The position numbers were made by a program, and so were the translations under genes. A model generated the notes under the pieces. The model searched no databases and was not told the origin of the DNA. It saw only the letters and a list, made by a program, of their open reading frames with translations. A stretch of DNA of 64,000 nucleotides. Source: Mizuhopecten yessoensis (Eukaryota). Below are positions 1-64,000 of this stretch, in pieces (the stretch's first letter is position 1; each line of letters opens with the position of its first letter). The stretch covers positions 260,077-324,076 of the forward strand of contig NW_018408900.1 in NCBI RefSeq assembly GCF_002113885.1. Direction: 5' to 3'.

Positions 1-259
1 ATTTCAGTACTGGTGGTTGTCTGCTAGCGCAAAACGTATATGGAACACGTGTGTAGCCAAACAAAAATAAGTTCATCATTTCAAGAAATTAATCACCAAA
101 ACGCCTTTGTATTTCATTGATTATGCATTTATATTCAAGTATGAAATCGTACCCCTGTTGATGAAGGGAGAAAAGTTCAAAATAACATAGCAGCCTATAT
201 TGCCGGGAAATTTTCATTATAACCCATGGATGTATGAAAACTTGGTTGTGATTTTCTGT

Positions 260-344
260 TGAGCCTGGTTTTAGCAGCCACCTGTCTTAAGTAGCCAATT
301 TCTGCCGGTTCCTTGGGTGGCCTCTTAATACAGGTTTGACTGTA
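260..344. mobile_element. DNA-transposon (MITE-like) end fragment
   Basis: Ends ...AATACAGGTTTGACTG-TA, the reverse complement of TA-CAGTCAAACCTG, which resembles a Tc1/mariner/pogo-type terminus. The other end is degenerate. Confidence 0.4.
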
Positions 345-896
345 TGTCATCTTTAAAAAGGGAAGAGTTCATCCCATATTTATAAGGGAATAGGCTGTGA
401 CCATATAGAACAAGAGTATTGTGAGCAATTCAATCACCAGCCTCTGGACAAACTATTCTCGAACTTAAGACAGGGATATCCCACATGAAACCCCATCCTA
501 GATTTTTCTATCTCTCCGACCTGTCTGGTATCTTTTTGTGACATTTCACGGCATTTTCACACAGCGATATATTCATCCCCGCGCAAGTGATATACAATTT
601 TTGTATTATTTTTTGTGGTTATATGTATTATTTTGATGTTGTTAGATTACTGACGTTGTAGATAAAATGAAAAAAAGTGATAACAAACTTTTAGCTGTCA
701 AAATCCAAGATGGCCACCTCCCAGTCATCTTGTTCATGCACAACAATGGACTAACAGAAAACTACTTGTCAAATACGCAAAAAATCCCTCCCGTAATTAT
801 TTTTGGAAAAAGCAAATACAACTTTAACTGCCAGATTCATGGCCACCTAACAGACATTATTTTATTGCAATTAAGCTTCAAAATTAAACATGCATA

Positions 897-1086
897 TATT
901 CCGTCTTTGCGTATTGCAGAGTTATCTTCTCTTGTAAGCAGGTATTGATTGTTACGTCATCGGTTTGTGAGAGTAACGTCATCAATGTTTGAGAAAACAA
1001 CGTAATTTTCTCACACAAACCAATGACGTAACAATCAATACCTGCACACAAGGGAAGATAACTCTGTAATACACAAAGGCGGAATA
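897..1086. mobile_element. Palindromic MITE-like element, family A
   Basis: Arms TATTCCGTCTTTGCGTATTGCAGAGTTATCTTC... and ...GAAGATAACTCTGTAATACACAAAGGCGGAATA, TA-flanked. Second copy at 14944-15070. Confidence 0.8.
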
Positions 1087-2611
1087 TGCAACCAAGTAAC
1101 AATAGGTCTCTACTAATTCAATTTGAAAAATGTCCATCCAGTACATCGTGAGCAAGAAATGTTTAGGGCCAGATGACAGTTGGATGACATATCTCAAACT
1201 TAAGGCAACACCTGATCATCTAAGTATTGTGGGTAAAAAAAGGAGGTAATCAAGTAGTGTCCATTTTATAATATCCTCCGTACTAGTTTCACTGTTTGTC
1301 CTTGATCAATCCAGTGAAATGTGTGAGACATTTATTACTCAAAGTGACCCTAGCAGATTCTGGCATACATGTACAATTTAAATTTTTGAAAGTGTGATAG
1401 AATGTATAAATTACTTTAATGTCAAAATAATTGCAAATCGGATAAATTACTTTATTTAAAATGACTGGTTTGCTTAACAATCACAAAGTACAGTTGAGTA
1501 ACAGTTTAGGACACAAATAAATAACTTCAGAAATAACATGTTTGTAACGATACAGGGTCTAGCCAGATGGTTAAAACATAAACAGACCCAGTTATAAGTT
1601 AAGCAGTGAAAAATAACTTAACTAGCACTTGTAACATTTGAAAAAATATTATCAAGAAGTTTATTTCTACACCTGAAACTTCAGGTTCAAACTACCTAGA
1701 AATAATACCTCACAAAATATTACCATTTATCAATCAATACTTATTTTTCGTGATTATGCTTACAATGATTTATTGGCGAGTGTTTTAATTTGTGAAATGA
1801 AGAGAAGAATTGACATCAACAAATAACTCATGTTGAGATGTGCTTGAATAACAAATTGCACAATATGTGAACTTTACGCAAGAATCAACAGGAAAATAAA
1901 CACCCATAAAAATTAATTGATTACAGTTGTGTATTTTGTACCATCTACGACAACTGCCTCCACAGAAGGCACTGGGAATAGGAGCACTAGTACTCCTATT
2001 ATCCGAGTTTCAAACTCCATCCTCTACAAAATGTCTAAGGCATTTCTTTTTAAATTACAATCGGTAATGCATATTCAAGAAAACATTCAAACATTTAAAT
2101 TAATTTGTAAACCTACGACAGAAACTTTACTTTAATGTCTTGAATGCATGGTACATTTAACAAAATTCTATCATAAATATGAGGTAAAGCACTTATACTT
2201 AATTCTCTCACAACACATTAGACACTTGTATTTAATTATCACGCAGGACGAATAAGCACTTAAATGTTATTCTCTCACAAACATGAGGTAAAGCACTTAG
2301 ACTCAATTCTTTCACAAATAATACAGTCGCCGTTATGTTGTCCCTTCTGTCAGTAAGAGATCTAGTATTTTTACCTCTATGCTCAAACAAACAATTACAG
2401 CAATTGTGTTGTCTCCTTTCTAGTTTGTGTTGTCTCCCTACAGCGTGTCAGACAAGGGAAGAGCACATCACCTAAACGCTCCAACAAATGATACAGCAGC
2501 TGTGTTGTCTCTCCTGTTTGTCAGAGGTGTAGCACCTTATCTGAACTCCCACAAACAATCAAGTGGTTGTATTTTCCTACTCTAGTAGAGAGCTACTTGT
2601 ATAAATTTACA

Positions 2612-5600
2612 TCAGTCATCAAAATCTTCTATTATTAGCTCCTCCTCCTCTTCCTGAGCAGTTCTGACTTTTGATTGGCTATTGCTGACGAATTCATCAT
2701 CATCCTGAACAGACTTGATCTCCATACTTTGGGATGGAGGAGGAGATTCATCCGTATCAACATCTTTCTCATCCAGTTTCTCGGACCTGTAATATTTAAG
2801 ATGTCTTCCCCAATTTTAAAATCATTTGTATATAGCAGAAAATGTACTGCTTCTTGGAAAGAGACATTCAATCCATGAAGAACATGTGTTACATCTCAGC
2901 CAACTATTGACAGATTTGCTAGGCTTTTGTTTTAAATTTTTTAAACACCATGAATACTGATTTTTCTCTCATTCTTAATTTTTTCCAGGTCACTTACAGA
3001 ATCTTTCCCTGATAGAAAACTACATAGGTATCTTTAGACATGTGCATCATTACATCAAATCCATCAAAAGGTTTTGATAGTTATAATTACTTTTCTATTT
3101 TTATTTATGTTTAAGTTGTTATATGTGTTTATAAATTGTTTTTCATTATTTTGCCTGATTTATTTGTTACATTGATTCTGTTCATTTTGAAATTACTCTA
3201 CCAGGATGCATGTCATGAAATCTGTTTAATTTTTAATTTATACAAATTCAGATCGATTTCTCAGTTAACAAGTTTACTTTTCTAGGTAACATCCGTCCCC
3301 TCCATCACCCCCACCCCCTCCCACCCCACATTTCCTTCCTTAACCTACCTTTTTCCCTTTCCCCAAAAACATATACACTATTTTTACAATATGTATTGAG
3401 GAGAGGACTCTATTAAGTTGTAATAACTTGTTGTCCGATCCATTTGTATATTTGTACAATAAAATATGTTTAAACAAATCTTTCCCTACATAGAGGGTAT
3501 GACAAAGATACCTCAATCATGGGAATGAGATTCTTTAATGTTGAAACCTAAAGTTCTGTGGAATGTTTAACATTCAATACCCAAATGTCTGTAAAAACCT
3601 TGCTTTCTGTGCCTGCCAACTGCCCGAACATAATTTGATGTTATCTAATTACAAAAAGTTATGTCATTCAATTGACATCACCAGCATCTGTAAACTTTCT
3701 CCACTCTAGGTGGTCGCAGAAGTTCACTCGCAATGGGAGACAACTCTGTGAAGGATGGTGGAAAAGTTGGCCTGAACAATTGTGTATCCCTTTGAAATAT
3801 TTATTACACAACATATTTACATTTTACACTCAAAAGTTGAGTATGTCAACATTCTGGTTTTTAAGAATCATGTGATAAAGATGGTACATTTTTTAAAACA
3901 TTATGGATGTGTGAACTTACCTTCCTGGAATCTTTAACTTAGAAAACCTACAGAATTCTTGTAAAAATGATGCTTGACCTAAATAAAAATAAGGAAAATT
4001 AGGATAACTCAATATGTAATGGAGGTCATTATTTTTAATACTTCAGCCAGGGATCGAACTCTAGACCTCCGTTTACTAGATTGACACCTTAGCAGAGCCA
4101 GTAGGAAGATGCTAGTAGTACTTTACAAGGGTGACATGCACTGCATTAGATAGTGTGAGACAACATAGACACATGATTATTATTTACAACTCGGCTGTAA
4201 CTCCACCCAATATCTCAGGTCCATCATACTTATCTCACCTGGCTGGTGCAGTGTAGTGTTGATGACAGACAGATAAGGCAGGATTTCTGTTTGGAGTATT
4301 TCTGGTGTCCAGGCGTATTCTGAGGGAGAGTAAAACCACTTACTAATTAAAATGAGTTTTAAGATCTCAACTGAGTCTGCATTTCACATAAGATTTATTG
4401 AACAAGTCAACCACTTTTCAGAAGTTTCATTTTAATGAGATTGAATTATGTAAAGTATAGAAAATTGTAGATTTTTTTTACATTGCAACTCATATAGAGT
4501 ACTCATTTTAGTGCAAGAGGTCAAATTTCATGCACATCCACCGCTTCAACCAGACAAAACATTATCTACATTTTCTCTGTCAGCGTGGAATCCCCATAGG
4601 TATAAATGTTAAATACCTTTAAAAAGGCACCTGGCACTTTCACAACTGTCTCTGGCCTGAAAACAAAATGAGATCAAATTACAAGTAATTCTTCAGTAGT
4701 TTCGTTCTGTTGGACATAAGAATTCAATACCTCTAAAAATGTTCATAAATCTTTAGAACTGAGAATAAAACATTTACACAACACTGATTCTTATCAAACT
4801 TTAATACTTATTACAGACAATCTGATTAAAATCATATGTTACACATGGCTTCGTTAACTTTGTACTACGCCAGGCGAAGCCATGTAACAGATGATTTTAA
4901 TAAGATTGTATCACAGACAGTTATAGGACTTTGTTTCATTATCCAAAATACAAAAGTAAGTAAATGGGACCTTTTTTTTATCCTTTGATACTTTAAAACG
5001 TTCTGTATTTTGGAATGAAGCTACTAGAGTTATCATATCTGCATAGTGTGTATTGTATATCAGGGAAACTAAAAATTAATAAAACAAACAACAACAAAAA
5101 TGTGAAAGCCTGTCTTAGTATGGAAAATAATAGGAACACTTCATTTTAAAAGTGCAAATAATTTCAGAAATTTGCTAGAGAAGGCACAGCGACAGAAGAA
5201 GGTAATGCTTACCTGTTTTATGGCAGTGTACCACTGCGGTTTGTGTAACGGTTTCCATCCAAGTCCAGACCCGGCTGATGAAAACCTTGCTCTTGCAGAG
5301 TTAGCATGGATTATCCCCCTTGTGGCGACTGATGCTGCATACTGCTGTAACACTGACCGAGACTGCAAGAGAAATATTGGCACTGCTGACATCACAAGTC
5401 TAGTGTAAATAATGACCAAAATTTGCTATATTCATAGTTTTCATCATGTTCTGTCAACTTTCTTATTTTAGTGCACTGAAATTGTATCCAAATATTATCC
5501 AAATTTAATAGATTAACACATTGATGGGTGAACCCACAATTTATTCAAAAGAGAACAATATACAGAAACACTTTAAAACATTATCTAAAGTGCAAGAGGT

Positions 5601-8600
5601 GCTTAAATAGAATAACTGCTAAAACAAGTTAATTTACAGCATCATTGACCATACTTATCTCGTGAATTATAAAAAGGTCATACATGTATCTATAAAATAT
5701 CTATTGTCAAAAAGTATACAACCAAATCTGTAGTGCAAACCCTTTTAACAGATATTGAACATGTCACAATTCTATCATGAGACATTAAAAATCTCAAATA
5801 CATGTCTTTGAGGGTTAAATTCCATCCTTAAACTTTTCATGTTGCTATCATATTATTGCTGTGAAGTCAATTTTTGTGTCGCCTGCAACGCGAGGCAACA
5901 TATAGGTATTACTTTGTAGGCGTCCACGTCGATTGCGTCGTCCGAAACAAGTTTTTTTTGTATTTCAGAAGTATAAGTGCATTTTTGGTGGAGTTATGCC
6001 CCTTATATTTCCAAATAAGGGCATTGTGTAGAAAATGCAAGAGCTTTTTCAATTTTCAATCAATACCTTTCAAATTGTGTACGGTAATGCTAGAAGCAAT
6101 AATGTTCAAAAGGGTTTTTCTGTCTAGTCTCAACTTTCCGCGTTTTTGCATATCTGTTTACACGATAACTCAAGCCAAAACACTTTTCTTTAATACTAAA
6201 AGTGCTTAGCAGGCGACACATCCACTCCCGTGGAATTCTTGTTTAAGTTCTATAAAACAGATCATTATAAAAGTAAAATTTGAAACATATATATATATAT
6301 ATATATATAAATTTACTAGATTTCTTTATTATTATAAACAATTCACCCTCCAGCATGGATTTCAGGATTCAGTTCCACATCCCTTTTAACTCATGTTTTG
6401 CTTTAGACTTTAACTTGTATTTTTTAAAACACCCCCATTTAGCTCATACGGTAATGTCATGACAAGTAAAACTTACTGCCCAGTCTTCAGTCAGATGGTC
6501 TGCATCACTTAGGTACTGTGATGCCCGTGCTATATCATCCAGGTCAGTGAAGAACTCCATGTAGTTCTGGTGTAGATAGGCACTGAAGTAGTCCCCAGAC
6601 AGGTGCGACTTCTCCACGACATCCTGAGCAAAATCAATGGACAATATCAGTCAATGACTGTTTAACTGGTTTTAAAACCCACTTCAAAATACTTCTTTGG
6701 CAAAAATATAAGAAAAAATTGCCCATTAAATATTGAATACAACCTACATTATTCTGACCCAACCAATTTCTTGCTATGATGACAAAGAAATTTTACTTCA
6801 TTAAATCAGCACTGAAGAAATCATGTAGTAAGAGACATGTTTGTAACTATCCCTAGTCACCTCTGGGTTAATGATGAGAGGGTCCCGGTGATGTTCCTGA
6901 AGGTGGACAGCAAGTTTAGGCTCGTCTGGGTGAGCGCTGGGATCATCTCCTAGCAATATATAACACACTGGTTATTTCTGCTTCTATACATGATGGGAGA
7001 TTCATTTTTAATTTGTTGTATAAATAAATGCCATACACCTTTGCAGTTGACAGTCTCATACATACTTTCTTTGCACTTAGAAACTTTGTCAATACAATGA
7101 CTGAATGTACTTACCTTTCCACTGAAGAAGTTCATCCATGGTAATGTTTGCAATAGGGAATTTGCTCATAATTTAATATGTTTGCAGAAGAGAATTTTGT
7201 ACTTTATACTATGTTTACATTAAAAAAATTGCCCCTACTCACATTTGCAGTTAAGAATATTTTCCAACATTCATATTTGCAGTTGAAAATGTTGCTCCTA
7301 CATTCATGATTACAATAGAATGATTTTGCCCACACTTACCTTTGCAGTAAAAGTAAATACTTTTGCCAACATTAACTTTAATATTAAAGAATTTTAGTCA
7401 CACTCACGTTTGCAGTAGAGAATTTTGCCCAATGCCCTAAACAAGAAGAGAGAAGTATCCCGTCCTCCAATAGAAGCAAGATCTGAATCTTTCTTGTCCG
7501 ATGACTTGGACTTGGCTTTTCCTCTCGGTTTCTTCACAGGTTGTTTCCCTTTGACTAGAGCACTTGGTAAAAGGTCCTTGGTATCTGGGAACCACACAAT
7601 ATAACTGGTGCAATAAACCAAAATACCAGCATACCCTAGACATCTCAATTAACAGTGTCACATTTACATAAATATTATTTTGCAAATCACCATTTACTTG
7701 AAAACAATTTCATCTCATCTATTAACACCAAAGGCAATTTTACACCCCCCCCCCCCCCCCCATATTTTAGAACATAATAACTCAAAGGTAATACAACATG
7801 TAGACATCATAAAAGGACAATTTTGTAAATAACAAGTGTTTGAGTTTTATCAGCTTTCAATATATATCCCTCAAACCTGAGATATGTTTGTCGATATGTG
7901 ATGAACTTTGCTTAGAGAAAATCATTTGTATTACCCAAAAAGGATTAAAAAACACTGTCCTATCTGAAGAAATACCTCTGAGACAGGCAAACTGGAGAGT
8001 ATTGATTGCTCCTCTGATGTCCCCAGCACTAGACATTGCAATGGACTCCAGGATGGCATGAGTTGGGGCAGTAAATTTGTGAAGTCCCTTAAACAGTAAT
8101 GAAGCAAATACAGGTACCCATCATTTGTATATTTGATATTGAAATACAGTAAAACCTTCCCAATATGACACCCTGTGTGACACAACATATCAGTCAAGTT
8201 AGACATGATGTCAGTATACACAGGTCTTATTGGTGATGTAAAGCCGCTGAGTTTACAGTGCAACTGATACTTGAAGTTTTGAAATTTTAAAATCCGTCTT
8301 CAATGACACACTCAATATAACAAATATGGCACAAGTTACCTGTGAGGCCTCTTTGGTGGCAATCCTTGTCAGCACTTTGGTCAAGCTTGTCAAAGCAATC
8401 GGGTTGAAACTGAATAAAGGTTAAACAAATCCTTTTTAAAACTTATATGCAAACTCCTATTTTCCAAAATTTAAATTTTCATGAAAGTGAAAGATGTTAT
8501 CTTCTAAAAATTAATTTCAGCATATCATTATGTCAGTGTGGTGAATATTGTTTTCTGTAGCTCATATATATACCCCAGTAGATTTATAGGGTTCGGTTTC

Positions 8601-11600
8601 CAATGTCTACCTGATATTATCTATGCGCAGGTCCTGCTGTAGTGTCTTGGGAAACAGTAGACGTTCACAACTGGCCGAGTCCCTACTGGTGGAGTCACTC
8701 ACAATGAACACTAACGGACACTTCCCAACATGGGCATACTTCCTACAATATAAATGAATTCCAGCTGAAATGCAGTGATCTTTTATAGATTGTTTTGCAG
8801 TAAATCTTGAGGAGAATTGCATGCAAATTCAGTTCAGTTCAAAGATTTCACAGATATATTGTATACCATATTTATCCAGCAATAAGCCCTTGTCATAATA
8901 GGCACAAGCATATCTATTGCAGTTCAGCAGAAATGCCAACAGACACTTTTACATTGACCTGTAATAAGCCAACCCCTATTTTGTGTCAGAAACTTAGGGC
9001 TTATTGCTAGATAAATGCAGTTGCAATAATTATTATTTGCAATATTTCATCAAATTATTTTATAAATTTTAATAAATGCACAAAGGATAAAGAACAAGTA
9101 GAGTTTACAGGAACCGATCCTACTATTACAATAACACTTGTTTTAATACGAGATCTTACATCTATTGTAAACATAAACATTTCAATTTACCTGAGGGTTT
9201 CATGGAAGGCTGAAGCATCTCTATAAAACACATTGGGAAATTCCTACAACAAAAACGTCAAAGATAAAGAATCAATGACACTGGACCATACTACAGACAT
9301 TGGGAAAACTCCTACCAAATGCCTGTAAGAAATGAATGTCTGTGATCATGTAAATGTTTGATAATTCTGCATAAATAGTAATGGCTACATTGAACCTCGA
9401 ACCTTGAAATGGAAGCTCATTCATCATACTTGATCACTTTGATAGAATATTCATGTGTTTTTTATCTCTATAGTATGAGGTTTGATAAAATTCCTTTAGT
9501 AATGGAGTCGTACATATACAGTGACAATGTCAGCCTTAGCCTTGATCACAGCTAAATATGAATCTAGCAAGTGAACCATTAGTCACAAATCTATCAAATG
9601 TTGAAGTTAACATTAAGGAAAATAGATGGAAGGGCAACAGGCAATCGCTGGAGTATAGCTGGCTGGGATAATGTGTTTGGTAACAACGATGTTGATGGTT
9701 TTAATTTTCATAATTACTCACCGGCAACAAATTAGGGAAGGTATATTAGAATCAACTTGTCCCTCTGTGTTTCTGTGTATCTGTCTGATAAACTTTATAT
9801 GGCTAATTATTAACTTCTCTTTCAAGATTGTTGCCATGGCCTCTGGTGGACTGAGATAATATCAGTTATAACTAGAGTTCTAAAGGACTGACTGACTTCG
9901 TCGATATTTGTCGGAGTAATACATTGGGGATATAATTTATATCAAATGGACAACATTAAATTTTTGTCTTGGGGTTCAAGATGGCCACCACAGTCTCTGA
10001 TTGTCAGAGACAATAAAGGATATAACTTGACTAAGGATGACTTTGTCGATACTCTGTGGGAGTGATATGTAGGGAATCCACGTTATAGTTATAGGCTGGT
10101 TTTTTAATTTCCGTATTATAGATGACCACAATAGTCTTTGATTTGGTGAGAAAGACAATAACAGTATCTGTATGCCTGTAGCCTAAACTTTTACCTTTTT
10201 CGTTGGTTCAGAATTCTGTGTGAACAAAAAACATTGAGAAGTCATCATTGTTTAAAATGGAAAAGTCAAGGACTATGTTAATCTTATCATATGTACCACC
10301 ACTTAACTGAGGACTGAATCATGTGTACCTCAACTAAAATTATTTTCTTCTCTGTGTTTCCATCCCCAAATATGTCAAGTTTGTTGTACTTGTTGGCACG
10401 GAGGAGAAAGTGCTGGAACTGGACCAGCTGTGATTCTGTCTGAATGTCATCATACTGGTACGGGCCTACAAACCAATCACCTTATACAATACCTGGTACT
10501 CACACAAAAACAATATCAGCTTTAAAAAAAACTCTCATCTATAAGAATCAATAGCCATTTATTCAAGAAATATTCTATAAAAAAAATAAAAAAAAAATCA
10601 CAGCATATTTCAAAACACATAGAAATTAGTTTGTTCAGAGTTGAATTGAATAACTTTATTTATGACTTGCAAAATCAAAATGTAGCACCTAAAACTTATA
10701 CATTATGTACTCCCAAAAATATAAATCCACTAATGCATTTAAATGAAAATGATGTCTTCTGAGTTTTGATAAGTGTACATAATTGTATGAAATGTAAGCG
10801 ATGATGGTTTTATGAAATCAACTTTTATTTATTATATATGTATAAGAATTTTAATGTTATAACGAATGCAGTTTAAGGAATGTGAATCACATTAGCAAAG
10901 AAATTTTCAGAGGGACCAGAGCTTAACCTGGTCTCACTAACAATACTCATGCAAAACTAATACACCTGATTCCTCCCTTTAAAACTCCTGTGACAAATAT
11001 GTCACTGACAACTTTGAACCTTTCCCTCTAAAATCAACTCCTTCTGTCAGACTATACCTGTGCTAAACTCATCCCTTTTCTTCCAAACTCTGTCTGATCC
11101 AACAGGGTTTGACCATTCTTGGACGTCACATTTGAGTTCTCGGGACAATACTTTGACCGTTGCTGACTTCCCTGTCCCTGCCTGACCAGTAAGAATCAAA
11201 ATAGGCGGCAGCTAAACAAAGGAGCCAAAAAGAACATATACATTTGACATGTAAAACTGAATACTCCCAAGTCTAACCTTTTAACAGGTAATAAGGAGTG
11301 AATGGCAAATAGTACAAACAGAATGTATTTTGTATTATTACTATGTTAATAATTAACCACAGTCAGATATTCCACATGTACACATTAGTTATTGAATTTG
11401 ACCCCATATAAACTTTTAAACGATTCACATCAGGGTCACGATCCATATAAGTTGCCGTCTTTCAATAAACATCAATATTGATTTGTGGAAACATTGCATG
11501 TAGGATCTTTTATAACAAATGGTATCTGTGATGAATGATGTTCTGACACAGTAAAAGAATGAATTACTTTTCGTACAATATCAAGCACATTCTAGTACTG

Positions 11601-14347
11601 GTATACATTGTTATACCATACTTATCCTCCAATAAGTCCAGGGGCCAAACACATTATCTCCAACCCAAAGAAGGGGAGTGGGCTAGTTACAGGACGATGA
11701 AAAAGCATTTATTGTTTTATTATGGGTGGGCTTGTGAACAAGCTTTACTGTCAGATAAATACAGTAGATTAGTAAAGAAACTCGACTTAATTTTAATACA
11801 TGTAACCTGTAAACAAACCTTTGCCTGTGCCTTGAGATGTGTTTGAAACCATGTTTCTAAGTCACTTATTTTCTTTTTGTGTACAGCCAGGTCACCCTGA
11901 AATAAATACAAATATCTATTACACCTTCATGGTCAAATTACATTTAACATTGTAAATTACTCTTTCATAGAAGATGAATTTTTGTTTTTATAAGCAAGAA
12001 AACTCATATGCAACTTAAAGTCTTTAGTGAATATCATTTCCGTAGATAGTTTCTTTTCATATTTAAACAGTATCTTGTCATCCCAAATTAAAGATGTAAA
12101 AGTAAATTCAAGGGAGATTACTTCTTCCTTTTTCTCTTTCTCAAACAGTATACTGGATTATCTAGGTAGCAGAGTACAGTAGAAATGGCCTGATCCTAAA
12201 AATGAAGGGCATGTCTCAGATAAACATGGATAGTGGGTTCATCCTGCACAACACACCTACATATATATTCATATTTATAAACTACATTTTGGATACATTT
12301 TTTCAGAGGAAAAAGGTGGGTTTTTTGAAAAAGTGTTTTCCCCAGATTTGGGACTTGTAAAAACCATGATTACCACATCAAAAAAACACACAAAAAACAT
12401 GATTTTTAACCCAAAATTTTACCCTCTCTAGCAGTAATTTTTTTCTTAAAGCCTGTCTTAAATTAAATATCACCTACTTGATAACAGAAATACTGACGTT
12501 TTAGCAAAGGTCATTCAACTGGATTTTTCACAATATGTTCACATGTGCTAAGTACAAAAATAGACTACATGAAAAGCTAGCTTTTGTTGTGTAGAAACAG
12601 ATTTGTAAATGGCCAAAACTGTAGTCTCAAACCAAATTCGATTTTTTTTTATCTTTTTTAAATTATATGAAGCCCACATAGTCCACTTCATCATATATAT
12701 GCCAATTTTAGTGCTGCTTTTTTTCTTTCTAAATTTGATACATGTCGTATTACAGGGGTTATTCATTGTACAAAAATATCACCCATGGCCACCGTACGCT
12801 ACTGTACACTGCTACCCTAGGAATATGCCACAAAGAATGACAAATACACTTTCACTGTTTAAATTAACCTGATTATTAGGAGCATATTTGTCAGACCACA
12901 ACTCCGACTCGTAAGCTGGTCTTTTCTTCCCCGACAACCAACACCGGTCACCTGATGATGAGACTTGTTCACTGTTTATCTGGGGTGTAGTTTTACTGGC
13001 TTTTGATTGGTCAGCTGTGTTGCTAATGCTGGTTGTGGCTGACTTAGACACTTTCAGGATAGACTGACTAGAACTAGTGGTGTTTGCTCGCTTCGGTGCA
13101 GACTTGGCTGGGCGAGAGGAAGCAGCAAAGCAATCAAATGCATCAAAATCACCAAAAGATGATGTTACCCACTTTGCAGAATTCTGTTAAAAAAAGTAAT
13201 TTGTAAAAATAAAATACAAAAATGAACAGGTTTATGAAATAATACAATATCTATAAAGATATCAGTAATTACTGCAGCTGTGCAAATAAGATATGTAAAT
13301 TCTAGTGACACGCTTTTCCTTTACTACTGTTGATTAATAATTACATACATTTTTCTGACAATTTGTTTCACTTAAATTTGTCTAGAGCATGAACTAATTA
13401 TTTATCCCTATGACATGCATGTTGAGTGGAACACTGATGTCCTTGCAACAAAGTATAGAAAATTAATTTCATGAAATTAATTTTACATGGGGTAGGTACA
13501 TATTTTGGAGTTATTACAGGTAAAATATCAATGACATTGATGAAAAGAAAAAAGAGTCTCACAGACTGATTGCACGTATACTGAGGCTATGTATACCAAC
13601 TATAACCTTGTAGCACTATTTGAGGTTTTAAAATAATAATTTATTGGTATAAAGTGATTTGTCATGTGTGGGCAAGCATTTTATTGGGTGCCCTTTTGTC
13701 ACATGATGAAACCTGGCAAACAAGGCAAAGTACTCAATAAGTCATAGCTTGATACACTGTTTGTGTATAAAGTTAAAATATATTATATGACTGTGGTATA
13801 TAGTTCTCCTAGCTTGACAGCTAAGGCTAGGAGATTTTATGTCAGATGCTAGAAAACATTTTCCTTATTAACTACATATGAAAATATTGGTGGGATTGTT
13901 AATTTTTTCAATATCTGCCTGCAGGCTAGCTAGTACTGTAAATATCGGTATGAAAGTATACACCATGGTCTCACACTTTCATTTTGTTTAAGCATTGTTC
14001 ACCATTGCTATTGTTAAATAATTGCTAATTTATTGCTGATCTACCTTAAAAAAAAAACATATTTTGAATTAACATACTTATATAAATTTATATGAGTGTG
14101 AGTAAAATGTGAAAAAGTTGCCATCAGGGATAGATTGTCCTTATATTATTCATGGTAACACTTGCTATAGTCCCAGTATACAGCAATATATAATAACCTT
14201 GCAATTAATGGACTGTAGAATTGATTTATCGCGTTTTCTTTTCTTGTCAGGTTTTTGGGTCGACAATTCTGGTGATGAAGCGAGGTCAATGACAGAATCA
14301 TTACTGTCTTCATTATCAGCAAAACTGTTTCCACCATCACTTTTCAT
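2612..14347 (-). CDS. RAD17: Cell cycle checkpoint clamp-loader protein RAD17, 17 coding exons, about 705 aa
   Basis: Phase-consistent GT-AG exons: 14347-14198, 13183-12869, 11896-11819, 11211-11058, 10465-10329, 9243-9191, 8742-8611, 8409-8340, 8087-7976, 7584-7408, 6949-6861, 6623-6477, 5362-5213, 4656-4617, 4319-4239, 3978-3921, 2786-2612. Motifs: LWSDKYAP..DLAVHKKKI, Walker A GQAGTGKS, FLLRANKYNKL, Walker B IILVEE, GDIRGAINTLQF, LFLFRALGKILYCKR, LHQNY, LHKPQW, acidic tail EEEELIIEDFDD*. The start codon is inferred. Confidence 0.95.
4817..4909. mobile_element. Short palindromic element, family B (CAATCTGATTAAAA termini)
   Basis: Arms ACAATCTGATTAAAATCATATGTTACACATGGCTTCG and CGAAGCCATGTAACAGATGATTTTAATAAGATTGT. 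The same termini occur at 47986-48067. Confidence 0.7.
5871..6244 (+). mobile_element. Non-autonomous Helentron-like (HINE-type) element
   Basis: T-rich start, subterminal IR TGTGTCGCCTGC ... GCAGGCGACACA, CGTC-rich tract, 3' hairpin TCCAC..GTGGA followed by TTCTTGTTT. Confidence 0.55.
7109..7435 (-). repeat. Degenerate 32-33-bp tandem repeat (about 10 units) spanning the RAD17 exon 10 donor
   Basis: TTTGCAG(T)AGAGAATTTTGCCC-like units recur near 7116, 7147, 7181, 7214, 7244, 7276, 7309, 7341, 7377 and 7409. The last unit is exonic. Confidence 0.7.
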
Positions 14348-14595
14348 TTCAAATTTATTCTGAAATAGAAAATTGCTTGAAGTATAACATGTGACAATTT
14401 TATGCATTTTCTAACCTCACATCTAAATATAAATCTATATATGTGTATACAAGAAAAAGCTGACATTTCAAACTTTTGATCACAGTATTAGATTTAGAAA
14501 TTGCTATAAAGTCTGTGGTTTGATGTAGCCAAAGAAAATAATTAATTTTAATTATTAAAATACGAAAAGTCATAGTTATGCGACATCTAATTTAA

Positions 14596-14717
14596 TAGTC
14601 CGAAGTATTCTGACGTTTTATCGACTTTTTTCATATCGGTCTGTCGTCGATTAACGTCATAAACGACGACAGACCGATATGAAAAAAGTCGATAAAACGT
14701 CAGAATAATTCGGACTA
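14596..14717. mobile_element. Near-perfect palindromic element, family C
   Basis: TAGTCCGAAGTATTCTGACGTTTTATCGACTTTTTTCATATCGGTCTGTCGTCG, short loop, then the reverse complement with one mismatch. Second copy at 31393-31506. Confidence 0.85.
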
Positions 14718-14844
14718 CTAATTTAAGTACTGAAATGTAGTACCAATATTAATACCTGGCCTCTTCTACGCCGGCCGCAATATAAAAAACAATATATCAG
14801 CATCAGAAAGCTACGTTATCGCAGCTAACTGAATGTACCGTTTG

Positions 14845-15107
14845 ACCACAGGGTCACGTTACAATCACACATATGCTATATACTGATATGGGTCACAACA
14901 CACATAAACATGTATGTTTGTGTGTGTTGTGACCCATATCAGCATTCCGTCTTTGGGTATTGCAGTTATCTTCTTTACGTCGTTTTCTCAAAAATTAATG
15001 ACGTTACTGACGTGACAATCAATACCTGCTCTCAAGAGAAGATAACTCTGCAATACGCAAAGACGGAATAGGCTAGCATATGTGTGATTGTAACGTGACC
15101 CTGTGGT
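14845..15107. mobile_element. Nested stack of three palindromic elements
   Basis: Outer arms 14845-14878 and 15074-15107 enclose hairpin 14883-14942 and a family A copy at 14944-15070. Confidence 0.8.
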
Positions 15108-15352
15108 TTGACGGCTTCTAATCATAGGATTATGGTTGCCAGAATTATTGATAATACCTCTGACCAAAATTTTCTTATTCAACATGTACACAGAATAATC
15201 GAAAGAAGGCGTTGAAGTATTTACAGATAGAGATAGATAGATAGTACAGATCTAGATGTCCGAGGAAGTTTATATCTTTAGTTTATACAGCAGATATGGA
15301 TAATTTAGTACTATTTTCAGACTTCAGACTTGTGGATTATGTCATTGTATAC

Positions 15353-15690
15353 CATAATCGCAGAACTTCCGTTCGTTCTTCACTTTGAAATGAAAGTCTA
15401 TTATACATGTAGGAATTTTGTAATTTCATTTCTGCAAAACTCCACGAGTTTTGAAACAGCCGCCATGTTTGTGATCACAGGATGTCGCATATGCTATTGA
15501 AAAAACAAACATAACATTAATATGCCAGGACAGTCAGCTCAATTTGATAACGATATCGTATATTTTTGTACAAATGATTTCTTTCTAGTTCTAAATTTAC
15601 ATGTTTTTGTGTTAGCAATAAAACATATTAATAATTGACTTGTTTTTATTTGTTATTACTTCAGCGGCTTGACAGTGGCTAACCGGTAAG
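15353..15690. promoter_or_regulatory. Probable RAD17/TMEM69 bidirectional promoter and first non-coding exons
   Basis: Lies between divergent genes. YY1-type GCCGCCATGTTT at 15459-15470, ETS-like ACTTCCG near 15365, candidate donors ATG|GTATAC (minus, 15353) and CCG|GTAAGA (plus, about 15685). Confidence 0.5.
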
Positions 15691-16091
15691 ACCTTTTACA
15701 AAGCGAATGTTGTGAAGTCACAGTTTTGGGGCAAAAGCACATCTGTCATATATATTTGCAATGCAATGACAACACAACCGTCAACGCATCTATCACAAGG
15801 TCATTGATCCGCCAGCCGTCTGTACATTTTGTCGGCTCTATATAAAGCTCGTCCTAGACTTACACTAGTTCCAAATGGACAGAGTAGAAACCCCTTTTCA
15901 CAATATCATTCTCTTGATATGTTTTCAATATGTTGTATTTGAAATTCAAATATATATTTTATTATGCAGAACAAAGTTAATTATTTTTAAGATATGTCTA
16001 TTGTCAGAATAAGACTTAAAATGTTTTATACTTTTTTCTTATTTCAGGTCATCTCTTGCACACCAGTCTCATTTTCCCTTCTTGGCATACA

Positions 16092-16931
16092 ATGATCAAA
16101 AGTTTCAATGCAAGTTTTTCCTGTGTAAAGAAAGTATGGACTAAATTACCTGGTCATGGATCGGCATACACGATCTCTGTTAATGGATATGGAGGTGTCA
16201 GTAGTACATCTGTACATGTGTTATCAGACTTACAGAAAAGACGTAGTTCAAATAATGTGACTACTGATAGTAAACAAACTGTATTAGTGAAGAATTTGTC
16301 CAGCTACAATGGCCATTATATAACAAAGTCAGTGTGTGCAAAAATATTACCTACAAGTTTCATATTGCAAAGATTTGAAGCACAAGTAACAAATACATAT
16401 CAGAAGAGACTTTTCCATGAGGACAGAAAAACAACCGCCTTGACTGTGCTGGGAAGTCTCAAGGAACTGAAAGCCTCTCCTGTTCCTGCACTTGTGTTGG
16501 GATTCTCTGGCCTCATTCCCTTTGTGGCCGCCCCCACATACCTTGTTATGAATCAATTGTTCATGCCTGACATAGCTTTTGCCCAGCTGGTTTATGGTGC
16601 CACCATCTTGTCCTTCTTAGGAGGTATCCGATGGGGGATGACAATTCCTGAGGACAGCATCCTGCAGCCCAACTGGTTCAATCTGTGTTACAGTGTCACC
16701 CCTTCCTTGGTCGCCTGGGCTGGAGTTCTTATGCCAAGTCCCCTTTCATCGTTGACTCTTATGCTAGGCTTTGCAGGAGCATGCTATATGGACATGGTTT
16801 CCTATGGTTATCCCCCTTGGTTCAAAGGCCTCAGATTTACTTTGACATTTGTAGCCATCCTATCCCTGTGGACAACACTGATGTGTAGTCTATTATTGGA
16901 CACTAAACCCAACAAAGAAGAAAAGAAATGA
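16092..16931 (+). CDS. TMEM69: Transmembrane protein 69 (DUF3429 family), about 279 aa
   Basis: Single coding exon after acceptor TTTCAG (16047). Motifs PVPALVLGFSGLIPF, QLVYGATILSFLGGIRWG, SVTPSLVAW, YPPWFKGLRFTLT. First in-frame ATG is 16092; an upstream coding exon is not excluded. Confidence 0.9.
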   Translation: MIKSFNASFSCVKKVWTKLPGHGSAYTISVNGYGGVSSTSVHVLSDLQKRRSSNNVTTDSKQTVLVKNLSSYNGHYITKSVCAKILPTSFILQRFEAQVTNTYQKRLFHEDRKTTALTVLGSLKELKASPVPALVLGFSGLIPFVAAPTYLVMNQLFMPDIAFAQLVYGATILSFLGGIRWGMTIPEDSILQPNWFNLCYSVTPSLVAWAGVLMPSPLSSLTLMLGFAGACYMDMVSYGYPPWFKGLRFTLTFVAILSLWTTLMCSLLLDTKPNKEEKK

Positions 16932-17011
16932 ATAGACTTTCAATACTAAACCAGTTTCCTGCAATTTGATAATTTATTAAAATGGTATTAAAGTTTCATC
17001 AAGTTTTGTTC

Positions 17012-19010
17012 TTTTAGCTCACCTGGCCCATTGAGGTTATACCAGTATGCAATGACCCTCGCCTGACATCAACTTTTTACTACAACTTCTTCTGAAGAAG
17101 CAAGAGGCCTAGGGGGATGATATTTGGCCAGTAGTATGCTGGGATGAAGGGTTACCAAGTTTGTTCAAATGAATGACCTTGACTTGCATTCAAGCTTATT
17201 GGAGTTGATTTTCTGAAGAAAGAAAAAAATCCAACAACTTCTTCTGAATAATCAAAAGGCCTAGGGTGATGATTTTTTGCCAGTAACCTGCTGGGATGAA
17301 GGGGTTCAATTTTCAAATTTTGTTCAAATGAATGACCTTGATATATATTCAAGGTCACAGGGGTCAAATATGTTAAAAACTTTAAAAGACTTTTTCTGAA
17401 TAACCAAATGCAAACGTTGGTGATATGTTACCAGTAGCATGATCAGATAAAGAGTTTGTTCATGTGAATGACCTTGACACACTACAAGGTTACATGTCAA
17501 TTATGTATAAACTATTTAAAAATCCTCCTCTCAATAAACGAAAAGTCTACGATAGTGATATTTCGGGCAAGTTGCATTCTTCGATGAAAGGCTTTAAACT
17601 TTGTCCTTGTTTGACTTTCAAGGACACAGCTAGGGGTTAAATGTGTTTAAATCTTTTAGCAGGTTCTTTTGAATGACTTTGAGTCAAGACACTGAAATTC
17701 TGTCTGTAGCTTTATTTTAGTCCACTTTAAGGTTACAGATACGTACAGGCCCATTGGACCTCTTGTATTTACACACCCACCAAATGTGGAGCCTATTATG
17801 TTGTAATGCTGTCTGTCTCTTTCCATAACCCAGCTCATGATCACAACTAGTCCAACAATTTTCAACTGAATCTTTTAAGATTCGGTGTGTGTTGAGAATC
17901 ATGTGAAGAATGTTCCTCCTATAGTTTACACAATATGAAAAAAAAACGGGCAAAGGGAGACAATCCCTATGCATTTTTATCAACAAGCATGACATGCATA
18001 ATCGCCCAAATTTTCAACCACAGACGGAAAAATTCTGAGGTCATGGGGTCAAAGGTCACAGTAGCGATATTTGTCTTTTCAATCGCTGTTTAGGTACAAC
18101 ATCTGAGGTTAGACTTTTTCATGACCCTTGATCTTTTAGCCCTACAGGGCCAACAAGCAGCCGGAACAAGGGGAAGGGGTTATTTTTTAGCCCATAGGCG
18201 ACAGTCCTAGTTAATTTGGGGCCATTGGTGGGGTTTTTATCTCACCTAAAAGGACCAATACGGTGATATTTGGCCAGAATCATGCTGGGATGAAGGGCTA
18301 CCAAGTTTGTTCAAATAAATGACCTTCACCGATATTCAAGGTCACAGGGGTCAAAAATGTTAAAAACTTTAAACATCTTCTTCTGAATAACCAAAATGCT
18401 CAGGGTGATGATATTTGGTCAGTAGCATCCTGGGATGAAGGGCTACCAAGTTTGTTCGAAAGAATGATCTTGACCTACTTTCAAGGTCACTGGGGTCAGA
18501 TGTCTTAAAATATTCAAACAACTTCTTCTCAATAACCAAAAGGCCCAGGGTACTGATATTGGGCCTGTAGCATGCTGGTACGAAGGGCTACCAAGTTTGT
18601 TCAAATAAATGACCTTCACCGATATTCAAGGTCACAGGGGTCAAAAATGTTAAAATCTTTAAACATCTTCTTCTGAATATCCAAAATGCTCAGGGTGATG
18701 ATATTTGGTCAGTAGCATCCTGGGATGAAGGGCTACCAAGTTTGTTCAAATGAATGACCTTGAGCCACTTTCAATGTCACATGGGTCAAATGTCGTAAAA
18801 TCTTACATGAATGACCTCGACACACTTTCAACCTAATCTCCTTGTTCGACATTCAAGGTCACAGGCGTCATATGTTTAAAATCTTTTAATAGGTTCTTAT
18901 GAATCAAAACACTGATATTCTGCCTGTAGCTGTATTTTAGTCCACTTTTAAGATTACAAGTGTGAGATTCATACCAGGTGAGCGATGCAGGCCCATTGGG
19001 CATCTTGTTT
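17012..19010 (+). mobile_element. Composite Helentron-like element(s) with internal approx. 145-bp tandem repeats
   Basis: Start TTTTAGCTCACCTGG, end CCAGGTGAGCGATGCAGGCCCATTGGGCATCTTGTTT (subterminal IR plus hairpin). A second 3' end lies near 17745-17766. The core GGGATGAAGGGCTACCAAGTTTGTTCAAATGAATGACCTTGA repeats with a 290-bp dimer period (18301/18591). Confidence 0.7.
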
Positions 19011-20793
19011 AAATTCCTTCTTTTCATTAGAGCTCTATAAAATGGTTTTGGACATGTTTGCACTATACAGTGCAGACTGAATGAGTTTCAGTTTGTTAAA
19101 TTAATAATGCGTACAGCATCTACAAAATACAGATGTTTTATACAATAAAAAGATGGTAGCCTCCCTGTTAAATACACAGCTCTTTCAGATTTTTTCAGAA
19201 TCTTTTCTCTGTTCATCATTATTACTCTCAAAGCTAATAAACAAAAGAAACACTTTATTATAAAGTGATTACAGTTTATTGATTTATATCACCATGATCA
19301 ATTATAAAATAATGGTAAAAAGGACAATCAACATCAAATTTCTTAAGTCACTCTTCACTGTTAGATCAATATCCAATACACATGGCACCTTATATAGACC
19401 ATTTAAGATCACAGTTACTTCCAAAGATGTCCAAATCAATTCTGTTAAAATAAAACAGATATTGTACTCTGTTATGACACTAACTACAGTGATCATTTTG
19501 TTTTTAAGGACCCCTGAACTCTGTATTAGGAATATTTAACTACATGACAATAGTTTTAATAGCTCATTTCTGAAGAGAAATCCACACCTTACAGAACTTT
19601 TATGAAAAAAAATAAAGAAGGAAAAAAGGAATTGAACATCAGTGTTCTGAGAGGGAAAATACAAAGGGACCAGGCCAGTATTGGGCCCTTGTTCTCCGAT
19701 ATTACATTACAACCATTTATATTGTACCACCAAAATCCTGATTATATGCATAAAAAAACGCCAACACGGAGGAGAAAAAAAGGTTGTCTTCAATGATGTC
19801 CCAGCACCCCATCTATATTACAAAAACTTGAAAAATGTGATGATATGACATCACTCACTCTAGTCTGCAATGTAATCCAAATTAGTGTTTTGCACGCATC
19901 ACACATTACATTTTTATTTTGTTGAATGTGCATAGGACGAATACAACGTTCTTCAATGTCTGATTACATTACACCGTGTCAAACCCCAATATATAAGGAA
20001 TTAGTCACACGAACAATTCGTTAATCTAATCATAAAAATCAAGCATGTACTGCATATAAACTATAGCACACTTCAAGAATACTGTATACAAATTTTGACC
20101 TCTAAGGCTCTTTGGCCTTGAAAAAACTATTGTATATACATATAAGTTTATAAGGTTTGTACCAAGCTAGCTCAACATCAATATATTCATTGTATATGGC
20201 CTATCGGCAAAAATATGTAAATTAATTGCGAATCATATATAAAATTAGGTTGAAACATTAACATAAGTACTCACTATTAAAGTATTGTCACACCCACTTG
20301 TTATGTAGCCACTTCAACCAGAGGTCAATATAAATTCAAGTGTGATGTTTTTAAGTCACTGGATAACGGAACTACTTGGTAGTGAAGCGGACGTAAAACC
20401 CATCAATCATTCTAAGTCACTGTACACTTTTTTATTTTCTGTCGCTAGATACAAACGTATTTGTTTTATATTCAGTCATGTTAGTCACTAGATACAAATG
20501 TACGTTGTTGTGTTTCAAGTCCTTTTTGTTTGATATAAGGCCTAGACTATTAAGGAAATAAAATGAGATTTCCTGTCAGAATATTTTTTAACCTTCAACC
20601 CCCAACGTTTCATTCACCCCCTTCCAGTTTTTCAAGTAAAGTGGTGGTATTTTACTTTCAGTTTTGCATTTGTTTTAACTTAAAATCAATGGACAGTATA
20701 ATTTTCCTGAGGTCATCATTCATAATCAAAACATCATTATCTGTGTAATTAGTTAATCACAATTATCAATCATAAATGTCATTTAATTTTGGA

Positions 20794-23609
20794 TCACAAT
20801 TTTGACTGTTTCTGAAGTATTTCTGGTCGTCTGTACATGGTAACAACAGCAGCACCCCCTATGCCAAAGTTGTGCTGGAGAGCAATTTTAGCCCCATCAA
20901 CTTGTTTAAGTTTAGCAGTCCCTCGCAACTGTGACACCAGCTCTGCACACTGCGCCAGACCTGTAATGAAATAAAAGCAACATTGCCTGTGGCTTCATAT
21001 TGTTCTAAACTACATGCATGTACAATAATATTTGTTAAACTGCAAATAACATCATTAAAAATTCTTGCTTTGGCTGTCCAAGAAATAAATAATTTAAGGA
21101 TATTGCGATCTCCACTACCCCCAGTTATTACTTTTCCAATGGCCCTTTAAACAAAAGTTAACAGCCCTTTTCAACTCATCACCCATATAAAATTTTGCAA
21201 TGACACTTTTAGTTATAACACAAACTCCTAGTAAGGACCTTTTTTGTATAATAGTTAATTAGAACAGGTAGATACATGTATAGTTTCACATAATATCTGG
21301 AATTCCCTGATTATTTCCAACATTTTAGCCTTAACAGACATAGAAAAAAAACATTAAGATATCCACTTTTTAGAATATCAAGGCAATATTTAAGAAGATG
21401 ACACAAATGTTGTTATACCTGTTGCCCCAATGGGATGACCTTTGGACTCCAGTCCTCCTGAAGGGTTCACGACCCATTTTCCACCAAGCTTGCAAATGTC
21501 TCCCCCATTTTTGTTTTTAATCCATTTTCCGTTGCGAATCAGATCTACACCTTTCCCTTCTTGTGCCAGCTGGAGAGCTTCATACATGAAGAGCTCATTA
21601 CACGAGAAGCAATCATGAACCTCTAGCACATCAACATCATCAGCAGTGAATCCAGAATCCTGGTAACAGCGCTTAGCTGCCTCCTTGGCCATACCGTAAC
21701 CAGACAGATCTTGGAAACTTCGTCCAAAGGAGGACTCCATGTCAGTGACCATGTGTTGTGCTATAATCTCCACAGCATGGTGCTGGAGGTTATTGGCCAC
21801 CACAAAATCCTCATTACACACAATGGCCGCCGCACCACCATCAGCAGTTGGAGCAGACATCCAAAATGTGATTGGGTCGCAAAGAGGAATTTTTGTTTTA
21901 ATGTCCTCGCGTGAAACAATCCTCTGTAATGCTGCTTTGGGGTTGTTCACACTCTGTTTATGGTTCTTATAGGAGATTTCCACCATGTCGTCTAGAGTTG
22001 CATATGGGTATTTCTTCAGGTATTCACGAGCTGCATATGCATATAATTTGACAACGTCTGATGTCATCTGATTGAGGCGTGGCTGGATGAGACCTGGCTC
22101 AGCTCCAATGTCCACCATGTGGTCCATATGACGCTTGACCGGTGATGTTCGGTCTGTGTACTTTTCAGAGAGACCTCTCTCCATCTTTTCAAAACCTGCA
22201 TACAAATAAAATTTAAAAAGATTTATGAAGGAGGGTCTATAATCAAACATGCTTGCGCAAAAACATCTATGAAAAGATCACCTGTGTTAACAGACTACTG
22301 CAATTTATGTTCCCTATTGAGTTGATTTCATTCAAATTCATTGTGAATTGAACCTGTATAAGAGACAACCTGCACTCTGAAAGTTTTGGCTGTATTTCCA
22401 TTTGTTCACAGTCAGCATCAAATACATTTTCATTATTTAAAAGGGAGATTTTTTTAGAAGATATTTCAGTAAAATTCAAATAAATCAATATTTTATGAAC
22501 ATCTATTTCTATAAAAATATGCCTGTAGTGCCTTAATGCAAATAGTTATCAAGTTATCGAAGGATAATTCATTCAGTCAATAAACTTAAAGACTGTTCTG
22601 TCACAACTTCACAACTGTTTAAAGTAATTGTTCTGTCACAAAATTTATCACCATTTCTTAAGATGTGAGTTATTTAATGACACAGAATAATAATTTATAT
22701 ATAAATAGTAAGATTAGAAAAGTACCAAGAGCCATGACACAGTCCTCCACTCAGCTCTGGACTAAACGTCTGGCCAACATTAGGGCACTGGATCCAGAGG
22801 AACAATTGTTGTTGACATTGAATATGGGGACGCCACTGAGTCCTAGGTTGTAAACAGCTCTCTGACCACTGGTTGGCTCTCCGTAACAGTAGCTGGCCAC
22901 CACAGCCTTCACATTACTGTATGGCAGTCCTGCATCCTTCAAGGCTGCCTCACCTCAGAAAGTAAAATAACAAATACATTTCCAATACATTTTTTATGTT
23001 CTCTATTAACTTGTTTTGCATGTAGTAAACTGCAATATATATGACAAAAATGTATATTTGCCTCTTCTATCAACCTAACTTTCAGAGCAATTATTTCCTT
23101 TAGTTCCATCTTTTATATAATTATACATGCAACTACAAGCCCACAAGCAGATTATGCAAAATTCTACTAGATTGATCTATTTTTCCATAGTAAATAATGA
23201 AAGTTTTCCCTTGCCCAAACATAAAATTTACTAGCCCGGGCATTTGACTAACAAAATTGTACATCCCTCGACACTGTGTAGCATTATATTATGGTGCACA
23301 GATTGTCATACTTGGAAGTTGCCTTTAGTGCAACATTTATGCTACTGAAATGACGGACAAGAAAATTTGTATACAGTGGACTGCACAGGTAAGGTATTAG
23401 TATGATACAGAAGAAAGACAGCTATTGTGACACACAAACGGCTAGATATAATTGTATATAAGTTTCTGTGAACATTGTGAATGATGATTACCTGCTTCCT
23501 TGCCCATATCTGGGTAGTCCCATGCTTTTGTCATTGGCTTCTCAAACTTGGTCACCCCTACTCCAACCACAAACGTTCTCATCTTGTTACGCAGTAAACT
23601 TGTCGCCAT
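20794..23609 (-). CDS. SCP2-thiolase (SCPx/P-44/DAF-22-like, thiolase domain only) with C-terminal SKL; one in-frame TGA at codon 107, so possibly a null allele or pseudogene
   Basis: Exons 23609-23492, 22953-22726, 22195-21419, 20960-20794 (430 codons including the terminal stop). Motifs [26 protein letters not shown] (catalytic Cys90), [48 protein letters not shown], ends QSKL*. TGA at 22753-22751. Confidence 0.9.
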
Positions 23610-24479
23610 TTAATGAGTGGTGGATGATTTAGATCTGGGAAAAGATGAAATTAAACTATTTATCATATAGGTGTATCAAATTACAATTTCTAGGATCATA
23701 TCATTCCCAAGAATCATCAGTTATCTTTTTCAACACTACAAGGGAAGAGACAGCTGTCCATTTGTTATAAGAATATATCCTCATCAATTTAAAGAAAACT
23801 GTCAGCCATCCCTCCCAACCATATCCAAAATCTGTCATAAAGTTATGGGTTTTTCCTTCGAAAGTACCAATAATCAGCCATGCAGCTTCTGTCAGCTGTT
23901 CCCTTTTTCCATTAGCTTACATAAATGTATGTCATCAATCAGTAAAGAGAAACCCAAACTTATACATAGGCCTGGACTGAAGAAAATACCATACAGTAGC
24001 TGTCTGAAGAAGTTTTGATCACTTGCCTACAGAAAACACTCTGGACATCAAGGATATAGAATTATTAAACATTTTCATAATACAGTTTTGCTGGTCGATA
24101 CATTCATCCACAACAAACGATCACATGAAAATAATGAAGAAAAAATTAGGGTAGATAAGTTGTTTATAAACATTTAATTGAATTCAGAGTTATCAATTAA
24201 ATATAGAGACTACAAAATGACTTTCATTTGAGAAAGCTTTAACTGAAATTTAGTTATCTTGCTATAATAAATTAGTTACCAATCAAACCATCTTGAAGTG
24301 ACTTCACTTATGTCACTCTCTTGTCAAATTCTAATAAACAATGCGAAGCATTATGAGCAAGCTATAGTCTACCACCTTCTCAAACTCCATTATCAAACAA
24401 GGTTACCGCAAAGCACTCCAAAATGTGCTGTCACACGTTGAACTAGGAGTTGTTTGTAACGTTAAAATATATGAAATAT

Positions 24480-25080
24480 TTGAAAAATGCATGTAGTATT
24501 GCATTAATGAAACAAAGGGGAATAATTAAGTCTTTATAATTGTGATACCACTCACTCCACTGATTCAGGAGGCATAACTCAGTAAATAACAGTCGGATAA
24601 TGATGGTTATCCAACTTGTCTTGAGCTTCATGGTAATTAACCTTCCCATTAAGTTAAAAGTTGATCTGCTGAATATTACTCGTGGTATATATAGAACAGA
24701 CTGTTTCAGTAATTGAATAAAGGGGCATAACTCCCTAAATTACTGTCGGATAATGGTGGCTGCCAAATTCATCAGAGCTTTTATTGTAATTAACCTTCCC
24801 ATGAAGTTTTAAGTTAATCCTTTGAAAAGTATTTGAGATATAGAGTGGACACTGTTTCAGCAATTAATTATAGGAGCAAAATTCCAGTTACAGATCATTA
24901 TCTAACTTGTCTGAGCTCTCATCATCAGTTCATGGTAATAATTAACCTTCCTATGAAGTGAATCTGTCGTTAATTTCTTGAGATATCAACAGGACACCCT
25001 GCACGCCCCCCTCCCACAACCTACCTGCTCACATGATAACATAATACATCTGTTACATTCCGACAAGCGTATACAAAAAG
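24480..25080 (-). mobile_element. Degenerate repeat-bearing interspersed element (Helentron-like)
   Basis: Three to four approx. 150-bp units (GGCATAACTC...GGTAATTAACCTTCCCATGAAGTT), ending ...CATGATAACATAATAC...GCGTATACAAAA. Confidence 0.45.
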
Positions 25081-25378
25081 GAAAAAGGGCAATAGCTGTT
25101 GAGACTCTGAATTCAGTATTTCTAGAGGTACTCATATACTCAAATCTGGAAATCGTATATGGCAGAGTATATGAGATGTGCCACAGTATGAGACCTGTAG
25201 TGAACAAAGGGCCATAACTCTGTATATAGCTGAGCACAAGACCTGATTTCAGATTTTTACATTTCACCACCCCAAAACTGGTACTCCAGTATGTCCAGAT
25301 AAAGTGATACACATATATGTATTGACAGCCTGTATGGACATGGTGCAAGGAGGGATGTCCACATATGATACCGGTAAT

Positions 25379-25821
25379 CAGGTTGGGGAAAACCGCAACT
25401 TGCGCAATACGCAAACTCGCCTTTTATACGCCAGTTGGAGTATGGATTTGTTACTAAAAATAACCCAAATCGCTTTAACAGTAACTTTTGCAAGACGTTA
25501 ATAAAAATCGCATTAATTTACGACAAGGTAAATAATATTTTGCTAAAAAAGGTTTACTGAAAGCGTTGGCTACTTAGAAACTTGATGTAACTTTACCGGA
25601 AGTATTGCATCTATTTTTGGTACTTTCCGACATGTAAATAAAGTTTATTTTTGCATTTGTATTATGTTTCGTGACTGAATAAATGCGACATGGACAAACA
25701 ATTTGAAATAGTTATGATTCAAGTGATTTTGGCTATTTTTAGTAACAAATCCATACCCCTATTGGCGTATTATAGGCGAATTTACGTATTATACGCAAGT
25801 TAGTGGTTTTCCCCGACCTTG
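25379..25821. mobile_element. MITE with approx. 95-bp imperfect TIRs
   Basis: CAGGTTGGGGAAAACC..GTATGGATTTGTTACTAAAAATA and TATTTTTAGTAACAAATCCATAC..GGTTTTCCCCGACCTTG, with TAAT on both flanks. Confidence 0.75.
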
Positions 25822-26411
25822 TAATGCTTCTGTGGGTTCTAACCGATAGTCAGTCACTATTTTTTGTCTTTCTTTTTTTTGGCAGAATTATAGTCAAAGG
25901 TCAGGTCATTATGAAATGGGGCTTCTTCTTAAGAATTGTTCATTTTTAGAGAGAAAAAACGTGTGAAGTTGGAAAAAGGATGAAACATGTTTTTTTTCAT
26001 TAAGATATTTAGGAAAAACTGTAAGAGCTTTGTATCTTCCAAATATTTATATGGAGTTAGTAAGTTACAACTTTCCCCGTTACACCCATTATTACATCTT
26101 CTTTCTTGAACAATAATGTCTGTTTTATTATCATTATTATTTATTTAATCGCTGCAACAACAACAACGTGTAAACTAGGCCTAATACTGTACCAGTTGCG
26201 ACGATATCTTTGTTGGATTTCAGATTACAACATCAACAGATCAAGCATAGCAATGTTGTTATGTTATTGACCAATATGTCCTCTCCTCAGAGAACGTTTT
26301 CACATCTCAGTAAGATTATCGTCGTATACTAGGTGCTTTTATAATAAAGATATTGCAAATCTAGCTCGGATCAACCAAGGAGCGATCTTTCCCTTCTTTT
26401 GCAATACTCAC

Positions 26412-26797
26412 CTGTCAGATTCTACACAATCATTTTAGCAGACAACTACTAGAGTGCTCTCCCCTTGATAAACACACTGGTTAGTATAATTTACCAATGT
26501 GTAGCATTTCGTTTTGTTATGATTACAAAACTTTTCTTTTCATTTCTCTTACAATAAAATTCTCAAATATAAACAAAATGATACGCAAGAAAATACATCA
26601 ACATGATTTTATGAAAAAAATGTTTTTAATAATATTGAAGCGATGTTTTTTTTTATTTCTTTCCGTACTTAAAAGTCTTGCTAAAAATAAGTATACAAAG
26701 ATACAAAGTCCGTTCCTACACTTGCCGGTACGTTGGGGACCTCGAGCTCTGTTGTGTAAAGTCAAATTGCTTATAAATTTAACATCAGACGCTAGAA
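26412..26797. promoter_or_regulatory. Probable thiolase/HSDL2 bidirectional promoter
   Basis: Consensus minus-strand donor CAG|GTGAGT at 26412 (candidate thiolase 5'UTR exon joining the acceptor at 23634) lies about 385 bp from the HSDL2 ATG. Confidence 0.5.
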
Positions 26798-29700
26798 ATG
26801 GCTGCAAACACTGGGTATGTATAGCATGGAACGGGTGCTAATGCTGAAATAAGATGAAATGAATGCTGCTTTAGATATGCTTTCATCGTAAATTATTTCT
26901 TGAAACTTTTTACAACAACTGTGAACAAGAATTTGTAAAGAAACTTTGGTCTTTGCACAGGACAGGGACGAATACATGAGAAAATTATACAAAGTTCCTA
27001 GGGTCGAAGTATCCTATTAATTATATAACACTTCGTACGGCCCATAATTTCCAAAGGGGCACATTGAGAAACGTTTTTATTTATGTCGTAAGTGTCATTG
27101 GCATTGAAATCGAAGTACACGCAACTAAGAGTGGAACCTGATTAAACCGACCGTAACGTAATTAAGGTGGCAGTACCCAAACCGAATCGGTACCCAAATC
27201 GGATCACTTTTTGCAAAAAAATACTTAAATGTGTCAACAAATCAGTTATAACAGAGACGTATTATACGTCTCTGGTTATAACAATGATGTAGTGTTAGAA
27301 TAGATAGCCATGCACCATTTTTTGTCTACAGGTAATTAAGTTTTTAAGTTCAAATAGCGCAAGAAAACGTAATTCAAACTCAAATGTCAATGTTTTGATA
27401 ACGTTTATAAAAAATGGTGCGTGCAATCTTTTTTGGACTATAGGAATAAATTCACACTAGAAATACTTTTTGCCATATAAATTCTAAAGGTCATCATAAA
27501 ATGTTAATATGCTGACAAAAAAATATTCATTTGAAGCGTACGATACTGCACAATTCAAGCCTTGATCCGTTTTGGGTCCCGACATTAGCAAAAACTGGAG
27601 ACGCTGATTGGTGACTATAAATATCTCAAGTGAGCCCAAGGTGCTAATTTGTTAGAACACCCATCAATATTCTTTCTTTGATACAACTATAAATGAATAT
27701 AATTCATCCCCAGATTTTTCAATGATTTAAAAAACTGAAGGTTTGGTGGTCCGATTTGGGTACTGTCACCTTACACTTTATGTTGAAAAATACCTCTCCA
27801 TACAACTCCTCAAACACTATGCTCCCAATTTCAACGAAATATATCAGATATGATAACTACTTTTTTGCAACCCTTTTTATGGAGTTATGGCCCTTTTTTT
27901 AAAAGTCCTTGTCCTGACAGTTTTTCCTAATCTACTAGGCCAATTTTAAAGAAAGTTTACGGATATGGCAACTGCCCCTACACGTTGTGCTTTCAAGTCG
28001 TGCTTTTTCATTTTGACCCTTTTAAAAGGAGTTATGGCCCTTTGTTGAAAAAAACTTTTTCTGCCTCCTAAACTACTGGGCCAATTTCAATGAAAGTTTA
28101 CAGATATGGTAATAAGCCCCTAATGGTGTTTTTTCATATTAACCTTTTTTTAAGGAGTAATATCCCTTTGTTAAAAATCTTTGTCCTGACATCTCTTCTT
28201 TACTACTAGGACACATCTCTTCCTTTACTACTAGGCACATTTCAGGAAAATTGTTCATCAGGGCTAACAAGATTTCATTTGCAAGTATGTTTAGGCATTG
28301 AGAGGGAGTACAGGAAGTATGTGAGTGATTTGTATACTTAAATAAGTGTACAGCTCAATCAATAAAGAAATCATTACTGATGGGAGACTATGGATTGCTT
28401 TGCAATGCTCTGCCTTAGTAAGACTTTAGCTTACAGTTTTGGTTTATATAGGAGCAGGTGTATTAGTTAGCCTTTGGCTTAGAGTTCTAATTGACATTGA
28501 TGTAAAAGTTCACTTGGCAATAAGTTATAACAATTGAAATAGGTTGGGAACATCTTCTGACTTTGAAAGGATGTATTGGATTATGATGCATCTTCTGAGT
28601 TCAGATCAAACAAGAGTAAATGATCTTTATAAAACTTCCATAAGAACAACTATGAAACAAGTTATTCCAACTTATTTTAATCAATCTTGTTGGTCCATAT
28701 TGTGTATCTTCATTTCAGTCTAATAATATTGACTAAGGTTATTATGCAGAATGCACAGCAGAATAACAAATAAACATAGTAAATTCTGTGCTTCATCAAT
28801 CTTTATTTTCCAGTATTATTTTGCCAACCAAGTATAGTTGAAATCTGATAATAGTTAAGAAGGTTGTCACATTGAAATAACAATGAACAACAGGGTCAGA
28901 CAAAGAGATGGATGAACGCCATTCCAGACATGGGTATGCCTTATTCTTACCTGTACAAAGATGAACCTACAGAATCAAAAGAAAGTTTTTATCGGTTCAG
29001 TATTTCGAGGATTGGTTAGGAATTTCAGTTTATCCTGTCAAGTCAGATGATGTTGAAAACCTGTTAAATGCAAAAAACAATTAAGATTCTCCTTTCAAAT
29101 TTATTTTGTAGTGTTTTAGCAGGGAAGACTCTGTTCATCACAGGGGCAAGTCGTGGTATAGGTAAAGCCATAGCCCTGAAGGCCGCAAGGGATGGAGCTA
29201 ATGTTGTCATAGCAGCAAAAACGACAGAGCCACATCCCAAACTACCTGGCACCATTTACACTGCAGCCAAGGAAGGTATGCTATATATGACACTTATGTT
29301 TGCACTAATTAGTAAAATAAATGTTTAACAGGGAAGAAACAGACATAAAAACTAGTTGCACACTGATCATTAAATCATTCCATTTATTATTGCCCGCTTT
29401 CACCGAAACGGGGGATATTGATTTGGGTTTGTCCGTCTGTCTGTCTGTTTGTCACGCTTCGTTTCCGTGCAATAACTACAACAAATGTTAACCGATTTTC
29501 TTCAAACTTGGTCACCGGGTAAAATGCCTTATGGGCTCGGCCAAGCTTGATGACCACTTTAATCGGACTCCATTCGGCAGAGTCATTATCTGCATGCAGT
29601 TTCCTCTTAATAACTCTAGCAAATATTAGATAAGGGGGGGGGGGGGGGGGGGGGGGGGTTCTTCAAGTTTCAAGCTATACATTATGTCTCCACAGAACGA

Positions 29701-32700
29701 TACTCACATGTTTAAACTTAACCTCAATAATGTTTATCTACAATATGCCCTGAAAGCGGGGGGTATAAATTCCACGAACTTGCTTGTTAATAGTAATAAC
29801 ATGCCTGGTAATAAGCCCATCCATGACTAGGATCAGGAGTAATCTAACCCATACACATGAGTTTTGTGTATAAGTTTGTGTACTTCTTGTCGAGTTATTA
29901 TGTTGTTCTCTGGTTATTGCAGTTGAGGATGCAGGAGGAAAATGTCTGCCCTGTGTGGTAGATATCCGACAAGAAGAGCAGGTACGGAAAGCAGTAGAGG
30001 AAGCAGTGGCCAAGTTTGGAGGGATTGATATCCTTATCAACAATGCCAGTGCTATCTCCCTCACTGGCACACAGGCAACTGGCATGAAGAAATATGACCT
30101 GATGATGAATATCAATGGCAGGGGCACATACCTCTGGTGGGTGTTATCTCTCTATATTTACTACGTATGGCATTGCCACTATATAACCCTTCCAAATTCA
30201 GTTGGCATTGATCATATAGGCTATGAATGCCATGAACCGATAATACCGATTGTTGACGTCATCATTATTATGATGTGATGATTGTTACGTTGGATACCAC
30301 TTACCCTCCACTGGCGATGGCTGTTCTATTCATTAAACAAGCATACACGGTACATGCATTATTTTAACTAAATGCTGAAAAAAATAAGTGTAAAATAAGT
30401 TTAGGAGATGAACAGATTCCAAAAAATGGTAAATATACATGCAAGTATTGAACTGCTTTTTGTTGGCATTCATAGGCAATATGAATTCCAAGTGGACAAA
30501 GGCAAATCCAACTAAAAGCAGTTCAATGCTTAGTGTTTGACAGCGGCAAAAATAGCTTTGTTTCTGTTAAAAAATACCTTAAATATTGTAAATGCTAATT
30601 CCATGATATGTACATGTATTACTTTATATAGGATATTTTGGGCAAGTAAATTTCATTTTTGGGGAATTGTTTTTTCCCCTGCCCACGAATTGTCTGTATT
30701 ACATTGGTACCAGGTGTATACATCAGGTTGAAAAAATATGTAATCTTTATTTTTGACCACTACTGGCCAAATATCACCTTGATTTCTCTTGGTTTTTAGA
30801 AGAAGTTGTTGAAAGTAAAAAGTTGACGCCAGACAGACAACGGACGCCGCACCACGGCATAAGCTGAGCTAAAAATGAGACAATGTTTTACTTTAATGTG
30901 ATTAAAATTTTTACAGTGTCTTAAAATATTATGTCTTTATTTCAGTTCACATGTGTGTATGCCTTACCTCCTGAAGAGTTCTAATCCTCACATTTTGAAC
31001 ATCAGTCCTCCCCTCAACATGAACAAGGATTGGTTCAAAGGCCATGTTGGTGAGAATCACTCAAATATTTATTTTTTTAAATATATTCAATCAATGGGTA
31101 AAGACTTTTTGCAAGATAACCAGATTTCTAGGTCATTTAATATTAATGCCATTGTATCACTTCACTATTTCTAACTTTGTTTTCATCAAGTACATGTACT
31201 TTGTAGGTCATAGTTATCTAGAATTTGGGTATTGACCATATCCCCCAAAACTCCTATCAAAGGTTTTGGTGAATTCTTGCAAACAAAATGTAGATTATAT
31301 ATATTTTTAATTTCTATTTTGTTTCTCTTTTAAATTTATTGCATATATTTCATCACTAGCTGATACTGAAATTACAGTAATTTCAATAAATATAGTCCGA
31401 ATTATTCTGAAGTTTTATCGACTTTTTTTTATATCGGTCTGTCGTCGATTAATGACAGACCGAAATAAAAAAAAAAATCAAATAAACGTCAGAATAATTC
31501 GGACTAAGTAGAAACTTGATTGATAGCTATATATATTGTCAGTTGTCGGCATTAAATTCAATGCAAATACTAGCTGTTGATGCCAATTATATCTTACTAA
31601 ACTTGGAGCACAATAACAATTTTGAAAAGTGTTGAATAAACAGCTGTTCATCCATACCCCCTGAAACTTCTGTGTGAAATACATTTGAAAATCAAATGTT
31701 GCAACTGATTAAGTAAACATTGAAATGGGAAATGATCTCAATGTTGATTCTAGAGGGAAGGTACAATTTATTTTCTTTTGGTGTCCAAAGTTCAATAATC
31801 ATGAAGCTGATTTAGGGAGTTGCTTGCTGATGATTGGTAAATTCATACCCTAACTTGACTATTTAGGAAGTACTGGTAATATTTTACAGCCTACACTATG
31901 GCCAAGTATGGGATGTCCATGTGTGTCTTGGGGATGGCTGAGGAGTTCAAACCTGAAGGTATTGCTGTGAATGCTCTCTGGCCAAGAACAGGTAAATTTC
32001 AAAAGGTTTAAACAAATTTAATGTCCCATCATCTTCCTGAATATGTATTCCACACCCTTGTAGGTAAATCAGCTTATAATCTAATTAAAATAAACCTGTA
32101 GAGTTAACCTTTATGTGGAAAATTATATCGAGTCATAGCATGATTTTTCAAGGTACATTCATTTGTTCATTGTTCAGGTGTACCCTGGGACATCACAGCT
32201 GTTTCACCTGTCTTACTTTGGACAAAAGATCTATCTATACACCTCATATAAATATAGCTTCACCTTTTGATATGGTAATCATAAGTCTACATATCAATTA
32301 AGTCTTTGTGGTCTATATATCAAGTCTTTGTGGCCTATTTAATTGTCATTACTCATTATCTGCTATATTTAAAGCTTCCTGTCTTCATTGTTTCAATGTT
32401 TTGCTGATTAATACAAAATGCTGTAGCTTGTGTAATTACATTTTCTAGCTCACCAGGTCCGAAGGACCAAGGTGAGCTTATGCCATACTGTGGCGTCCGT
32501 CATCCGTCCGTCAACAATTTCTTTAAACGACTTCTTCTTTTTAACTACTGATTGGAATTTAATTTAATTTGACTGGATGCATCCCTAGGTGGTGGGGATT
32601 CAAAATTGTACAAATGGTGGAGCTGACCCCCCAGGGGGCTGAGGGGTGGGGCCATAAGGGGGCAATTTGGCTATATTGCTACAAACGACTTCTTCTGTAG

Positions 32701-35700
32701 AACTATGCCATGGATATCGATCATATTTTGTCGGAAGCATTCATGGGAGGGAGGGATTCAAAATTGTACAAATGGTGGGGCTGACCCCCCAGGCTAAGGG
32801 GTGGGGCCAAAAAAAGTTTATTACATGGAAATGGTTGAGATCCCACCATAAAACCATATATACAATTGCTGAGTATACAAAGAAGAATGCACATTTGCTT
32901 CCAGGATGGCCCTAGGGTCTGGTCCCACCCTTTGAGACATAGTCCCTGGGCCATAACTTTAAAATGGTTAAGATCCCCACCCCAAAACTATATATACAAT
33001 TGTTGGGCATAAAGAGACGAATGCAGTCATGATATTAGAATTGACCCCAGGGTCTGCCCCACCCTTTCAAACTTAACCCTTGGGTCATATTTTTGAAACA
33101 GTTGAGATCCCCACCCCAAAACTGTATATACAAATGCTGGTCAAAAAGAGAATAATGCAGTCATGATATTAGAATTGATCCTGGGTTCTGGCCACAACCC
33201 TAGGGACCCCGTTCCTGAGTCACAGTTTAGAAACAGTTGAGATCCCCACCCATAACCATACATAAAATTGCTGGGCATGAACAATCTAATTCAGATATGC
33301 TACAAGGATTGGCCTTGGGGTCTGGCATATTCCCTTGGATCTCATTTGGAGAATATTTTGCCATGATTGCTTAGATATCCAGGTGAGCGATACAGGCCCT
33401 CTGGGCCTCTTGTTCTTGTATGTTTGCTTTACTTTGAGCTCCTATTCTAATTCTAAAAATGACATATTTTTTTCACTGGATCTACTTTTTTTTTGAAATA
33501 ATACAACCAGAAAGAAAAGAAAAAAAGAAACTTCTAAATAAAATAGGCATTTGGAAGCTGTACATGACCGAGTTTGATCTGAAACAGCTGTCTGCCCATT
33601 TACTTAAATGTGTTGGTATTTTCCAGCCATCTACACTGCTGCCATGGAGATGTTAGGGGGTGGAGATGAGGTAGCTAAGCAGTGCCGCAAGCCTGAAATC
33701 ATGTCGGATGCTGCCTATGTGATGCTGACCAAAAACAGCAAATCCTACACTGGGAACTTCGCCATTGATGACGAAGTACTCACAGCAGAAGGGATCAAGG
33801 ATATGGAGCAATACAGTTGGGTCAAAGGTACAAAACTAGGGTCACATGTATCGTTATCTCATATATTAGAATCAGAAACAGACCTAAGCAAAGTGTTAAA
33901 CAACATGCTGAAAACTCTTTCTTGAACAACACAGCAAATCTACCTGCACACAGATAATATAGAGTTACAACAACAAACATAGTTCTATAGCACACCAGGT
34001 GCTGTACCCGGCCTTCCCACTCAAGTTCCTTTCTTTTGTCATCCATGACTGACTTGGTCACCACTTGATGGATAGCCCTATAGCGCTATCTCCAATTCCA
34101 CATACCCCCATCAATAAATGCATGATGTTACCCAAATCATAAGATTTGACCTCAAATGTACTTTTGACCAAAGTGCTGCTCTCTATTGATACCAACTGTC
34201 TTACATGTTATAAGATTGTCTCATTCTTTATAAGCCCATCAGATGGTGGACTATTCAAATCACCCTGCATCCGTGGTCCATCTGTCCCATCATTTCGTCC
34301 GTCATTCCATCATTGCGTCCGTCCTTGAAAAATTTTGTTTGCATTATTTCTCAGAAAGTACTGGAGGTATCTTTCTTAAATTTCACATGAAGGTTCCCCA
34401 TGATCCCTAGTTATGTATATCTTTTTTTTGGGACTGATTGCAAATCCAAAATGGCCGATAGGCAGCCATCTTGAATTTGAAAGTTAAAGTTTGTAAGCAC
34501 TATTTCTCAGAATGTACTGGAGGGATCTTTCTTAAATCTTTCATAAAGGTTCCCCATGATCCCTAGTTTATGCATTTCAAATTTTTGGGATGATTGGAAA
34601 ACCAAGATGGGTGGCAGGTGATCGTATTGAGTTTGGGGGTAAACGTTTTTTAGCCCTATTGCTCAAAAGGTCTTGTATGGATCTTTCTCAAATTTCACAT
34701 AAGGGTCCTCTTGTTCTTAGTTATGCATATCAAATCATATTGGCTGGCCATCTTGTTACAGTTTAAGCTTCTTATCGCTATTTCTCAGAATTTACTGGAG
34801 AATTTTTTCTCAAATTTGATATGTATGTTCCACTTGGTCCTGAGTTGTGCATGTTAGCTTTTGAGGTTGATCAAAAGGTTGATTAAGATGGCAGATAGAG
34901 AAAAGATCAAACTTACATAGAACTAATGAAGATGGTACTATGGTGGGTGCCAAGATCCGTAGCTCTGGGATCTCTTGCCATTAATTACCTAATTTACAGC
35001 CCATTTTGTTTCAAAAGGAACTTTTAAAGGGAGTAGTAACAACAGATTTTCTAATCCTATACCTCTGTTGAAAGAATCGTTTCAGACGTAGTATGATTTC
35101 CTCATGGTCCTAAGAAATGTTTCTTTCAAGTTTTATTTGAAATGATTTGTTACTTCTGATTAGCTTTTGCATTGTTTTTATCTTCACAGAATCAGCCATA
35201 TAGATTTTGACCAAACTTGGCAAGAGTTCACATGGCCCTAAACACATAATAATACCATGTTAGCCACATTCATGAATTTACTGATCATGAAGTAACACTA
35301 ATCAATGCATTTAAGTTGTCTGTTAATAAAGTACATGTATCAGATTTAGCAATACAGATCTTAATGACCCGTTTTCTAGTGACTACAGGAGTTCAGGCTT
35401 GGAAAAATTAAAAATTCTTGATTCAAGAAAGATTTTAGAGAAAATTCATGACGCAGGGCCCTGGTCTAATTAAAGAAAAATTCTGTACCTTATTTTAGGC
35501 AGCAAACTTCTACCCGACTTCTTCCTTGATGTTGATGCCAACACACTGAGGGAGCAAATGTCTGAAGGTGGTGCCACGCCTGCTTTTGGCGGAACCAAAG
35601 GGGGTGCTGGACCAGCCAAGACCTTTGACGCCATCCAGACTATGCTTAGTGAGGAACTAGTAGGCAGTATCGGAGGTGTCTTCCAGTTCAATTTATCAGG

Positions 35701-36719
35701 TAAGTGGTCTCTTGGCAGATTCATAAAAACGAGTAAATAATATAGTCTTGTTATTGGTCTCTGATATCTCTGCACAATGTTTAGTATTTGATGGATGTCA
35801 GGAAGGACTGTTGTCAGAATATTGTGACAGGGTGGAGTGTTTATGTCCAGGTTAAGCAAAACAAAAAAATACTTGTTTCTGCTAACGTTCCAATTTCATT
35901 TTGGAAAATACTTTCACTACGCTTATATAGAGCAGACTTCTGACTTTAACAGTGCATTATCACTATATGATAAAATCTCTTAGGGTAGGCACAAAAATCT
36001 AAGGTAGGTAGTTTGCGGAAAACATTTTTTCTATTTGGCCTTTTGACATTTCAGTGAGTGATCACTTAAAGTGCCCTTTGAGTGGCCTGTCATCTGTGGA
36101 CATATGGCCTTAGTCTTTGTTCAGCATATCAATTTTAATGCAAGATGTACATTTGTTTGAAGTTTGAAACTAATTCAACCTTACTACCTGGGTACACTGT
36201 ATACAAGCCTGTTCTTGTGTGCTAATGCCTGATGACATTACAATAATTAACTACACTACACTGTTTCTCTGTAATGAGAGCAAGTTTATCATGACTAAGA
36301 CTGGTTGTATACAGTATTTCCAGTGTGAAGGTAGTGTTAATTTTAGGCTTATACTAGTACAGATTTCACATGTTAGATTTGTCACTTAGGCAAACGTTGC
36401 CGGCCATACATTATATCAGTAGCGTCCATCTCAGCTGGTTGTCGGGCAATGTACCTGAGTTTGTTTTTGTGTTGTAGGGACTGATGAAAGTACATGGTTC
36501 ATCAATTTGAAATCTGGCGAGGGTAGTTTGGGACCTGGTGAGCCCCCAATGGGAGCTGACTGTACAATGAGCATGGACAGTGCTGACTTTCAGAAGATGT
36601 TCGGAGGAGAGCTCAAACCTGTTGCAGCCTTTATGTCTGGCAAACTAAAGATCAAAGGAGACATGGCTTTGGCCATGAAGCTAGAAAAACTCATGAACAA
36701 AATGTCACCAAAATTGTAA
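26798..36719 (+). CDS. HSDL2: Hydroxysteroid dehydrogenase-like protein 2 (SDR + SCP2 domain), 8 exons, about 414 aa
   Basis: Exons 26798-26814, 29112-29275, 29923-30136, 30946-31049, 31890-31991, 33627-33827, 35499-35699, 36478-36719. Motifs MAANTG, TGASRGIG, PHPKLPGTIYTAA, NNASA, NISPPL, catalytic YTMAK, PDFFLD, SCP2 domain (AFMSGKLKIKGDMALAMKLEKLM), ends SPKL*. Confidence 0.95.
27163..27773. mobile_element. TIR element, possibly Kolobok-like, non-autonomous
   Basis: TTAA-GGTGGCAGTACCCAAA ... TTTGGGTACTGTCACC-TTAC. It adjoins, and is probably inserted in, an older GAGTTATGGCCCT-repeat element that extends to about 28420. Confidence 0.65.
29388..29788 (+). mobile_element. Helentron-like element containing a G25 run
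   Basis: CCCGCTTTCA ... TGAAAGCGGG subterminal IR, (GTCT)n tract, G run 29634-29658, ends CTTGTT. Confidence 0.5.
30443..30531. repeat. Short inverted-repeat element
   Basis: AAGTATTGAACTGCTTTTTGTTGG ... CCAACTAAAAGCAGTTCAATGCTT. Confidence 0.6.
31393..31506. mobile_element. Palindromic element, family C (diverged copy)
   Basis: TAGTCCGAATTATTCTGA...TCAGAATAATTCGGACTA; aligns with 14596-14717. Confidence 0.8.
32441..33414 (+). mobile_element. Helentron-like (HINE-type) element with tandem core repeats
   Basis: TTTTCTAGCTCACCAGG..hairpin..GGTGAGC, (CGTC)n, internal repeats, end CCAGGTGAGCGATACAGGCCCTCTGGGCCTCTTGTT. Confidence 0.75.
34228..34977 (+). mobile_element. Helentron-like element with approx. 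160-bp internal repeats
   Basis: GCCCATC ... GGTGGGTG IR, CGTCC tract, repeated TATTTCTCAGAA..GGATCTTTCT.AAATTTCACAT, end GATCC..GGATCTCTTG. Confidence 0.6.
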
Positions 36720-37690
36720 AGTATAGTTTTCACAATGCTAGCCTGACACAACGATGCCGAGTGAAGAAGGCACTTTTCAGGGAAGATAACCAAATAATTA
36801 TCATTTCTGTTAAGGGAAGATTTGAATATTTGTGATACAAGATTTTTTAATCTGACCCAGACATTTGAGAAAGGGTGTAAAATGATTCCAGTTTAAATAT
36901 GTCCTTCAAATGAGCATGAAATGAGAATTTCTTTAGACAAGTACATGACATGTATTAAGACCAAATATTGATCTTGCAGTTTTTACAATCTTTGAAATCG
37001 CTCTTTAATCCTTTCCAATCCCACAATCTTTAAATAGATATTATTACAGATTAATTATATATCGGACCATAATTTAAGAATGGATAGTTTTATGGTTGTT
37101 TTTTATCTGCTATAGAAGGTTTTGGTTGTCTATAGATATGAAGTGCATGAACAAAATGTTTGTATGTGTAAATTTGTGGCAAGTGTAAGTGAAGTTTTAG
37201 TACTGGATTTGTGATAGGTTTACTAAATACTTATACATATGTATAAATAGTGCTGAATGATGGTGTGTTTATCAAATATTTATATCAATCGAGTCAAATA
37301 TTTCTATTTATATATTAAGAGTTCATGATTGAAAGTTTTTATTTAATTAATGCATTGTATATATGTGATCATAAGGCAGTAGGATTTGTAATGCTGTATT
37401 TCATTTGAAATTTCTAATCAAAGCACGCACTGCTAATGCTGACAATTTTCATTGATATATCATCAGATGATTTTTGTACAAATAAAAATTCAAGATGCAT
37501 ATGACTGCAGTTGTTTTTAATTTTATAAATCCTTTGATTCAGTGTTCAGAATAAGGGCCTTCGCTAAGTTGTTGGGGTAATTCATCACTTTCATGGACCT
37601 TTCTTTTGTGTATAAAGACAGTGTTCTTCTCTGAAAAATTTGAAAGAATTGGGATGAATATGTTACATAAAAACGAAATCTGCAACAACT

Positions 37691-40600
37691 TTACCAAAAC
37701 TTTAATCTCACTCTCCTGACAAACAAATACACAGATATGGCTGACAGACAAGACATGTACAGTGTGAGGACTAGGAAGCTTGGCAACGGAGGCATGTGGA
37801 TGGTTGCCATGGAGATGTTGACCAATCCAGTAAGGACATTGGACAGCAGGAAATAAAATAGACCGTTATAGTTGATAGCATTCAGGAGACCTCTAGTTGG
37901 CAAGGTCTGGATTGTCACACCTGAAATACAAAGATAAATGTCAAGTTTGGCACTGAACAAAAATTGTTATTGGATAAACAGGTCAGAGATTTGACTTGGA
38001 TATGCTAATTTTTTCCGCTTAAGTAATGTTTGACAGTAACATGGATAATTGCTACTTTGGCGGACATATTTGTTAAAGGGTCAAAGTTTACACATTTTTG
38101 TACTGAAATTGGTGATTCCCAAATTAACTTAAAAATGAGAAAATCTGAAATTGATTTACACTTTGTACCCTGACCTGCTGATATTCTGAGGTACTCCACA
38201 ATGAGATCCACCAACAACAGTGCAGACATGGTCTGTGTGGACAGTGCCAACTGTAAAACAATGGGTGTAAATGATGGCACAAATTTATTATCGCCTGTAC
38301 GGTCAAAACATATCTATTTCAAAAAAAGAATTCACTGACATTTCTTCTCAAAAACTATTAATAAATCATAAGGAGATCTCTTGATCCATAAAATTGTTTA
38401 GTTTAAAAGATTAGATTATCAATAAGCCTACACAATTACAACATATATTCTCATGTGATGATAGAGTCGATACAAATTCCTCTCCAGAATTTGTTTGTCA
38501 CCTTGTGGTCTTTTCTATGCAAAGGCTTAGTATATCTTGTAGTCTGTCTACACTGTCTATTTTTGTTACATGACATATTATTAAACCTTGAAATAGGGAT
38601 TGCATTAAATCATTCAATTGAACAGGATATGTGTATTGAAAGTGGATTCCTTGCATTTCGAAGATGACATCACTGCAGCAAATAATAAGCATGGAAGTCG
38701 GTGCACGACTGTCATCAACGTATCGCTGAGCAATCCCCCGCCCCTCCCACAAACTATTAGAAAATGGTTAACAAGTTGGATCAGAGTTATTTATTCCTAT
38801 TCATCTATTATTGTTTTTTTAGCTCAGGTGGTGGGACCAGGGTTCAAAATTGTATAACTGGATATGTTCTATACTCGACCTAAACCCGGCCTCTACAATA
38901 GATTATACTTACAATCCATAAAACATAGGTGAGGTTGGCAAATCTGCGTGACACTGGTTCTCCATAGGCCAAAGCCGATACACTATACAATCCCCAGAAA
39001 AACATGGATAGGACTGTCATGACGATTAACAGAGTCCGCCACGCTGACATTGTCCATCTGTAAGTTCAAAAACATTTGTAAAAAGTGAAATCTAACAAAA
39101 GAAAACTTTCTAACTTAATAACTATCTCCATTTACAATACACTGGATTTTGGGATACACAAGATCAATTTGATCTTCATATATAATGAAAGCTTTGTGCA
39201 AAATAAACACTGCACAGAAACAGATAGTGGTGTTCCGTTTAAATGACTTCGTCAACTATTGGTCTGTGAGGCCAATAAACTGATTAATTGACTACAAAAT
39301 GAATGCTGGATTTTAGTAGAAACAATTGTGTGTTGATGATATGGAGTTTTCAGGAGTTAATCATGTTAGCCTGTCTCCTCATCAGATACTAATAAGAGTT
39401 AAGCAGCAGAGGTCAACTGGTATTTGTTTCCAGCTATGTTCACATCATTGACTTCATAAGATTTAAAACCTGCTCATGGCCACTTAGAACTAGTATAAAT
39501 CACTGATTCAGTGTTTGAGGGGAGGTCATCTTTACATGGTATTGTTTTGTTTTTATTTAATTTGATTTCACCACATAACACCAATTATTTTTGTTAAAAC
39601 TTGCCTTTCATATCTGAAAATAATTTTTCCTATTTCTGTTCCAAACACGTAGAGCGCAAAGTACCCAAGGCAGGAGAATATGCCCTCTCTATTGGCATTG
39701 AGCAGTCCCTCGCGGCCACCCTGTCCGTCCTCCCCCAGTAAAAGATAATCCTTCACTCCTCCATAATCCAGACTGTACTGATAGGCTGCCATTACACCTA
39801 GAGCACAAAGGCTCCACAGAAACTCAGGAACGTAGATGTAGAACAGTGTTGACATTATCTGTAACAATAACGTAAACAAATGAGTTTCATGAATGTCTAT
39901 TGTGTTTTTATGATTTAATGGTACAGAGAAGAAGATATATTTGAAAAAGACCTGTATTATGTATTCAAATCCATATGTTCAGTTGACATTTGTACGACCA
40001 AGCTGACAATCTGAGTATATCAGGTTTCCGTAATTACCATAATACATAAGAGTCTATTCTTAAGTTTTACACCAATTTTAAACAGCCACTAATAAAGTCA
40101 ACAACCTTAATTAAATATTGCTTGCTGGGTTTAACCACTGATGTGAACCATGAATAAATATAATCTATTTAATACACGTATATAAAAGTGCTTTTGACAC
40201 AGTTTTTTTCTGCAAAGTGTTTATAATTAATGTGTAGCACGTTTATTTACTGTAAATTGAAGAGCTTACTGGTAAATTAATTGTATAGTGCTGATATATA
40301 TTTATTATAAAGTCTTTATATATATCTTGCTATATTCATGGCCTAAAACAATATGCAAAATACGGACCATTTAGTTAAGATTATTGTCTATTAATGCTGT
40401 TATACAAAATTTAAACCTCATGATTTTTTTCCAGAAACAGAACAGACGAGAGGTTGACAAAAGTTTATTTTACATTTTGAGAATGAACTAATTAGAGTTG
40501 TATAACATGATGATGAAAACCAGCCATCATAAGCTAGGTTGGAGGTCCTTTTTCTACCATAACTTTCTATTAGCTATAGGCAACCAGGTATTTCCCTTGG

Positions 40601-43600
40601 TAACACACAATTCCTTTATCTGATAACAAAACAAAATGCTACAAATCATGACGTCACAATGGAATATGCTGGAAAAAAGCATTGTTGCCCGATATAATAT
40701 TCAATAGCCTGGCTAACAAACTCACCTCCAGTTTGTTACATACATGGGGTAACATGAAATGTCTTATCACATTTTTGCATGTTTATGTCCGATGCTTCAG
40801 GGAAAATTTTTGTTTAACGAATGTGTATTAATTACATTTCATGTGGTATATGTATTTAATTATGATAAAGTTCTCTCAAGATTATGATTACCACTTCAAG
40901 TATCATGAAAATATTAAATTATGCATTATCATAAAACGTACGTGTTGAGTAAAATGTGAAACAAAGTCCATGCATTAATATTAGAAAAGGTCCTGTCGCA
41001 AAATTAAGAAAATAAAATAATCTAAAGTATTCAACGTCCATGACGGGACAATGCTTCACACATAAGGTCTTATAAAACTGATTAGCTTATGTTTCTTGGG
41101 TGCGGTCATAGTATACCTTCAAAGCAGCCAGCGTGATGAAGAAGTTCCAGTGTACACCATACTCGGACACATGTTCATGGTAGTTAGCTCCCTTTGTCAG
41201 GGCAAATCGCAGCAGCCCCAGAAACAGCAATGGTAAACAGGATATAAGGCAGTTCACTAGGCAACGAACCCTGTCAAGTGAAAGAGCACTTGGAGAATCA
41301 CTACATAAACAGTAAAACCTTGTTATTTTTAACCAAGTAGCAAAAACAAATATAGAGAAGGGGCATTAAATTGGGGTTTTATTTCATATATTTACTATGA
41401 ATTTGAGATACCTAGGTTATTTTCATTTATTAAGTTCCAGGCAGTTTAAAGGAACTAGTGGTGATCATGTGATTTATCTACATTAAAATGTACAGGTAAG
41501 CAAAGTTTTACCGACCTGTATGGAAAGCTTATATCTGGAAGTAGGCAACTGTAGACTATTCCCAGGAACTCATATTTAAATGTCATCTCATAGTGTGAAA
41601 CCTGTCTTTAACAACACCTGACTTTAACGACAATCTGTCATATCACTAATGATCTTATAGCCACAAATTAAAAGACGTCTTGATTAAAAACAAGAGGCCC
41701 ATGGGCCTTAACGGTCACCTGATATATTTATGCAGAGAGTTGATTTCGTTTTTAACATGAACAGAAATATTATTCAAAGTGACAAAAAACAATAAAACCA
41801 CCTTATTCAATATCAAGCATACAGATTTCAGACTAAAAAGGATTTGAAACTAGCACCTCTGATTCTAAACAAGGAAAATGAAGAAATTTTAGCACACTGA
41901 CTCCCTTGAGCCCCACCCTACAGCCCTTGGGGGTAGGGCTGGCTCAAAATTTTCAAAGTATCAAACTGTCAACTCAAGGTTATAATTCCAATCAAGTTAT
42001 TAACATGTAATATTCAAAGTATCATTTGCCATTATAAACCATAATAAATTTTGGCCCCCCCCCCCCCTTCCCCAGGGGGTAAACGTGAGACCCTAGGGTC
42101 ATAAACCTTAAGACCCTTCCATCTATGAAGAGTATTTGATTCTACCATATCTGGGTCTTGAGAAGAAGATTTTTGAAATTTCAGTCAATTCAACCCTTTT
42201 TGGCCCCACCCATCAGCCCCTGGGGGTCAGTCAGGGCTCATAGGTGCATACTATCAAACTGCTACCTAATACTGATAATGCTAACCCAAATTGAATTACT
42301 TCCAATGGAAATTAAACAAATGTTGGTCCAAAATGTGATTTCCCTATATAAACTATAGTAAAGTTTACCCCCTCCCCAGGGGGAAACGTGAGACCCCAGG
42401 GTCAAGAAATTCACAATTTCGGTAAAGCACCTTAAGACCCTTCCATCTATGAAGAGTATTTGATTCTACCATATCTGGGTCTTGAGAAGAAGATTTTTGA
42501 AATTTCAGTCAATTCAACCCTTTTTGGCCCCACCCATCAGCCCCTGGGGGTCAGTCAGGGCTCATAGGTGCATACTATCAAACTGCTACCTAATACTGAT
42601 AATGCTAACCCAAATTGAATTACTTCCAATGGAAATTAAACAAATGTTGGTCCAAAATGTGATTTCCCTATATAAACTATAGTAAAGTTTACCCCCTCCC
42701 CAGGGGGAAACGTGAGACCCCAGGGTCAAGAAATTCACAATTTCAGTAAAGCACCTTAAGACCCTTCCATCTATGAAGAGTATTTGATTCTACCATATCT
42801 GGGTCTTGAGAAGAAGATTTTTGAAATTTTAGTCAATTTGACCCCTTTTGGCCCCGCCCCTCAGGCCCCTGGGGGTGTAGGACAAAACCGGCAACTATTT
42901 TTGTTGACCTTTGTCAATGGAAGGTCCCTGCAAAATTTCATTGAAATTGGTTCAGGGGTTTTGGAGAAGAAGTCAAAAATGTAAATTGTTTACGGACGCA
43001 CGACGGACGACGACGGACAAAAGGCGATCGCAATAGGTCACTTGAGACTTTGTCTCAGGTGACCTAAAAAAAGTTTATATGTCATGTTCTTTATGTTTTT
43101 CTTTCATACTTTCCACTCATGAAGACTAAAAGGTTGTCAGTCATTGTCCTGTGAAACCTGAATTAACTGAAACCTGACTTTTAGAACATCATGTAAAATC
43201 CTACACAAAATTTTAAGGCTCCTTAAATAACTATTTCCAGGGGTGTTAATCAGATTTCAAGTTGAATGTACCAAACACGAAGAAGGTGGTTAATTTCAGT
43301 ACATTTCATAACACCCCATTAACATTCTTCTAATCTTTTATGAAAATAGTTGGTGAAATTTCTGAAGGAAAACGGTATTTTTAGTGGCTACTGGCTACAA
43401 ATGAAATCCCATGGGTTTCTTACACTTACAGACAAGCTGTCTTAACTTGCCAAATGAATGGACCCAAAAAAATGATTTGGTAAAGACGGGTTACACCTTA
43501 CATTTGATATACAGACCTAGACGTATGCAACTGTAAACTCAATCTCAATAAAACTTTTCTATGCAAGAAATGGGAAATTTATTTCAACTTCATTCATGTA

Positions 43601-46600
43601 ATTATACGACCATTTTTATTTTGTTAATCTTTGAAAAGAGTCTGACAAAACCAATATTGCAAATACGATATTTATATGCTACTTAAACTAAGATATTTTG
43701 ATTTTGTTAATCATTGAAAATAATTTGATCAAGCCAATATATATACTGTATCAGGTATTGCAAGTACATGATTTTTTTCTATACGTTTGTATTTCAACCA
43801 TGACATTTTGATTTTGTTATAATCTTGAAAAAGAATCTGACTTAGCCTATTCTGATATTAAGGTTTATTTATTTTCTACAGTGGAAAGGAAGAAGACTTA
43901 CCCAGGGCTTCTGTACTTGCCACGGGCCTCTGGTGACACAATGGCATTGGAGATGACAAAAAGTCCGACCCCAGTATCCATGACACCCGTGCCATAGGTC
44001 TCTGCTTTACAGAACCGACGGGGGAAAATCACAAAGTCCACACCAAGAATGGAAATAGCAGTATAAACAAGCACATATGCTCGGAAATTGTTAATGAATG
44101 ATAATTGGGGATCAATGTTTTTGTCACGTATCTCACTCCAACTGAGCCATTTGGTATTGAAGCGTCTTGAGTTGAGTTTTAATAAGACCCCCACCAAAGA
44201 TAATGACAGGATGCAAAATAGACAAAGAAATATGTATTCATTCCAGAGTGTCAGGATGAGCTGAAGGGGAAGCACCAGGCATACATGATCAATGGCCACT
44301 GTGTACCTGAAACAAAATAATTCACAATGTGACTAAATAATAGGGGAAATGCTGAACTCAAAGATCGCAATTTGTAATACATGTAGTGTTCCAGCAAAAA
44401 ATAAACTAAAATTATATCCAAAAAAAGAAAATAAGGAAAGGTAAAGTTTTATGACTGATATTTCTAATATTAGGAAATTTGTAAATAATATGCATACAAC
44501 ATTTCTAATGAAACTACAATTACAAGTACATGAACTGTTCGACTGTCTTCAGCGTATAATGATACATGCTCGGAAATCTTCAGATGATGAGAACATATCT
44601 GAAGCCTTTTATCATCTATATTGTTATAGTGAAATTAAAATCCTTGTGACAGGTTACTTTATTCACATTTACTATATATAATACCAGGTATAATGGGAGC
44701 AGGACGGCTGTCTCAATACATCAAACATAATGGCATAATATTATCTGAATATTCCTGAAAACCTGTACCTTATTACTTTATTTCAAAAGTATTTAGCAGC
44801 AATGAATGAGTTGAGTGATGTCTTTATATCAAACATACACATGGACTGTATATTCTATGTTCATGAGATCTTTCAACAAATTCTAGCTGATCGATCAGAA
44901 AGGAATTTTGTACTCTGCCCTTTTTCAGGATTGTTTATATAGTCCGATTCAGAACTTAAACCAAAATGTAGAACTTACCAATATATAACCAACTTCAACA
45001 GATTGAAGATCATGTCATGAGCAACAGACTTTATATCTGTTGTGGAACTAGACTGGGTCAATTGCCAGTGACCAGTTATAGCTCATTTGGTTTGAGTGTC
45101 TATGAGTTCAGAGGTCTAAGGTTCAAAATCTGGTCTGGCCGTGCATTTCTCTCTCCTGTTATAGTGGTGCCATGGGTTGTAAAAAGTGTTGTCTTTTGGG
45201 CAAAGACCTGGAAAAAGGAGGGAGGAATGTAGCGGAACTGGGCTGCTTAGCGAGTTGATACCCACACCTCAGTTGTACATAGCATTGTTTTTAGGGGTGA
45301 CGACTAAGAAAAAGGAGGGAGGAATGAAGCAGAATTGGACTGGGCGATCAGTGACCAGGTAGCTCTTTTGCTTAGAATGTTCTTTCTAGAGTTTCTAGTT
45401 CACATGCCAGTCTGGCTGTGAATTTTCTCCCCTGTTACAAGTTCTAGATAACAAATAGCTGCGTCTGGTAATGTAAATATGTACAAATATGGAGATGTCT
45501 TTCCTATCTTAATGTCACCGGTTGCTCAGTTTTTTACATCAAAACTCGAACAAGTTGTTTATGTATATATTTTTCTTTACTAGCTCCGAGAAACCTACAA
45601 TACAGGACAATACAATAAATATATTCACCCTCTCATATACATCCACTAAATTTACACAACTTCTGCACCAACCGAGGTACATTACCTCTGAATAAAGACC
45701 GCTATAAATATATTAATTGAAATAACAATGTTACAATCACACGATAGTTATTACATTAATACTGTTATATATACTGGGTATGATGTTCCTAGTATAACCT
45801 GCTACATGCTGGCGGCAATGTATCTTTACGTCCTCTATATATAGTCAATATATCAACACCTCTATCAGTCAATCTGGAGTACAGATCTGTCTCTCACGAG
45901 TCGGTTTGTAAGAATGACCACTGGGCAGCAAGTATTTACCCAGTAGCCAGAATATAGTGGCAGAAATACAGGGTGCTTTATTCATGCAAGGGGAAGGTTC
46001 AAGGTCTACGTCTTAAGTACAATTCAGTCAGAATGTTGAAACGGAACATAACAACACAGGTACATGCATTTCGAACTGATGACGTCACATACAGTTTACC
46101 ACACACGTGTATACAGACAGTTGACAGCACTCTTTGTAATATATATATACACACACCATATATATATATCATATTATATATACAGGGTTACATTAATATA
46201 ATGTGACCTTACATATTTTACATCGAAAGCTCAAAGGCGTGAGGACCGTCTTTGGGTACTCCATTGAAGTTGAAGTTGATACTAGACCGCAGAAGCCTGT
46301 TTTTGGGGTTAGGTGGGGGTATTTCTACTTCTACCGGTAAGTGACCACCATCATTAAGTTGACTATCCTGTCACTGTTATCGGTAGCTGCGACGAGATAT
46401 TTCTTTTATATGTTGCGTTGGGGAAGAGGAGGCTGGGTATTAATATTAGTACTAAGGTGGGGGTAGAAGAGGGGGCTTTGATCTAAAGACTTTTTTCTTT
46501 ATGGCCTAGGGAAGCTGTTTTCGGGTTCTTCTTCTTCTTTAAGTTACGGAGGCTACGTCAATTGTGACGTTTATGCCCTCAGGGGGTCCTATTGCAGAGG

Positions 46601-48357
46601 CGTGAAAAGGGGTTATTTACAGTGATTAGTTGGGGGGGGGGTTGTGATTTTTTGTGCAAGGTATAGATAAAAGATAAAACTGGGGTATGTTTTAGAGTGT
46701 GATGAGGGCTTCAAGGGCTGCATAGGGTAAGTGTGCCTTGAAGTCCTCTAGTGTTGTGCATTGTACTGCTGCTATGGGTAGGAGATTCCATTGTGTTATT
46801 GTGTGTGGAAAAAATGAATATTTGTAGGTGTCCTTTGTAGCAGATATGTGTTTGTATGCATGAGGGTGTGCATGTCTGGTTTGATGGTCTACCGGTGTGA
46901 GTATATGTGTTGGGTTTATGGCTACTGTTTGGTGTATAATTTTGTGAAAAAGGATAATTCTTGTGTGACAGCACCGTGTTTGTAGTGATGGCCATTGTAG
47001 TTTTTTAATCATTTCTGTTACGGAGCTAGTGTTGTGGTATCTGTTGTGTACGTAGCATGCTGTTCTTCGTTGTGTTTTTTCTATTTGTTTAATTTGGTTT
47101 GTGTTGTGTGGATCCCAAATGGAAGAGCAGTATTTAAGTTTTGGCCTAACTAGTGCTTTGTATGCGTGTTCTTTTATATGTGGTGAGTTTATTTTTAAGA
47201 TGCGTTTTAGAAAACCTAGAGACCTATTGGCATTGGCTGTAATGTTGTTAATATGTTTGTCCCATCATAGGTTATTTTGTAATGTAAGGCCTAAATATTT
47301 GCTGGATTCTACTTGTGTAATGTGTAGTTGTGGAGTTTGTAGTCATAGTGTATTTTGTTGCGTTTCGGTGTAATGTTGAGTATGTTGCATTTGTCAGGGT
47401 GAAATTTCATTAGCCAGTCCATCTCCCATTGTCCTGTTGCTTCAAGGTCTTGTTGTAGTTTTAGTGTCTTCTTTGTTGTTTATCGTCTTGTATATGATGC
47501 CATCGTCTGCAAATAGTCTAAGTGTACTGTATTTCATGTATTCATGGAAGTCATTGATGTAGATGAGAAAGAGGATGGGGCCCAAACAGGTTTCTTGAGG
47601 GACTCCAGATGTTACTTTTATTTTGTCTGATTGTTTGACCTAGAGTACTACTGTTTTGGTGCGGAATGAGAGAAAGTCTGTACTCCATGCGTGTGTGTTC
47701 CCTGTTATCCCGTAGTATTTGAGTTTGTATTGTATTCGTTTGTGTGGGACTTTGTTGATCGCTTTGGCAAAGTCGGATCATAATGATGATGTCTGTCTGT
47801 TTGTTGATGTTGTTGTTTGATGCGAGATCATGTATGAATGTGGTGAGCTGTGTTTCACAGGATATGGAAGATCTAAAGCTGTGTTTACGTTGTAGGTCAT
47901 ATAATATGTTGTTGGTCTCCAGATGTGTCATTTTGGCGCTTGTTATGATGTGTTCCATGAGTTTGCATGTAATGCAGGTCTTGTACAATCTGATTAAAAC
48001 CAGATGTTTGATTCCACTCCCGATACTCTACGTTCCGGTCAAAGGATCTTTGGTTTTAATCAGATTGGTTCTTGTAAGGAACGGAGAGATTTATCCTTCT
48101 ATCCCTTTTGGTAACTAAGATGCCAACTCTTATAATGGGGATGGAAAAACATGAGTCCAGGCATTGTTATGAGTCATTGTCATTTACCATGTGAAACGAG
48201 GTGTCGTTTTCCACAGGAACGTCTGTACACAGACCCGAGCAAATACAGCGATTCCCGTCGCACAAAGAATAGAAGCCACTTCTGTCGATGTTGTACCAAC
48301 ATGGTCGCTAACGAACTGCTCGTGCAGCTCTTTATACGATGCATTTCTAGCCGACAT
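37691..48357 (-). CDS. PIGW: GPI inositol acyltransferase PIG-W/GWT1, 7 exons, about 477 aa
   Basis: Exons 48357-48188, 44306-43902, 41270-41117, 39858-39605 (GC donor), 39057-38913, 38250-38175 (or -38169), 37920-37691. Motifs [99 protein letters not shown]. Confidence 0.93.
41688..43070 (-). mobile_element. Helentron-like element with a near-identical 324-bp tandem duplication
   Basis: AACAAGAGGCCCATGGGCC hairpin at the left; (GACG)n and AGGTCACTTGAG..CTCAGGTGACCTAAAAA at the right; units start at 42107, 42431 and 42755. Confidence 0.8.
45067..45440 (+). mobile_element. tRNA-derived SINE-like dimer (degenerate)
   Basis: Two units AGTGACCAG.TAGCTC.TTTG.TT.GA.TGT...GTTCA...TCTGGC.GTG.ATTT..CTC.CCTGTTA with A/B-box-like motifs; no intact cloverleaf. 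Confidence 0.4.
46526..47984 (-). mobile_element. 5'-truncated, decayed non-LTR retrotransposon (RT domain) in PIGW intron 1
   Basis: [60 protein letters not shown]; frameshifts and stops; (AAG)n 3' tail near 46526-46540. Confidence 0.9.
47986..48067. mobile_element. Short palindromic element, family B
   Basis: CAATCTGATTAAAACCA ... TGGTTTTAATCAGATTG. Confidence 0.65.
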
Positions 48358-48961
48358 TTCGATTATCCATTCAACTGGGGGGCTGACATTTTTTATTATG
48401 ATGATCGTACTCTCCAAGACGCTCGAATTGATTATCAAATGGCGGGAAATTTAAATGCATTTTTATCGCACGTGGCGAGTTATGTTTACAGGATCTACAT
48501 TGGAATAAAAAGGTATTGAGTGTATTATGATAAACTCGTAGTCATTCTTTCTTATTTTATCTTAAAATATTAAACTGCGATTTGATATTAAAATCCCACC
48601 TCGATGGTTGTAAGCACAGGGACATGATAATGTGTTACAGCACGGAATTGTTATCCAAGTCCGTGGTTACAGCTTTATGAGTTATTTTACCTGTTTTAGC
48701 AATTCGCAATTAGGGTTAAGATCGAATTCATTGAAAAGGGCCACCCCAATGCGTATGTATAAGATTCTTATCTTTTGAATTTATTTCGTTTTGAAAGAGT
48801 GAAATATAGCCGAAAATCAACGATAACAATTCTTTAACAAAGTCATAATTTTTGCATCATCTTTGTAGAGACACGCTATCATAAATAACTCAAATATAAT
48901 TTGAATGTTCAGAAATTGGCGCTTTAATTTTGCATAAGAAAAGTCCAGCAGATTTATATCT

Positions 48962-51900
48962 CTAAGCAGGTTGTATTAGCTCTTGTCCCGGAATCTCGCC
49001 CTCCAGGAAGAAGTCCAGAGACAATTTTCCGCCTGCATGAATGAAAAACAAGAAAATATTTGAAAACATGATTGGCCGAGAAAGTGATTACGAGAGGTAT
49101 CTTCGTAAAAGAAATATTCACCGTAAAACACCCCAAACAAATAATCGTTTCGACTGTGTTAGAGCAGCGACGTATATAACACATGGCTTGATACTTCTCT
49201 GGTTAGAGTGAACAAGAGCAGAAATATGTTTTTGCACGGGCTTAGATTTCCGTGGGTTTTTTTTACCAGTGATTCCCCTAACCTAGAATATACGAAAGCA
49301 TGAAAAGGCGTTGGGATATCAATAATTTATTACTATTTAAGTAATAATGTAGTATGCATTCAAACGAATAAAAACAAAAAAAACTTGTACTGGTATATAT
49401 AAATGAGATTTGACGGCGGCAGAGCGATGGTCTTGATTCTCCGGCCCCTCACTTTGCAACAATAATATGAGATAAACCTACCAGGTACACAGGAATATTT
49501 GCCAATGTCAGTCACTCCAGCATCACGGAGGATCTCGTCATCAATGGCGAAGTTCCCTGTATACGTTTTGCTGTCCTTTGTCAGAATAGTGTAGGCCGCG
49601 TCCGCCATGATCTCCGGCTTACGACACTCCCGGACAATCTCCTTGTTGTCCGCGCAGATCATCTGGACAGCCGCCGTGTATATGGCTGGGTAGAAAAACA
49701 TGAACTGGACACCAATTACATTTTTCCTGGATACACCAGTCACATGAAAAGACTAAGAGCATTAACACGCCGTGTTAAGAACACTAGATTGACATTTCCA
49801 GTCTAAAAAATAAATGCACGAACATATCAAATAAATAAACCGAATTATAATGTGATGTCGGTTAATATTAAACATGATTATATTCTATGCTTAAAAATCG
49901 TCGATTCAAAACTCCGATAAAAATAGCTTCGATTTGACGTTAACATAATATAAGCAAACTGTGTAGATGGATGTCTGACCTATGAGTCGAAAGGCGTTAA
50001 GGGGATGTAGTCCATGATACCTGGTAACTTAAAGCTCCAAAATTAAACATAAACGAAGTACATTTTTTTTTTTAAATCGGAATTTAGAGAAAGCTGAATG
50101 CCACGACATTGATAAAGGAAACACGACTACTAAACTTAGTTGTACTGACCAGTTCGCGGCCAAAGGGCATTCACAGCCACGTGCTTGGACCGAAACTCCT
50201 CAGCCATCCCTAGGACACACATGGACATCCCATATTTGGCCATGGTGTAGGCTGTAAAATAGAGTATCAATACAACTTACTATGTACTATGCATAAAGAT
50301 GTGGATATGTCCGCCAAACTAGACCATAGAGCCTTCAAAATGGCAGAAAAATATACTTATTGTATTTTAATTTGTCATGCTACATGAAGTCTTATTTTCT
50401 TTTGCGACGCAAGTACATTTTCTGTCATCCAGTATGCCCATGGGAGAAAAGTCAGCTATATCGAACTAGGATCGATATTTGACCTCAGATGAACTTACCA
50501 ACGTGATCTTTGAACCACCGACTGTTGAGGTTGAGAGGGGGACTAATGTTGAGGATGTGGGGGTTGTCGCTTTTCATCAGGTAGGGGAGACACATCTTTG
50601 AACTGGAAATCATAAAAGTACCTTGATAGCAATAGCAGTATAATATACTAACATAAATGTTCTCTAACTTTATGTGATCCGATTTGAATCTCTTAAAATA
50701 TGTTTACTAAATGAGACTTAATGTTTGCTTATCTTTCGTGATATTCTTGTGTTCAAAAACGATTTTAATGTCGCTGTGAATTTTCCGCATTTTGTTTCGC
50801 GATACCGAATTATCGAAATGTGGAAGGGGATCCATAGAATCTATAGCTGTTTTCAGATTTATTACGACTAAACATCGGCTCAGCTGATTTTTTTTCTTTT
50901 AATGGTATTTCTTTATTAACAAGCGGGTTAATTGGAAATGCCATAAATAGTTACCATAGAAACGTGCCCCGCACGTTGACTCCCATCATCAGGTCAAACT
51001 TCTTCATCTCAGTGTCCAGTGTTCCGGTCATGTTAATTGCACTGGCATTATTAACAAGGATGTCGATCCCTCCAAATTTAGCAACCGCCTTCTCCACAGC
51101 TGACTTTACTTGGTCCTCATACCGGATGTCCACCTGACACGCTAGATACGCCCCTCCAGCCTCCTCCACTGTCACATAAACAACACAAAAATTATCACAA
51201 TCTCTAAAGCCTAATAATGATGTGATCAGAGAAACAACCCATCCAGAACAGTTTTTATTAATTTGATCCTTTCCTTTCATCAGTACAGTAGCCAATACCT
51301 ATCATTAGGAAGATCTAGGCATCCTACTTACTGTTGTCATGGTTATCAGGCCTTTACTACACATAATTATTGCTATCATCATGACATCAAAAAACGCCCC
51401 TACACACTCTAGTGTTTCAAGTGGTTATCATGCCAAGCCCATATAAACACTATCAGGCCACGCCCCATCAATCTCTCATATTGAGGTTATTAGGCCACGC
51501 CCAAACACACTGTAATATTGAGGTTATAAGACCAAGCCCATAAACACTATCACTGAGGTTATCAGGCCACGCCCAAACACACTCTTATATTGAAGTTTTT
51601 AGGACACGCCCAAAATACGCACTTGTAACCTCAAAAGTGATCTGAAATAAAGCTACAGGCAAAATATCAGTATTTATGACTGTAAGTTATTACGCCACGC
51701 CCGAAAACACTATCACAGATGTTATCAGGCCACGCCCTAACAAACTCTTATATTGAAGTTATTATAGGCCACGCCCATAAACACTATCACTGAGTTATTC
51801 AGGCCACGCCAAAACAGGCTCTAATAATGAGGTTATTAGACCACGCCCATACAAAAACTGTCACTGAGGTTATCAGGCCACGCTATCACTGAGGTTATCA

Positions 51901-53554
51901 GGCCACGCCCTAACACTATCACTGAGGTTATCAGGTCATGCCCTAACACGTCCACTGAGGTTATTAGGTCACGCCCTAATACTATCAGTGAGGTTATCAG
52001 GCCACGCCCTAACACTATCACTGAGGTTATCATGTCACGCCTTAACACTATCACTGAGGTTATCAGGCCACGCCCTAATACTATCACTGAGGTTATCAGG
52101 CCACGCCCTAATACTATCACTGAGGTTATCAGGCCACGCCCAAACACTATCACTGAGGTTATTAGGTCACGCCCTAACACTATCACTGAGGTTATCAGGC
52201 CAGCCCTAACACATCCTAGTGAAGCAGACTTTTTTGTGTCGAAGACATGTAGGGCTCTTTTCGCGTATACGGTTCAATCGGTTTGTCTGTGTATAAAAGT
52301 AACATTTTCGGGTATAAGCAGTCTTGCAAGGCTTTGTCAAGGCTCGCCTGAAAGCAGCATCAGATTATTAAGTCCCAGTGCTGTATTTTATAAACAAACA
52401 ACTCTTGTATAACCGGTTCAACCGTTTGGAACGCGATAAACGAATGCAGCCTATGACACTTTAAAAAGCCAAGTGTTTGCTCTTAATGTCATATATCTAC
52501 GCTACACCTTTGGATTTCTCACGACATAGTCAAAAACTCACGGTTAGTTATTTGACTGGTTCCAGACAACAAACCAATTTCAAGGCTGATCAACAGAGGT
52601 ACGTGTGATAGTCGGTCATCTTTACCGTTACGCTGCTGCAGTATTATCTTATTTTATTTTTAACCAAAACATCACTCTGAGATCACAGGTATGCAGCATT
52701 CCGTAAAAAGTTCCAGACTCGTCTGCACGCATCATCCGCGCAAGGTGTGTAATCCTTAATTTCCAAAGATGATACAATCTGCCAGTATATTAACAGTTGC
52801 ATATTTTCTCGGAGTAGACACGAAATTATCGAAAAATTTCAAATCGCGAAAACTCGTACATTAGCAGTAGATTTGTAGTTAAATCGAAATCAACTTGCAT
52901 TCAAATTCAATAAGTGAATTTTCATAACAGCAACGTTAAACATGTCGGATGATTAATATCTGTCGTGAGGCGTACCTTCCTTGGCTGCAGTGTAAATGGT
53001 GCCAGGTAGTTTGGGATGTGGCTCTGTCGTTTTTGCTGCTATGGCAACATTTGCTCCATCCCTTGCAGCCTTCAGGGCTATGGCTTTACCTATACCACGA
53101 CTTGCCCCTGTGATGAACAGAGTCTTCCCTGCCAAGGTATTGCTGAAACGGAATCCGAACTATTTAATTATAACCTGATAATGTACGTTGATTAATGTAT
53201 AACTCGACACTCCTTCCAAAAACCGTAATTTACATCAATTTCATATTCATATTTTGCATGTTGACAAATCAATATCATCTCGTCATCTGATTGGTTTCGA
53301 CACGTCACGAGTTGATAATATTTAAGAAGTACAGTGCATAAAATATTGTTTTAAGGAAAAATAGAGCTATGAAATACAAACTTACAACTATAAGTATATA
53401 ATACGAGCCGACTTTGAAAGGATAGTAAATATTTTCAGAATAAATAATGTATTAACGGATAATTATGTCTAAGCATCTTTTCGAATACTATAATCTGGTT
53501 ATAACTGAAGTTCACACATATAAAAATAATGCAAAACCTGGATTGTGTAGACAT
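48962..53554 (-). CDS. HSDL2-like paralogue, SDR domain only, 7 exons, about 292 aa
   Basis: Exons 53554-53538, 53142-52976, 51168-50955, 50602-50499, 50251-50150, 49685-49482, 49032-48962, with the same intron positions and phases as HSDL2. TGASRGIG, NNASA and YTMAK are intact. Ends LDFFLEGEIPGQELIQPA*. Confidence 0.9.
51340..52212. repeat. 33-bp minisatellite AACACTATCACTGAGGTTATCAGGCCACGCCCT
   Basis: About 10 homogeneous units at 51860-52210, more diverged units to the left; lies in intron 2 of the HSDL2-like gene. Confidence 0.95.
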
Positions 53555-54590
53555 TTCTGGCTCGTGACGGACGATCGGTATAGACTCCTAACTGCTACCT
53601 CAGTGGCTACCACGCTAGGTCACGCGTACTCTTACACATCATTTCTCTCTAACTCGTGCGACACGTGCGTAGACGGGAAATGGAAGGCCGGTACGCAATG
53701 TAAAATGCTAGATGCTAATTGTCAAATGATGTAAACTATCTTATAATGCCTACAGATTTGGATACATGTAGACGTTATATTAGTAGACAGCAATAAGTTA
53801 TATCTTTTGGCTGTTTAGCATGAACTTAATTTCTTTCCTTTATAGCAAAAAAACCCCATATATACAATTTAAATACAAATGGAAAAGGGTCCGGAAACAA
53901 GTTACGTATAATTATACGAATTCCGTTTCCTAGGGGTATTTCATGAAAGAAAAAGAGAAAATTGACTCAAATAGCCCCGTTCGCACATCCTTTTAAAGGT
54001 TAGAACCAATATTTCATTATTGAATGTGTTTCCTTGCTTTCCCCGTATCCATAGTCCGTTCCAAATGTCCAGTAAAATGAGGATAAGAATGATCGATTTT
54101 GAATTCATGGTCCACCTCTGTTTCCGCTGTATGCAATCAGTGTGCGTCTGTTGCTCTTTGTTTGTTTGATTGTTTGCGTTATATCTATTGCGGTGCCGTG
54201 CAACATCGCAAACTTTTCGCAATGGTCCTAAATTGTTGCGATTTATATCACGCAATTTAACCAAATAGAGCTTTTATGTAAAACTGTATTTGTGTAGCGA
54301 CTAGTAAATGGACTGTTCAAACATATAAATCATATGTTGCAAAGAAGGAGCGGGAGGTAGAAATATATCCGATCTGTGAAAAGCATGTGCATGTTTAACG
54401 CGGCTGCGCCTCGTGCTTTCCCCACCAACCCCCATATATTACTTTTTTTTCAAATTTCAGTTACCATGGTACACATTTATCCTACCCCGACATTTTTTAT
54501 CTTGATCAAAAGATCTGACAGACTATAGATCTTCTGCAGTCAGGGTCGTTCCTTCCCACACATCATTTTTTTTTACCACATGACTTTGTT

Positions 54591-54752
54591 CTCAGAGGTA
54601 CGTCTCAGAGGTCAATCCCACTCGAGGTACGTCTCAGAGGTCAATCCCGCTCGAGGTACGTCTCAGAGGTCAATCCTGCTCGAGGTACCGCTCGAGGTAC
54701 GTCTCAGAGGTCAATCCCGCTCGAGGTACGTCTCAGAGGTCAACCCCGCTCG
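54591..54752. repeat. 29-bp tandem repeat CTCGAGGTACGTCTCAGAGGTCAATCCCG, about 5 copies
   Basis: Period 29 (54621/54650), with one partial unit. Confidence 0.95.
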
Positions 54753-55749
54753 TTTTTATTTCCTGAGTTTGTTCACTCATCGTGGACACAAACTAATTGT
54801 TGTCTGTCAAGCTTCAAACTCGGCATAACCATTTTATACTAAGTTGATGCTGTTGTGTATAAGATATAGTAAGCATCATATAGTGCCACGAATGAACAGC
54901 ACCACTAAACGTCGATAGTGGATAAAACTTTATAGAAAGAACAAATAATTTGATTTCTGTTTCTTTGTCAGCTTTTTTCATTATCGAACCTTCTTACTCG
55001 TTTGTGTTAAATTACACGTTTACCCGAGAGCGGAACCCAAGGTTTCCACAACTGGATGATTGCTCCATGCCAGGGGAAAAAATCGATCATGTTTCCCCCG
55101 TACAAGATGCATCTTAATTTGCCGAAAGGAGTGTTTCTTTTTCAGAAATTCTGATATAGTATGGATACTTCTCTTTGATTTACTGTGACGTCATCAACGG
55201 AATACTGCGGATGAAACTGAGGAATCCAATTTGTTTTCCTTCATTTGTTTTCCTTCCAGTTAAACAAGAAGTACAAAGCCCCCATTTCTCACATGTTCTT
55301 TATGGTCTTGTGAAACAAATCTACCCACACTTGTTCTTAAGATGTTTTAACATGTTTGACTCTGCTGATCTGACCAGAATGAGGGTCAACCTACAGACAG
55401 TGCTAATGTCATCAAAGAAAAGTTACCAACAGACCAAATATAGAGGTCCCTTACTATTTTTTCTATTTGATTTATTGTATAATAAAAAAACATGAATTTC
55501 TGTATTTCTAATAAAAAGATGGAATGAAGAAATTTACTATAATTTTTGGATTGTCTGGTGGTTGAACTGTATCACATTGTAAAGGATAGTTATACCAAGA
55601 CAAAAGTTGTCAGTATGAAAACTTCAAAAATGTGTCTGTCTATTGTAAAACACTGTTACTCACATAAAGCAAAATTAGCAAACCTACTATACAGTGACAG
55701 GGTTCATCAATCTTGTCAAATAAGTTCACAGAACTTTCTCATTTAACAT

Positions 55750-56650
55750 TTCCCTTCTATAAACTGTGGCTACCTCAGGTCATCTCTCCCCTATATGGTA
55801 GGATGCTATATTTGGTCAACTCTCCCATTTATAAAATACTGTAGTTACCACAGTTCACCCCTCCCCTCTATGTACTGACTACCAAATGTCACCTTTCCCA
55901 AACATAACCTATGGCTACCTCAAGTCATCTCTCCTTTCTATGTGGTTACCTCTCCTCTCCATATACTGTGCCTTATTCAGGTCATCTCTCCCTTCCATGT
56001 ACTGTGGTTATTTCTCCTCTCCATATACTGTGGCTACCTCAGGTGACTTCTCCCCTCTATATCCTCATGACTATATTAGGAAACCTTTCTCTGTTATAAA
56101 CTTTGGCCACCTCACCTTAAACTTTGTTCTTTGGCTACATCAGGTTACCTCTCCCCCTATGGTCTGTGGCTACTCCAGGTCACTTCTCCCCTCCATGGTC
56201 TGTGGCTACTCCAGGTCACTTCTCCCCTCAGCGGTCTGTTGCTACATAAGGTCACTTCTCCCCTCCATGGTCTGTGGATACTCCAGGTCACCTCTCCCCT
56301 CTATTTAACTGTGGCTTTACCTCAGGTCACCTCTCCCCTCTATTTAACTGTGGCTTTACCTCAGGTCACTTCTCCCCTCTATTTAACTGTGGCTTTACCT
56401 CCGGTTAACTCTCCCCTAAATGAACTGTAACTACATCAGGTTCCCTCTCCCCTCTAAGAATAGTGACTACTTCAGGTCAATTAGTTATCTCAGCTCTCTC
56501 AGCCGATCTTTGTACTGTGGCTACCTTGTGTCACTTCTCCATTCTATTAACTGTGGCTATCTCGTGTCACCTCACCACTGTTTTTACTGTGTCTATGTCA
56601 AGTCACCTCTACCCTCTATGTAGTTTTTTTTGTACTGTGACTACCCAGTG
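55750..56650. repeat. Degenerate 36-39-bp minisatellite (CTGTGGCTACCTCAGGTCACCTCTCCCCTCTAT core)
   Basis: About 20 or more units, with homogeneous sub-blocks at 56150-56300 and 56300-56420. Confidence 0.9.
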
Positions 56651-57634
56651 ACTTACACAGTCAAATGACAACATACTGTTGAGTATTATGAGGTATCATC
56701 AATCTACTGCAGGCTTTAGTTGTGATGAACTCCATTCTTTCTGATTTTGGAGAACTTGTACCTTGGTATTCATTTGCATCAAGTCTAGTGATATAATGGC
56801 TAAATACTTAATCATGCTTGATTGCCAATGACTTTCAGACTAGGTCAGAATCAGGATCAGGACAGGATTACTTATAGGAATTACATTTATCACTAATAAT
56901 ATACAAATTATTTAATTACAATATTAACTCTTCCATTTGTTATTATCATTGTATCTATTTTTATATAGTATTTACACCATGGTTGTCTGTTAATGTAAAT
57001 GTGTATCAGTATTGTGATTATTTTATACTGCAGGTATATTTTGAAGAATACTTTGTCCTCTGTAATGTCAAAATCAACACTGTAGTTTGACCTGTAAGGA
57101 GTACCTAGATCACAACTAAGAGCATGTTAGTCAACAGAGCATGACCTGTCTGGAGTATCCAAATCACAGCTAAAGTAAAGGTTACTAAACTAAAACCATT
57201 GTTCCTTATTCTGTGCTAGATATTGTTACATATTGTAGATCAATCAGTATCAATTCATTAAAATATGGCAATGTGTATGTGTCCACAATCCAATTTCTGT
57301 ACCAGAAGATTATCACAAACTCATATATATTTTTTTATATTTATTCACAAATATTCATATTTTCTGAAAAAAATCCCTAACATATAATAATTCTCATTTC
57401 ACACTTATTTCATCTCTCATCTTATTCTCATCTAACTCTCATCACTCACCACAATATCATAACTTGCCACATTCTCATCACTCGCCTCATTCTCATTGCA
57501 GAATCATTCTAATTGCCATGGTAGTTACACAACTTTCATCACACATACAGATATTCACAATTTTTGTCAACATAACAACAATTGATTTCATTCTCTCATA
57601 CACCAAGTTCTCTTTGTACAATTTAGGTCCCTTG

Positions 57635-60600
57635 TCATCGCCTGCGTTTGCTAGGCACCTCCGGAGTGGCAGGACTTGTGTGTGTGGAATGGGTCTGCCT
57701 TGTACGTTTCCGTTTTGGGGAGTTTTCAGGTGTGTTTCCATGTACTAAATTACTTGTGTGTTTGTTTTCTGGCTTTGATTCATGTTTGTCTGCCTTCGTT
57801 GGCTTTGAAACTGAAAAACGAAAACCACAATTTTAACATCGAGCTTGGACAAATATAACTTTTAATCATCACATTTTTCTTCACATGAAAAGAAATGTGA
57901 AATTGGGTACTGTATAATGGAACATTTCTTTGCTGATTTTGCATTACTTAATTAGTACACACAAATAGCAGGAGTGTATTTATTGACATACTGGCACAGT
58001 ACAAAATAAATATTGTAGTGCCATTGAAAACACACAAATCTTCTCACAACAAAATAAACACTCTTATTACTTGTACAGTATTTGATTAATAATGAAAATT
58101 TAAATGTAAAAACTTTTTGTTATTACTTTTAATAATAAAATTCTGTCTATACGTTTGACTAAAAGGTTCAAGTGCAGATTCCCTATTCAGCCCACACACA
58201 AAGGGTTTGCTGAATACCAAGGCATGAATGTCTCCTTTTCCTTTCTTCTTATCAATTTTTATGTCTTACTCAACCAAAATGTCACCAGACATAACAAGGT
58301 TTTTACTTTTATATTCATTATGCCTGCTTTCATAAGAGATATATATCCCCAACTCGAAACACTGGCACTTTTTCAATTTTAACTTTGATTACATGCCCCC
58401 TGACACAAGCCATATCTACACTCCCTTTATGAATATATACCGGTAAGCTACACCACCTGTCCTCTAATTCTCTTGTACCATTTACTGTTCAGTTATTATT
58501 GAAGAATTTCATTTAAAATACATACAAGTGAATACCCTGGGAGTTTTAAACTTACCCGAGATGTGAGTGTCTCACTTACCCGAGATGTGAGTGTCTCACT
58601 TACCCGAGATGTGAGTGTCTCACTTACTCGAGATGTGAGTGTCTCACTTACCCGAGATTCGAGTGTCTCACTTACCCGAGATGTGAGTGTCTCACTTACC
58701 CGAGATGTGAGTGTCTCACTTACCGGAGATGTGAGTGTCTCACTTACCTGAGATGTGAGTGTCTCACTTACCTGAGATGTGAGTGTCTTTGGATGATGTA
58801 TCAGATTTGTCACTTTTACTGTCATCCTGGAATTTGTGTGAGGTAAAGTTAGATCTAGGGAACTCCTTTGGTGTAAAATCTGAGAAGTCTTCATCCGGCA
58901 GGAGAAAGTCTACCTCTTTGTTTGGAAAGGGCAAAATTTCAGATTCATTCTGAAAAAAAGAAAAATGCTTGTTACCTGTCTGTTTTTCATTTATAACTTC
59001 ACAATATTACATGTATTATATGATGTCATTAATATCGCCAATCAAGTTCAGATTTCTCTTAAGAATTTTTAGTTGAAATTTGAAAAAGGACATGAAGCAT
59101 ACCAAGACATAAATCTTTATGAATGCTAATCGTCAGGTGTAATCAGATTACCAATAAAAGATGAAATCTCTCAATTAAAACTTATTTCTGTCTGAAGGTG
59201 ATTACAATTTATTGTACCTTCTACTATTCTTATTACATGATTCTACATCTTATCAACACCACCCCGTAAACAAGTTTCCACTTGTCCTCATAAATATAAT
59301 ATCACTATAAATCTAGACCTTTTTTATTCCATTTCATTTTTAGTCTTCTTTTTTTTTAGTCACAAAATTATACTTTCTTTATACATGTATTTTGTATTAG
59401 TTCTGTTAAAACTGTTCAATGCTTCCTTAAATCTTTAAGAGATGAAATGATGCACCTTTTTTCATTTCCTTTTTTGTTATCAATGAAAAAATAACAATAG
59501 TTTTTTCTCCTTTATGCAATAATTTTGGCATCTGTATTTGGTTCTTTTTATATTTATTACAAATAAAACATCATTTCATTAAAGTAATGTTTCCTTTCTC
59601 TCAATTCAACAGAAAAGTAAAAAAAGTCATAAAATCATCAACTCCAAAAACCTCAATAGAATATTCCACAAGATATGTATTGCTTTTCAGAAATGCTTTC
59701 TTAAAGTGTAGTCATGACAAATAAAAGTTTTCAATGCATGGCTAAAGTTTTTGGCTGTAGTAAGGGGAGAGTTATGTCAATCTACTCACCAGAGCTGTCA
59801 GATCATACATGGTGATGAGTCGATTCCAAATCTGCTTGGATGTGACTTTTCTGCTAAAGGAGTTATTTAGTTTGTCATGGATAACAAGCATCTGGAAATG
59901 TCGATTGACACCTAAAATGAAACAATGCCTTATCAAAATGTGACTTTACATGGTAAAGAAAAACAACGAACCCTTCTGAATATACATGTAGGTATTTTCA
60001 AAAGGACTCAGGTTTCTGTCTCTTTGTGGTATTGGACGTCTCTATCTGCCATCTCTTGCACTGACCGTGGATAATTCTGATTCCTCCAACATCCTACATA
60101 CTTTGCTTTTACTGATTTTCTCCATATTTTACTTGACCTGGGCAGACACTTATATGTTTGGTAAATATCAGTTTACTGTTAATGATTATTCCATTTGTCT
60201 CAGTCTCTTTCAGTTTGGTCAACATATGTTATTCTTGCACCCTTGTCAATGATGGTTGTATTGAAGGCATTGTAGTGGTCTGAGGAGCAACAATTCCTTA
60301 TTACATATACATGTAGTTAACCAGTATACCAGTCTCTGCAAATAATGTGTTTTCAGTCCTGGCCCAGACAATGAAAAGTTGAAAACCAAACACACTTTTG
60401 AGCTAGAGCTACTATGCTGAATTAACATTGAAAAACAATTAACAATTCTAAGCAGGAAACAGGAGAAAAAACACCTGCAATCCTAAAAAAGTTAACATTA
60501 GATGTGCAAAAAGATACAATTTCCAATTAAACTGATGAAAATATGAACTGAGACATAGTTTTGTTCTACCAAACTAGAAAAAGAAACATCAACTTTAACA

Positions 60601-62356
60601 TCATATTTATAATGATTGTGAAAATAAATTCTTTGTTTTTCATAGTTGATGTGGACAAAAAAATATATTCTTAGTTACTGGTTGACCTATTCTAGACACA
60701 TCCATTCATGATCAGTCAATTTTAGGATTTTATTTAAATTTATGCATTTCTATTTTTAGATTGCCCAAAAGAAAATTTTAAAGCAGAAAATTGGGAAAAA
60801 AACTCACTTTTTCAATATTGGGAATATTGTTTAAACAGACCCAAGTCACCTGATAAACCTGATATTTCAGAACCTTTTTTGAGATGTCGAAGCGTTCGAT
60901 ACACAAGTTTTCACTCAGACCCCATTTCATCTGGACCACCTTCTTTATTGAAATTCAACGATTAAAACGGTTGCACAGGAGTGTTTATGAAATCGGGACA
61001 GACACTGATTTGATGGTATTTTCTTACACATTTTGACAAAAATTTCAAGGCATGCATTGATATTTGCAGGTCTGCCAGACTTTACACCTGAAATATCACA
61101 TTTAAAAACAGACAAACATGTTTGTTCAATTAAAAGACTAAGTGCCTGGACTCGAAATTATACTTCGTCGTGCTAAACCTTGCTAATTAAGCACCAGTTT
61201 AGTAAATTATGTACTAGTTCAATTTATTGAAATTTTATATATGAATTCCGATCTTTCATTAGATTCTTTGAATATAAGGTATCAGGAGTTTCAAATTTTG
61301 GGTGACTTTACAATCTCTTAGGGGGTTTGTTGAACTTTATAATTAATGTTCACATCAACTGACTTAAGCAACAATTTGATGGATATTTTTGGAATTGTCA
61401 CAGGTTTAGTGTTTTGGTCCCTGGTAACCGGACACGATTAATTGACTTTGAAAAAAACCCTGGAAGTTGTAGTAAAAAAAACATTTTTCTACCCTTTTCA
61501 TGATAATTTCTGTGAAATATTGTTGATTCTAACACGGTTCCTTATAATTGAACAGTGCAAATAATCTGCACCTCAGGTGGGGAAAAGTTGGGGTTAATAA
61601 TTCCTTCTGGGATTTCTGCTGACACTATTTACGATTTAATAAATGTTTTGCCGTCAATGAGCACAATGAATTTATTATAACACCCGTATGTTCATTTGAT
61701 TGCACATTATGTCATCACCTGACAGTGAGACGGTGAGTGCAATATGTTACAATAAACAATTAAACAATCTTTAAATATAATAATGTAACATATATATGTA
61801 ACAGAGGTCATTATTTGTTTAATGCCTCCGCCAGGATTCGAACTAAAGAGAAATATATAACCTCTTGTGCAAAAATGTAGAACATTGGCATGGTACAGTA
61901 TACTCCAGGTGTTACCTACTTACACTCTCTGCACCCCTATTCACAGATAGACCGACCCCTAGTATTTTTATATGAGTTGCTTCCCTTGCACTGCATACAT
62001 ATTTCCGTATTTTGCCCTGGTACAATCGGCTTGAAATTTTTCCCGTAGTAAGGGAAGGGTACATATTATGAGAATCAGAAGACAAAAGTGGAAAAAAATA
62101 ATTAACGAATTCCTTGGCGCGCGAAAACATTCCTGGACACTTCACGTGACCGGTTCGCGATGTTGATTGTTGTTGTTGATGGGGTACAATTTCTAAGCAT
62201 AACATTCTACATATTCTCAGAATCAGAAAATTAAATATGAAAACTTAAAACTATTACACAATTTTCCTGTTCGATTATTCGCTTACCCACAGGTTTGTGC
62301 CCCCTCATCGCATGGAAAAGGCTAACCTCCATCTCTACCGTTTCAGCGTCCGCCAT
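57635..62356 (-). CDS. MRGBP: MRG/MORF4L-binding protein (Eaf7 family, NuA4 subunit), 4 exons, about 181 aa
   Basis: Exons 62356-62287, 59911-59790, 58949-58772, 57810-57635. Motifs [44 protein letters not shown], basic tail SPKRKR...SKRRR*. Confidence 0.92.
58551..58787 (-). repeat. 24-bp tandem repeat (10 units), each carrying a GTAAGT donor, at the end of MRGBP exon 3
   Basis: Minus-strand unit GACACTCACATCTC(A/G)G-GTAAGTGA, with a GT every 24 nt from 58771 to 58555. Confidence 0.97.
62114..62150. promoter_or_regulatory. E2F-type site plus E-box near the MRGBP/DDX43 shared promoter
   Basis: TTGGCGCGCGAAAA (62114-62127) and TCACGTGAC (62142-62150) in a local CpG-rich patch. Confidence 0.4.
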
Positions 62357-62712
62357 ATTTCTTTTTATATTGAACTGACAAGTCTGTTTCGCATCCTACT
62401 TTCGTTTTTAAAACATTTATTTCATTTGCAATTCAATAATCATATTCATGTGCAGTGTTGTATTTTATAGAAGTTGTTAGTAAGATTTACATAAATATTT
62501 TTCTGTAACATGTCTATGCAATCTCTCCGAAACTAAAATGACTGGCTTTGTTTCAGTGTCCATGTGCGGAAAAATAGAAAAGACACAAACATGAAGGAAA
62601 AGTGAAAAGGCGATATTTTCAAATTCTGTTTGCATGGTAATACGTTTTTAACACACTTTACTTTTTGTAAGTTTGAGCAGGAATTGGTATCAGTTTTACA
62701 ATCGATGTAATT

Positions 62713-63653
62713 ATGTGTGACGAAGATTGGGATGCTGAGATTGAAGGGACGGCGAGCTCGCAGCCAGTGTATCAACAACCAACGCAAGTGTGGACAAACT
62801 CAAGCAGAACACAACCCAAACAGTGGGAAAACAAACAGTCGGCAGGTTCTTGTGATACTGGAAGGTCGGGAGGAAGGGATTTCCAGTCAAGATCTGACAA
62901 TAATAGTTGGAGAAATTCTAATTCAGGTGGAGGCTTTGGAAGAGGAGGGGGAGGAGGAGGGCGTGAACAGACAGGAGGCTGGGGTTCAAGGGGACATAAT
63001 GACGAAGGAAGTCAAAGCAGAGGTGTTCGAGGAACGAGGAATGGCGAGTCTTCGGGGGATACATTGGTCTTTTTCGTCCCAAAATCCCAAGTTGGAAGAA
63101 TAATTGGTAATGGTGTTGTTGTTTCTTTTTTTACATAATAATAATATAGGCTTTGTGCTTGAGCGAAAAGCCAAACAACCGCCAATATTTTCTTGTAGTC
63201 GAGTTATTCATCCTCTAAAAACCCAACAAAATGTTCTAGGTGGGTGTTTTAAGAAAATGTTCCAAATTAAGATATTCTTTTTTCGTTAATATAAACACCC
63301 AAACGTCAAAACAGCCATTCATGTTTATAATCGATACATGAGTTCAAGATAAAGATCTCTATTTTCCAAGATGGACTGCTCGCTGCGAATGAATATAATG
63401 TTTTGTTTTCGTCGGAACAATCTGCTCGCATTTATGTCAAATCATGTTCATAGCTTTGTCTTTCTCAGACCTAGGCTCACATGAGTGATCATGATTTCTT
63501 TTTAATTATATTGCATATATCCAATTATTACTTTATTCTAAAAAGTTTTTGACATTGTAAAGTGTTTGAGTAATTAATTTTCATGATTTATTTTTAGGAA
63601 AACAAGGATTAAAGATACGAGAATTACAAGATGGTACTGGAGCATCAATAACG
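62713..63653 (+). CDS. DDX43: N-terminus of an RGG/KH-domain protein, probably DEAD-box helicase DDX43 (partial)
   Basis: Exons 62713-63106 and 63598-63653. MCDEDWDAEI, a G/R-rich region, then KH motif VPKSQVGRIIG-KQGLKIRELQDGTGASI. The helicase core is not in the window, so the symbol is inferred. Confidence 0.7.
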
Positions 63654-64000
63654 GTAAGATTCAAACCTGTTTTTTCCAACTTTGAACAATGAAATCTGCC
63701 GAAAACATCTTAAATATTTGGAATATAGTACAAATGTGTATGATTGACAGATACATTGTACCAGTCATCTTTAAATGTAGGATTGCAAGAGATAACAGTA
63801 AACAAATAGTTGATGGTAGATGATATTTGGCCCCATTTTCAATAGAAATAATGATGTTTTCCTGGAAAACTGTCTTCAAAGTTAATCAAAATTGCAAAAA
63901 AAAGTTATTTTCAGATCTGATAGCTCAATAATGAAGGTGTCCAAATCTTTTGCACGATATATTTTTAGAAAATAAATGTTGTGACATCATGTAGAAAAAT

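Follow-up and report, generated by a model that had tools for sequence, protein, structure and literature searches.

Why should a stand-alone SCP2-type thiolase gene lie head-to-head with the gene for the unrelated enzyme HSDL2 in the scallop Mizuhopecten yessoensis? The question arises from a 64,000-nucleotide stretch of the genome (contig NW_018408900.1, positions 260,077 to 324,076; hereafter the window, in whose numbering all positions are given), for which an earlier note had proposed a peroxisomal cluster of three genes, the thiolase, HSDL2a and HSDL2b. All three genes were found where the note had placed them. The thiolase-HSDL2a pair is real, whereas the three-gene cluster is not.

Two divergent genes and the gap between them

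The thiolase is encoded on the minus strand by coding exons at 23609–23492, 22953–22726, 22195–21419 and 20960–20794 (429 codons). The first coding exon (23492–23634) contains the ATG at 23609 and is preceded by the acceptor of a 5′ UTR intron, the second (22726–22953) includes codon 107 as well as the NNNCS motif with the catalytic Cys90, and the largest (21419–22195) holds the HDCF and GHP motifs together with two inserts typical of its clade. The last (20794–20960) ends in QSKL, a PTS1, directly before the stop; the protein thus has its own SKL end and no SCP2 domain, as had been read from the sequence before. The joints of the three coding introns, including that of the last exon, are present in 4/4 RNA-type runs. 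A non-coding first exon, at least 26412–26459 in extent, is attached through joint 23634/26412, which marks a 2,777-nt 5′ UTR intron and occurs in two of the four RNA-type runs (X12 and X13, with short sides of 28 and 48 nt, respectively).

HSDL2a occupies eight exons on the plus strand (26798–36719; 414 aa) and is identical to database protein P0356. Its first exon (26721–26814 as minimum 5′ extent, ATG at 26798) is joined across the first intron (26815–29111) in three of the four RNA-type runs (X12, X13 and X15). Exons 2–6 (29112–33827) encode an SDR domain of the PRK08278 family with the motifs TGASRGIG, AAKT, N-x-S and YxxxK, while exons 7–8 (35499–36719) encode a linker and an SCP2 domain (PF02036) and end in SPKL, in agreement with the SDR-SCP2 architecture and PKL end described earlier. 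The PRK08278 score, obtained on the Pecten orthologue P0144, is 444 bits (cut-off 250).

The distance from the UTR donor at 26412 to the HSDL2a ATG is 386 bp, which bears out the previous estimate of about 385 bp. RNA contigs extend to 26459 on the thiolase side and to 26721 on the HSDL2a side, leaving an AT-rich gap (26460–26720) between the divergent first exons; contigs do not mark start sites, so its 261 bp are an upper bound. A bidirectional pair is recognized by divergent transcription from 5′-ends separated by less than 1 kb, and at most 261 bp separate the RNA-covered exons here. The gap is a putative bidirectional promoter, which the thiolase and HSDL2a likely share.

The third gene does not belong to this arrangement. 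HSDL2b is predicted on the minus strand as an open frame of seven exons with GT-AG sites (53554–48962; 292 aa). It is an SDR-only duplicate that shares the motifs TGxxxGxG, N-x-S and YxxxK with HSDL2a, ends in IQPA and lacks both the C-terminal SCP2 domain and the PTS1 by which HSDL2 is recognized. Its stop lies 12.2 kb from that of HSDL2a, with exons of the unrelated gene PIGW (GWT1; 39571–44332, minus strand; PF06423 on three pieces) in between. The nearby SDR-only paralogue is therefore present as reported; its membership of a peroxisomal cluster is not borne out, and it lies outside the conserved pair as far as the comparisons reach.

At codon 107 of the thiolase (22751–22753, minus strand; 802 nt upstream of the last junction), the window reads TGA. 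DNA run X1, a possible source sample of the window, carries the same TGA within a 3,001-base match to it. GGA (Gly) is found in X7, X10 and the RNA-type run X13, that is, in three of four runs, and Gly occupies this position in 52/54 aligned thiolase relatives. The in-frame TGA is an allele, present in at least one animal, and accounts for the truncated 317-aa database entry P0123. An assembly error was ruled out by the TGA in X1 (with the reservation that X1 may be the source sample) and a fixed pseudogene by GGA in X7, X10 and X13, while selenocysteine or readthrough is unnecessary given GGA in other individuals. In a farmed species, such a naturally occurring nonsense allele provides a ready-made loss-of-function test.

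Relationships of the two enzymes

SCP2-thiolases of type-1 are defined by HDCF in place of NEAF, retention of GHP and absence of the CxG catalytic Cys (PMC7682436). Among 54 aligned thiolases, the nucleophile Cys90 (CxS/T motif) and HDCF are present in all and the GHP His in 53; the C-terminal loop of the scallop protein reads HNFGIGG, with the CxG Cys absent. PTS1-like ends (SKL, AKL, ARL or SRL) occur in 46/54, the remaining eight being variants such as ARM and AHL. The best PDB match is the zebrafish SCP2-thiolase type-1 (6HRV, 6HSJ; 420 bits), with which the scallop enzyme shares NNNC, HDCF and GHP, and it scores above the PRK08256 cut-off. It differs from SCPx in having a PTS1 of its own and two inserts, each of about 10 aa, and in lacking the fused C-terminal, PTS1-bearing SCP2 domain that characterizes SCPx; in the representative search, every SCP2 domain found belonged to a protein outside the two-insert set. 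Grouping of the clade with SCPx was rejected (p-AU 0.0008) in a quick tree (LG+G4) holding only four SCPx-type rows, one of them stitched from tblastn pieces. The scallop genome also encodes a separate SCPx gene on another contig (C5318), which has many exons, in contrast to the three coding introns of the thiolase, and an MFE-2-type gene elsewhere. On these sequence comparisons, the thiolase is a member of a separate, old eukaryotic SCP2-thiolase clade and not a cut-down SCPx.

The C. elegans proteins DAF-22 and DHS-28 offer a functional likeness, a thiolase-only protein partnered with an SDR-SCP2 protein in peroxisomes, and are described as corresponding to SCPx and the MFP2 dehydrogenase, respectively (PMC3837297). 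The analogy with SCPx and DAF-22 on which the earlier note leaned is weakened by the rejected SCPx grouping and by the scallop's own SCPx and MFE-2-type genes. Nematodes do not appear by name among the 120 best thiolase matches, which suggests that DAF-22 falls outside the clade. DHS-28 belongs to the MFE-2 type, of which the scallop has a gene elsewhere, whereas HSDL2 is of the PRK08278 type. An acidic residue after beta-2 marks NAD+-type SDRs. All 50 aligned HSDL2 sequences lack it and carry Arg20 and Ala-Lys-Thr at 41–43, that is, an NADP(H)-type fingerprint, and a Ser-Tyr-Lys triad was found in HSDL2. The consecutive dehydrogenase step proposed before is not supported in its DHS-28 form, and HSDL2 appears unlikely to perform it.

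By sequence (403 bits) and tree, HSDL2a is the orthologue of human HSDL2 (PDB 3KVO), with the same combination of SDR, SCP2 and PTS1; SKL, AKL, PKL or ARL ends are found in 43/50 aligned HSDL2 proteins. Human HSDL2 is described as binding NADP/H, sterols and fatty acids and as having no known substrate (PMC11141617), and the family as conserved from bacteria to people, with bile-acid and lipid phenotypes and a substrate still lacking (PMC11141617, PMC12979188). The human and mouse proteins are reported to be largely mitochondrial (PMC3583843, PMC11141617), the human one partly peroxisomal, and no vertebrate gene of this thiolase clade was seen among the best 120 matches.

Four of the 28 two-insert representatives carry a fused RPE65/CCO (apocarotenoid-oxygenase-like) domain, whose closest solved structure is apocarotenoid-15,15′-oxygenase (227 bits, versus 100 for lignostilbene dioxygenase). 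These fusions, three of them ending in SKL or SRL, are known as predicted proteins and sit on another branch of the clade than the scallop thiolase. No CCO gene was found on the scallop contig (0/20 matches).

Linkage in other animals and in bacteria

Thiolase and HSDL2 have consecutive accessions or locus tags (gap ≤2) in 11/17 other molluscs, both bivalves and gastropods, accession order being a proxy for adjacency that conveys neither orientation nor distance. These species include scallops, unionids, Mya/Mactra, a limpet, abalones and a periwinkle. The two genes share a contig in 18/19 species, a brachiopod and a nemertean among them; in H. asinina, Pinctada and Lineus the linkage extends only to the same chromosome, and in Patella caerulea the orthologues lie on different contigs. 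No cnidarian is among the species with both accessions. Metagenome contig L098 preserves the arrangement itself, with the thiolase ATG at 7649 (minus) and a candidate HSDL2 ATG at 8054 (plus), head-to-head and 405 bp apart. A placement of L098 inside the sampled molluscs was rejected (p-AU 0.011; control run), and no piece of TMEM69, PIGW or RAD17 was found within its 14 kb, a short stretch. Two bryozoan-like contigs (L097 and L093) show no HSDL2 exon in the 2.3 and 1.0 kb upstream of the thiolase, distances to be read against a scallop UTR intron of 2.8 kb. The unrelated neighbours also form pairs, thiolase-TMEM69 and HSDL2-PIGW, and the whole block may simply rearrange slowly.

Three of the four observations that the earlier note had named as telling against the pair can now be addressed, and none does so: the first exons are close rather than separated by a distant thiolase start site, the break in the thiolase is not fixed, and adjacency, as judged from accessions and from L098, extends beyond this species.

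The partnership is not universal. Vertebrates and arthropods retain HSDL2, whereas the 120 best thiolase matches name neither group; HSDL2 can therefore do without this thiolase. No thiolase-HSDL2 fusion was found among 145 representatives compared. HSDL2-like SDRs occur in 4/101 and 37/101 sampled genomes of two bacterial phyla. An SCP2-type thiolase is adjacent to such SDRs in none of 20 bacterial loci, one of which has a thiolase of 28% identity about 3 kb away. Conversely, one of 80 bacterial SCP2-thiolase loci has an HSDL2-like SDR, these 80 being ordinary SCP2-thiolases (49–56% identity, generic motifs) and not members of the two-insert clade. No family recurs next to the bacterial SDRs at E 1e-12 among 80 neighbouring ORFs (20 of 44 places, plus locus L080). 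A metagenome pattern scan returned 10 loci, with L089, beside an unassigned neighbour, as the only prokaryote-like member. A link of HSDL2 to AtuG, a Pseudomonas protein of acyclic terpene use, found no confirmation, HSDL2 being mentioned in none of 20 listed papers, and was set aside.

Possible roles of the pair

The genes of the mitochondrial trifunctional protein, HADHA and HADHB, lie head-to-head, share a promoter and encode subunits of one complex. Like the scallop genes, they are a conserved linked pair of a dehydrogenase-containing gene and a thiolase gene, and they are listed among the conserved, co-expressed pairs of animals (PMC3514665), where the thiolase-HSDL2 pair may already figure. 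They combine a classical thiolase with an NAD+-linked hydratase/dehydrogenase, whereas the scallop pair combines an SCP2-type thiolase with an NADP(H)-type SDR-SCP2 protein. Moreover, HADHA-HADHB is mitochondrial, with co-expression and binding shown, whereas the scallop proteins have PTS1-type ends. A complex prediction for P0001 with P0144 returned 'no answer' and a score of 0.00 in two runs, in which alignments were unused and controls unfolded, and it speaks neither for binding nor against it.

The reading we favour, at a little under even confidence, is a shared-promoter pair of peroxisomal enzymes likely acting on methyl-branched, isoprenoid-type acyl chains from the algal diet. It builds on observed features, namely the geometry, the splicing, the intact catalytic motifs, the PTS1-type ends of both proteins and the consecutive accessions. 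One bidirectional promoter would co-regulate the two genes and resist breakage, and both proteins would enter peroxisomes. There, the thiolase would cleave 2-methyl-3-oxoacyl-CoA, as SCP2-thiolases do, and HSDL2 would carry out a carbonyl/hydroxyl redox step linked to NADP(H) and would lend its SCP2 lipid-binding domain in trans to the thiolase, which has none. The weakest step, possible though somewhat unlikely, is that carotenoid-cleavage or phytol-type acids are among the substrates. As to the 'sterol or branched lipid' substrate suggested earlier, an indirect hint favours carotenoid or isoprenoid fragments over sterols. Counting against the favoured reading are the split orthologues of Patella caerulea, the retention of HSDL2 in groups in which this thiolase was not seen among the best 120 matches, the lack of a fusion among the 145 representatives and of recurring bacterial neighbours, the absence of a CCO gene from the scallop contig, the place of the CCO fusions on another branch, the largely mitochondrial location of human and mouse HSDL2, and the nonsense allele.

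The conserved layout could instead reflect regulatory lock-in, in which a promoter came to be shared long ago and any break in the short gap is costly, the two jobs being unrelated or merely part of one 'peroxisome/fasting' programme. Hundreds of unrelated gene pairs are reported as linked across animals, mostly 5′-5′, with 448–492 retained in Lottia (PMC3514665). The persistence of HSDL2 where the thiolase was not seen among the best 120 matches, the lack of a fusion among the 145 representatives and of a bacterial operon pattern, and the broken pair in Patella all point the same way. However, two PTS1-type proteins that act on lipids by family, with complementary domains (a thiolase without SCP2 and an SDR with it), would be improbable in a random pair, and we regard lock-in as unlikely, if a serious contender. 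Shortening or remodelling of cholesterol or phytosterol side chains, like that by SCPx in bile-acid synthesis, seems quite improbable. HSDL2 depletion is reported to lower cholesterol-to-bile-acid conversion in mouse cells (PMC11141617), phytosterols are converted to cholesterol in the bay scallop (PMC12350143), and the thiolase's closest solved structure is the zebrafish SCP2-thiolase; nevertheless, canonical SCPx and MFE-2-type genes are already available for that job, and the sole fusion partner seen for the clade is carotenoid-oxygenase-like. We find it harder still to credit a biosynthetic direction, modelled on the thiolase/reductase pair PhaA/PhaB, in which the thiolase would join acetyl- or propionyl-CoA to an acyl-CoA and HSDL2, using NADPH, would reduce the 3-oxoacyl-CoA. 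The NADP(H) fingerprint and Ser-Tyr-Lys triad would suit a ketoreductase acting on the thiolase's product, but SCP2-thiolases are described as degradative (PMC7682436) and fusion with a cleavage oxygenase suggests catabolism.

Extended beyond the scallop, the favoured peroxisomal reading becomes a distinctly unlikely but consequential proposal: that a second lineage of SCP2-thiolases, overlooked so far and ancient enough to be present in protists, fungi, sponges, cnidarians and spiralians, and HSDL2 might form a peroxisomal module degrading carotenoid-cleavage products and similar isoprenoid acids, CCO-fused in some protists and promoter-tied in molluscs since the bivalve-gastropod split. If true, orphan human HSDL2 would gain a substrate class, and the breakdown of apocarotenoids in animals a route that has been missing. 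Should the link prove purely regulatory, the pair would simply join several hundred other conserved pairs. The head-to-head partner and its CCO fusion elsewhere yield a short, testable substrate list for HSDL2. A distinct thiolase clade is also brought to notice, which databases label merely 'sterol carrier protein 2-like'.

The divergent gene pair in the scallop genome

The window (positions 260077-324076 of contig C5573; 36% G+C) carries, in order, a likely RAD17, DUF3429/TMEM69, the stand-alone SCP2-type thiolase gene (minus strand, 20794..26459), the SDR-SCP2 gene HSDL2a (plus, 26721..36719), PIGW (minus) and the HSDL2 paralogue HSDL2b (minus, 53554-48962). The name RAD17 is our presumption from resemblance, with no Pfam match for three short pieces. 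Thiolase and HSDL2a form a real, transcribed, long-conserved, head-to-head pair of known enzyme families. Once spliced, HSDL2a encodes exactly database protein P0356, which like entry P0123 (below) is labelled Mizuhopecten yessoensis, a pectinid scallop. Four coding exons (429 codons) encode the thiolase, which lacks an SCP2 domain and ends in SKL, just as the earlier note had read; the largest exon is 95% identical to a Pecten maximus protein. All three coding introns appear as canonical joints in four of four RNA-type runs from four studies, the RNA type of three of these runs being guessed.

A further joint, 23634/26412 (assembled runs X12 and X13), leads to a non-coding thiolase first exon 2.8 kb upstream, and the HSDL2a first intron is joined in X12, X13 and X15. 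The distance from the thiolase UTR donor to the HSDL2a ATG is 386 bp, in agreement with the spacing of about 385 bp proposed earlier. Because RNA contigs extend to 26459 for the thiolase and to 26721 for HSDL2a, the transcribed parts lie at most 261 bp apart, a value taken from assembled contigs, which reveal neither start sites nor expression levels; the first exons being this close, the contigs gave no sign of the distant thiolase start that would have counted against the earlier note. By run depth, high-copy repeats fill both long first introns (24452-25971 and 26884-28707), unlike the low-depth gap between the two first exons.

Thiolase codon 107 is an in-frame TGA that is real DNA in run X1, though X1 may be the source sample. 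The codon is GGA in X7, X10 and X13 (three of the four runs compared) and Gly occupies this position in 52 of 54 aligned relatives; the TGA is a nonsense allele, and fixation of a pseudogene was not seen. The three RNA-type runs besides X13 each have one or two differences in this exon, with the codon-107 position unlisted. Since the nonsense codon sits 802 nt 5′ of the last exon junction, the allele would be a likely target of decay. Database entry P0123 (317 aa) begins 3′ of the TGA and corresponds entirely to the C-terminal part of the thiolase product. A second coding variant, a 6-nt in-frame deletion at 21550-21555 in the largest exon (codons 329-331), was observed in X7.

HSDL2a and HSDL2b were the only HSDL2 genes found in the scallop genome. 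HSDL2b has an open frame of 292 aa, comprises an SDR only and ends in IQPA; it is a fast-evolving duplicate that the tree keeps apart from the HSDL2a group of scallops and puts, with weak support, among pteriomorph bivalves. As it lacks both a PTS1 and an SCP2 domain, and PIGW intervenes, the idea of HSDL2b as a third peroxisomal member of the cluster was abandoned. Exon 2 of HSDL2a (29112-29275, plus) and of HSDL2b (53142-52976, minus) share 95.7% DNA identity, whereas exons 3-6 share 65-78% and the intron after exon 2 aligns poorly, which points to likely gene conversion between these paralogues, inverted to each other and separated by 24 kb. In two RNA runs, positions 29184 and 29199 carry the HSDL2b-type letter, which may reflect alleles or chimeric contigs. 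HSDL2 architecture is variable (P0262, P0269, P0142, P0143 and others): the Pinctada model is doubled, likely two merged tandem genes, Lingula has two SCP2 domains, and longer forms still occur in further sequences. Inside the PIGW region, broken reading frames at 46695-48027 (minus) resemble a LINE-type reverse transcriptase, the one piece scanned being without a Pfam match. A first exon at 62677-63135 (plus), encoding an RGG-rich N-terminus and the beginning of a KH-like motif, is one we take to be probably of DDX43, also without a Pfam match on that piece.

Adjacency of the two genes in other species

Accession numbers run locally along a scaffold, and the accession or locus-tag order of both genes served as a neighbourhood proxy, which gives no orientation, in 19 other species. 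Thiolase and HSDL2 were consecutive or within two in 11 species (11 of 17 molluscs, about six lineages), namely Pecten (XP_033738567/569), Argopecten (XP_069127181/182), Ylistrum (XP_060077442/441), Potamilus (CHS0354_029033/032), Sinanodonta (ACJMK2_042701/700), Mya (XP_052777095/096), Mactra (KAL4235784-5/783), Lottia (ESP05633/632), Haliotis rubra (XP_046571707/708), H. rufescens (XP_048256585-6/587) and Littorina (KAK7100662-3/664), and adjacency is thus not limited to M. yessoensis. Four species have the genes near each other (accession gaps of 7 in Tegillarca, 9 in Babylonia, 15 in Lingula on a 1.02-Mb scaffold, and 49 in H. cracherodii), three on the same chromosome only (Lineus 277, H. 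asinina 450, Pinctada 996), and Patella caerulea on different contigs; one contig carries both in 18 of 19 species.

One of ten loci from a clade-specific pattern scan, the metagenome contig L098, carries both genes in spliced form and in opposite directions: the thiolase on the minus strand from an ATG at 7649, HSDL2 on the plus strand from a candidate ATG at 8054. The careful tree grouped L098 with non-mollusc spiralians (support 88/81). Placement inside the sampled molluscs was rejected (p-AU 0.011), the molluscs without L098 already forming a weakly supported group (77/64). Because cephalopods, chitons and aplacophorans are absent from the sampling, a position outside Mollusca is tentative.

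The thiolase lineage and its oxygenase fusions

The thiolase carries SCP2-thiolase type-1 fingerprints, as defined in PMC7682436, and by sequence is a member of that type, not an SCPx orthologue. Two inserts set it apart from SCPx, its motifs lying about 76 and 49 residues apart vs. 66-67 and 39; the second was present in 90 of 91 measurable matches among the best 120 listed. Named organisms among these 120 include molluscs, an annelid, a brachiopod, nemerteans, a bryozoan, cnidarians, a sponge, fungi, amoebozoans, a cryptist and Perkinsus, and no arthropod, nematode or deuterostome. A quick tree supports the clade (SH-aLRT 94), and a grouping of the animal sequences in it with SCPx was rejected (p-AU 0.0008). 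Since an SCPx-like gene with many exons lies elsewhere in the scallop genome (contig C5318, with a weak SCP2-domain match downstream), as do MFE-2 hydratase exons (C3748), the canonical route is staffed and the thiolase-HSDL2 pair is additional. A tight two-insert group without PTS1 on metagenome contigs (P0067, P0070-P0074, P0076-P0078, P0084, L089) is sister to a Goniomonas sequence and possibly reflects eukaryote-to-bacterium transfer.

Of the 150 best representatives at 50% identity, 72 were measurable and 28 of these have the insert. In none of these 28 was an SCP2 domain seen (19 of 28 scanned against Pfam; 145 of the 150 compared with HSDL2 domains), and in four, P0393, P0398, P0411 and P0421, the thiolase is fused to an RPE65/carotenoid-oxygenase domain. 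The first, second and third are complete, keeping the thiolase motifs, four His-containing motifs and SKL/SRL ends, and P0421 is incomplete. The nearest solved structure to the P0398 oxygenase domain is apocarotenoid-15,15′-oxygenase (227 bits; lignostilbene dioxygenase 100); for P0393 the lignostilbene model of NCBIfam scores higher (112 vs. 77 bits), both far below cut-off. All four are predicted proteins within the two-insert clade, on a branch other than that of the scallop thiolase. PF03055 matches in the scallop genome (C76588, C76750, C5461, C5552, C76706, C4470) comprise at least nine intronless near full-length copies, some in tandem, and two spliced genes; judged by these matches, the carotenoid-oxygenase family is expanded.

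HSDL2 chemistry and readings of the pair

Aligned HSDL2 sequences have a Ser-Tyr-Lys active site, and all 50 carry Arg20 and Ala-Lys-Thr with no acidic residue, which under the usual SDR rule is the NADP(H) pattern. Human HSDL2, an enzyme with no known ligand, binds NADP/H, sterol derivatives and fatty acids in purified form (PMC11141617). HSDL2 mobilises triacylglycerol in vitro (PMC12979188) and is mostly mitochondrial and partly peroxisomal (PMC3583843), and DHS-28 is the counterpart of the MFP2 dehydrogenase (PMC3837297). Given this NADP(H) pattern and binding, and DHS-28 being of MFP2 type, HSDL2 is unlikely to be a standard β-oxidation dehydrogenase, and a DHS-28-like dehydrogenase step consecutive to that of the thiolase is not supported. 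A better guess is an NADP(H)-linked carbonyl/hydroxyl step, with the SCP2 domain acting in trans.

For this pair, whose geometry, splicing, motifs and accession adjacency were observed, we tentatively favour a shared promoter co-regulating two peroxisomal enzymes on methyl-branched, isoprenoid-type acyl chains. One promoter would drive both genes, both proteins would be imported into peroxisomes, both would act on such chains, and their reactions would be coupled. The thiolase-oxygenase fusions may offer an indirect substrate clue for HSDL2, an orphan human enzyme. The long-conserved arrangement could instead reflect regulatory lock-in with no shared chemistry, which we consider rather unlikely. 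Sterol side-chain work by the pair seems improbable, and operation in the reverse, condensing/reducing direction, which would fit the NADP(H) pattern, more doubtful still.

In layout the thiolase-HSDL2 pair is like HADHA-HADHB, one of the conserved pairs of PMC3514665, and it may itself be listed there. The literature, covered by title and abstract opening and with subscription papers mostly outside, yielded no paper on the pair, the two-insert clade or a thiolase-carotenoid oxygenase fusion, and the thiolase sub-lineage is apparently undescribed. Passages of PMC12350143 mention molluscan SCP2 and neither HSDL2 nor peroxisomes. Bacterial neighbourhoods of HSDL2-like SDRs and SCP2-thiolases gave no functional clue. 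At one of 80 loci, an actinobacterial one (L080:7995-10006), an ordinary SCP2-thiolase is followed after 20 bp by an HSDL2-like SDR (48% identity).

What the first reader, a model, noticed from the sequence alone, without database searches (positions are those of the whole stretch)
29116..29275. Exon-limited homogenisation between old HSDL2 paralogues
Seen: 29116-29275 and the reverse complement of 52976-53135 differ at 4 of 160 nt (3 synonymous). Exon 3 differs at about 65 of 214 nt (hand count) and the flanking introns are unrelated. Near-identity at silent sites in one exon is not explained by protein constraint. Inference: recent or recurrent gene conversion keeps the NAD(P)-binding N-terminus identical while downstream exons diverge.
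Basis: partly seen in the sequence, partly recalled or inferred. Interest (0 to 1): 0.75.

Follow-up and report, generated by a model that had tools for sequence, protein, structure and literature searches.

The report
Exon-sized gene conversion between HSDL2 paralogues
Two long-diverged, tail-to-tail copies of a scallop dehydrogenase gene share one almost identical 160-base exon, most likely because that exon was copied from one gene onto the other; this is a clean example of an ordinary, well-known process.

Summary
29116-29275 and the reverse complement of 52976-53135 differ at 4 of 160 bases: 3 synonymous and 1 Val/Ala.

The window carries two convergent HSDL2-type genes.
- A (+ strand, 414 aa) has the SDR domain, an SCP2 domain and a C-terminal -PKL.
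- B (- strand, 292 aa) has the SDR domain only.

Silent-site divergence (pS) is 0.07 in exon 2 and 0.70-0.79 in exons 3-6. Intron flanks are unrelated. In 20,000 permutations, none produced so clean a 159-base window.

The near-identity is not an assembly artefact.
- Raw RNA reads of another sample show both exon-2 versions, in about the proportion of A and B splice junctions.
- DNA contigs of two further individuals run B's own introns into the shared exon.

One "difference", 29184 C/T, is polymorphic within A and matches B's letter.

In exons 3-6, B is as far from A as from octopus or brachiopod HSDL2. A is 95% identical to Pecten maximus HSDL2. The duplication is therefore old.

Best reading: interlocus gene conversion, confined to exon 2 by the non-homologous introns. 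Whether it recurs is untested, because no orthologue DNA was reachable.

The scan has already noted exon-sized conversion at two other loci of this genome. Known kind, modest interest.

The parts
26798..26814 (+). Gene A (full-length HSDL2), coding part of exon 1 (M A A N T G-), followed by a GT donor
   Evidence: 82 RNA reads run on from exon 2 into letters that equal 26792-26814 plus 29112-29118 (loose end at 53132). There is a unique match in the window. The donor GTATGT is shown. The N-terminus is identical to P0205, Pecten maximus HSDL2.
29112..29275 (+). Gene A exon 2 (164 nt): Rossmann-fold start with the TGASRGIG NAD(P)-binding motif
   Evidence: Pfam adh_short positions 1-39. The acceptor follows from the A-type loose end. 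The donor lies at 29276. 91 RNA reads run on into A's exon 3.
29116..29278 (.). Homogenised tract in A (partner 53135-52973 in B): 4 differences in 160 nt plus 3 shared donor bases
   Evidence: A single 160-nt contig node spans 52973-53132 in two independent DNA runs.
29923..30136 (+). Gene A exon 3
   Evidence: tblastx and splice sites; tblastn with P0044.
30946..31049 (+). Gene A exon 4
31890..31991 (+). Gene A exon 5 (catalytic Y-x-x-x-K stretch YTMAKYG)
   Evidence: That this stretch is the catalytic motif is recalled, not tested.
33627..33827 (+). Gene A exon 6
35499..35699 (+). Gene A exon 7 (linker, LLPDFFLD)
   Evidence: tblastn, splice sites, colinear with P0205.
36478..36719 (+). Gene A exon 8: SCP2 domain, ends -SPKL, stop TAA at 36717-36719
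   Evidence: PF02036 at E 3e-18 in the genome scan and 2e-21 on the exon translation; coordinates.
53538..53554 (-). Gene B (SDR-only paralogue), coding part of exon 1 (M S T Q S S-)
   Evidence: RNA joint 53142->53538, 7 reads; sequence.
52976..53142 (-). Gene B exon 2 (167 nt), partner of A's exon 2
   Evidence: RNA joints 53142->53538 (7 reads) and 51168->52976 (8 reads); Pfam adh_short.
50955..51168 (-). Gene B exon 3
   Evidence: RNA joints.
50499..50602 (-). Gene B exon 4
   Evidence: RNA joints 50602->50955 and 50251->50499.
50150..50251 (-). Gene B exon 5
   Evidence: RNA joints.
49482..49685 (-). Gene B exon 6 (one codon longer than A's)
   Evidence: RNA joints 49685->50150 and 49031->49481, cut +1.
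48962..49032 (-). Gene B exon 7, coding part: -GGKLSLDFFLEGEIPGQELIQPA, stop TAG at 48964-48962; no SCP2 domain follows
   Evidence: RNA joint, 4 reads; sequence; no SCP2 match on B's side of the window.

Best explanation
The window holds two convergent (3' ends facing) paralogues of hydroxysteroid dehydrogenase-like 2 (HSDL2) in a pectinid scallop.
- Gene A is the ordinary HSDL2: SDR domain, SCP2 domain and a C-terminal -PKL, 414 aa.
- Gene B is an old SDR-only copy of 292 aa. It is transcribed about eleven times less than A and is correctly spliced.

Their second exons lie 23.7 kb apart in inverted orientation. They were homogenised by interlocus (ectopic) gene conversion. In this process a break in one copy's exon 2 is repaired from the other copy's exon 2.

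The tract cannot run on into the flanks, because the introns, and even the first 4-7 bases of the exon, share no homology. Strand invasion and annealing need homology, so the tract is exon-sized by necessity, not by design.

Exon 2 is the segment under the strongest protein constraint and is the longest well-conserved block. It is therefore the one place where enough DNA identity can persist for this to happen.

Shown:
- the near-identity;
- its confinement to the exon;
- the age of the rest of the genes;
- both genes expressed;
- both exon-2 versions real.

Inferred:
- conversion as the cause;
- the last event being far younger than the duplication (dS 0.07 against a saturated value);
- a weak hint that A was the donor.
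For: **(1) Divergence per exon, Nei-Gojobori.**

| Exon | pS | Synonymous differences / sites | pN |
|---|---|---|---|
| 2 | 0.071 | 3 / 42.3 | 0.009 |
| 3 | 0.715 | | |
| 4 | 0.788 | | |
| 5 | 0.703 | | |
| 6 | 0.784 | | |

pN in exons 3-6 ranges from 0.09 to 0.25. Among codons that encode the same residue in both genes, 49 of 52 are identical in exon 2 and 73 of 141 in exons 3-6 (Fisher p 8e-9). Protein constraint elsewhere in these genes therefore does not freeze silent sites.

**(2) Flanks.** Intron flanks are unrelated.

**(3) Copy number.** The 988-Mb genome holds only these two copies of exon 2 and of exon 3.

**(4) Not an assembly artefact.**
- In raw RNA reads of run X23, B-type letters appear at 8 of 111 reads (53044) and 16 of 116 reads (53052).
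- This fits B's share of junction reads: 8 B exon2-exon3 joints against 91 reads running on into A's exon 3, and 7 B exon1-exon2 joints against 82 running on into A's exon 1.
- In DNA contigs of X4 and X8, two other studies, B's intron 2 and intron 1 contigs each end with a 30-nt overlap on a single 160-nt node, 52973-53132.

**(5) Shared polymorphism.** At 53067 (= 29184), 73 of 115 RNA reads carry B's letter although B contributes only about 8% of reads. Gene A in that sample therefore segregates C/T.

**(6) Silent sites of exon 2 are not frozen within the species.** A second synonymous variant, 53088 (= 29163), is at 62 of 113 reads.

**(7) The paralogues are old.** Residues identical over exons 3-6:

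| Comparison | Identical residues |
|---|---|
| A vs B | 141/203 |
| A vs Pecten maximus HSDL2 (P0205) | 193/203 |
| B vs seven named animal HSDL2s | 137-148/204 |
| of which B vs Octopus | 148/204 |
| of which B vs Pecten maximus | 143/204 |

A B-like exon 6 exists in another, unnamed organism (P0269): 57/67 identical to B and 38/66 to A.

**(8) At protein level B's exon 2 is scallop-A-like.** It is 52/53 identical to P. maximus. It shares the Thr at position 37 of the exon-2 alignment that most other molluscs lack.

**(9) No RNA element.** There is no Rfam match, and the exon folds no better than shuffles (z -1.33).
Against: - No DNA of animal orthologues could be reached. The direct test, exon-2 silent sites among other scallops with exon 2 grouping by species, was not done.
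- The only DNA control is bacterial. 26 metagenome ORFs are 70-92% identical in protein to exon 2 with pS 0.76-1.07. Their G+C content is very different, so this shows the principle only.
- GC3 of exon 2 (0.40 in both copies) is lower than in any other exon of A (0.50-0.59) or B (0.59-0.71). This is the opposite of the GC enrichment reported for long-running conversion in mammalian gene pairs (PMC2720389, passages seen).
- The C/T at 29184 is a transition at a fourfold site and could be a recurrent mutation.
- Contig depths at the shared node are inconsistent. In X8 it is 22.8 against 10.6-13.3 in the flanks, about double as expected. In X4 it is 14.7 against 10.5-14.5, not doubled.
- B-type letters are absent from the X4 and X8 contigs. 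This may be bubble popping or a real polymorphism.
- RNA reads were not phased letter by letter to B's exon 3.
Confidence: 0.83

Rival explanations
1. Constraint on the nucleotide sequence itself keeps silent sites of exon 2 unchanged in both copies since the duplication. The cause would be an exonic splicing signal, an RNA structure, a regulatory RNA target or extreme codon preference. No DNA is exchanged.
For: - Exon 2 is the most conserved part of the protein: 46-53 of 53 residues identical from brachiopod to scallop.
- The tract coincides with the exon.
- GC3 is oddly low, 0.40.
Against: - Two synonymous variants at intermediate frequency sit inside A's exon 2 in a single RNA sample: 29163 at 62/113 reads and 29184 at 73/115 reads.
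- There is no Rfam match, and folding is not better than shuffles (z -1.33, 18 of 200 shuffles fold as well).
- In equally conserved peptide stretches of exons 3-6 only 73 of 141 same-residue codons are identical.
- Bacterial homologues 85-92% identical in protein have pS 0.84-1.07.
Confidence: 0.05
2. Assembly or polishing artefact: reads of one copy were used to build or correct the other copy's exon 2, so the true copies differ more.
For: The assembly is fragmented, 82,659 contigs. The two copies share 65- and 68-nt identical runs that short reads resolve poorly.
Against: - The window has no N.
- Independent DNA contigs of X4 and X8 tie B's introns on both sides to the shared exon node by 30-nt overlaps, with 0-1 differences in the listed flank pieces.
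- RNA reads joined to B's exon 1 (7 reads) and to B's exon 3 (8 reads) lie on B's exon 2 at 95% likeness or better.
- B-type letters are present in RNA at B's expected share.
Confidence: 0.02
3. Conversion templated by spliced RNA or cDNA of the more highly expressed gene A, rather than by A's genomic DNA. The tract is then exon-limited because the template has no introns.
For: - Homogenisation of coding sequence only has been taken as a sign of cDNA donors in fungal ribosomal-protein duplicates (PMC6993855, passages seen).
- A is about 11 times more abundant than B in RNA.
- Two other loci of this genome were noted with exon-limited homogenisation (unchecked notes).
Against: - Only one of six shared exons is homogenised, and no intron has been lost.
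- The first 4-7 nt of the exon are not converted.
- A genomic donor with non-homologous introns predicts the same exon-sized tract, so nothing here calls for RNA.
Confidence: 0.08
4. B is a young chimera: an old SDR-only gene recently acquired A's exon 2 by a non-homologous insertion or partial duplication, not by homology-dependent repair.
For: B's exon 2 is scallop-A-like at protein level, while its other exons are equidistant from all molluscs.
Against: - An insertion would bring flanking A intron sequence or leave a second, displaced exon. Neither is seen.
- Intron phase and position are the same in both genes: 17 coding nt in exon 1 of each.
- The borders sit within 7 nt of the homology limits on both sides.
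Confidence: 0.02

Closest known systems
Mosaic concerted evolution of old mammalian gene pairs (BMP8A/B, DDX19A/B, TUBG1/2; PMC2720389, passages seen)
   Same: Old duplicates in which some exons evolve in concert by gene conversion while other exons diverge. One pair, BMP8A/B, is also inverted on the same chromosome.
   Different: In those pairs the converted fragments span introns as well as exons, and converted regions are GC-enriched. Here a single 160-nt exon is involved, the introns are unalignable, and GC3 is the lowest of all exons.
Human RHD/RHCE (PMC4824203, passages seen)
   Same: The geometry matches: two paralogues with their 3' ends facing each other and another gene between them. 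In RH this is TMEM50A in about 30 kb. Here it is a GWT1/PIGW-like gene, with about 12 kb between the stop codons. Frequent gene conversion occurs between the copies. That RH conversions can be exon-sized is recalled, not read here.
   Different: The RH genes are a young duplication, alike along introns too. The scallop pair is old, with saturated silent sites outside exon 2.
Homogenisation of coding sequence only in duplicated fungal ribosomal-protein genes (PMC6993855, passages seen)
   Same: dS is far below intron divergence, and the flanks are not homogenised.
   Different: There the whole coding sequence is homogenised and a cDNA donor is proposed. Here one exon of six shared ones is homogenised, and nothing requires a cDNA donor.
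Exon-sized conversion at two other loci of the same genome (earlier notes s1-514877, SLC22 paralogues; s1-517211, secreted-protein gene array)
   Same: Same genome, same pattern: near-identical exons between old paralogues with unalignable introns.
   Different: Different genes. These are unchecked AI notes that I did not test.

Membership tests
Interlocus (ectopic) gene conversion tract | A segment of two paralogues is far less diverged than the rest of the genes, beyond chance | tested here: met
   4/160 against 22-36% in exons 3-6. 0 of 20,000 permutations reach it.
Interlocus (ectopic) gene conversion tract | The similarity holds at silent sites and is not explained by constraint on the sequence | tested here: inconclusive
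   - pS is 0.07 against 0.70-0.79.
- Silent polymorphisms occur inside the exon.
- No RNA family or structure was found.
- A bacterial control exists.
- No animal orthologue DNA could be compared.
Interlocus (ectopic) gene conversion tract | Phylogenetic incongruence: the converted part groups by species, the rest by paralogue | tested here: inconclusive
   Tested at protein level only. B's exon 2 is 52/53 identical to Pecten maximus HSDL2 and 45-49/53 to the six non-pectinid HSDL2s compared. B's exons 3-6 are 143/204 identical to P. maximus and 137-148/204 to all seven. There are few informative residues. No B orthologue with an exon 2 was available.
Interlocus (ectopic) gene conversion tract | Polymorphism shared between the paralogues | tested here: inconclusive
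   29184 C/T segregates in A with B's letter: 73/115 reads in X23 against a B share of about 8%. This is one site and a transition, so recurrent mutation is not excluded.
Interlocus (ectopic) gene conversion tract | GC enrichment of the converted part (a frequent companion, not a defining feature) | tested here: not met
   GC3 is 0.40 in exon 2 against 0.50-0.71 elsewhere.
HSDL2 (hydroxysteroid dehydrogenase-like 2), gene A | N-terminal SDR domain plus C-terminal SCP2 domain, colinear with named HSDL2 proteins | tested here: met
   - adh_short on exons 2, 3 and 5.
- SCP2 at E 2e-21 on exon 8.
- 94-100% identity per exon to Pecten maximus HSDL2, P0205, with the same length of 414 aa.
HSDL2 (hydroxysteroid dehydrogenase-like 2), gene B | N-terminal SDR domain plus C-terminal SCP2 domain | tested here: not met
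   The SDR part is present. The coding sequence stops 23 codons into exon 7. No SCP2 match lies on B's side. B is an SDR-only paralogue of the HSDL2 family, not a full HSDL2.
HSDL2, peroxisomal targeting | C-terminal PTS1-type tripeptide | not testable with these tools
   A ends -PKL and B ends -QPA. That -PKL can serve as PTS1 is recalled, not tested.

The most novel reading that the evidence does not exclude
Exon-limited homogenisation may be a recurring feature of this scallop genome rather than a one-off. Three loci have now been noted. It could reflect repair templated by spliced transcripts of the more highly expressed paralogue, still going on in the population.

Three observations would fit this.
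- A carries B's letter at 29184.
- B-type letters are missing from two individuals' contigs.
- The shared node has double depth in X8.

The inverted geometry would also allow a crossover in exon 2 to flip the 23.7-kb segment between the two exon 2 copies. That would swap promoters and first exons between the two gene bodies without breaking either gene.
Probability: 0.1. Interest if true: 0.6.

Novelty: new member of a known kind. Interest (0 to 1): 0.3.

Why it matters
This is a very clean, minimal case of homology-limited gene conversion. One 160-base exon was reset between genes whose other exons are saturated at silent sites.

Its practical weight is for annotation and phylogeny.
- Trees or dS built on the N-terminal exon would date this duplication wrongly.
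- Short reads and k-mer graphs cannot tell the two exons apart.

It also documents an expressed SDR-only HSDL2 paralogue in scallops that lacks the SCP2 domain and the C-terminal targeting signal. Together with two earlier notes on the same genome, it suggests that a genome-wide count of exon-sized conversion in bivalves would be worthwhile. It does not reveal a new mechanism.

Tried and rejected
- **Other copies in the genome.** None were found for exon 2 (DNA) or exon 3 (protein).
- **An SCP2 domain for B.** None was found.
- **An RNA element in exon 2.** There is no Rfam match at E<=1, and the fold z-score is -1.33.
- **Further conversion patches in exons 3-6.**
  - The first 57 nt of exon 5 have 5 differences, and exon 6 has a 25-nt identical run.
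  - Seven identical codons in a row is about what chance gives at 52% codon identity.
  - I make no claim on these.
- **My first guess for B's exon 1 (around 53226-53260) was wrong.** It rested on CCAAT- and CRE-like motifs. RNA joints place exon 1 at 53538 and above.
- **An apparent shift of intron 1 between A and B was also wrong.** Both genes have 17 coding bases in exon 1. B simply has one extra codon at the start of exon 2.
- **Orthologue DNA.**
  - I used 26 of them: those among the first 34 rows (L003-L036) whose match covered residues 1-53.
  - I left out L009, L012, L027, L029-L032, L035 and every row after L036.
  - All 26 are uninterrupted bacterial ORFs, so no animal orthologue DNA was obtained.
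- **B orthologues.**
  - The word-indexed search with B's exon 6 gave one B-like fragment, P0269, among 63 hits.
  - The top 120 of 7,996 hits to P0033 held no B-like protein.
- **Spliced model.** All searches were exon by exon, so a full-length search, fold or tree of A and B was left out.
- **Literature.**
  - 'hsdl2' + 'gene conversion' gave 3 papers. 'hsdl2' + 'scallop' gave 4 papers.
  - I saw listings only. None is by title about paralogue conversion.
  - Supplementary files were not opened. The sliding-window files of PMC2720389 and table S9 of PMC6993855 might refine the comparisons.
Full report
**The observation.** The stretch 29116-29275 and the reverse complement of 52976-53135 differ at four of 160 positions: 29118 A/G, 29184 C/T, 29199 T/A and 29207 T/C. 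In frame, three are synonymous and one turns Val into Ala. A self-comparison of the window finds this pair at 97% over 166 nt. Three more exon pairs lie in the same order at 70-83%, and nothing matches between them. The window has no N.

**What is there.** The two stretches are the second exons of two convergent genes. tblastx between the two halves of the window, splice-site reading and tblastn with full-length homologues give gene A on the + strand.

| Gene A exon | Coordinates |
|---|---|
| 1 (coding part) | 26798-26814 |
| 2 | 29112-29275 |
| 3 | 29923-30136 |
| 4 | 30946-31049 |
| 5 | 31890-31991 |
| 6 | 33627-33827 |
| 7 | 35499-35699 |
| 8 | 36478-36719 |

- Gene A encodes 414 residues: a short-chain dehydrogenase domain (Pfam adh_short), an SCP2 domain and a C-terminal -SPKL.
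- It is colinear with, and per exon 94-100% identical to, the 414-residue protein that NCBI names hydroxysteroid dehydrogenase-like protein 2 of Pecten maximus (P0205).
- The organism is therefore a pectinid scallop. Earlier notes of this scan call it the Yesso scallop.

Gene B lies on the - strand.

| Gene B exon | Coordinates |
|---|---|
| 1 (coding part) | 53554-53538 |
| 2 | 53142-52976 |
| 3 | 51168-50955 |
| 4 | 50602-50499 |
| 5 | 50251-50150 |
| 6 | 49685-49482 |
| 7 (coding part, stop at 48964-48962) | 49032-48962 |

- All six of B's introns are confirmed by spliced raw RNA reads of run X23, with 4 to 12 reads per joint.
- B encodes 292 residues and keeps the dehydrogenase part and the LDFFL motif.
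- It has no SCP2 domain and ends -QPA.
- Both genes have 17 coding bases in exon 1, with the same intron phase.
- The genome of 988 Mb has no third copy of exon 2 or exon 3.
- Between the two 3' ends lies the first exon of a GWT1/PIGW-like gene on the - strand (weak Pfam match, below the cut-off).

**How unusual exon 2 is.**

| Exon | Nucleotide differences | pS | pN |
|---|---|---|---|
| 2 | 4/159 | 0.071 | 0.009 |
| 3 | 64/210 | 0.715 | 0.18 |
| 4 | 31/102 | 0.788 | 0.19 |
| 5 | 22/99 | 0.703 | 0.09 |
| 6 | 72/198 | 0.784 | 0.25 |

- Outside exon 2 the silent sites are saturated.
- Where both genes encode the same residue, the codon is identical in 49 of 52 cases in exon 2 and in 73 of 141 cases elsewhere.
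- Third positions differ at 3 of 53 in exon 2 and at 111 of 203 elsewhere (Fisher p 7e-12).
- None of 20,000 permutations gives a 159-nt window with so few mismatches.
- The last 150 nt of intron 1 and the first 150 nt of intron 2 align like shuffled sequence.
- The first 4 nt of A's exon 2 and the first 7 nt of B's are also unlike.
- The tract is thus about 160 nt. It starts just inside the exon and ends at the splice donor.

**Is it real?** Three independent data sets say yes.
- *RNA reads.* On B's exon 2 most RNA reads of X23 come from A.
  - 91 run on into letters that are A's exon 3, and 82 into A's exon 1.
  - 8 and 7 reads are joined to B's own exons 3 and 1.
  - B's letters at 53044 and 53052 are seen in 8 of 111 and 16 of 116 reads, the share expected for B.
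- *DNA contigs.* In contigs of X4 and X8, from two other studies, the contigs that carry B's intron 2 and intron 1 each end with a 30-nt overlap on one 160-nt node, 52973-53132. Its ends are exactly where A and B begin to differ.
- *What remains unclear.*
  - That node carries A's letters, and B's letters are not in those contigs.
  - This may be bubble popping, since contigs drop variants, or it may mean that B is fully A-like in those animals.
  - The node's depth is double that of the flanks in X8 (22.8 against 10.6-13.3) but not in X4 (14.7 against 10.5-14.5). I leave this open.

**Polymorphism.** At 53067 (= 29184), 73 of 115 RNA reads carry B's letter, far above B's 8% share. Gene A in that sample therefore has both C and T. 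One of the four reference differences is thus a polymorphism shared with B. A further synonymous variant at 53088 (= 29163) stands at 62 of 113 reads. Silent sites of exon 2 do vary within the species, which argues against nucleotide-level constraint. So do the lack of any Rfam match and an unremarkable fold.

**Age of the paralogues.**
- Over exons 3-6, A and B share 141 of 203 residues.
- A shares 193 of 203 with P. maximus, 166 with Mytilus and 150 with Octopus.
- B shares 137-148 of 204 with each of seven named animals, and no more with scallop A than with Octopus or Lingula.
- A B-like exon 6 exists in one other, unnamed organism: P0269 is 57/67 identical to B and 38/66 to A.
- The duplication is therefore old, probably older than the split of the bivalve lineages compared. 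That dating is an inference from distances, not from a tree.
- In exon 2, by contrast, B is 52/53 identical to P. maximus HSDL2. It shares the scallop and oyster Thr at position 37 of the exon-2 alignment, where most molluscs have Ala.
- This is a small protein-level version of the 'exon 2 by species, the rest by paralogue' test. It hints that A was the donor.
- GC3 of exon 2 (0.40) is also nearer to A's other exons (0.50-0.59) than to B's (0.59-0.71).

**Mechanism.** The best reading is homology-dependent repair of one exon 2 from the other (interlocus gene conversion) between inverted copies 23.7 kb apart on one chromosome.
- Strand invasion and annealing need homology, and here homology ends at the exon's edges. 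An exon-sized tract is therefore what a genomic donor must give.
- Exon 2 is the longest block under near-absolute protein constraint, so it keeps the highest baseline DNA identity.
- The last exchange is much younger than the genes: dS 0.07 against a saturated value.
- It is not very recent. The two listed long intron contigs of other individuals differ from the reference by about 0.1-0.3% (pieces 11 and 17). The two exons differ by 1.3-2.5%.
- Whether exchange recurs cannot be told from one genome.
- The low GC3 speaks against long GC-biased conversion of the mammalian kind (PMC2720389, passages).
- A spliced-RNA or cDNA template, as proposed for fungal ribosomal-protein duplicates (PMC6993855, passages), is possible. 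It is not needed: only one exon is affected and no intron is lost.

**Comparison with what is known.**
- Mosaic, exon-wise concerted evolution of old gene pairs is established (PMC2720389).
- The tail-to-tail geometry with a gene in between mirrors human RHD/RHCE (PMC4824203, passages).
- Two other loci of this genome were already noted with the same pattern (unchecked notes, not tested here).
- I found no paper linking HSDL2 with gene conversion or with scallop paralogues (listings only).

**Limits.**
- The metagenome scan gave only bacterial homologues. The 26 used are 70-92% identical in protein with pS 0.76-1.07. These show that such protein conservation does not by itself freeze silent sites, but their base composition is very different.
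- No animal orthologue DNA was reachable.
- RNA reads were not phased read by read.

**Verdict.** The finding is a tidy new example of a known process, with an expressed SDR-only HSDL2 paralogue as a by-product.

Noticed in passing
window 48188-48357 (- strand): First coding exon of another gene lies between the 3' ends of A and B. It has a weak match to the start of Pfam GWT1 (PIGW-like; E 5e-4, below the cut-off). RNA molecules begin at 48368, and depth there is higher than over gene B.
   Followed up: partly
window 51501-51700 and 52301-52500 (B's intron 2); tandem repeats 51394-52216: Two short stretches have contig depths of 10,000-45,000 in the DNA and RNA-labelled runs, and hundreds of RNA reads with loose ends. 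They look like very high-copy interspersed or satellite repeats sitting in a tandem-repeat field.
   Followed up: no
window 42015-42876: Tandem repeat with a unit of about 315-325 nt at about 91% identity, between the two genes.
   Followed up: no
window 31890-31946 vs 50251-50195; 33740-33765 region: The first 57 nt of exon 5 differ at only 5 positions, and exon 6 holds a 25-nt identical run (GNFAIDD). These could be vestiges of older micro-conversion or chance. They are not significant by a rough count.
   Followed up: partly
loci L003-L036 (metagenome contigs): Bacterial SDR ORFs are 70-92% identical in protein to the 53 residues of scallop exon 2. This is a striking conservation of this Rossmann-fold start between bacteria and animals.
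   Followed up: partly
protein P0001 (593 aa, unnamed source): A predicted protein made of two nearly identical SDR-only HSDL2-like halves in tandem. It may be a fused prediction over a very recent tandem duplicate, or a second case of homogenised copies, in another organism.
   Followed up: no
window 50559-51120: Run X15 is labelled 'RNA?' by guess, but it has a 562-nt contig running straight through B's intron 3. That run holds DNA or unspliced RNA.
   Followed up: no
window 52973-53132: B's three internal letters are absent from the contigs of two other individuals. The shared node's depth is double the flanks in X8 but not in X4. This may be contig simplification, or B's exon 2 may be fully A-like in some animals.
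   Followed up: partly
window 22751-22753 and 58551-58787: Earlier first-reader notes on this window record an in-frame TGA in a thiolase upstream of A, and tandem splice donors in MRGBP beyond B. I did not look at either.
   Followed up: no
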